DNA from: a virus | Direction: 5' to 3' (one strand) | Length of the DNA stretch: 19,307 bases | Virus record (IMG/VR): IMGVR_UViG_3300045988_034549 | Coordinates: 1-19,307 of that record | Shown here: positions 1 to 19,307 of the stretch, one piece after another | How the letters are laid out: each line of letters begins with the position of its first letter | How positions within the stretch are numbered: the first letter of the stretch is position 1 | Position numbers and translations under genes: made by a program | Notes under the pieces: model-generated | What the model saw: only the letters and a program-made list of their open reading frames with translations | Told to the model about the DNA's origin: nothing | Database searches by the model: none

Positions 1-44
1 AAAAGTTACATATAAAATTTATTAACTTATTAAAAATTACTATT

Positions 45-1763
45 ATGAAAACTTATTTAAATAATTTAATCAATGAATTACCTACTAACTGCTTATTTGA
101 CAAAGGTAAAGTAGGATGTGGTGGAACTTCAATGGCTTTAGAGTGTGATAAGCCTTATGTTATATGTGTTCCATTTGTAAGTTTAGTTGAGAATAAACTT
201 GCTCAATATCCTAATGAAAGACGTAAAGAGCCTATTTTTGGAGTTTATCAAGGTGTTACTAAGACAGATATTGAAGCTTATATATCTTCAGTTAAATGCC
301 CTAAAATCATTGTTACTTATAATTCTCTTTATAAAGTAATAGAAGCGGTAAATCCTAAAGATTATAGCCTATTAATTGATGAATATCATATACTATTTAA
401 TCAATATAGTCTTAGAAGAGATGCAATTAAAGATGTATTAAAGACATATAGTCTATTTAAAGAATATACATTTATGACTGCAACTCCATTAGAAGATGAA
501 TTTGTTTTAGATGAATTGTCTAAACTGCCATTAGTAAAACAAGAATGGGATGATGTTATTGAGACTAAAGTTCAGACTGTTAAATGCAAGAATGTAGAAG
601 CTTCCACAATTAAGCTTATAAATGGATTTTTAAGTGGGAATGTTGAAGGTAATGCTTATATATTTGTTAACTCTGTTGACTTTATAAAGAATCTTATTTT
701 AAAGGCTAAACTTACAGCAGATAACACAAGAGTAGTATATTCTAAGAATAATAGAACTAAACTGCCAATTCAGAATTCTTCAGTAAATGATGAACCTAAG
801 AAGATTAATTTGTTGACTTCTACTGTATTTGAAGGTTCTGATATTTATGATGAAAATGGAAGAATTATTGTAGTTAGTGATTCCTCTAAAGCTCAGACTC
901 TTTTAGATATATCTACTTCAATTCAACAGATTGCTGGTAGAATTAGAAATAGTAAATATTTAAATTGGATTACTCATCTTTATTCAGCCACAAGATATGC
1001 AGAGATAGATTATGATACATTTAAAAATAATACATTAAAGAATATTGAAGAAACAAAGATTGCAGTTGAATCATATAATCAGCTTCCAGAAGTAGCTCGT
1101 AAGAAGATTACAGACTTTACAAGTGACACATATATTCAAATTAATGAGGATTATACCTTTGAATTTGACCCAAATATGGCTAAAGTAGATATATTCAATT
1201 TTAAGGTTGCAAGAGGTTTATACTCTGTAAGAGTTAATCTTACTAATGAATATCTAAAGAATGGCTTTATAAAGGTTGCTGAATGTGAAGATAAATCTAT
1301 TAAGATAGACCTTGAAGCTCCTAGTAAGTCATTTCAGGAGCTTATTAAAGATGTAAGAGCTGAATGGGAAACTAAATTTAAAGTTGGAACTCCTATATTA
1401 AATGAAGCTCTAATTAAATATCCTTGGTTAAATGATGCAATTAATAAACTGGGATTTGAAAGAATGGCAACTTTGGGTTATTGCATTAAAGATATTAAAG
1501 AGGAGCTTGTTAAAATATCAGATAAAAATATGCCAAATAAGGTTGCCAAATTACTTACAAGAGATATTCAGAATGGTATGTTCTACAATTTAGCTTTATT
1601 GAAGAATAAGATTGCTGATGTATATAAGACTTTAGGTATAAAGAAAACTGCAAAGGCAACAGATATTGAACACTATTTTGAAGTTAGAAAATCAACTAAA
1701 ACTGAAAAGGATGTTAGAAGCAAAGGATACATTATTATTAGACCAAGATTCATATTTAAATAG
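45..1763 (+). CDS. SF2 (DExH-type) helicase, replication/early module
   Basis: Uninterrupted 572-aa ORF in the standard code. Motifs: Walker A-like GKVGCGGTS near the N-terminus, motif II LLIDEYH, motif III MTATP, motif V-like TSTVFEGSDI, motif VI QQIAGRIRN. All 4 Trp are TGG, there is no in-frame TGA, and the stop is TAG. The frame stays open from ATG 45 back to the window edge, so an upstream start cannot be excluded. Confidence 0.8.
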   Translation: MKTYLNNLINELPTNCLFDKGKVGCGGTSMALECDKPYVICVPFVSLVENKLAQYPNERRKEPIFGVYQGVTKTDIEAYISSVKCPKIIVTYNSLYKVIEAVNPKDYSLLIDEYHILFNQYSLRRDAIKDVLKTYSLFKEYTFMTATPLEDEFVLDELSKLPLVKQEWDDVIETKVQTVKCKNVEASTIKLINGFLSGNVEGNAYIFVNSVDFIKNLILKAKLTADNTRVVYSKNNRTKLPIQNSSVNDEPKKINLLTSTVFEGSDIYDENGRIIVVSDSSKAQTLLDISTSIQQIAGRIRNSKYLNWITHLYSATRYAEIDYDTFKNNTLKNIEETKIAVESYNQLPEVARKKITDFTSDTYIQINEDYTFEFDPNMAKVDIFNFKVARGLYSVRVNLTNEYLKNGFIKVAECEDKSIKIDLEAPSKSFQELIKDVRAEWETKFKVGTPILNEALIKYPWLNDAINKLGFERMATLGYCIKDIKEELVKISDKNMPNKVAKLLTRDIQNGMFYNLALLKNKIADVYKTLGIKKTAKATDIEHYFEVRKSTKTEKDVRSKGYIIIRPRFIFK

Positions 1764-1827
1764 AATTGCGGATATTAAAGAAACTCTTAAAAAGTCAGAA
1801 GATACTATTAAGGAGTTTGATAAGTGA

Positions 1828-1923
1828 ATGAATGAATTTAAAGAGAATTCTAAGAAATTAGGAGATATTATAGATAGAGTATTAGCACAAAGAGATTTTA
1901 CATTTATTTCAAAATTTGATTAA
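1828..1923 (+). CDS. small hypothetical protein (31 aa), possibly the C-terminal part of a 70-aa TGA-containing ORF 1711..1923
   Basis: ATG 1828 to TAA 1921..1923 gives MNEFKENSKKLGDIIDRVLAQRDFTFISKFD. The codon immediately upstream is an in-frame TGA (1825..1827). The same frame is open back to ATG 1711. Confidence 0.3.
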   Translation: MNEFKENSKKLGDIIDRVLAQRDFTFISKFD

Positions 1924-1925
1924 TT

Positions 1926-2060
1926 ATGGATGATTTTTTATTTAAAAAGCTTGAAGAACTAGAATATAGAATAGTTCAATTAGAGAACCAAAACAAAGGG
2001 TTAGTTTGGGAAGAAGTAGAAGAAAAACCAGAGATTCCTAACGCAACATATATTGACTAA
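1926..2060 (+). CDS. small hypothetical protein (44 aa)
   Basis: ATG 1926 to TAA 2058..2060 gives MDDFLFKKLEELEYRIVQLENQNKGLVWEEVEEKPEIPNATYID. It is tightly packed between neighbouring small ORFs. It is too short for the ORF track and I recognise no homology. Confidence 0.35.
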   Translation: MDDFLFKKLEELEYRIVQLENQNKGLVWEEVEEKPEIPNATYID

Positions 2061-2061
2061 T

Positions 2062-2202
2062 ATGAAATACCAAACCTATAAAGTATGTATAAATGGAGTG
2101 TATTATGTATATGTAATACCAGAAAATAGTAAATTCTTAGTAGATTTACAAACTGGAGAATTAATACCTAAAGATGAGAAATTATTTGAGATAATGGAAT
2201 AA
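2062..2202 (+). CDS. small hypothetical protein (46 aa)
   Basis: ATG 2062 lies 1 nt after the previous TAA. TAA 2200..2202 closes MKYQTYKVCINGVYYVYVIPENSKFLVDLQTGELIPKDEKLFEIME. The terminator hairpin follows directly. Confidence 0.35.
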   Translation: MKYQTYKVCINGVYYVYVIPENSKFLVDLQTGELIPKDEKLFEIME

Positions 2203-2207
2203 ACAAA

Positions 2208-2240
2208 AAGGAGGGTTATTTGCCCTCCTTTTCTTTTTTA
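2208..2240. terminator. bidirectional rho-independent terminator between the convergent modules
   Basis: Perfect 8-bp stem aaggaggg (2208..2215) / ccctcctt (2223..2230) with a 7-nt loop. A T-run follows on the + strand (ttcttttttа-like tract 2231..2240). A T-rich tract (tttgttt) follows on the minus strand. It sits between the last + ORF (stop 2202) and the stop of the last minus gene (2241). Confidence 0.8.
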
Positions 2241-2810
2241 TTAAACATATCTTCACTTGAATCCTTTAGCTGTATTTGCTAATCCACCACATACTCTACT
2301 AATAGCTCCTCTATCAGTTCCTACAGATTTGGCTGCTTCTGTGCAACTTTCATACTCTTGAATAAAATTACCATCTAAATCATACTGAGCTACTTTACGA
2401 CATCTTTGTTTGTTATGAGCATCTACTTTAACTCTTCAAGATTCTGGGCAATTATGTTTCTTTCCCTTATTAGAATTAGACAGTTTCTTCTTTCATTCAG
2501 AATTAAATTTGACTCCGTAATTGCCTCCTTCTCCTCCAGGTTTCAAATTTAAACACATAGGATCAGTGTCCCATTTATCTCCAATTAGTTTGTATTCTAA
2601 TTTAGATAATTCATCTGCATTAGTGCAAGTTGCCAAAATAATCTTTTGGTATGCATTAGGGAATCTTTTGTAATAATTAGTAATAATCCTTCCTGATCCT
2701 TTATATGGATCTTTATTTATGTCTTTACCTCTATAAATCCTTTTCCCAATATAATACTTGCCTCTTAATGTACCTGCAGTTAAAATTATTTTATAACAAT
2801 AGTAAAACAT
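2241..2810 (-). CDS. GIY-YIG homing endonuclease with C-terminal DNA-binding domain (189 aa, 3 in-frame TGA)
   Basis: Track ORF 2493..2810 holds the GIY-YIG N-domain (YCYKI...KYYIGK). The same frame continues through TGA at 2493, 2436 and 2253 (tca on +) to TAA-TAA at 2241/2238. The read-through text is ...NSE-W-KKKLSNSNKGKKHNCPES-W-RVKVDAHNKQRCRKVAQYDLDGNFIQEYESCTEAAKSVGTDRGAISRVCGGLANTAKGFK-W-RYV. That is a typical endonuclease DNA-binding tail ending G-F-x-W-R-Y. Confidence 0.85.
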
Positions 2811-3262
2811 TATATAATAGTAAATTTCTGTCGTCTTTGCATTCCGTCTTTATTCTTTAATCCCAAGTGTATTCAACTTGCTATACCATTCTTAGGCTTT
2901 TCATATATCAACTGGTCTCAATTTAATTCTTCAATAGCTTCAGCAATCCAACTTTGGAATACTTTCATATTACCATTAATTGGAGATATATCTGCTGCAT
3001 ACCCTGTTAAATGAGCAGAAGTTGAAGATCCTCCCACTGCTTTATTAAGCTCCTTATTTCTAAAACCAGAGGAAATCCTGATGCCTGCGTTACCAAGCTG
3101 ATTGTCATCACAATACTTTGCCCATCTCTCTCTTATTGGGTCTAAAAGCTTCTCGACCAACTCTATCAGGTGCTCTGTTATACTCTCATCTGGAGTGTTA
3201 TCTATATGCTTAATTGAAGCAGTATCAGATCTTGTTAATTCTTCGAGTGTGAAATACTTCAT
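2810..3262 (-). CDS. peptidase M15 family (Peptidase_M15_3-like) peptidoglycan hydrolase, endolysin (150 aa, 2 in-frame TGA)
   Basis: Track ORF 2918..3262 contains SGFRNKELNKAVGGSSTSAHLTGYAADI (H-x6-D zinc motif). The frame continues through TGA at 2918 and 2873 as -W-DQLIYEKPKNGIAS-W-IHLGLKNKDGMQRRQKFTII. This restores the expected C-terminal W-x-H zinc ligand. Stop TAA 2810..2812 overlaps the next ATG (TAATG). Confidence 0.85.
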
Positions 3263-3420
3263 TATTTATATGAATTATGCAGTTTATAAAGATAAATAAA
3301 ATAGCACACTGCTCCAAATAACGTTAAACTAATAGTAATCCAAAAAGGAATTACTTTAATTAACAAAAATGCAATCATTAATAGTACAACTACTATTACA
3401 TATTTTAACCAATATTTCAT
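3262..3420 (-). CDS. small two-TM membrane protein, holin candidate (52 aa)
   Basis: ATG 3418..3420 to TAA 3262..3264 gives MKYWLKYVIVVVLLMIAFLLIKVIPFWITISLTLFGAVCYFIYLYKLHNSYK. There are two hydrophobic helices. It lies immediately upstream of the endolysin and is coupled to it by a TAATG overlap. It is too short for the ORF track. Confidence 0.55.
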   Translation of the reverse strand: MKYWLKYVIVVVLLMIAFLLIKVIPFWITISLTLFGAVCYFIYLYKLHNSYK

Positions 3421-3421
3421 A

Positions 3422-4078
3422 TTATATCTTATTTAAAATTATACTTATCTGTATTCCAACTCTTCTTAGATGTACTCAAGTATCATAAGGCATAGGTGTA
3501 TCACAGAATGATAAACCTAAAATGCCAATATCTTTATCCTCAGTCTTTAAATAAAATACTGCTATTTCATTCACTCCGTTGGATTTAAATGCATAATATA
3601 ATCTTGGATCATCTGCTTCTAAACTATCTATATTACCAAACCATCCATCATTCTTAGAAAACTCTATAATTGAAGTATAGTCAGATAACAGGAAGTCTTT
3701 ATAATGGCTACTTACAGATCGTATTCCTGGTTTAACTTCCTCGGCATTCATTACTCCATAAGTAAACGGAAGTCCTCCTAATCCAGTAGTTCCATTATGA
3801 TATTCAATAACCCAAGCTCTATCAGCATTTGTGCTTTGAAGCAATTCTTTAAGCTTATATTTAATCTTTAAAGTTGCTTCATTTCTTGCAATAGTTTTAG
3901 AATTGTGAGTTTGTTCAATATAGGTTACAACCTTATTATAAACAATAGAGGGATTAAGTGTAATAACCATTACATAGGATATAAATATTAATCCAATCCC
4001 TGCTTTAAATATCTTTAGTAATCCATATTTATCTACTCATTCTAATACCTTTCCAAACCAGTTTAATTTATTTTCCAT
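3422..4078 (-). CDS. N-terminally membrane-anchored protein of unknown function, lysis-cassette position (218 aa, 2 in-frame TGA)
   Basis: Track ORF 3476..3970 extends in frame at both ends. Upstream it runs to ATG 4076..4078: MENKLNWFGKVLE-W(TGA 4037)-VDKYGLLKIFKAGIGLIFISYV-MVITLN. Downstream it passes TGA 3476 (...PYDT-W-VHLRRVGIQISIILNKI) to TAA 3422..3424. It has one predicted TM helix followed by a soluble domain of about 170 aa. Confidence 0.7.
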
Positions 4079-4503
4079 TACATATTATCAGAACAAGTAC
4101 CCAGAGTATTGTCTACAGCTAAATCAACTCTAACAAATACTCCAGTACAAATATCTTTGAACTTCTGATAAAATGGAGTAAAAATTAAAGGATAAGAAAT
4201 ATCAACTTCTGGATATTGGTTATTAAATCGGTTAATTATATTAGTTAATGCTAATATTCCAGCTGATTGCTCTTCAAGCTGATTATTATCAGTTTCATCC
4301 CATCTTGCTATAAAATAGAGATTTAAAGAGTAAGTAATAGTATCCTCATCCATATTAAATGTATTTGGAGTTATATAAAATACATTATATTCAATAGTTG
4401 GGATACTATTAAGTTCATATATATCCTTACTTCCTACAAAATTAATATTGGGTTCTTCAAGAGCACAAGCTTTTAAATTGTTTATTAATTCAAAATACGT
4501 CAT
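4078..4503 (-). CDS. hypothetical virion/connector-region protein (141 aa)
   Basis: This is track ORF 4078..4605, trimmed to ATG 4501..4503 (MTYFELINNLKACALEEPNINF...). That ATG lies 1 nt after the upstream gene's TAA (4505..4507). There is no in-frame TGA. Any function is inferred only from its position after the portal. Confidence 0.6.
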   Translation of the reverse strand: MTYFELINNLKACALEEPNINFVGSKDIYELNSIPTIEYNVFYITPNTFNMDEDTITYSLNLYFIARWDETDNNQLEEQSAGILALTNIINRFNNQYPEVDISYPLIFTPFYQKFKDICTGVFVRVDLAVDNTLGTCSDNM

Positions 4504-4504
4504 C

Positions 4505-5188
4505 TTACTTACTCTTTTTATTGTTATCACTTGAAGGGAAATCATAAGCTCTTTGCAGAGGACCTTCACAAGAATTATATCTCCAACCTTTACCTCTAGC
4601 TCCACCTAACCAAATAGTACAAGATGAACTTGAATACATATTTGGATACATATCTTTAAGAGGTTTATAAGAATACAATTCAGGAAAATCATTATAATAT
4701 GTAATTACCCAATTTTGTAATCTCGTTTTAAAGAAATCTGCTTTATCTCTATAATATTTCTTAATAAGATTAACTTGGCTAATATCAGAAGTTAAATCTT
4801 TCTCATCATCAGTCCTCATAACCCCAAAGTTACTAAGCTTAAACGAAATAGGTATAGTAATCTCACTTAATACTTGATAAAGTAAATAAGGCTGAATATA
4901 GTAATCTAGCAATTCTTTATATCTATGATTTTCTGGGTCATCTATTGAAGTAGGATCATAAATAGGAGGTTCTATTGGATGAACTGGTTTATTTGGATCT
5001 TTTCAATCAATTACTAATTTCTGAATCTTTTCTAAGAGCTTAGTTCCAATTAATGACTGAAGCTCAATATCTTGTGCAAGTTTAATTGCTGACTGAAGAT
5101 ATTTACCAGAAACATTATTGTCTAAATTGGATTCTGATTTTATATAATCTTCAGATATTAATAGTACATTTCTATAATTATTTTCCAT
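4505..5188 (-). CDS. putative head-tail adaptor/connector protein (227 aa, 1 in-frame TGA)
   Basis: Track ORFs 5003..5188 and 4505..4912 are in the same frame. They are separated only by TGA 5003..5005 and an open stretch: ...KLVID-W-KDPNKPVHPIEPPIYDPTSIDDPENHRYKELLDYY... The N-terminal text (SGKYLQSAIKLAQDIELQSLIG) resembles gp6-like adaptor N-termini. This is motif memory only. Confidence 0.65.
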
Positions 5189-6270
5189 TATTCAACTTGT
5201 TTAGTATCAGCTTCATTAAGGCTAAATGGTGAAATTGTGATTGAATTCTGCATTCCAAAGATCTTATCAAATGAATCACAAATCTCTTTCTGAATAGGTC
5301 TAATCATAGTTCTATTATAAAGCTTGAATGAAGATTCAAATTCTTGCTCATTAAAACCAGTTGAATCTGAGTTAATTCCAAATAAGTTAGGATTAGCTCT
5401 GAAGGCACAGAATATTTGATCTCTGGTTCTCTCAGATAATGATTGATATTTCTCATCAAAATCATCAGAATCTAATCTTTCAATAGTAGTCTTATTTGCC
5501 TCATCTGCATTATATGAAATCAATATTCTGCCAGCATTCTGATAACCAGAGAACTTCTCATTAATATTCCTCTCAATCTCCTCTCTAATTTCATCTGTAG
5601 GTTCCCCATTATTAAAGTTAATAATAAGATTACCCATAAATCCATTATTGATGTTATTTAAATGGAATTCATTAATATTTTTCTCAGTTTCGCAAGATAA
5701 AATAGCAGCTCCATAAACAGGAATAGGATATACTCCTCTTGTTATATAACCTTTATTATAAAATATACTAGCTGGATTTTCATCCCCAGCTCCAAATTTT
5801 GGATATTTTATAGCTTTTACAGACCAAGCTGTCCAATCAGTTGCATAATATAATACATCATTCTTTTCGCTTGACCTTACATTCATAAAATCAATATGAT
5901 AGATCTCTGCAACTCTTCCAATCATATCTCTAATTACTTGGATAGCATAACCTCCAAATATCATCTTATCAATAGTGATTTTTCTCATTATATCAACTAT
6001 TGTTTCCCCTTTTTTATTTACAACTACTTCAAATCCTGGAGCATTACATTTAACATCATTACCAACAATAAAGTCAGCAGAACCATTAATAATGGATTGG
6101 AGAGTGGCAACATTTAAATATAAATCCCATAGATATAACGGATATTTGTTATCTTCTCCTCACATTACATAATCTTTTCCTCTTACTTTAGTTTCTGTAG
6201 GTAATACGATATTACTTGCAATAAATGGATCAATAGCACTTAACTGAACTTTTGTTTTATTTTCGCTCAT
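5188..6270 (-). CDS. portal protein (360 aa, 1 in-frame TGA)
   Basis: Track ORF 5188..5988 has a portal-like core (GFMGNLIINFNNG...FSGYQNAGRILISY...DQIFCAFRANPNLFGI). The frame extends upstream through TGA 6160..6162 to ATG 6268..6270: MSENKTKVQLSAIDPFIASNIVLPTETKVRGKDYVM-W-GEDNKYPLYLWDLYLNVATLQSIINGSADFIVG. This gives the W-G-x-D-N-x-Y-P N-terminal portal motif. Confidence 0.85.
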
Positions 6271-6649
6271 AACTTACGTATGTATTAGGTTTGTCGTATT
6301 GATAATTATTATTCTCATAATCTCCAATTCTTATTAATCCTGTTCCCAATATAGGTATTGGTTTACCAGCTACTAATATCTGAGTGCCATTAGTAAGAGT
6401 ATTATTATATGTAACCAAGATAACTGGATTTCCATATAACTCTGATCTAAATGGATTGTTTACATCAACTATAACTTGAAATTTATTTGGATTAGTAAAT
6501 AAAATATATTGATATTCACCGTCTCTCATTCCTTCTTGAAGTGTAATATCAAACTTATAGTAGATATTCTCAGAATAATTCTGATTTTCAAGATCAAATG
6601 TATAAACTTCTTTAGTAGTTGTATTTTGCATTAATAGAGTATAATTCAT
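6257..6649 (-). CDS. hypothetical protein (130 aa)
   Basis: Intact standard-code ORF with a TAA stop. It overlaps the portal start by 14 nt. It is the first gene after the 6650..6805 intergenic region. I recognise no motif. Confidence 0.6.
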   Translation of the reverse strand: MNYTLLMQNTTTKEVYTFDLENQNYSENIYYKFDITLQEGMRDGEYQYILFTNPNKFQVIVDVNNPFRSELYGNPVILVTYNNTLTNGTQILVAGKPIPILGTGLIRIGDYENNNYQYDKPNTYVSYERK

Positions 6650-6681
6650 ATTTTACAGCAATTTACATTAGTTTTACATAT

Positions 6682-6700
6682 CTTTTTCTTAAAATATAAA
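6682..6700 (-). promoter_or_regulatory. conserved intergenic motif TTTATATTTTAAGAAAAAG (minus strand), candidate late promoter element
   Basis: It is near-identical (18/19 with one gap) to the motif at 12254..12272. In both cases it lies about 27-30 nt downstream of a terminator hairpin and upstream of the next gene's ATG. Confidence 0.35.
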
Positions 6701-6727
6701 CCAATTTACTAATGTATTAAAATAATT

Positions 6728-6749
6728 AAAGGAGACCTAAGCCTCCTTT
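6728..6749 (-). terminator. rho-independent terminator after the DUF285-like gene
   Basis: Stem aaaggag (6728..6734) / ctccttt (6743..6749) with an 8-nt loop. On the minus strand an A/T-rich tract follows (aattatttta). It lies 57 nt after the TAA at 6806. Confidence 0.6.
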
Positions 6750-6805
6750 AATGTCAAGTTTTTTACTCACTCAAAGTACTAAGAAAAAATAAAAACTGAC
6801 AAAAA

Positions 6806-7822
6806 TTATGCTGACGCTAAAGTTCAGTTTTTAGATGTAGCTAATGATTTCTGTTCTTCAGTAAGTGCATTATAAACATCTGCTGCAAATGTAATAGTTT
6901 GAGATACTTCTCCAGTTAAATCAGCAGCTTTATTTAAAATGTTATCAATAGCTGCACTATTTAACGACTGGAGTAAAGATAAATTTAATTTCGCTCTTAA
7001 ATTTATAATACCTTCCATATCAGTTATTGATGTATTTGGAGATTCCCAACTATAAAAAGGCCAATTATTAAAGGACTGACCTTCATTTACACCTGTTAAA
7101 TCTCATTCTGGCAAAGTTGTAATTGTATCAGGTAAATAACTATAAGTACCTCCACATTCAAGATTAATAGATGATCCTACTAATTCAAACTTAATATCTG
7201 GGAGAGTAGTAATAGTGGATGTTAAATTGGCAAAAGTGGCATTAAACACAACATACGGAGTATCATTTTCTTCATCTCTAATAATTATATGATTGCATAC
7301 AACATTAGAAGAATTAAACATTTGACTTAAATCATATCAAGCAGTATTAGTTTGTAGTATAATTGTATCTAATGTTAAAGCATTAGCATTAAAACTACTA
7401 AACATATTATTGCCATCGCGTATAGTAATTTCCTGTGGGAAATCTATTTGATTTATTTTAGCATTACTCAACATACCCGAACAATCGTAATTTAAATCTG
7501 TATTTCACATAGAAAACAGATTTATATATGCATTAGGAGACTGCATATGCGAAAAAAAATTTCTCGTACTTGTAAAATCAGGTAAATCAAAGATAATCTG
7601 ATTTACTTGATTATCAGTAGGACTAGAATATGCAAATGTTAATCCATAATCATTTAAATTAATCTTTCCTCCACCACCTCCAGAAATCTGTCCTATCTTA
7701 TCTGCATAGCTTCTAAAGGTATCGGAATCTGATACAGCAACACCTTTAGCTACAATAGCATCTTTAATGGCACTCTTAGTACCTTCAAGATACGTTAATT
7801 TATCAGAAATTGTATTTGCCAT
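6806..7822 (-). CDS. DUF285/BspA-like repeat tail fiber or receptor-binding protein (338 aa, 4 in-frame TGA)
   Basis: Track ORFs 7505..7822, 7103..7321 and 6824..7018 share one frame. I checked every intervening codon and the only interruptions are TGA at 7505, 7337, 7103 and 6824. Fused text: ...NLFSM-W-NTDLNYDCSGMLSNA...TNTA-W-YDLSQMFNSS...TTLPE-W-DLTGVNEGQSFNNWPF...EEQKSLATSKN-W-TLASA, ending at TAA 6806. The N-terminus (MANTISDKLTYLEGTKSAIKDAIVAKGV) looks like a phage-fiber N-terminus. Confidence 0.8.
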
Positions 7823-7823
7823 A

Positions 7824-8477
7824 TTAGATTACTTCACCATTAATTGTATCAAGAGTAGTTGAAATATTACCAATCTGAGCTTGAATAGCTGAAATTTCTC
7901 CATCTAACTCTGTCATCTTTGTATTATATGTATCTGTAGTTACATAGTTTGATAACTCATTTTTATCTGCTTTAAGTGCAACTTCATCTTTAGTAGCTAA
8001 TCCAGATACATCAGGAATCTTATTCTCTACAGCTGTAAGCTCTTCTTTAGTAGCAAAATCACTAGTATCAGGAATTTCTGCTTTAGTTGCATAATTACTT
8101 AAATCTACAGATAGTTGCAAACCTTCTCCATTTCTATGTAAAGATAGAGGTTGATTAGCTTGGAATACTTCCATCTTAGAAGTTTCTAACTCCTCAACTT
8201 CTCCTTTAAGATTAGTAATCTCAGTATTAATTGGAACAAGTTTAGCATCAATAGATTGATCTACTAAAGGAGGAACTTGATCTTCAATACTTTCTGTTAC
8301 TTTAGTATTAATTAACTCTTCTGCTTTCTCCTCAGAAATGTAATTACCTTTAGGTTGAAATCTCGCATCTGCTTCAATCTTTGTATAAGAACCAACTGGA
8401 AGCTGAGCTGTCTCAATACCACATTTCTTACTAACATAGAAGGTCTGAGTATTCTTAGTATTCTTTAATATAATCAT
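7824..8477 (-). CDS. coiled-coil tail fiber protein (217 aa)
   Basis: Intact ORF with a TAA stop. It has reiterated x-ATK-x-E modules (NYATKAEIPDTSDFATKEELTAVENKIPDVSGLATKDEVALKAD) and a heptad-like C-terminus. There are no Trp codons. Confidence 0.65.
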   Translation of the reverse strand: MIILKNTKNTQTFYVSKKCGIETAQLPVGSYTKIEADARFQPKGNYISEEKAEELINTKVTESIEDQVPPLVDQSIDAKLVPINTEITNLKGEVEELETSKMEVFQANQPLSLHRNGEGLQLSVDLSNYATKAEIPDTSDFATKEELTAVENKIPDVSGLATKDEVALKADKNELSNYVTTDTYNTKMTELDGEISAIQAQIGNISTTLDTINGEVI

Positions 8478-8485
8478 AGTTTTTA

Positions 8486-8707
8486 TTATTTAAGAGATTC
8501 TTCAATCGCCTTCTCAGCTTGTTCTTTATAAACCCTGTCTTGTTCTAGGGATATTTCTCTTAGATGAGTTAAATCGCAATCTAATGGACAAATACACTCT
8601 TTAAATGAGTTATACCCTTTAATATCCATTTCGTCTTTATAGTTAGTCAGAAGCATACTATCTTCAGGCTTAACTACTTGATACTTTTCTTTAATTTCAA
8701 CTTTCAT
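8486..8707 (-). CDS. small hypothetical protein (73 aa), possible fiber assembly factor
   Basis: Intact ORF with a TAA stop, packed 1 nt after the upstream gene's stop. It contains a Cys cluster (CICPLDC). Any function is inferred only from position. Confidence 0.5.
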   Translation of the reverse strand: MKVEIKEKYQVVKPEDSMLLTNYKDEMDIKGYNSFKECICPLDCDLTHLREISLEQDRVYKEQAEKAIEESLK

Positions 8708-8708
8708 A

Positions 8709-9635
8709 TTAGTATGTTACTGACCAGCCTTTACTGGTGATTTGTGATTTTTGTTCCTCTGTTAATGAATTGTAAACATTCTCTGCAAGTTTTAGAACTC
8801 CAGCAAGTGATTCTCTTGGAGTAGCTAAATTATTAATTATATTCTGTACCGATTGATTAGTTAACTTTGGGCTATCTTCAAAATTTAATCCAGCAACGGA
8901 GTTAGTAGTAAAGCATTTTCCTATATCTTTAAACCCTCCAACATTTTCTAAATTAGATAAACCATTAAATGTAAGACTTAAATATTCCCAAGAATATGCA
9001 TCATATAAAGGCATAGTAGTTAATGAAGTACAACCATCGAATAATCTGCTTACATTAACTGTATGAGTTACTAAATAATCCCTATGAGGAAATGTTATAT
9101 TTGGAGCAGTAATTAAAGATCTACAATTTCCAAACATCCAGTTATAATTATATATCTTAGAACCATCAAAATCTCCTATAATAGTAGTTAATGAAGTGCA
9201 TCCTTGTAAGGTACAATAAAAACCTCCAAAATTATTTAATAGTCCTAATTCATCTTCTCCACCTTCAACCATTCCAGTATCAAATGTAGTTAAATCAGCA
9301 CAACTTTGAAAAAGTCTCATAAATACTACCTTATCATCATTAGATGCAGGAACATTGAATTTTTTGTAATCCTCGTTAGTAACTACAGCAGAACCAGTAA
9401 ATGCAGAGCTATTTGAAGTATTTGGATAATATCAGCTTTTTACACTGTCTATATTACAATCCGTTACAGGTTTATCATCTAATAAAAGTATTTTAACTTG
9501 ACTTCCAAATACTGGGTCTATAAAGGTTATAGGATTACAAGGATCAATAGGCCAGACTTTGGTACTGCCTACATAAATGGCAGTACCTTGTCTGTTACCT
9601 ACATAAAAAGCTTTTAAATTATCTCGAATATTCAT
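8709..9635 (-). CDS. DUF285/BspA-like repeat receptor-binding protein, paralog of 6806..7822 (308 aa, 1 in-frame TGA)
   Basis: Track ORFs 9432..9635 and 8709..9320 share one frame and are joined through TGA 9432..9434 (...DSVKS-W-YYPNTSNSSAFTGSAVV...). LRR-like repeats are present (LQGCTSLTTI, FGNCRSLITAP, FDGCTSLTTMP). The C-terminus VYNSLTEEQKSQITSKGWSVTY parallels that of the 6806..7822 gene. Confidence 0.8.
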
Positions 9636-9636
9636 A

Positions 9637-12249
9637 TTACTCTACAATTAAATATTGAGTATTTGGATCTTTGCTTGAAATAGCATCATATTCGGACTGA
9701 GTTACCACAAGAATAGTATGAACTTGTGGTTGAGTTCCACTTCCATAAGTAACTGGATTAGAAACACTCTCAATATCTATATTTCCACTACCTAACAAAC
9801 TTTCTCCATTAACTGTCTTGATATTTGTTCCGCTAACTAAAGTATCTTGTTTATTTCCTAATCCTGCATTTAATTCAGTTTCCGTAACATATTCATCAGG
9901 AATAGAAGTTAAAAATCCACTATCATTAGTAAGCTCAGATGTCTTAGTTGGTATACCTAAATCTGATAAACTCTTATTACCACTAAGTTCAACAGAATTA
10001 ATCTGAGGTTTATTTGTTAACTGAGTATAGTCAGTAGTCCCTCCACCTCCAGATATTTCAAGATTACCTTCTCCTAAAATACTTTCACCATTAATAGTCT
10101 TTATATTAGTCCCAGAGACTAATTGCTCTTGATAACTATGATAACTAGTATCTGCTGATACTCCAGTTGGAGTAATAGTAGTTTGAACTACAGTATGATT
10201 AGCTGTAGTACTTTCAAAATGGAAAGTAGCTTGAATATTTTCTCCTGAAACAAAACATACTTCTGGAGCTGCTATATCACCATAACCTAGAATATTTACA
10301 TAATAAAGCTCAAATGGTGTTTTATTAGCTATAGCATTCTTAACAGCAGCGAAATCTCCAGAAAGATGAGTAGTGGAATTTATAAATAGAAATGGAATAT
10401 TAGAACCACTTTCAATTTCTATATTACCTTCTCCAAGTAAAGACTGACTATTGATTGTTTTGATATTAGTTCCACTTACAAGCAAATCTTGCTTAGTAGC
10501 CATCTCTTTATCAAGAGAATCAATCTTATCTCCATCTTCTTCTTGTTTTGTTTTAATAATTGATATATCTGAAGTATTAGTTGCTACTTGAGTAGATAAA
10601 GATTCTACCACAGAAGAATCAGCTTTACCAGCAAGTTCTGTTTTTGTTGCATAATCTCCTACAGGCTGTTTAGTAGCAAGCTGCTCATCGACATAAGTCT
10701 TATCTGCTTTACCTGCTAAATCTCCAGAAACCTCTGCTTCAGTTACAAAGTTAGAATCATTAGTAAGCTCACTAACTTTAGTTGGAATATCACTCTTTAA
10801 AGCATAATCTCCTTTATCTTGTTTTGCATCAATCTTACTTTGTAAAGAAGATCTTAGAGTCTCAATTTCCTCATTAACTGAATCGTTAGTTGCATAATCA
10901 CCAACTGGTTGGTATCCAGATAAATCTACAGATAATTGTGATTTATCTTCATTAAAAGCTAATGGAGCTTGTGGAGTAAATACACCTTGCTTAGCTGCAA
11001 GTTTCTCATCTACTTCATCTTTAGTATATCCTTTATTAGTAAGATCAACCTCAGTAACTTTAACAGTCATATTACCATTATTTACTAAGATTGCATTAAT
11101 AACTACTAATACACCATTATCTTGAAAATAATAGCCATATAAATCAATAGTTTCGGGATGTTCAATAGTTGCAACAGGAATAACTATAATATCACCTTTA
11201 TATGTAATCTGGCAGAATAAATAGAAGTCCAGATTAGTTCTAATAAAGTCATAGATATGTTTCTGTCTTACAGGATCATTCTCATCTAAATTAAGTAAGA
11301 AATGATTCTCAAAAGCAGAGATTACATTATCTATAATAGATATATTCTTTCCTGCTGTAAGCGTTTCCTGTTTTGAAGCTATCTCTTTATTAATAGCTGT
11401 ATTTAAAGCATCAATTTCAGCTTTGGTATATTTATCTGCTAATTGTGCATATAGAGGACCATTAACAATACCAGCTTGATTAGTCTCTGTATTATATATT
11501 GGAAGTTCAACTGCTTTTCCAGTTTGATTGCCAAATACAGGAGCTAAAGTAACTTTAGATGGGACTGATTGAATATTAATGGCAGGTACAATTGAAGCTG
11601 CTCCAGATAATTCAGTTCCATTTAAAGATGGTTTGTTACGAATAGTATTATAATCTGCAGAAATAGTATTCTCTTCAATTACTATACCGTCACCTTGGTT
11701 TAATTTATTCTGTTTAGAATTTAATGCACTTTCAGTAGCTTCTTTTGTAAGATAATTATCTTCAACTCATTTTTCAGTAGCATATCCATCTAAGCTACTA
11801 ATAAACCCACTATCATTAGTTAATTGTGAAGTTTTTGTTGGTATCTCAGATTTATCGGCTTTATTGGTAACTGCATCTGAAATTTCAGTTGTAACCTCTT
11901 CTTTAGTTGGATAATCAGCTAATCGTTCAGTTATCTGATTATCAATATTTTCAGCACTTGGAATAGTACTCTTTATTTGCTCTAACTCAGAATTAATAGT
12001 AACAATATCTTCAGATGACGCTAATCCCAACTCTTCTGAAGTCATATTACCATTTAACTCAATGCCATTGATTTCAGGTTTATCCTGAAGATCAAAATAG
12101 CTATTAGTAGCTAACTGAGAACCATCCATAACCTTAACTTCATCATCCTTGTCAATAACAATAACTTTAGTCACATTTGACTTATCTATTGTTTCGACTT
12201 CAAGGACATTAAGATAAGGAAGAATTGTCTTTTCAGTTTCGTTTGCCAT
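9637..12249 (-). CDS. long modular tail fiber protein (870 aa, 1 in-frame TGA)
   Basis: Track ORFs 11767..12249 and 9637..11070 are in the same frame. I translated 11071..11766 codon by codon. It is open and has no ATG/TTG/GTG, which explains why the track has no ORF there. The only interruption is TGA 11767..11769 (...LDGYATEK-W-VEDNYLTKEATESALNSKQNKLNQGDG...). Fiber motifs recur throughout. Confidence 0.85.
9769..9849 (-). repeat. in-frame coding repeat, copy 3 (QDTLVSGTNIKTVNGESLLGSGNIDIE)
   Basis: One of three diverged copies of the L-V-S-G-T-N-I-K-T-(I/V)-N-x-x-S-(L/I)-L-G-x-G-N-(I/L)-(E/D)-I module within the fiber gene. Confidence 0.85.
10054..10128 (-). repeat. in-frame coding repeat, copy 2 (EQLVSGTNIKTINGESILGEGNLEI)
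   Basis: Same module as at 9769..9849 and 10411..10491. A Gly run (SGGGG) follows it. Confidence 0.85.
10411..10491 (-). repeat. in-frame coding repeat, copy 1 (QDLLVSGTNIKTINSQSLLGEGNIEIE)
   Basis: Same module as above. The nucleotide similarity is visible, for example ccttctcc(a/t)a...actttc / agactg...attgat / attaat. Confidence 0.85.
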
Positions 12250-12253
12250 ATTA

Positions 12254-12272
12254 TTTTTCTATAAAATATAAA
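12254..12272 (-). promoter_or_regulatory. conserved intergenic motif TTTATATTTTATAGAAAAA (minus strand), candidate late promoter element
   Basis: Second copy of the motif at 6682..6700. It lies 30 nt downstream of the terminator hairpin (12303..12330) and 4 nt upstream of the fiber ATG (12249). Confidence 0.35.
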
Positions 12273-12289
12273 TTATTCATTATGTGGTA

Positions 12290-12330
12290 TATAAACAAAA
12301 TAAGGGGCAAGTAAATTAATACTCGCCCCT
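12290..12330 (-). terminator. rho-independent terminator after the capsid operon
   Basis: GC-rich hairpin aggggcaag (12303..12311) / ctcgcccct (12322..12330) with one mismatch and a 10-nt loop. On the minus strand TTATTTTGTTT follows. It starts 10 nt after the TAA at 12340. Confidence 0.8.
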
Positions 12331-12339
12331 CTTCTGTTG

Positions 12340-12864
12340 TTAAGCACCTACAACACTTTGAATAGCTTCAGCACTCAACTCATAAGGATATGATTCAGAG
12401 TCAGTAGCTAAAGTCAGCGTATAAGCGTTCTGATCACCTTTTGCAGTACCAGTAACACCCGTACCAGCGGAAGCGCTTACATAGTCATCTTTTCCTAAGA
12501 ACCAGTATTTGCCATTAGAATCTTCTACAACAACTACAAGTTGTCCAATAGAAAGAGCAGCAATCTCGATTCTTTTCTTAGTCTCCATCTTTGTAAATAC
12601 AAGAGCAAGCTCATTACTTACATAGTTGGTTCCTGCAGTTTCGTCAACGTTCAATGTTGAGGTTAGAGAACCAGTACCTTTGCGGAATTGGTAATTATAC
12701 CATTTAGCATCTGCTTCAAGAGTAATAGCTGAGATTTGATTAGTCTCATCATCTACAGTTACACTCTTAACATTATCGTACTGAGTAATCCATACCTGTT
12801 TGATACCACCAAGCGAAGATTCGCAATCCAGGGTAATACCAGCGATAGTTATTAAACAAGCCAT
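12340..12864 (-). CDS. abundant structural protein, possibly major tail (tube)-like (174 aa)
   Basis: Intact ORF directly after the major capsid gene and before a strong terminator. Its G+C is visibly elevated, like the capsid gene. All 3 Trp are TGG. The text (SIGQLVVVVEDSNGKYWFLGKDD...GTGVTGTAKGDQNAYTLTL) resembles tail-tube-type proteins. This is motif memory only. Confidence 0.45.
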   Translation of the reverse strand: MACLITIAGITLDCESSLGGIKQVWITQYDNVKSVTVDDETNQISAITLEADAKWYNYQFRKGTGSLTSTLNVDETAGTNYVSNELALVFTKMETKKRIEIAALSIGQLVVVVEDSNGKYWFLGKDDYVSASAGTGVTGTAKGDQNAYTLTLATDSESYPYELSAEAIQSVVGA

Positions 12865-12902
12865 ATAATTTCAATCTTATTTAAAGTTAAACTCTATTGA
12901 AA

Positions 12903-13808
12903 TTAGGCTTTGGCACCAAGAACTACCTCATCAGGGAATGCAACCTGTACGCCAGCGTTAAATTCAATAGCTAATCTAAATTCGCGGAAATCTTGTGAAT
13001 ACCACAATTCAAACTTCTCTTCATCGTTCATCATATCGCAACCATAGAAGAAGTTCTTATCTAACTGACCAGCAACAATCTTATCAGTTCCATTAAGACC
13101 ATTAACAGCGATTACTTTAACCTGCGAACCAGGAAGCATAATCTCACCATTAAGATTCTCACCACTATAGTGGTAGTAGTTCTTAGCAACTAACTCCTGG
13201 ATAAATTTACGGAAAGTATCACTGCCAACTAAGATAGAAGCACCATCCAGAACCTTCTCAGGAATAGCGTTATAAACAGCCATAATGTCATCATAAGCAG
13301 ATGCTCCAGTAATTTCTACATCAACAACCCCATCAGCAGCACCAAGGATCTTTAACAGACCATCAAAATACTTCAGGTTATTTGTTTCAGAAGTAGTATC
13401 ACCCTGCCAAATAGCAGTCTCAATAGCAGCCTTAACATTCTCAACTACTGCATTTACGAAATCCTCTTCAAAAGGAAGCGTCTTCTGACCAGCAGCTACT
13501 CGTACTTGATACTGAGTCCAGTATTTAAGCATCTCTTTATCACAATATGCCATATTGATCTTAATATTACCAGTAGCCAGAATTCTCTGAGAAAGAGTCT
13601 GAGTTCCAGCTTCATCCCAACCACAAGCTAGGCCATCGCCAAACTGAATAGCAGTTGATAACAGGTTAAGAGCAGCACTAGTTTTGATGTCAGTTTGAAG
13701 ATTGAACAACGAAGCACTCTTAGCCTTTAATACAGCCTCTTTAATAAGAGGAAGACGTCTCTGCTCTACATAAGCAGTAAGACTAGTCATTACAGGACTA
13801 TTTGCCAT
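12903..13808 (-). CDS. major capsid protein, HK97-fold type (301 aa)
   Basis: Intact ORF placed after the protease and scaffold genes. Capsid-like text is present (AIETAIWQGDTTSETNNLKYFDGLLKIL, ...FELWYSQDFREFRLAIEFNAGVQVAFPDEV). All 4 Trp are TGG. G+C is visibly higher than in flanking genes. Confidence 0.85.
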   Translation of the reverse strand: MANSPVMTSLTAYVEQRRLPLIKEAVLKAKSASLFNLQTDIKTSAALNLLSTAIQFGDGLACGWDEAGTQTLSQRILATGNIKINMAYCDKEMLKYWTQYQVRVAAGQKTLPFEEDFVNAVVENVKAAIETAIWQGDTTSETNNLKYFDGLLKILGAADGVVDVEITGASAYDDIMAVYNAIPEKVLDGASILVGSDTFRKFIQELVAKNYYHYSGENLNGEIMLPGSQVKVIAVNGLNGTDKIVAGQLDKNFFYGCDMMNDEEKFELWYSQDFREFRLAIEFNAGVQVAFPDEVVLGAKA

Positions 13809-13830
13809 AATTTTATAAATAATTTAATAA

Positions 13831-14433
13831 TTAACCAATAAAGTTTTTAAGCTTTTTATCAATAACAGGATTACCAGTCATTATTGAAGCTTTGCCTTCT
13901 ATCTGTTCCTCAGCTGAAAATGCAGCACTCATTTTGCTCATCTTTTCAACCGTCTTTTCTGTAGCTTCAGATTTACCCTCTAATTCAGCTACTTTCTTAA
14001 CAAGCTTATCAACAATGTCATAAAGCTCATTAATTTCGCGATGAATTGCATCAATTGCATCAGTTACAGTTTCTTTGTCACCATCAGTAGCTACTTCAGG
14101 ATCAACTGGCTCTTCAGCAGTTTCTACCTTGCGTTTTCCACAAGCAGCATCAACTTCTGCTTTAGCTGCTTCTTCTGGATCAACCTCAGCTTTAGGATCA
14201 GTTACAGACTCTACTTTACCGTCTTTAACAACAATCGTCTTTCCATCCTCAGTTACATACTCACCATCCTCAGCAGGTTTGTATTCTCCGTTCTCATCCT
14301 GAACATATACATCCATACCAGCGCGTAAGTCTTCATCTGAATCCCAAGTAAGTACTGCCTTATCAGTTTTAATATCACTGAACTTTGCAAGCATTTTAGC
14401 CAATTCAAGCTTGATTCTTGTGAATTTGCTCAT
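13831..14433 (-). CDS. scaffolding protein (200 aa)
   Basis: Acidic, Lys/Glu-rich protein with a coiled-coil-like C-terminal half (INELYDIVDKLVKKVAELEGKSEATEKTVEKM). It is located between the prohead protease and the major capsid protein. Confidence 0.7.
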   Translation of the reverse strand: MSKFTRIKLELAKMLAKFSDIKTDKAVLTWDSDEDLRAGMDVYVQDENGEYKPAEDGEYVTEDGKTIVVKDGKVESVTDPKAEVDPEEAAKAEVDAACGKRKVETAEEPVDPEVATDGDKETVTDAIDAIHREINELYDIVDKLVKKVAELEGKSEATEKTVEKMSKMSAAFSAEEQIEGKASIMTGNPVIDKKLKNFIG

Positions 14434-14446
14434 TTAATTAATAATT

Positions 14447-15040
14447 TTAATGTTTAACTCTTTTTATCTTCTTAATCATATTAAGGATCTCTTTTATTTC
14501 GTCATATTCATCAGACTTTCTCTCTAAAGTAAATAAACCTTCAATTGAGAACCCTTTAAACTTACCAGCTTTAATTGCATCTCAAATAACTTGATTATCT
14601 ACTTTATAAGTGGCAAATAAAGAACCATCAGGAACATCCTGGAATTCAACTGGAGATATTCCTCTATTAATATCCTTTACATAGATTTCTTGTAGAGTAA
14701 TTCCATTTAAATCAGAATCTTCTAAATGTTCAATATTTACATCTGTAGTTCTTTTATCATACAGCATCTTCTCTGCCATTTTACGAAGAGTTTCCTTATC
14801 ATACTGTATGTAGTATTCTCCGAGTTTCTCATCTCGTCTGAAAATTGGAGTATCACTTAACATTAAGCAAGATGTTACTAAATGCTTATCTTCATCCATC
14901 GAGAACTTCTGAGAATTACTAAAAGCAACCCAGTTAACTTGTGTAGCTGGTTTACTTGTTAAAGCAACATATTCTATTCCATCACAATCATCAGTAATCA
15001 CTACCTGAAATAATGGAAGATCATTATAAGTAATTTCCAT
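14447..15040 (-). CDS. prohead protease, XkdF-like (Peptidase_S78_2-type) (197 aa, 1 in-frame TGA)
   Basis: Track ORF 14582..15040 continues through TGA 14582..14584 as ...YKVDNQVI-W-DAIKAGKFKGFSIEGLFTLERKSDEYDEIKEILNMIKKIKRVKH, ending at TAA 14447. The W-x-x-(I/V)-K-x-G-x-x-x-G-F-S-I-E-G segment is the characteristic C-terminal motif of this family. Confidence 0.75.
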
Positions 15041-15103
15041 TTTTATTAATATATAGCACTTTATAAATTTGTAATATTTTTAGAATATCTAATGTAACCT
15101 TTT

Positions 15104-15141
15104 TACTCATATTTTGTAGTTAATAAGAATAAAAAAGTTAC
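15104..15141. repeat. AT-rich inverted repeat in the intergenic region between the tape-measure and protease genes
   Basis: gtaacctttttac (15104..) pairs with the gtaaaaaagttac-type arm ending at 15141. On the minus RNA this forms a stem of about 12 bp with one G-U pair and a 24-nt loop. No clean U-tract follows, so its function is uncertain. Confidence 0.35.
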
Positions 15142-15152
15142 ACTAAATATTT

Positions 15153-17921
15153 TTAGAATGAAGCATTAGATTCAGTAACTGCTACCTTAGTTTGAGCTGA
15201 AGTAATGTCAGATTCAACAACATAACACTTAACAGGTTCATTTAAAAGGTCAGTTTCTTTATCTCCAAGTAAGTTTCGAGTATATTCAACAGGAGCTGTA
15301 TTTAAAGCAGCTGGTGCTGCCACTGCTGCAGATGCTCCACTCACTCCACTTGCACCTGATTCATCTACTTCTCAAATCTTTTTAACATTTGCAATACCTG
15401 CAACTACTGCGGCTGCAGCTGCAGCAATACCTAAAGCAGGACCTACAATAGGAATTCCTGCCATAGCAGAGTATGCGCTATTTGCTGCTGAATAAGTGTC
15501 AATTAATGCTTGAGCAGTAGCAAATCCTTTACCTACTTTACTTTCCTCTCCCCAAATACTTGCCATACTTCCTGCAATGCTTGAAGCTACAGATAAAGTT
15601 CCCTGTAAAGCTTGCTGCCTTGCTTTTTGAAGATTTTGATAAGCCTGAGTATTTGCCTGTTCATTAGCTAATTGAGCATCTGATAAGGCCATATTATTCT
15701 CAGTAAGAGTTCTTTGAATTTCCTCTTTTTGTTCAGCAGTTAATTGTTCATTCATTAATTGCTGACTTAATAAGGCATTCTCTTGCTCTATTCTACCTTG
15801 AGTTAATGAGAGTAAGTTGTTATTGTATTCAATTTGAGCATTGTATTGATTCTCTAAGTCCTCTCTACTCTGATATGTAAATTTATAACCAGTCCCTTCA
15901 TAATCTCCAGCCAATCCAAATGCTTTCGATATACCTTGAGTATAAGTAGTCTGAAAGGTCTGCTCTCTTGGCTCTCTCAAATTACTTGTAGAAGATAAAT
16001 CTCTAATCCTTTTTAATTCAGACTGTAGATCATTCCAAGCTTTATCTGCATCTGCTTTACGCTTAGCTTCTTCATCAGCTCTAGCTTTATCTCTAATCTT
16101 TTTAAGTTCTTCCTGATGCCAAGCTTCTACCTCTTCAATTCCCCTATTATACTTAATAGCTAATGCTAATAGTCTAATATATTCATCTTCAAGTTCATCT
16201 ACTGGGTCTTTATCCTCTAATCTCTTTTGAAGCCATTCATCAAATTCATTTATTACCTTCTTAGCTTCAGTAGTGTTCTTTGTAATAGTTGGAATATTAA
16301 AGAACCCACCATACTTTTTATTAGTATCTGCTACATCCTCAAATAGCTTTTTAAGCCTTTTCTCAATGTCTTTATTTAAATCATCCAACTGTTTATAAGT
16401 ATTCTCTTTATTTTGCTTTGTGTACTCATAAATTGTATTTGAATAATCTTTTCAGAACATTGCTGTAGCTTTAAAAGCCTGCCAAGCAGATGCCTCTCCA
16501 AAACTTGTATCAGAAATTTGATTCTCCAGTTCAGTACGTTTATTTAAATACTCCTCATAAAGCTTAATTGCAGCCTGTTCAATAGCCTGAGCTTTTGCTC
16601 TTGCAGTTAATGCTTCTACATAATTACCAGTATTATTTACAAACGCATCTTCTGCAGTCTTTACATCAGTGATATTTAAACCAGTCTCTTTAATCTTATC
16701 TGAATATTGCTCTATAAACTTACGCTTAGCATCTGCAGAATCTCCAACCCTTTCGTAAGCTATTTGTAACTCTCTAAAGATAGCTATAGATTTAGAAGCA
16801 ATCTGATTAGTAGTATCTGTAATAGACTTTCTAAATTCAGCAGCCTCCTTTTCAGCTGATTTTATTGAGGATATATACTCTATTATCTTATTAATAGCTA
16901 ATCCAATAGCTGTAGCTAATGCAATTCATACAGTTACATTACCAATAGTTTTAAGTGCAGTTTTAACTTTACCTACTCCAGAAGCAGCTTGTTCTGAAGC
17001 TTCAGCCATTGCTTTCTGAGCCTCTGCCCCTTTTCGCAAAGTTGGAATGCCTTTTTCTACATTTTCCTTTAATTCAGCAAGATCTACACCTAAACGTTTA
17101 GCAGCTTTCTGCATTCTCTCTGCTGGAGTTCCAGTCTCTTTTGCTGCTTCCTTTAAAAATTCAGCAACTGTAGTAAATGTAGGTTTTACTTCTTCAAAGG
17201 ACTTTTTTGCAGTTTCTCCTAATTTACCTATAATCGGAATCGTATTAGATACACTCTTATTAGTAGCAGATATTTCAGCAGGAGTGCCCATTACTCCTTG
17301 AATCATACCTCCTTTAAAATTAATATTGGTGCCTTCTAAATCCTTGACTACTTTAGAGATATTACCTAATTCAGTTCCAACATTACCAACAGATGTGCCA
17401 ATGCCATTAAGCTTAGATGCATCAATCTGATTAAGATTTTTGGCAGCATTATTCAACCCTGTATTAAATGGAGAGATAAAATCAGTTAATTTCTTAAACC
17501 AATTACCTAAAGTAGGCAATTCTTCTAATAAATCTTTTATACCTCCAATACCTTGTACTAATGCAATAGATGACTGTAACTTAACCATTACTTTAGTTAA
17601 ATCTTCAGATTCTTTCCCAAATAAAGTAATGGCAGCTGTTGCAGCTCCATATCCACTGGCCAAACCAGTGGATATTTTAGCTACACTTTCAAACCTTTGA
17701 GCAGTAGTTCTTGAAGATCTTGCTATCTGCTCATTAATTTTATTGAATTCTGATTGTCTCTTACCAAGTAATGAAAGAGTTTCATTATATTCCTTAGTAC
17801 CAATCTCTAAATCATTCAGCGAATTAGTTAATGCATCAATATCTTTCTTTAAAGAGTTTATTGACTTATTACTTGACTTAGTATCAATACTAATAACCTT
17901 TTTAATTTCTGTTTGTGCCAT
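15153..17921 (-). CDS. tail tape-measure-like protein (922 aa, 3 in-frame TGA)
   Basis: Track ORFs 16926..17921, 15372..16388 and 15153..15344 share one frame. I translated 16389..16925 and 15345..15371 codon by codon and the only interruptions are TGA at 16926, 16452 and 15372. TMP-like features are present: an N-terminal coiled coil, TAQRFESVAKISTGLASGYGAATAAITLFG, the hydrophobic IALATAIGLAINKII right after TGA 16926, and a Gly/Ala-zipper C-terminal segment GIPIVGPALGIAAAAAAVVAGIANVKKI-W-EVDESGASG... Confidence 0.8.
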
Positions 17922-19307
17922 TAGATTGTAATATTTTTAACAGTATCTTCTGTTAGTGTTAAATTCTCTGTATATTTAACTGTTCCTGTAGGTCCATCAG
18001 TCACTTCAAATTTAAACTGAACACCTTTTTGAGCATATATTCTATAATTTCCATTATCCTGCATATAAGCCACATTCAAGAAGTTATCGTTTTCTGTAAG
18101 TATCTGATTTACCCCAGTTGGTATAGTGCCACTTGGAGTTTCTAATTTGCCTGTAATAAGAACAGCTTTATTTGGGTCTGGAGTTTGAGTAAACATACAT
18201 TTAGGACCATCTACGCCTCCTTGTTTATAAAGACTAAAGTAGAAACTTCTTTGGTCATATTTAGTATTCTCATTATAAGTAACTGTTAATTCTGTTTCTC
18301 CAGGTTGCCCAGATTCAGGTGTAATGCTTACAATTTCATTTGGACTATATCATCCTAATTCTCAAGGAATATTAGAAGTAACTGTAATCTTTTTAGTCCC
18401 AGCTTTATAATCTACAACTGGATCTGAATCATCAAATGATATATATTCACCTAGATTTTGAATTCCAGCTAAATAACTATTAATATCTTGAACTTTAATA
18501 AATTCACATCTAACTGTAGAATCTGAATTAATATCATAAGCATCAATCTTATTAAGTACCCAGTAAGAATCTTCAAAATAATAGAACTGTCTAAGTAAAT
18601 CATACTTAACATCTAAATCATCCAATCTTACAAAGCAGGTAACTTTTTTAGTATTTACATCAAATTGATCATTATAAAATTCACTCCAGAATCTACTATA
18701 AATAGTACTTCCGATATTATAAGTTATATCATCAATATAAATCTCTTGTGGTAATCCAAAATCTCAAGAAGCAGTAACATTAGAGGACGAAACGGTATAC
18801 CTTGTAAATTGAGGTAATACAGTTCTCTTTATAGCAATTTTATTCCCCCTAATATCTTTCTCACTTTTAGTAGATATATAACACATTTCCTGATCATTTA
18901 ATATGTTCATTTCTGTAAGATCATCTGTAATTCAATATGTTACTTCATTTCCTTTTACATCAGTTAAAGGAACATTACCGTTAAAGAATACTAGGGATTG
19001 AGAGATATCCTCTAAAGATTCCTCATTACCATCAATTGAGAAAAATACATTTTTGGCAAATATATCATTACCTGCGATTTTATATCATTCTGTGGTTTTA
19101 GAGGGATCTATAAAATTAGCTCCGTATAACTCTTGATCTATAGTCTTAAGTTCAGTAGTGCTATTATTAAATAATGTATAGGTAATATTATCATTCATAA
19201 ATGCAGGAACTACAAGGGAAGAAGAATTGTAAAAATTTCTAAAATATTTATTTCTCCATCTTGCAGAAACTATATTTTCATATATATTATCACTATACAG
19301 TTCAGTT
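17921..19307 (-). CDS. large virion (tail-associated?) protein, 5' end outside the window (at least 461 aa, 5 in-frame TGA)
   Basis: Track ORFs 18362..18625 and 17921..18196 share one frame. That frame is open from the window edge (19306) to TAA 17921..17923. Its only interruptions are TGA at 19085, 18932, 18764, 18362 and 18350. The C-terminal part looks like beta-sandwich/Ig-like modules (ITPESGQPGETELTVTYNENTKYDQRSFYFSL). The stop overlaps the tape-measure ATG (TAATG). Confidence 0.75.

Follow-up and report, generated by a model that had tools for sequence, protein, structure and literature searches.

In an uncultured tailed phage, whose lineage is known from gut and rumen metagenomes, TGA specifies tryptophan instead of signalling a stop. 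The stretch of DNA analysed here (the window; 19,307 nt, IMG/VR record IMGVR_UViG_3300045988_034549) holds about two-thirds of a genome of ~31 kb. The phage is probably siphovirus-like, because a tape-measure protein is present and no sheath protein was found. The evidence as a whole strongly favors a phage that uses genetic code 4 across its whole genome, carries no decoder of its own, infects what is probably a standard-code member of the Bacteroidales and tolerates TGA at a cost. Under this code, UGA would be translated as Trp and only UAA and UAG would serve as stops. TGA-to-Trp recoding in gut phages has already been published (10.1101/2021.08.26.457843; PMC7886860; PMC11210395; PMC8241571), and present-day gene callers cope with it. 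Rather than the recoding itself, the point of note is that complete relatives lack any detectable TGA-reading tRNA. The analysis covered 83 family loci (L001-L083) and five complete circular relatives (30-34 kb, terminal repeats of 55 or 85 bp), and sites were compared across 54 related contigs.

In-frame TGA codons and their residue

The first-pass annotation listed 24 sites between positions 2241 and 19307, and every one is a TCA on the plus strand, that is, an in-frame TGA of a minus-strand gene lying 3' of the start codon. They are distributed over g1 (5), g2 (3), g3 (1), g7 (1), g8 (1), g11 (4), g13 (1), g14 (1), g16 (2), g18 (2) and g19 (3). A 25th in-frame TGA lies outside that range, on the plus strand at 1825-1827. 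The annotation held that 11 full-length genes could be restored by fusion across TGA alone. Ten are indeed complete, and the fusion of g1 is partial because the window edge cuts its 5' end (the full-length protein has 1,119 aa in a relative). The minus-strand genes all end in TAA as stated, but they number 19 and not 18, and their TGG codons number 39 and not about 37. The features of the window are as follows, with TGA sites given as plus-strand starts on the minus-strand genes.

42-1763, plus: helicase-like gene, 572 aa, with DEYH, TAT and QxxGRxxR-type motifs; 0 TGA, 4 TGG; ends in TAG; no Pfam or PHROG match
1711-1923, plus: small gene downstream of the helicase-like gene, 70 aa; TGA 1825-1827
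1926-2060 and 2062-2202, plus: two small genes, no TGA; tblastn matches at 89-91% identity to r16 and r15 in one complete relative
2205-2233, no strand: bidirectional terminator-like hairpin between the convergent plus and minus transcription units
2241-2810, minus: g19, homing-endonuclease-like, NUMOD1 and I-HmuI NUMOD-like domains; TGA 2253, 2436, 2493
2810-3262, minus: g18, Peptidase_M15_3 endolysin (Pfam E 6.5e-14); TGA 2873 (codon 130), 2918 (codon 115)
3262-3420, minus: g17, putative holin-like (position and hydrophobicity), 52 aa; no TGA
3422-4078, minus: g16, N-terminal hydrophobic segment; TGA 3476, 4037
4078-4545, minus: g15; no TGA
4505-5188, minus: g14, DUF6712 protein (Pfam E 7e-11); TGA 5003
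5188-6270, minus: g13, portal protein (PF04860 E 1e-15, phrog_11226); TGA 6160 (codon 37)
6257-6649, minus: g12; no TGA
6725-6812, no strand: intergenic; terminator-like hairpin at 6725-6752 (minus), plus a ~50-nt element, here in a single copy, of which each genome has 3-4
6806-7822, minus: g11, tail-fibre or receptor-binding-like, g8 paralog; TGA 6824, 7103, 7337, 7505
7824-8477, minus: g10, coiled-coil fibre-like; no TGA
8486-8707, minus: g9; no TGA
8709-9635, minus: g8, fibre-like, g11 paralog; TGA 9432
9637-12249, minus: g7, tail fibre, 870 aa, C-terminal Phage_tail_C (PF24243 E 7e-10); TGA 11767
12302-12331, minus: terminator-like hairpin between g6 and g7
12340-12864, minus: g6, candidate abundant virion protein (phrog_19091); no TGA
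12903-13808, minus: g5, major capsid protein (phrog_11320, phrog_1623, phrog_10); no match among GenBank phages; no TGA
13831-14433, minus: g4, acidic, putative scaffold-like (position and composition); no TGA
14447-15040, minus: g3, XkdF-type head maturation protease (PF14550 E 6e-9, residues 48-168); TGA 14582 (codon 153)
15153-17921, minus: g2, tape-measure protein, 922 aa (phrog_3336 E 2e-12); TGA 15372, 16452, 16926
17921-19306, minus: g1, tail or baseplate protein, C-terminal 461 aa of ~1,119, cut by the window end, weak match to viral BACON_2 (E 0.0024); TGA 18350, 18362, 18764, 18932, 19085

The fusions had been proposed to need no TAA or TAG, and none occurs in frame in 5,542 codons. 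These triplets make up 8.3% of codons in the two alternative frames, where the mean open run is 12 codons; for each gene, this puts the chance of open flanks around the TGAs at 10^-5.6 to 10^-35. TGA is never required as a stop, the genes terminating in TAA or TAG. Calling genes with table 4 instead of table 11, the check proposed at first pass, raised coding density in the window from 0.730 to 0.953 (0.802 with table 15 as a control). Across the window and the five complete relatives, density rose from 0.61-0.75 to 0.88-0.95, and table 15 gave a small gain. Standard-code calling truncates such genes, as had been expected: in 41 lysin homologs from the database, the protein stops right at the TGA of column 130. 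Some of the truncated lysin homologs carry the JGI names "putative chitinase" or "YcbK".

The assignment to Trp was borne out by alternation of TGA with TGG in relatives and by W in homolog columns. Across the 54 related contigs, the 567 cells aligned to window TGA sites hold 237 TGA, 164 TGG and 12 Gly codons, and window TGG sites hold 792 TGG and 76 TGA. Alternation was found at g3 codon 153 (TGG 41, TGA 9, in close relatives), the g14 site (TGG 12, TGA 9), g11 site 333 (TGA 20, TGG 3), the g8 site (TGA 6, TGG 5), g16 codon 14, three g2 sites and all five g1 sites. In standard-code relatives the protease site is W in 26 of 26, the portal site is W in 17 and Y in 8, and g18 codon 130 and g16 codon 14 have one W match each. 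Among database homologs, all 79 full-length lysins have W in column 130, portal column 37 is W in 86 and Y in 21, and lysin column 115 is F in 97, W in 15 and Y in 7. Counting TGA brings the Trp share of residues to 1.14%, compared to 0.70% with TGG alone. The C-terminal TSKN-w-TL of g11 matches TSKG-W-SV of g8, as first pointed out from the paralog pair. The domain models named at first pass fared unevenly. Portal, M15_3 and XkdF were matched. GIY-YIG was unmatched in g19, where NUMOD1 and I-HmuI-like domains were found instead (in relatives, its paralogs have a W-x-x-x motif at the end). DUF285 had no Pfam match in g11 at E<=10 and a weak one under threshold in g8 (E 0.004).

Sequencing or assembly errors, pseudogenes of a defective element, TGA as Gly (code 25) and selenocysteine have next to no probability, having nothing in their favor except the bare in-frame stops. 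Identical sites are TGA in dozens of independent assemblies, alternating with TGG, five relatives are complete and circular, and homology runs on beyond the TGAs. Site alternation (with so few Gly codons), homolog columns and frame statistics (with not one in-frame TAA or TAG) refute these readings for practical purposes.

Extent of recoding and the search for a decoder

Recoding had been described for a late-gene block, a limit that did not hold up: it spans the whole genome, late genes and others. The TGA at 1825 lies beside the helicase-like gene, in a gene whose homolog family (r17) has 16 TGA and 0 TGG. Among small early or regulatory genes of the complete relatives, 27-100% of Trp codons are TGA; this set includes HNH and T5orf172 endonucleases, a sigma-region-4/HTH protein and small ORFs. 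With the exception of the helicase-like gene (1 TGA vs 109 TGG across 24 relatives), it is late genes that avoid TGA. By family, TGA/TGG counts are 0/140 for the major capsid protein, 1/86 for g6, 0/23 for the scaffold-like protein, 4/49 for the protease and 0/25 for the holin-like g17. Overall, TGA accounts for 36-39% of Trp codons, and A-ending codons have a share of 0.39 for Trp vs 0.68-0.97 for eleven other NNA/NNG pairs. TGA thus appears to be a tolerated yet costly Trp codon: it is under-used relative to the A-ending bias, and both the helicase-like gene and the most abundant virion proteins have been cleared of it. Such purging would fit competition from release factor 2 or a limiting suppressor supply. 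The strict avoidance in the helicase-like gene has no obvious reason if the cell already decodes TGA efficiently.

A search beyond the window for a tRNA with anticodon UCA and for release-factor or TrpRS genes had been suggested, and none of these was found in the complete relatives. ARAGORN detected no tRNA in the window and the five circular genomes, and among the 83 family loci only a tRNA-Leu in L049, a distant, 48%-identical relative. An Rfam scan (E<=1) of the window and one complete genome returned no tRNA, Pfam and PHROG gave no translation factor for most of the proteins from the window and one complete relative, the set scanned, and no recognisable tRNA-modifying enzyme was found in the phage. 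ARAGORN and Rfam could both miss a tRNA that is highly divergent or split. With no phage-encoded decoder and with TGA in early and regulatory genes, we infer that the capacity to decode UGA exists in the cell before infection or is supplied in trans.

Host signals and rival explanations

A standard-code bacterium of the Bacteroidales is the most likely host. Shine-Dalgarno-like 4-mers precede 9.8% of genes vs 10.5% of random positions. In 5 of 5 complete genomes, TTTG-N17-21-TAnnTTTG sites are concentrated in the divergent early intergenic region and oriented towards genes. Their number per genome (3-5 vs a shuffle mean of 1.4-1.7) is a modest excess; the argument is carried by position and conservation. 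Sigma-70-type matches are depleted (62 vs 103 +/- 9 in shuffles). The cellular homologs of the lysin are in Bacteroidales loci: a homolog with 52% identity is found in contractile injection system loci (phage-tail-like secretion apparatuses), adjoining Mfa_like_1 and HU-HIG genes, and these loci use TGA as a stop. In one relative, a 2.26-kb crAss-like fibre segment stands in place of the central part of g7; 2,256 nt of it match fibre genes from TGA-recoded phages of 85-168 kb at 98.9-100% identity, and a protein of those phages matches crAss-like phages as well as a phage of Bacteroides uniformis. Neither a CRISPR spacer match nor an integrated copy was found for the phage. Related contigs have been binned with widely differing genomes (Clostridia, Lachnospiraceae, Bacteroidales and even Methanosphaera), and most of these contigs are phage-sized. 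Gut Bacteroidales typically have a higher GC content than the 29-31% of the phage.

This low GC, the lack of a detected phage tRNA and the TGAs in early genes would also be expected if the phage mirrored the native code of a code-4 host (Mycoplasmatales or an unrecognised code-4 gut lineage) with nothing specific to the phage, and GenBank table-4 phages mostly infect Mycoplasma or Spiroplasma (PMC11210395). Such a host is nevertheless unlikely. The phage encodes a peptidoglycan peptidase and a holin-like gene, and Mollicutes have no cell wall; its promoters are of Bacteroidota type, it has no Shine-Dalgarno signal, and its lysin and fibre tie it to Bacteroidales and crAss-like phages. TGA is a minority Trp codon against the A-ending bias of 68-97% elsewhere, close relatives use the standard code (e.g., L037, with a 67%-identical major capsid protein), and recent surveys list no code-4 Bacteroidota lineage (10.64898/2026.05.24.727570).

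It is very improbable that early genes keep the standard code until a phage-made suppressor unlocks structural and lysis genes, the timing switch proposed by Borges and co-workers (10.1101/2021.08.26.457843). It has precedent in crAss-like, Agate and Jade phages (10.1101/2021.08.26.457843; PMC7886860), and it would account for a TGA-free helicase-like gene beside TGAs in lysin, fibre and tape-measure genes. But five complete genomes have no detected suppressor tRNA, RF1 or TrpRS, TGA fractions run from 0.27 to 1.0 among the small early or regulatory genes, the plus-strand TGA at 1825 falls in the window, and the late genes g4, g5, g6 and g17 are free of TGA. The TGAs could instead be leaky stops, read inefficiently by the host tRNA-Trp(CCA) to damp low-copy proteins. 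UGA is readable by tRNA-Trp(CCA) variants (PMC13092985), TGA is under-used relative to mutation bias, and its density runs inverse to expected copy number (none in capsid, scaffold-like protein and g6, many in fibre and endonuclease). This reading is improbable all the same, as essential proteins contain 3-10 TGAs (5 in the last 461 aa of g1, 10 in its homolog, 4 in g11, 9 in one fibre). Several TGAs per protein, each with few-percent readthrough, would therefore leave almost no full-length product. Nor is there a leaky +4 context, with C after TGA in 3.6% of cases. A code-4 phage that depends on decoding from outside its own genome thus remains the preferred explanation.

Comparison with known recoded phages

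Code-4 gut phages include the small-genome Garnet, Amethyst and Topaz clades (10.1101/2021.08.26.457843; Ivanova et al. 2014 cited there; PMC11210395). By their published description, they share with the present lineage a gut or rumen metagenome origin, genomes of ~30-34 kb, TGAs that align with Trp, a low standard-code density restored by table 4, and close relatives with the standard code. A suppressor tRNA was detected in 35% (Borges et al., 10.1101/2021.08.26.457843) and 15% (Cook et al., PMC11210395) of code-4 phages, so that many lack one, as here. In the present lineage, this absence is seen on five complete circular genomes and not on fragments, early and regulatory genes are also recoded, and the genes avoiding TGA are mostly those of abundant virion proteins rather than early genes as a class.

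TGA-recoded Crassvirales have also been described (Yutin et al., PMC7886860; Zeta group, phage Lera, PMC12386605). Code 4, low GC and a Bacteroidales-type host signal are common to both, as is the fibre segment of one relative, at 98.9-100% identity. A fibre-like segment was the sole match when the conserved head and packaging proteins were set against the 20-kb crAss-like contig pieces compared. Crass-like genomes measure 85-190 kb, as opposed to 31 kb, and many carry tRNA arrays including Sup-TCA (a suppressor tRNA with anticodon TCA), whereas the present lineage carries none. The table-4 phages of Mycoplasma and Spiroplasma likewise read TGA as Trp, lack a suppressor tRNA and have low GC. 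The present phage differs from them in its peptidoglycan endolysin, in its Bacteroidota-type promoters without a Shine-Dalgarno signal, and in its use of TGA as the minority codon for Trp.

In-frame TGA codons and the residue they encode

The coding density of the window (19,307 bases, GC 31%), computed by greedy ORF calling, increased from 0.730 under the standard code (table 11) to 0.953 when TGA was read as Trp (table 4); recoding of TAG (table 15), used as a control, gave 0.802. Overlapping loci of related IMG/VR contigs yielded five complete genomes (30.3-33.6 kb, terminal repeats of 55 or 85 bp), whose density rose from 0.61-0.73 to 0.88-0.93 under table 4. Across the window and seven relatives, the gain was +0.17 to +0.29 under table 4 and +0.02 to +0.07 under the table 15 control, and the published threshold for a code-4 call is a gain of 5-10% in density or coding potential. 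Recoding of TAG (table 15) or of TAA was rejected, as it gave no meaningful gain or merely spurious ORFs.

The first-pass annotation had placed 24 TCA triplets on the + strand and had read them as in-frame TGAs of minus-strand genes. All 24 coordinates were confirmed to be TCA, and every one is an in-frame TGA past a start codon, the set being spread over 11 minus-strand genes. These genes all end in TAA as described, but they number 19 rather than 18, and the tail/baseplate gene g1, which had been taken as full-length, is cut by the window edge. The range proposed for the TGAs was also too narrow, as a 25th in-frame TGA lies on the + strand at 1825-1827:

42-1763, + strand: helicase-like gene, ends in TAG; three small genes come after it
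1711-1923, + strand: 70-amino-acid gene just downstream of the helicase-like gene; holds the TGA at 1825-1827

TGA is dispensable as a terminator in the window, with TAA ending 19 of 19 minus-strand genes and TAG the helicase-like gene. The 5,542 minus-strand codons include 24 TGA, 39 TGG and no TAA or TAG, whereas in the other two frames 8.3% of codons are TAA or TAG, for a mean open run of 12 codons. The chance of open flanks at each TGA is 10^-5.6 to 10^-35 per gene. In g19 (homing-endonuclease-like) and g11 (fibre-like), the short tails beyond a late TGA match W-containing ends of paralogs. The pattern of in-frame TGAs is real and far beyond chance.

The residue at these sites was examined by aligning every Trp codon of the window, codon by codon, to 54 related IMG/VR contigs found with the major capsid protein as query, none of which is identical to the window. 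At window TGA sites, the relatives have TGA in 237 of 567 aligned cells, TGG in 164, aromatic codons in a few dozen and Gly codons in 12; at window TGG sites, they have TGG in 792 and TGA in 76. This interchange across relatives means that TGA and TGG act as synonyms. As a comparison with recoded relatives could be circular, it was redone with standard-code loci alone, namely 27 related loci showing no density gain under table 4 and translated by table 11. Here the residues at TGA sites were W 49 times and G 10 times, with W in 26 of 26 at protease codon 153, W 17 and Y 8 at portal codon 37, and one W match each at lysin codon 130 and at codon 14 of g16, a gene without assigned function. Database homologs gave W 86 and Y 21 at portal column 37, W in 79 of 79 full-length homologs at lysin column 130, and F 97, W 15 and Y 7 at lysin column 115. 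Pfam and PHROG matches span the TGA sites or extend past them. The proposal that homologs have Trp at the in-frame TGAs of conserved genes is thus borne out. Reading TGA as Gly (code 25, with Absconditabacteria or Gracilibacteria as hosts) would have to account for 12 Gly cells of 567 against 164 TGG; this code, sequencing error and pseudogenisation are ruled out for practical purposes by the codon and homolog alignments. By the defining tests, the lineage is a code-4 recoded phage.

The standard code consequently misannotates the lineage, fragmenting the portal, tape-measure and fibre genes and shortening the lysin. Such truncation, which the first-pass annotation had anticipated, is found in 41 homologs of the lysin g18 (window 2810-3262), which are 126-129 aa long and terminate precisely at codon 127 or 129 because standard-code calling stopped at a TGA of recoded relatives. 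These short entries lie among database proteins P0144-P0239, and the JGI names on some of them are misleading ('putative chitinase', 'YcbK DUF882').

Gene content and the distribution of TGA among genes

The window encodes a portal, an XkdF-type protease, a scaffold-like protein, the major capsid protein, a tape-measure protein and several fibre-like proteins, as well as a holin-like protein, an M15 endolysin and a NUMOD-type homing endonuclease. The complete genomes add, outside the window, the large terminase subunit, HNH, GIY-YIG and T5orf172 endonucleases, a small sigma-region-4/HTH protein and small ORFs; no match to a DNA polymerase or integrase was found among the proteins scanned. Pfam supported the identities proposed for the portal (g13, Phage_portal, 58.3 bits against a gathering score of 39.1), the lysin (Peptidase_M15_3, 52.4 against 23.2) and the protease (g3, Peptidase_S78_2, 36.4 against 24). 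Assignment of the fibre-like g8 and g11 to DUF285 (PF03382) was not supported, g8 scoring 17.3 bits, below the cut-off of 25, and g11 having no Pfam match at E<=10. Against solved structures, the lysin gave a partial match to 1lbu that stops short of the TGA sites. Megablast of the window and tblastn of the major capsid protein gave zero matches among GenBank phages; the lineage has no cultured relative and hence no known host. In the human gut it is abundant, and IMG/VR has over 50 contigs of it that are nearly identical.

Homing-endonuclease-like genes (NUMOD, HNH, GIY-YIG and T5orf172 types) are unusually many for a 31-kb genome. They include g19 (2241-2810) and, in the complete relative 097310, genes r6, r14, r19, r22, r25 and r36; most hold several in-frame TGAs, and their insertion sites vary between relatives. 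A conserved intergenic element of about 50 nt, GTCAAGTTTTTTACTCAC...AAGAAAA.ATAAAAA..GACAAAAA, was also observed, at 6752-6805 in the window (+ strand reading) and in 3-4 copies per complete relative (in 097310 at 3711-3778, 11182-11235, 17349-17398 and 25927-25946). It always runs in the direction of the helicase-like gene, whose leader contains one of the copies; the others are antisense to late genes. Terminator-like hairpins are enriched in the window (15 versus 5.9 +/- 2.7 expected), with clear examples at 2205-2233, 6725-6752 and 12302-12331.

Recoding had been described as a property of a late-gene block. In the complete genomes, TGA is present in nearly all modules: the small early or regulatory genes have TGA fractions of 0.27-1.0, and the TGA at 1825 lies on the + strand. 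Of the Trp codons pooled over non-identical gene copies, 36% are TGA. The portal stands at 0.12, the tape-measure and large tail proteins reach 0.31-0.48, and the families of the fibre-like g11 and the g19-type endonucleases are at 0.7-0.8. Low TGA use was found in the protease (4 TGA/49 TGG), the helicase-like gene (1/109), the candidate virion protein g6 (1/86), the major capsid protein (0/140), the holin-like protein (0/25) and the scaffold-like protein (0/23). The TGA-avoiding genes are mostly those of the presumably most abundant late proteins, together with one early gene, and therefore do not fit a layout in which early genes use the standard code and late genes are recoded. The A-ending fraction is 0.39 for Trp versus 0.68-0.97 for eleven other NNA/NNG codon pairs, so TGA is under-used relative to mutation bias. 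TGA may thus be decodable yet costly; the +4 base after TGA showed no bias that would support leaky termination.

Signals of the host

Several independent lines point, if indirectly, to a probable Bacteroidales host, presumably one with the standard code. Starts are not preceded by an excess of Shine-Dalgarno-like motifs (9.8% versus 10.5% at random positions). Absence of such enrichment is typical of Bacteroidota, unlike most Firmicutes. Sites of the form TTTG-N17-21-TAnnTTTG, which follow the Bacteroidota -33/-7 promoter consensus, are conserved in the divergent early intergenic region of five of five complete genomes, properly oriented both ways. Over whole genomes this motif is only modestly commoner than in shuffles; its position and conservation carry the argument. 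Matches to sigma-70-type promoters are markedly depleted in the window (62 versus 103 +/- 9 in shuffles). A lysin homolog of 52% identity occurs within contractile injection system loci that have Mfa_like_1 fimbrillin and HU-HIG genes on their flanks; these loci have a GC of 53%, use TGA as a stop and contain no in-frame TGA. A further such sign is the stretch of crAss-like fibre sequence in the g7 gene of one relative, described below. A GTDB scan with a capsid-protein profile was uninformative on the host because most matches were phage-sized contigs in assorted, unrelated genome bins, and the long Chitinophagaceae contigs hold only distant relatives (35-40% identity).

A wall-less host that itself uses code 4 (Mycoplasmatales) is argued against on several grounds. 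The phage carries a Peptidase_M15_3 peptidoglycan lysin, and its promoter, lysin and fibre signals point to Bacteroidales. Moreover, AT bias in such a host predicts that TGA would dominate, whereas its fraction is 0.36-0.39 compared with 0.68-0.97 for other A-ending codons. No Bacteroidota lineage is listed with code 4 in recent surveys (10.64898/2026.05.24.727570; PMC8629427).

Decoding of UGA and comparison with known recoded phages

A 148.6-kb IMG/VR contig holding a copy of the phage was considered as a prophage in a host contig and rejected. It proved to be an assembly chimera, in which a crAss-like genome and the small phage meet at a shared fibre segment of 2,256 nt; the small phage copy is complete, and the last 2,256 nt of the contig repeat an internal stretch exactly. 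The loci concerned are:

Chimera: L104 (IMGVR_UViG_3300045988_175865, contig 105120-125977) and the last 2,256 nt of the phage family locus L017

The shared segment is crAss-like fibre sequence with in-frame TGAs, held within the g7 fibre gene of one relative (compare window 9637-12249), and is 98.9-100% identical between this relative and crAss-like phages. Upstream of it, 99.7% identity over 13.7 kb was found to contigs of 85-168 kb (L105-L116 and L144-L153), whose density increases from about 0.5-0.67 under table 11 to 0.93-0.97 under table 4 and one protein of which matches crAss-like phages and a Bacteroides uniformis phage. The hybrid fibre retains a g7-type N-terminal region and a C-terminal Phage_tail_C end; with both g7-type ends kept, the exchange was in frame and looks functional. 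Identity this high implies recent recombination within one cell, and means that the small phage and TGA-recoded crAss-like phages share cells. The lineage itself lies outside Crassvirales, which have genomes of about 85 kb or more compared with 30-34 kb here. Its proteins had no match in 20-kb fibre-region pieces of crAss-like contigs except for the fibre-like segment; these pieces may omit crAss capsid and terminase genes, and the stronger argument is therefore genome size.

In the large contigs, which form a very heavily recoded family of crAss-like phages, TGA exceeds TGG in many genes, and no tRNA was seen in the roughly 40 kb examined per genome. In one of them (L105, 462-813), the crAss-like portal gene is apparently split, and a stretch of about 50 nt in the gap matches parts of unrelated Staphylococcus and Aeromonas phages at 89-97% identity; this suggests a self-splicing intron.

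A tRNA(UCA), which the first-pass annotation had proposed to look for, was absent from the window and the complete relatives by ARAGORN and Rfam. ARAGORN detected neither tRNA nor tmRNA in the window and the five complete genomes; the sole tRNA in the 83 family loci (L001-L083) is a tRNA-Leu in the distant relative L049. Rfam at E<=1 likewise matched no tRNA in the window and one complete relative, its matches (snoR43, sraA) being below threshold and due to chance. Among the proteins scanned with Pfam and PHROG, which were most of those of the window and one complete relative, none matched a release factor, TrpRS or tRNA-modifying enzyme. With no phage decoder detected and early genes needing TGA decoding, the capacity to decode UGA would have to be in the cell already at infection or be provided in trans. 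A late switch by the phage itself is unlikely; a highly aberrant tRNA carried by the phage is possible.

How might a decoder reach the small phage from outside? One route would be translational hitch-hiking, in which a co-resident or persistently infecting large phage supplies it, so that the tRNA-less phage takes UGA-to-Trp decoding from a TGA-recoded crAss-like phage in a shared Bacteroidales host. The 2.26-kb segment with in-frame TGAs, 98.9-100% identical between the two phage types, and the need for TGA decoding even in early genes fit such a route. A tRNA-shaped DNA pattern scan with two 10-kb walks, covering about 40 of about 94 kb, found no tRNA(UCA) in the partner genomes. We regard this route as improbable. 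Alternatively, an overlooked Bacteroidales lineage or a host-borne element may read UGA as Trp. The recombination link suggests that decoding in the small phage may depend on something its own genome does not encode.

Recoded relatives (L035, L036, L039 and L047, capsid-protein identity 51-69%) occur beside standard-code, low-GC relatives (L037, L040 and L043, major capsid protein identity 56-67%) that have almost no TGA, stop or sense; L037 has 1 TGA versus 44 TGG, with 19 TAA and 3 TAG stops. The latter could represent a TGA-free intermediate state beside recoded sister lineages. This side-by-side occurrence fits the code switches over short evolutionary distances that have been published (10.1101/2021.08.26.457843; PMC7886860).

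Of the first-pass interpretation, the reading of TGA as Trp stands, whereas its confinement to late genes does not. The phenomenon itself is not new: gut phages of humans and animals, among them small-genome clades of 22-34 kb, are established users of TGA for Trp, and the MGV catalogue has also been screened for such recoding (PMC8241571). Some value is added by complete tRNA-less small genomes, recoded early genes, a clearly graded avoidance of TGA and a recent recombination link to TGA-recoded crAss-like phages. A complete genome of 31 kb is a compact case for asking how UGA is decoded without a phage tRNA. A Sup-TCA tRNA has been detectable in only 35% (10.1101/2021.08.26.457843) or 15% (PMC11210395) of code-4 phages; suppressor tRNAs are thus frequent in these phages but not universal, and this lineage is among those in which none was detected. 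How stop codons are read in recoded phages lacking a suppressor tRNA is an acknowledged open question (PMC7886860; 10.1101/2021.08.26.457843; PMC11210395). For published code-4 phages, the literature proposes that the suppressor is encoded by the host or has diverged beyond detection, and the same two explanations are offered here.

What the first reader, a model, noticed from the sequence alone, without database searches (positions are those of the whole stretch)
2810..4078. The lysis cassette can only be made if TGA is decoded
The M15 endolysin carries two in-frame TGAs (2918, 2873). The second lies just before the C-terminal His that completes the zinc site, so termination at either TGA would give an inactive enzyme. 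The membrane-anchored protein upstream (3422..4078) has two more (4037, 3476). The three genes are translationally coupled by TAATG or short junctions.

Inference: lysis is gated by availability of a TGA-decoding tRNA. This matches the published hypothesis that recoding regulates lytic genes. Here it is directly visible at a catalytic residue.
Basis: partly seen in the sequence, partly recalled or inferred. Interest (0 to 1): 0.65.

Follow-up and report, generated by a model that had tools for sequence, protein, structure and literature searches.

The report
TGA-as-tryptophan gut phage lysis genes
The window is part of a ~31 kb gut phage that reads the stop codon TGA as tryptophan in most of its genes, so its cell-wall-cutting enzyme needs TGA decoding, but so do its packaging and tail genes, and nothing singles out lysis as the gated step.

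Summary
The M15 endolysin (2810..3262, minus strand) has in-frame TGAs at codons 115 and 130. The upstream membrane protein (3422..4078) has them at codons 14 and 201. The genes are joined by TAATG or 1-nt junctions. TGA means Trp: endolysin codon 130 aligns with an invariant Trp, two residues before the invariant third zinc ligand His132. Termination at either TGA would therefore remove a zinc ligand.

TGA is an ordinary Trp codon across this genome. Eleven of 20 window genes carry it, and coding fraction rises from 0.71 (code 11) to 0.96 (code 4). The lysis cassette is not enriched (4/11 Trp codons against 20/55 elsewhere). The 52-aa holin candidate has no TGA in any of 16 variants. One recoded relative has a TGA-free endolysin. 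No TGA-decoding tRNA, release factor or synthetase was found in the window or in 42 related loci.

The real bias lies elsewhere. Head genes and a 572-aa divergent gene avoid TGA. Tail fibres, homing endonucleases and the membrane protein prefer it. Indirect evidence points to a Bacteroidota host, which would use the standard code.

This is a new member of the known class of TGA-recoded gut phages. How it decodes TGA is unexplained.

The parts
3422..4078 (-). 218-aa protein with an N-terminal transmembrane helix and a C-terminal alpha/beta domain (possibly GAF-like or LuxR-ligand-binding-like). It is the first gene of the cassette and has in-frame TGAs at codons 14 and 201.
   Evidence: Code-4 ORF and translation. 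Only 14 homologues were found, all in this phage lineage. The AF2 model is low confidence (pLDDT 63). Foldseek matches TraR, SdiA and GAF domains at E about 4e-4 and TM 0.4-0.47. Family TGA share is 86/151.
4037..4039 (-). In-frame TGA, codon 14 of the membrane protein (Trp).
   Evidence: This column alternates TGA and TGG among relatives (20 against 7). W14 is invariant in alignment A4.
3476..3478 (-). In-frame TGA, codon 201 of the membrane protein (Trp).
   Evidence: TGA in all 27 unique family sequences. W201 is nearly invariant in A4.
3262..3420 (-). 52-aa protein with two hydrophobic segments (holin candidate). It has no TGA and two TGG.
   Evidence: Translation. No Pfam or PHROG hit. 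0 TGA of 31 Trp codons in 16 unique variants. Its stop overlaps the endolysin start as TAATG.
2810..3262 (-). 150-aa Peptidase_M15_3 endolysin (LAS-fold zinc peptidase).
   Evidence: Pfam PF08291 52.4 bits. PHROG 894 endolysin. 861 homologues. An AF2 model of a 93%-identical homologue has pLDDT 96. The best PDB match is 1LBU, a zinc DD-peptidase, at E=3.7e-5.
2918..2920 (-). In-frame TGA, endolysin codon 115.
   Evidence: It aligns with W, F or Y in homologues. It is TGA in 4 and TTC/TTT in 14 of 18 unique relatives.
2873..2875 (-). In-frame TGA, endolysin codon 130. It aligns with an invariant Trp, two codons before the third zinc ligand.
   Evidence: W130 is invariant in 34 homologues. It is TGA in all 22 close-family variants but TGG in recoded relatives L114, L119 and L120.
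2867..2869 (-). CAC, His132, the predicted third zinc ligand. The other two are H84 at 3013..3011 and D91 at 2992..2990.
   Evidence: Invariant H84, D91 and H132. H84 and D91 lie in the stretch that matches 1LBU in the profile search.
2241..2810 (-). 189-aa homing endonuclease with a NUMOD1 domain, TAATG-coupled to the endolysin. It has three in-frame TGAs (2495, 2438, 2255) and is the last gene of the operon.
   Evidence: Pfam NUMOD1 and PHROG 314 homing endonuclease. Family TGA share is 92/137.
2205..2233 (.). Bidirectional intrinsic-terminator hairpin (GGAGGG...CCCTCC with T runs on both sides). It closes the long minus-strand operon.
   Evidence: Sequence. ARAGORN at a lowered threshold mistook it for a tRNA.
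45..1763 (+). 572-aa gene on the opposite strand. It is TGA-free, ends in TAG, and has Walker-A-like GCGGTS and DEYH motifs. It is given as the contrast: a gene that can be translated in the standard code.
   Evidence: 1 TGA of 110 Trp codons in 24 variants. No Pfam, PHROG or PDB match. The motifs were read from the sequence, so the helicase-like label is an inference.

Best explanation
The four TGAs are ordinary tryptophan codons of a ~31 kb tailed gut phage whose genome is written in genetic code 4 (TGA=Trp; TAA, rarely TAG, as stops).

The lysis cassette has four genes: a membrane-anchored protein, a 52-aa two-TM holin candidate, an M15 zinc-peptidase endolysin and a hitch-hiking homing endonuclease. 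It sits at the 3' end of one long minus-strand operon. Its genes are chained by TAATG overlaps and the operon ends at an intrinsic terminator.

The endolysin needs both TGAs read as Trp to reach His132. The same dependence holds for the terminase, portal, tape measure, tail and tail-fibre genes. Any code switch would therefore gate most of virion production, not lysis specifically.

Within the family, TGA behaves as a synonymous Trp codon that is under-used and unevenly placed. It is nearly absent from the head module, the 572-aa divergent gene and the holin candidate. It is preferred in tail fibres, homing endonucleases and the membrane protein.

Shown: the code, the Trp identity, the zinc-triad geometry and the TGA distribution.
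Inferred: a standard-code Bacteroidota host.
Unknown: the agent that decodes UGA.
For: Code 4:
- Coding fraction is 0.709 (26 genes, 12 ending in TGA) under code 11 and 0.959 (21 genes: 20 TAA, 1 TAG) under code 4.

TGA means Trp:
- Opposite in-frame TGAs, standard-code relatives have W 81 times, Y 32, L 15, F 11 and G 5. This is the same profile as opposite TGG.
- Endolysin W130 is invariant.
- 48 of 75 conserved Trp columns are TGA/TGG polymorphic, the same rate as A/G pairs of Lys, Glu and Gln (60-69%).

Genome-wide use:
- The window has 24 TGA and 42 TGG, spread over 11 of 20 genes.
- The family has 1016 TGA of 2838 Trp codons in 939 unique genes.

No lysis enrichment. The endolysin ranks 12th of 28 families by TGA share and the holin candidate is at 0.

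Head avoidance: TGA is the majority codon at 0 of 17 conserved Trp columns in head genes against 25 of 58 elsewhere, p=0.0004.

Labile endolysin sites.

Operon end: terminator at 2205..2233.

Host evidence (all indirect):
- Integrated capsid relatives on long contigs are all Bacteroidota.
- The nearest cultured portal relatives are Nonlabens and Bacteroides phages.
- Endolysin relatives occur in Bacteroides and Prevotella phages and next to Mfa_like_1 genes.
- 0 of 19 genes have a Shine-Dalgarno-like motif, against a 12% background. Low Shine-Dalgarno use in Bacteroidota is from my own knowledge.

The pattern matches published TGA-recoded phages (Borges et al. preprint 10.1101/2021.08.26.457843).
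Against: - The decoding agent was not found, so the claim that UGA is efficiently read as Trp during infection rests on comparative sequence evidence only.
- The host is inferred, not shown. The closest capsid hits in genome bins are short contigs labelled Clostridia or Lachnospiraceae. These may be mis-binned phage but could point to Firmicutes.
- Some signals fit the lysis-regulation idea. The membrane protein of the cassette is TGA-rich (0.57, q=8e-4). Two of the only three Trp columns fixed for TGA lie in the cassette (post-hoc hypergeometric p of about 0.04, my own arithmetic). Every close-family endolysin keeps at least one TGA (22/22).
Confidence: 0.8

Rival explanations
1. The host uses the standard code, and a TGA-decoding tRNA that becomes available late lets the endolysin and the membrane protein be completed. 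Recoding would then act as a timer or safety catch for lysis.
For: - The endolysin and the membrane protein cannot be completed without UGA decoding.
- The membrane protein is TGA-rich.
- W130 and tm218 W201 are fixed as TGA in the close family.
- The 572-aa divergent gene, and two small genes next to the divergent promoter in relatives, are TGA-free. This fits the idea that early genes are written in the standard code.
- A standard-code host is likely.
- The hypothesis is published.
Against: - No tRNA was found in the window, in 42 related loci, or in a permissive Rfam scan of a whole relative genome.
- TGA is equally needed for the terminase, tail, tape measure and portal genes.
- Small upstream genes carry TGA in every variant: 17/17, 20/20 and 18/18.
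- The holin candidate has no TGA.
- There is no enrichment of the cassette.
- A recoded relative has a TGA-free endolysin.
- Head genes, which are late, avoid TGA, so the split is not early against late.
Confidence: 0.12
2. The host itself reads TGA as Trp, as Mycoplasma-type organisms do. The phage would then simply share its host's code and no regulation would be involved.
For: - The phage has no suppressor tRNA or other code-change gene.
- It has low G+C, about 30%.
- It has no TGA stops.
- Most code-4 phages in GenBank infect Mycoplasma or Spiroplasma (PMC11210395).
Against: - TGA makes up only 31% of conserved Trp codons, whereas A-ending Lys, Glu and Gln codons make up 62-64%.
- TGA is excluded from head genes (p=0.0004).
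- Syntenic relatives use no TGA at all (L037) or use TGA as a stop (L098, 6 of 23 genes).
- No capsid, portal or endolysin relative points to Mycoplasmatota; they point to Bacteroidota and Gram-negative hosts.
- An M15 endolysin and a holin make little sense for a wall-less host.
Confidence: 0.07
3. TGA is read as glycine (code 25) in an Absconditabacteria or Gracilibacteria host.
For: Such hosts and their phages exist in human microbiomes and are low in G+C (PMC10746230; Borges preprint).
Against: Residues opposite TGA in standard-code relatives are W 81 times and G 5 times. Endolysin codon 130 is an invariant Trp. TGA and TGG alternate at the same columns.
Confidence: 0.01
4. The TGAs are real stops, meaning decayed genes, sequencing errors or programmed truncation, and the short products are what is made.
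For: Gene callers using code 11 produced 127- and 129-aa versions of this endolysin in public databases.
Against: - The sequence after each TGA is conserved, including invariant H132.
- The same pattern occurs in dozens of independent assemblies.
- Code 4 restores full-length portal, tape measure and tail proteins.
Confidence: 0.01

Closest known systems
TGA-to-Trp (code 4) recoded gut phages, described as Agate, Jade and some crAss-like and Topaz-type clades (Borges et al., preprint 10.1101/2021.08.26.457843; published in Nat Microbiol 2022)
   Same: - In-frame TGA aligns with Trp, and TGA has been given up as a stop.
- Recoded, TGA-free and standard-code relatives are interleaved.
- 55% of window genes are recoded, within the 26-71% range reported for phages of standard-code hosts.
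- The families richest in TGA are a homing endonuclease, tail proteins and a TM protein of the lysis cassette. These are the same three kinds reported for Agate phages.
- No suppressor tRNA was detected, as in 65% of their code-4 genomes.
   Different: - The genome is small (~31 kb), whereas the TGA-recoded Agate lineage they analysed is ~127 kb.
- There is no tRNA, release factor or TrpRS module anywhere.
- The endolysin itself is at the genome average for TGA, and the holin candidate is TGA-free.
- The whole head module, although late, avoids TGA.
LAS-fold zinc peptidases of MEROPS family M15: Streptomyces albus DD-peptidase (1LBU), VanY, LdcB, and M15 endolysins of Bacteroides, Prevotella, Achromobacter and Moraxella phages
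   Same: - Pfam PF08291 hit.
- H-x6-D...H triad with the third His on a late beta strand.
- Single-domain enzyme of about 150 aa without a wall-binding domain, as in phages of Gram-negative hosts.
   Different: Two of its four Trp codons are TGA. It is only 41-46% identical to endolysins of cultured phages. Bond specificity is unknown.
Phages of code-4 hosts (Mycoplasma and Spiroplasma phages)
   Same: They use TGA as Trp without needing their own suppressor tRNA (PMC11210395).
   Different: Here TGA is under-used and excluded from abundant proteins. Relatives use other codes, and every host clue points to Bacteroidota.

Membership tests
Peptidase M15 (Pfam PF08291, LAS fold) endolysin | Significant match to the family profile | tested here: met
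   PF08291 scores 52.4 bits against a cut-off of 23.2. PHROG 894 'endolysin' scores E=4e-29.
Peptidase M15 (Pfam PF08291, LAS fold) endolysin | H-x6-D...H zinc-binding triad | tested here: met
   H84, D91 and H132 are invariant in 34 full-length homologues. H84 and D91 lie in the stretch that matches 1LBU in the profile search.
Peptidase M15 (Pfam PF08291, LAS fold) endolysin | LAS (DD-peptidase / hedgehog N-domain) fold | tested here: met
   The AF2 model of P0001 (93% identical) has pLDDT 96. Foldseek gives 1LBU at E=3.7e-5, then LdcB, VanY and hedgehog N-domains.
Peptidase M15 (Pfam PF08291, LAS fold) endolysin | Muralytic activity that depends on the third His | not testable with these tools
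   Needs expression of TGG-substituted and truncated forms.
Code-4 (TGA=Trp) recoded phage | Gene calls improve under code 4 | tested here: met
   Coding fraction rises from 0.709 to 0.959 and median gene length from 142 to 218 aa.
Code-4 (TGA=Trp) recoded phage | In-frame TGA aligns with Trp in homologues | tested here: met
   W 81 against G 5 opposite TGA. Invariant W130. 48 of 75 Trp columns are TGA/TGG polymorphic.
Code-4 (TGA=Trp) recoded phage | TGA not used as a stop | tested here: met
   Stops under code 4 are 20 TAA and 1 TAG.
Code-4 (TGA=Trp) recoded phage | Host uses the standard code, which separates 'recoded' from 'shares the host's code' | tested here: inconclusive
   Only indirect Bacteroidota signals. 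No spacer match or integrated copy of this lineage. The 148-kb contig gave no host flank.
Recoding as a lysis regulator (Borges model) | Code-change machinery in the phage (suppressor tRNA, release factor or aaRS) | tested here: not met
   No tRNA. No release factor or aaRS by Pfam or PHROGs.
Recoding as a lysis regulator (Borges model) | Lysis genes preferentially use the recoded codon | tested here: inconclusive
   Met for the membrane protein (0.57, q=8e-4). The endolysin is at 0.42 against a family mean of 0.36, ranking 12th of 28. The holin candidate is at 0/31. For the cassette as a whole p=0.15 to 1.0.
Recoding as a lysis regulator (Borges model) | Early and replication genes are free of the recoded codon | tested here: inconclusive
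   The 572-aa gene has 1/110, and two small promoter-proximal genes have 0/15. The next genes downstream carry TGA in every variant. Expression timing is not known.
Holin-endolysin lysis cassette | Small membrane protein encoded next to the endolysin | tested here: met
   The 52-aa protein has two hydrophobic stretches (about residues 7-22 and 24-45) and its gene overlaps the endolysin start. This rests on inspection only; it has no family match.
Holin-endolysin lysis cassette | Spanin genes, expected for a Gram-negative host | not tested
   No lipobox ORF was noticed near the cassette, but no systematic search was made.

The most novel reading that the evidence does not exclude
This lineage may switch the code without any tRNA. 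A TGA-free early protein would antagonise host RF2. Candidates are the 572-aa divergent gene product and the small promoter-proximal proteins seen in relatives. The host's own tRNA-Trp(CCA) would then read UGA by wobble.

This would explain four things: why the reassignment is to Trp, why no tRNA gene exists in a 31 kb genome, why TGA is under-used (31% against about 63% expected from other A/G codon pairs), and why it is excluded from the most abundant virion proteins, since near-cognate decoding is slow.

That attenuated RF2 is enough for native tRNA-Trp to insert Trp at UGA has been shown in engineered E. coli (PMC11903333). Nothing here tests it for this phage.
Probability: 0.12. Interest if true: 0.8.

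Novelty: new member of a known kind. Interest (0 to 1): 0.33.

Why it matters
TGA-recoded phages are much rarer in gut data than TAG-recoded ones. One survey found 21 against 5706 contigs (PMC9610469). Another found 46 against 666 vOTUs (PMC11210395). The proteomic validation I found covers only TAG-to-Gln (PMC9523058).

This is a small and abundant lineage, with more than 50 related contigs. It has no code-change genes. Recoded, TGA-free and TGA-stop relatives sit side by side. That makes it a compact system for asking how a phage gets UGA read as Trp in a standard-code host.

For annotation, it shows that code-11 gene calls in public databases truncate this endolysin at residue 127 or 129, just before a zinc ligand.

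It does not add independent support for the claim that recoding times lysis.

Tried and rejected
1. Suppressor tRNA. ARAGORN at default settings found none in the window or in 42 loci. Rfam at gathering threshold on the window, and at E<=5 on a whole relative genome, found nothing tRNA-like. ARAGORN at a lowered threshold gave scattered hits inside ORFs. One recurrent intergenic hit at 2156..2236 is the terminator hairpin.

2. The idea that the TGA before His132 is a conserved checkpoint. It is fixed in 22 close variants. However, it is TGG in recoded relatives L119 and L120, and L114 has a TGA-free endolysin. Rejected.

3. Code 25 (Gly). Rejected.

4. Host flank on the 148-kb IMG/VR contig. 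The contig repeats the phage genome like a concatemer and gives no host DNA.

5. GenBank phage matches. None at nucleotide level or with the capsid protein. Only distant portal hits were found.

6. The base after the codon. TGA is followed by A more often and by T less often than TGG is (chi-square p=0.004). The effect is too weak and too confounded to use.

7. Function of the 572-aa gene. No Pfam, PHROG or PDB match.

8. Fold of the membrane protein. The model is low confidence, so the GAF/LuxR-like match is only a lead.

Full report
**What is in the sequence.**

Read on the minus strand, the region holds a chain of genes.
- Gene 4078..4545 ends in TAATG, which starts a 218-aa gene (3422..4078).
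- That gene's TAA is followed after one base by the ATG of a 52-aa gene (3262..3420).
- The 52-aa gene's TAA overlaps the ATG of a 150-aa gene (2810..3262).
- The 150-aa gene's TAA overlaps the ATG of a 189-aa gene (2241..2810).
- A bidirectional terminator hairpin at 2205..2233 closes the operon.

The 150-aa and 218-aa lengths hold only if TGA is read through. Under the standard code the 150-aa gene is listed as a 114-aa ORF.
- 2920..2918 and 2875..2873 in the 150-aa gene (codons 115 and 130);
- 4039..4037 and 3478..3476 in the 218-aa gene (codons 14 and 201).

**The endolysin and its zinc site.**

The 150-aa product matches Pfam Peptidase_M15_3 (52.4 bits, cut-off 23.2) and PHROG 894 'endolysin'. 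It has 861 database homologues.

In an alignment of 34 full-length homologues, H84, D91, W130 and H132 are invariant. A profile of the family matches the Streptomyces zinc DD-peptidase 1LBU over the stretch that contains H84 and D91.

An AlphaFold model of a 93%-identical homologue is confident (pLDDT 96). The model's best PDB match is 1LBU, followed by LdcB, VanY and hedgehog N-domains, which together define the LAS fold.

Codon 130 (TGA) therefore stands for an invariant Trp, and the third zinc ligand H132 (2869..2867) lies two codons later. Stopping at either TGA gives a protein without that ligand. Public gene calls of 127 and 129 aa for close relatives are truncations of exactly this kind.

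**TGA is a Trp codon throughout the genome.**

- The window's coding fraction is 0.709 under code 11 (26 genes, 12 of them 'ending' in TGA). Under code 4 it is 0.959 (21 genes: 20 TAA stops, 1 TAG).
- Eleven of 20 genes carry in-frame TGA, 24 in all against 42 TGG. They include the portal, the tape-measure-like protein and tail and tail-fibre proteins (annotations).
- Opposite in-frame TGAs, standard-code relatives have W 81 times, Y 32, L 15, F 11 and G 5. This is the same profile as opposite TGG, so the meaning is Trp, not Gly.
- The window belongs to a family of ~31 kb genomes with more than 50 contigs in IMG/VR.
- In near-complete relatives the large terminase and several small upstream genes also carry TGA.

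**Is the lysis cassette special?**

I compiled 939 unique genes from 64 related loci plus the window. TGA makes up 1016 of 2838 Trp codons (0.36). Shares by gene family:

| Gene family | TGA / Trp codons | Share |
|---|---|---|
| Endolysin | 29/69 | 0.42 |
| Membrane protein (3422..4078) | 86/151 | 0.57 |
| 52-aa holin candidate | 0/31 | 0.00 |
| Tail-fibre-like 9637..12249 | 19/20 | 0.95 |
| Homing endonucleases | 92/137 | 0.67 |
| Tail-fibre-like 6806..7822 | – | 0.64 |
| Several small upstream genes | – | 0.5-0.87 |
| Major capsid protein | 0/140 | 0.00 |
| Scaffold-like protein | 0/23 | 0.00 |
| 12340..12864 | 1/87 | 0.01 |
| 572-aa plus-strand gene | 1/110 | 0.01 |
| Protease | 4/53 | 0.08 |
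| Portal | 18/145 | 0.12 |

Statistical tests:
- In the window, the cassette has 4 TGA of 11 Trp codons against 20 of 55 elsewhere (Fisher p=1.0).
- At conserved Trp columns, TGA is the majority codon in 5 of 9 cassette columns against 20 of 66 elsewhere (p=0.15).
- The head module has 0 of 17 against 25 of 58 elsewhere (p=0.0004).

With the test used in the published work (Mann-Whitney per family, BH-corrected), the endolysin ranks 12th of 28 families. The holin candidate is significantly depleted.

The real contrast is therefore between two sets of genes. Head genes, the divergent 572-aa gene and the holin candidate are TGA-poor. Tail, fibre, packaging and homing-endonuclease genes and the membrane protein are TGA-rich. 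The contrast is not between lysis genes and the rest.

**TGA behaves as a synonymous codon.**

Conserved Trp columns are TGA/TGG polymorphic in 48 of 75 cases (64%). That is the same rate as AAA/AAG, GAA/GAG and CAA/CAG at conserved Lys, Glu and Gln columns (60-69%). However, the A-ending form makes up 31% for Trp against 62-64% for the others.

Only three Trp columns are fixed for TGA. Two of them are endolysin W130 and membrane-protein W201. I tested whether W130=TGA is a conserved checkpoint by fetching more distant endolysins:
- Recoded relatives L119 and L120 have W130=TGG, with TGA at W105 and W115.
- L117 has TGA at codons 86 and 130.
- Recoded relative L114 has an endolysin with three TGG and no TGA.

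The sites are labile, and recoding of the endolysin is not obligatory.

**Relatives and code state.**

Recoded and non-recoded relatives are interleaved. The syntenic relative L037 (67% capsid identity) has identical gene calls under codes 4 and 11. It has no in-frame TGA and no TGA stop (19 TAA, 3 TAG). L098 uses TGA as a stop in 6 of 23 genes. This matches the published picture: loss of TGA as a stop, then reappearance as a sense codon, with code changes over short evolutionary distances.

**Who decodes TGA?**

- ARAGORN finds no tRNA in the window or in 42 related loci that together cover whole genomes.
- Rfam finds nothing at gathering threshold in the window. It finds nothing tRNA-like at E<=5 in a whole relative genome.
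- At lowered ARAGORN thresholds, the only recurrent intergenic hit is the terminator hairpin.
- Pfam and PHROGs show no release factor, synthetase or tRNA-modifying enzyme.

The published survey likewise found suppressor tRNAs in only 35% of code-4 phages.

**Host.** All the evidence is indirect.
- Capsid relatives integrated in long contigs are all Bacteroidota: a 647-kb 'Bacteroides sp.' contig, plus Chitinophagaceae, Mucilaginibacter and Leeuwenhoekiella. Closer hits labelled Clostridia or Lachnospiraceae are phage-sized or shorter contigs in bins.
- The nearest cultured portal relatives are Nonlabens and Bacteroides phages.
- Endolysin relatives are in Bacteroides, Prevotella and other Gram-negative phages. 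They also occur inside contractile-injection-system loci flanked by Mfa_like_1 genes.
- One relative carries an integrase with Arm-DNA-bind_5 and Phage_int_SAM_5 domains.
- None of 19 genes has a Shine-Dalgarno-like motif upstream, against 12% in random segments. This fits Bacteroidota, a point that rests on my own knowledge.

A wall-less code-4 host would not call for a holin and a peptidoglycan peptidase. I put about 0.8 on a standard-code host, most likely Bacteroidales.

**Most likely mechanism.**

The cassette is a conventional late lysis module at the end of a long operon. Its expression is set by transcription and by translational coupling. The whole phage depends on efficient UGA-to-Trp decoding by an agent not yet identified. 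That dependence applies to most virion, packaging and lysis proteins alike.

Under-use of TGA and its exclusion from the most abundant proteins suggest that UGA decoding is costly or slow.

One speculative way to get Trp at UGA without a tRNA gene is antagonism of host RF2. In engineered E. coli with attenuated RF2, native tRNA-Trp inserts Trp at UGA (PMC11903333). Nothing here tests that.

**Comparison with the literature.**

The finding is an instance of the published phenomenon (Borges et al.). The TGA-richest families here are a homing endonuclease, tail proteins and a TM protein of the lysis cassette. These are the same three kinds reported for TGA-recoded Agate phages.

This lineage differs in several ways. 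The genome is small. It has no code-change genes at all. The head module and the holin candidate are TGA-free, and the endolysin is at the genome average. I could not place it in one of the named clades.

**Verdict.**

This is a new member of a known kind, of modest interest. The interest comes mainly from the unexplained tRNA-less decoding and the sharp two-class distribution of TGA.

Noticed in passing
window 3422..4078 (-): The membrane-anchored protein upstream of the holin candidate has only 14 homologues in 5.8 billion proteins, all in this phage lineage. A low-confidence model (pLDDT 63) of its C-terminal domain resembles GAF and LuxR-type autoinducer-binding domains (TraR, SdiA, RhlR; E about 4e-4, TM 0.4-0.47). 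A ligand-sensing lysis regulator is conceivable but unsupported.
   Followed up: partly
window 12340..15040 and 4078..6270 (-); 45..1763 (+): Head-module genes (protease, scaffold, capsid, 12340..12864, portal and two connector-like genes) and the 572-aa divergent gene almost never use TGA for Trp across the family, although A-ending Lys, Glu and Gln codons stay common. TGA is the majority codon at 0 of 17 head Trp columns against 25 of 58 elsewhere, p=0.0004.
   Followed up: yes
window 2241..2810 (-); L010, L059, L002 and other loci: Several GIY-YIG or HNH homing endonucleases with NUMOD domains sit at different positions in different relatives: after the endolysin, between scaffold and capsid, after the portal, and before the membrane protein. 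As a group they have one of the highest TGA shares (92/137).
   Followed up: partly
L123, L124 (relatives of the endolysin, protein P0112): A 51%-identical M15_3 protein is encoded inside a contractile-injection-system locus (sheath, tube, VgrG-like, PAAR, gp25) flanked by Mfa_like_1 fimbrial genes on contigs up to 212 kb. It is presumably a Bacteroidales CIS with a peptidoglycan-cutting component.
   Followed up: no
L037 (IMGVR_UViG_3300029905_000019): A syntenic relative with 28% G+C uses no TGA at all, neither in frame nor as a stop (19 TAA, 3 TAG). It would be readable under either code.
   Followed up: partly
L017 + L079 (IMGVR_UViG_3300045988_175865, 148,631 bp): The part of this long 'viral' contig that I could read (33.5 kb) repeats the same tail-fibre region at both ends. 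It looks like a concatemer of ~31 kb genomes rather than a prophage in host DNA.
   Followed up: partly
window 2205..2233: A strong bidirectional intrinsic terminator lies between the convergent minus-strand operon and the plus-strand genes. ARAGORN at low stringency miscalls it as a tRNA-Ser.
   Followed up: yes
window 17921..19307 (-): The ORF called 17921..19198 is the C-terminal part of a tail protein of about 1144 aa that runs off the window end. It has five in-frame TGAs in 425 codons.
   Followed up: partly
L080/L010 genome, about 4.2-4.9 kb in the reconstructed relative (outside the window): An 88-aa HTH protein (HTH_50 above cut-off, sigma-70 region 4 just below it) follows a 102-aa protein. 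I suspected a split sigma-like regulator. It carries TGA in 13 of 16 variants, so a likely regulator upstream of the late genes also needs TGA decoding.
   Followed up: partly
L118, L121, L122: More distant, non-recoded relatives of the endolysin sit next to serine recombinases or a tyrosine integrase. The wider group therefore includes temperate elements, whereas no integrase was seen in the ~31 kb recoded family.
   Followed up: no

Follow-up and report, generated by a model that had tools for sequence, protein, structure and literature searches.

Phages with reassigned stop codons are common in gut viromes and were reportedly described by Ivanova in 2014. Alternatively coded gut phages, including small clades of the Garnet, Amethyst and Topaz type, were surveyed by Borges et al. 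(2021/2022; 10.1101/2021.08.26.457843), who found a TGA suppressor tRNA in only 35% of code-4 genomes. That work stresses early versus late gene blocks, enrichment of the recoded codon in lysis genes and its depletion in integrases; the text of the preprint does not mention the capsid. In crAss-like phages, the major capsid protein (MCP), TerL and portal genes carry reassigned stops, and these are used as a diagnostic (Yutin 2021, PMC7886860).

The 19,307 nt analysed here (the window) make up about two thirds of the genome of a siphovirus-like human-gut phage that resembles the phages of the Borges survey in its low G+C, its size of ~31 kb, its in-frame TGA codons read as Trp and the absence of TGA as a stop. 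As in those phages, closely related members of one family differ in code (standard, TGA or TAG), gene families differ in how far they use the recoded codon, a replication-type gene is compatible with the standard code, and, as in most code-4 genomes of the survey, no suppressor tRNA was detected. However, almost the whole genome is recoded here, and the depletion of TGA lies inside the late block, is graded with virion copy number and includes a putative holin. The pattern thus refines the already known gene-class bias of recoded phages. With crAss-like phages (Yutin 2021; Peters 2022, PMC9523058) our phage shares the gut habitat, probable Bacteroidota hosts, late-gene recoding and a presence of suppressor tRNAs that does not always match recoding, but here the MCP, scaffold and tube genes are kept free of reassigned stops; since the crAss-like MCP carries them, the avoidance rule is not general. 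Phages of Mycoplasma and Spiroplasma, whose hosts natively use code 4, also read TGA as Trp, are low in G+C and need no suppressor tRNA of their own. In contrast to them, this phage encodes a peptidoglycan endolysin, uses TGA as the minority Trp codon and has relatives in Bacteroidota and gut MAG contigs. As codon-adaptation theory expects, the MCP, scaffold and tube genes carry a classical signature and a poorly decoded codon is avoided in step with expression; here, however, it is a reassigned stop that is avoided, one whose decoding competes with termination, other non-optimal codons are avoided far less, and a non-adapted helicase is affected too.

TGA encodes Trp in almost all genes of the long minus-strand block. 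Coverage by ORFs of at least 100 aa rises from 0.67 under code 11 to 0.93 under code 4, and the two longest ORFs go from 572 and 477 aa to 922 and 870 aa, the latter pair being coherent under code 4 and fragmented under code 11. The same alignment columns switch between TGA and TGG, and TGA aligns with Trp of standard-code relatives, for example at a conserved C-terminal Trp in the KWRYV motif of the homing endonuclease. TAA ends 18 of 19 genes and TAG the remaining one, and TGA is never a terminator. By ORF restoration, TGA-Trp alignment and the absence of TGA terminators alike, this is a stop-codon-recoded (code 4) phage. Code 25, in which TGA is Gly (CPR hosts; PMC10746230), is ruled out because TGA aligns with Trp.

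The features of the window are given below, with TGA/TGG counts for the window and, where stated, TGA shares across the clade.

45..1763, plus strand: SF2-helicase-like protein of 572 aa with a Walker A motif (GCGGTS) and a DEYH box (0/4).
2205..2233, both strands: bidirectional terminator (11-bp stem, 5 GC pairs, T-runs on both strands) separating the converging helicase unit from the end of the minus-strand unit.
2241-2810, minus strand: homing endonuclease (3/1; clade-wide 71%, 27/11).
2810-3262, minus strand: M15 endolysin (2/2; clade-wide 42%).
3265..3420, minus strand: putative holin of 52 aa with two TM segments, upstream of the endolysin, its role suggested by position and hydrophobicity; TGA-free.
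4078..5188, minus strand: two head-tail connector-like genes, a DUF6712 protein (4505-5188; PF20459 on an ortholog) and g4078 (4078-4605); clade-wide 15% and 12%.
5188..6270, minus strand: portal protein (phrog_11226 2e-30, PF04860; 1/3; clade-wide 20/143 = 12%).
6806..12249, minus strand: fibre and LRR (DUF285-like) receptor-binding genes (clade-wide 47% for LRR fibres and 79%, 64/17, for the 870-aa fibre).
12302..12331, minus strand: intrinsic-terminator-like hairpin and T-run (12-bp stem, 6 GC pairs), directly 3′ of the tube gene and closing the scaffold-MCP-tube block.
12340..12864, minus strand: 174-aa protein, probable major tail-tube protein (0/3).
12903..13808, minus strand: probable HK97-type MCP, 301 aa (0/4; GC 39.7%, GC3 0.31).
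13831..14433, minus strand: acidic coiled-coil protein of 200 aa, scaffold-like, with the MCP on one side and the S78 protease on the other (0/1).
14447..15040, minus strand: prohead protease (Peptidase_S78_2, PF14550 6e-9; 1/1; clade-wide 4/53 = 7%).
15153-17921, minus strand: tape-measure-like protein (3/6; clade-wide 45%).
17921 to 19307 (window end), minus strand: C-terminal part of a ~1118-aa tail protein (5/2; clade-wide 42%).

The 301-aa gene is probably the MCP. All 11 family members examined match phrog_11320, 8 of the 11 match phrog_1623 ('virion structural protein', head and packaging; best 2e-11), and there are matches to phrog_10 (major head protein, 1.9e-5) and, weakly and in one member, to PF05065 (0.006). 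The gene order protease-scaffold-MCP-tube backs the assignment by synteny. A PDB profile search with the MCP and tblastn against 50,697 GenBank phage records gave no match, and a single-sequence AF2 model was unusable (pLDDT 39). The 200-aa protein is scaffold-like by position and composition, and its N-terminus matches phrog_24921, a family that also covers the protease. The 174-aa protein has no match in Pfam and no sequence match in the PDB. Its AF2 model, built from 16 sequences, is of moderate confidence (pLDDT 67, pTM 0.69); in a Foldseek search of the PDB, its top matches are the tail tubes of SPP1, lambda, Milano, 7-7-1, Mu and GTA (probability 0.97-1.0), and tail-tube entries make up 10 of the 13 top matches (0.92-1.0), all at weak E values of ~1e-3 to 6e-2 and TM scores of 0.32-0.44. 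The model thus suggests that this protein is probably a major tail tube of the siphovirus type. The exact tube protein is present on 255 contigs, and of the 633 tube homologs found the best 120 were listed; gut samples that carry the phage include ERZ27272553 and SRR10499473. As in the window, a hairpin with a T-run follows the tube gene in 20 of 20 relatives examined, with unrelated stem sequences and dG of -11 to -23 kcal/mol. Elsewhere, the helicase is the sole large plus-strand gene and the only replication-type gene that we recognised; it is SF2-helicase-like by motifs read in its sequence, with no match in Pfam, PHROG, NCBIfam or PDB. The endonuclease and endolysin region (2241..3262) has matches to phrog_314 and PF08291.

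The eight Trp codons of the scaffold, MCP and tube genes (hereafter the trio) are all TGG, as the initial annotation had noticed, and so are the four of the helicase. TGA is common elsewhere in the late block, where the other minus-strand genes hold 24 TGA and 28 TGG (46% TGA), and few minus-strand genes lack it; even TerL and promoter-proximal genes contain TGA. Zero of eight was held to be unlikely by chance, and a one-sided Fisher test gives p=0.012; because the block favours G-ending two-fold codons (46% vs 28% elsewhere), however, the composition-adjusted probability is ~0.07. The choice of genes was also post hoc, so that the single-genome statistic is not convincing. The claimed elevation in G+C is also present, at 38.3-39.7% in the trio against 26.7-35.8% in other genes, although 15251-15750 likewise reaches 40%; since the elevation is a property of the whole family, 'island' is a misnomer. 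Across the genome TGA is under-used, at 37% against 72% A-ending codons among the other two-fold codons. We observed no bias in the position of TGA within genes, and the +4 base after TGA shows no readthrough-favouring context, only a small shift (C 5% vs 10%, p=0.025) opposite to the leaky UGA-C context.

The related genomes turn this weak single-genome evidence into strong evidence. Among unique sequences across the clade, we counted TGA/TGG of 0/148 in the MCP, 0/19 in the scaffold, 1/98 in the 174-aa gene and 1/109 in the helicase. The TGA share is 7% in the protease, 12% in the portal and 12-15% in the connectors, whereas all other families lie at 27-100%, with tail, fibre, terminase, endolysin and homing-endonuclease genes at 32-79%. 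TGA use therefore depends on gene class, and the recoded codon is avoided, to ~0-1%, in the genes for which the initial annotation had proposed maximal or early translation. Virion copy numbers are textbook stoichiometries, in which the portal and connectors are 12-copy head parts; against these assumed numbers the TGA share gives rho=-0.87. That the trio encodes the most abundant virion proteins is likewise suggested by layout, fold and textbook stoichiometry, and the layout points to early expression of the helicase. Like the early genes of the Borges-type phages, the helicase is free of the recoded codon. Tail and fibre genes, the endolysin and the endonuclease tolerate TGA as had been proposed, but lysis genes do not do so uniformly because the putative holin is TGA-free. 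Its family (family 23) holds 0 TGA and 33 TGG despite 93% A-ending Lys/Glu/Gln codons, and with the endolysin at 42%, about average, and the membrane protein g3422 at 55%, the lysis-gene enrichment described by Borges et al. is not seen here.

Other recoded lineages repeat the pattern, so the capsid orthologs are also without the recoded codon, TAG-recoded relatives included. The trio counts are 1/6 in lineage L035, 0/3 in L036, 0/5 in L039 and 0/4 in L100, and in the TAG-recoded lineages they are 0/21 (L098) and 1/22 (L092) against 16-23% elsewhere. In a stratified exact test on these six lineages, with the window excluded, we observed 2 recoded codons against 15.5 expected (P=3.5e-7), and in the MCP tree the recoded lineages are interspersed among standard-code ones. 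Parsimony on gene trees gives the same picture within the close clade, with expected flips taken from the Lys/Glu/Gln A-G flip rate of the genes. The four TGA-free genes show 1 TGG-TGA flip against 8.6 expected (P=0.0017), in a clade that is phylogenetically shallow and where per-gene P values are only 0.03-0.07 singly. All other genes are at or above expectation (18 vs 12.8; 54 vs 35.7 in TGA-tolerant genes), so flip suppression is confined to the MCP, scaffold, 174-aa and helicase genes.

ARAGORN, run on the window, on the complete genome and on more than 50 relatives, found no tRNA and hence no suppressor tRNA-UCA. Rfam returned nothing relevant (suppressor tRNA, ribozyme) at the gathering threshold or at E up to 1. 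No release factor, aaRS or other code-switch gene was found among the scanned proteins of the genome or of the more than 50 relatives, an observation that counts against the explanation favoured below. Because no decoding machinery was found, the incomplete or temporally regulated suppression that had been proposed is something we infer. The host is probably a standard-code Bacteroidota, to judge from indirect hints: prophage relatives lie in Bacteroides and Pedobacter contigs, with others in further gut MAG contigs, the phage encodes an M15 peptidoglycan endolysin, and Shine-Dalgarno motifs are absent (0 of 18). Exact look-up of the MCP returned free phage contigs only, all of at most 31 kb, and a contig scan for relatives found mostly ~30-kb binned phage contigs; contigs of 193 kb and 148.6 kb also carry relatives, with the fetched flanks all phage. 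The Bacteroidetes-type promoter motif (TTTG...TAnnTTTG) is absent from the minus strand and the intergenic regions examined. No known cell-walled gut lineage reads UGA as Trp natively, and the gut RF39 lineage uses UGA as a stop (PMC8629427).

The codon pattern suggests that a costly or not always available reading of the recoded codon lies behind the avoidance of TGA. Our main reading, to which we give a probability of about 65%, is purifying selection against TGA that scales with translational demand, together with a need for the helicase to be readable in the standard code. Decoding of TGA in the infected cell would be costly, or unavailable from the start of infection, and TGG-to-TGA changes would therefore be removed more strictly the more of a protein is needed, or the earlier. 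Removal would be essentially complete in the highest-copy genes (scaffold, MCP and tail tube) and in the helicase, which is transcribed separately, partial in the 12-copy portal and connectors and in the protease, and TGA would be near neutral in low-copy tail and fibre, terminase, lysis-enzyme and selfish endonuclease genes. We infer that the cost may come from incomplete or slow suppression that competes with release factor 2 in a standard-code host. Small genes beside the divergent promoter region carry TGA (13/2 in an 81-aa HTH and 18/18 in a 145-aa family, clade-wide); if these are early genes, TGA cannot simply be unreadable at that stage. The graded and convergent depletion in the highest-copy virion genes, in TGA and TAG lineages of one family, is population-genetic evidence of a decoding cost and shows which proteins the phage cannot afford to risk.

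It is possible, but we think unlikely, that the recoded stops are instead leaky and that their number per gene tunes translation, each TGA or TAG passing only part of the ribosomes through partial readthrough by host machinery, with no true code switch. If so, virion stoichiometry would follow from codon density: the capsid, scaffold and tube genes would carry none, the genes for 12-copy parts about one, and low-copy tail genes, like those for lysis enzymes and regulators, several. The setting is one in which nearly everything appears to come from a single long operon, with no suppressor tRNA and no Shine-Dalgarno sites (0 of 18).

Unlikely as well is a host that constitutively reads UGA as Trp, an undescribed lineage that uses code 4 or carries a suppressor, in which TGG would be the optimal Trp codon favoured at high expression, and neither incomplete suppression nor timing would be involved. 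The lack of a phage suppressor tRNA, the presence of TGA in nearly all minus-strand genes down to promoter-proximal ones and TerL, and the ordinary high-expression codon bias of the trio are all consistent with such a host. Yet the helicase, whose codons are not adapted across the clade (C-ending 0.15, G-ending 0.30, 70% A-ending Lys/Glu/Gln), still has a single TGA, and the TAG-recoded sister lineages avoid their recoded codon too. Native code-4 genomes of similar G+C are not known to under-use TGA, whereas this genome does. A peptidoglycan endolysin also fits poorly, since the code-4 bacteria known so far lack a wall or live as endosymbionts and RF39 stops at UGA, and relatives are located in standard-code Bacteroidota contigs.

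Alternatively, TGA could be positively selected because it gates or attenuates translation in low-copy, regulatory and lysis genes, on the model of the Borges-type control of late genes or lysis timing, and the trio and helicase would merely lack that selection. This would account for families above the A-ending baseline (the 81-aa HTH; a 53-aa family, 13/0 clade-wide; the 870-aa fibre; the homing endonucleases) and for the excess of Trp flips in TGA-tolerant genes. Lysis-gene enrichment and integrase depletion have been published for other recoded clades (10.1101/2021.08.26.457843). However, a trio that is simply not positively selected should sit near the mutational expectation of 20-50% TGA, not at 0-1%, and a lack of positive selection would not push flips below the Lys/Glu/Gln rate. 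Most tolerant genes lie under the A-ending baseline (32-47% vs 67-73%), the putative holin lacks TGA altogether and the endolysin reaches just 42%. As a general account we regard the gate as improbable, although it can coexist with purifying selection for a few families.

Composition is excluded as the source of the pattern, and the chance that a G+C-richer block merely prefers G-ending codons, so that TGG is simply expected, is very small. The block does favour such codons: besides the window value that gives ~0.07, the MCP has 66% G-ending Lys/Glu/Gln codons clade-wide, its gene has the highest G+C and strongest codon bias of the window, and the genes of the trio hold the top three ranks for C-ending NNY codons, a high-expression bias, with G-ending Lys/Glu/Gln also enriched. 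But the tube is 56% A-ending with only one TGA, the scaffold is 63% A-ending with none, and the helicase is A+T-rich, with 28.4% GC and no TGA in the window and, across the clade, 27.5% GC, 70% A-ending codons and 1/109. Across families the TGA share correlates with neither A-ending Lys/Glu/Gln nor GC nor GC3. A bias towards G+C would favour TAG with its final G, yet this codon is avoided in the trio of the TAG-recoded relatives, where that of L098 is even A-ending-rich (86 A to 16 G). Under purifying selection, the G+C of the capsid block would share a cause with the avoidance of TGA, namely high expression acting through C- and G-ending codons and Ala/Gly/Val-rich proteins, without being its cause.

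Equally remote is an account by history, in which the head Trp codons are unmutated ancestral TGG after a recent code change or the module was newly taken from a standard-code phage. All four MCP Trp columns are also Trp in standard-code relatives, such relatives are found at 67% MCP identity (L037), and the block differs in G+C from its flanks; inertia nevertheless fails because columns that are Trp in standard-code relatives have turned to TGA in tail genes (38-71%; 71% in the tape-measure-like and 38% in the ~1118-aa tail protein) and scarcely in head genes (0-11%). Head genes do show Lys/Glu/Gln A-G flips, at 0.75-1.5 per column, but no Trp flips, and TGG is kept among the window lineage, L035 and L036 at 68-69% MCP protein identity, where synonymous sites are presumably saturated. 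Recent horizontal acquisition, raised by the initial annotation, is ruled out by the relative G+C elevation of MCP, scaffold and tube in every relative, whatever its code (standard, TGA or TAG) or genome G+C, together with the high-expression codon bias and block borders that carry no integrase and no tRNA. No MCP of at least 89% identity comes from a standard-code genome, the TGA-free genes do not form a single run, with the helicase 10 kb away, and the block has TGA-rich neighbours on either side.

The phage is an abundant human-gut model with many public contigs and is suited to proteomics and ribosome profiling. Gene calling under code 11 handles TGA- or TAG-free capsid and tube genes correctly, so that such phages can be detected by marker genes while the rest of the genome is mis-annotated.

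The standard bacterial code breaks up the genes of the window (19,307 bp, 31.4% G+C), and reading TGA as sense yields a tight gene array. From code 11 to code 4, the longest ORFs grow from 572 and 477 aa to 922 and 870 aa, and coverage by ORFs of at least 100 aa rises from 0.67 to 0.93. Since TGA aligns with the Trp of standard-code relatives and shares its alignment columns with TGG, we assign code 4; the same Trp columns exclude code 25. Gene stops are TAA (18) or TAG (1), with no TGA. The window matches IMG/VR contigs of ~31 kb, from samples that include human-gut metagenomes, and its probable major capsid protein (MCP) and helicase are 100% identical in the related loci L001 and L059, respectively. 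Using the window plus L059, we read the following layout.

Features of the window (coordinates, strand, description)
45-1763, plus, SF2-helicase-like protein (Walker A and DEYH motifs seen in the sequence); sole large plus-strand gene
2205-2233, both strands, bidirectional terminator with an 11-bp stem, at the convergence of helicase unit and minus-strand block
2241-2810, minus, homing endonuclease
2810-3262, minus, M15 endolysin
3265-3420, minus, 52-aa two-TM protein (putative holin), upstream of the endolysin
5188-6270, minus, portal
12302-12331, minus, strong hairpin with a T-run, resembling a terminator, directly after the tube gene
12340-12864, minus, 174-aa protein
12903-13808, minus, probable MCP
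13831-14433, minus, scaffold-like protein
14447-15040, minus, S78 prohead protease
15153-17921, minus, tape-measure-like protein
17921-19307, minus, C-terminal part only of a tail protein of ~1118-1150 aa, running past the window end

A few tiny ORFs follow the helicase on the plus strand, where the unit closes at its terminator, and all other genes are on the minus strand. Their order is small regulators and an HNH endonuclease, TerS, TerL (Pfam Terminase_6N/6C), tail proteins of ~730 and 1118 aa, tape measure, protease, scaffold, MCP, 174-aa gene, variable fibre/LRR genes, portal, connector-like genes, a membrane protein, the two-TM protein, endolysin and homing endonuclease. The helicase had no database match and is called from its motifs. 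The MCP was assigned from PHROG head families, a weak PF05065 match in one relative, and synteny; a single-sequence structure model of it was unsuccessful. Sequence libraries returned no match to the 174-aa protein. Modelled by AlphaFold from 16 homologs, it reaches moderate confidence (pLDDT 67, pTM 0.69), and Foldseek's best PDB matches to the model are tail-tube proteins throughout (SPP1, lambda, Milano, 7-7-1, Mu, GTA), at high probability yet with weak E-values and TM scores. It is probably the major tail-tube protein; taken as such, it makes the MCP, scaffold and tube (the trio) the three assembly proteins that a siphovirus needs in the most copies.

The initial annotation had reported that the trio's eight Trp codons are all TGG, and its counts are exact: the trio has 3+4+1 TGG and 0 TGA, the other minus-strand genes have 24 TGA and 28 TGG, and the helicase has 0 TGA and 4 TGG. 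Only its per-gene count for an ORF at 17921-19198 is partial, because this is the C-terminal part of the ~1118-1150-aa tail protein. The trio is also G+C richer, as had been noted (38-40% vs 27-36% for other genes). Within the window alone, the trio differs from the rest with a one-sided Fisher p of 0.012. The trio block prefers G-ending two-fold codons (46% vs 28% elsewhere), so the probability of 0 of 8 rises to ~0.07, and this single-genome statistic is modest for a trio picked after looking. Genome-wide, TGA is under-used at 37% of Trp codons, while other two-fold A/G codons end in A in 72% of cases.

We compared 54 loci around MCP relatives, 29 around helicase relatives, 30 taken from bacterial or MAG genomes, and another 9 found by exact-protein look-up.

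TGA use at Trp codons by gene (unique sequences, close clade with MCP at least 89% identical)
MCP, 0 TGA / 148 TGG
Scaffold, 0 TGA / 19 TGG
174-aa gene, 1 TGA / 98 TGG
Helicase, 1 TGA / 109 TGG
Protease, 7% TGA
Portal, 12% TGA
Connectors, 12-15% TGA
Large tail proteins, 32-42% TGA
Endolysin, 42% TGA
Tape measure, 45% TGA
TerL, 46% TGA
Fibres, 47-79% TGA
Homing endonuclease, 71% TGA

These data reveal purifying selection against the recoded codon, a specific effect in four genes and a graded one in the rest. The share of TGA declines as copy number rises (rho=-0.87, n=12), the copy numbers being textbook assumptions. Across families it has no significant correlation with the A-ending share of Lys/Glu/Gln codons, GC or GC3 (rho 0.17, -0.17 and -0.26), and the helicase, though A+T-rich (27.5% GC, 70% A-ending), is TGA-free but for one codon. 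Trp columns of standard-code relatives are now TGA in 38-71% of tail-gene cases vs 0-11% of head-gene cases. With A-G flips at conserved Lys/Glu/Gln columns setting the expected rate, the helicase, MCP, 174-aa and scaffold genes show 1 TGG-TGA flip vs 8.6 expected on each gene's own tree (P=0.0017), and flips in other genes meet or exceed expectation (18 vs 12.8; 54 vs 35.7).

Recoded and standard-code lineages (the latter L037, L084-L086, L110) intermingle on the MCP tree; at least three TGA groups (among them L035, L036, L039, L100/L101) occur, plus the TAG-recoded L098 and L092. Three codes interspersed within one MCP family imply repeated code changes at short evolutionary distance. Recoded codons in the trio are rare in the TGA lineages (L035 1/6, L036 0/3, L039 0/5, L100 0/4) and in the TAG lineages (L098 0 TAG/21 Gln, L092 1/22), and with the window left out, a stratified exact test finds 2 where 15.5 are expected (P=3.5e-7). 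Because TAG ends in G, high G+C in a gene should favour TAG; that it is avoided, even in L098 with its A-ending-rich trio, separates an effect of the recoded codon from one of composition.

The G+C elevation itself is real and belongs to the gene family: in relatives of all three codes, the MCP, scaffold and tube genes are richer in G+C than the genome that carries them (L110, standard, 44.8% vs ~32-37%; L084, standard, 39.7% vs 31-37%; L098, TAG, 37.2% vs ~30%). Recent horizontal acquisition, which the initial annotation had named as something that would overturn its reading, is thus unsupported. All three codon positions contribute, and the trio ranks first to third in C-ending NNY codons (0.24-0.35 vs 0.09-0.17 in most genes). 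In codon-usage theory, such enrichment is a signature of highly expressed genes. A hairpin occupies the same post-tube position in 20/20 relatives examined, including standard-code and TAG-recoded ones, with unrelated stem sequences. Given this codon signature and the position-conserved terminator, the trio block resembles the 3′ end of a transcript made in abundance.

The reason for the selection is one that we infer. The most economical reading has two parts: TGA decoding would be slower or leakier than TGG decoding, at a cost scaling with the number of protein copies needed, and the separately transcribed helicase would have to be translatable before, or without, TGA decoding. Its weak point is that no decoding machinery was found: searches for a suppressor tRNA, ribozyme, release factor or synthetase in the genome and relatives were negative, and no tRNA of any kind or relevant Rfam match occurs in the window, L059, L002 or >50 related loci (~31-kb genome). 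Nearly all minus-strand genes nevertheless use TGA as sense, even small ones adjoining the divergent promoter region. Neither +4 context nor TGA position within genes supports leaky termination.

A Shine-Dalgarno-like 4-mer occurs in the 21 nt upstream of the start in 0/18 window genes (chance ~14% per site), and regions upstream of gene starts are 62-100% A+T, which suggests a Bacteroidota-type, SD-independent host. Absence of such motifs is typical of Bacteroidota. Prophage relatives sit inside Bacteroides and Pedobacter contigs. Together with the missing Shine-Dalgarno motifs, the peptidoglycan endolysin and the fact that no cell-walled gut lineage is known to read UGA as Trp (PMC8629427), this indirectly suggests that the host uses the standard code.

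Published work already covers recoded gut phages, an early/late code partition, a bias of recoded stops by gene family (towards lysis genes, away from integrases) and a mismatch between recoding and suppressor tRNAs (10.1101/2021.08.26.457843; PMC7886860). Our pattern, itself well supported, is a variation on this known phenomenon. A late-block depletion centred on capsid, scaffold and tube and graded by copy number was found in neither source, and the former does not mention capsid (10.1101/2021.08.26.457843). The MCP of crAss-like phages does carry reassigned stops (PMC7886860), in contrast to that of the window clade (0/148). Whereas lysis genes are enriched in published recoded phages, those of the close clade show no special enrichment, and the putative holin is TGA-free (0/33 clade-wide) despite 93% A-ending Lys/Glu/Gln codons, beside an endolysin at 42%.

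In a few families TGA use (TGA/TGG) lies far above the A-ending baseline: an 81-aa HTH protein (13/2; L059 7915-8157), the 870-aa fibre (64/17; window 9637-12249), homing endonucleases (27/11; window 2241-2810) and a family of 53-aa ORFs placed on no reference locus (13/0). Positive selection or gating may explain such high TGA among regulators and selfish genes.

Every public contig with the exact window MCP is <=31 kb, and the exact tube protein is present on 255 contigs. Relatives also occur inside very long contigs (L017/L079, 148.6 kb; L119, 193 kb); gene geometry in the 148.6-kb contig fits >1 phage genome length and may indicate a concatemer or scaffolding artefact rather than a prophage. 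A GTG-started ORF (4078-4605, minus) shares ~100 nt (4505-4605) with the 3′ end of gene 4505-5188; its true start is probably an internal ATG (MTYFEL...), making its coordinates uncertain. The tube-to-portal region is hypervariable among otherwise near-identical genomes, and the paralogous LRR/DUF285-like fibre genes at 6806-7822 and 8709-9635 (minus) have a common C-terminal tail (...YNALTEEQKSLATSKNWTLASA and ...YNSLTEEQKSQITSKGWSVTY). Insertion sites of GIY-YIG and HNH/NUMOD homing endonucleases differ between genomes (window 2241-2810; L119 9212-9979, in the MCP-tube gap; L116 17402-17923; L121 12805-13398 and 14472-15050; L122 1415-1894).
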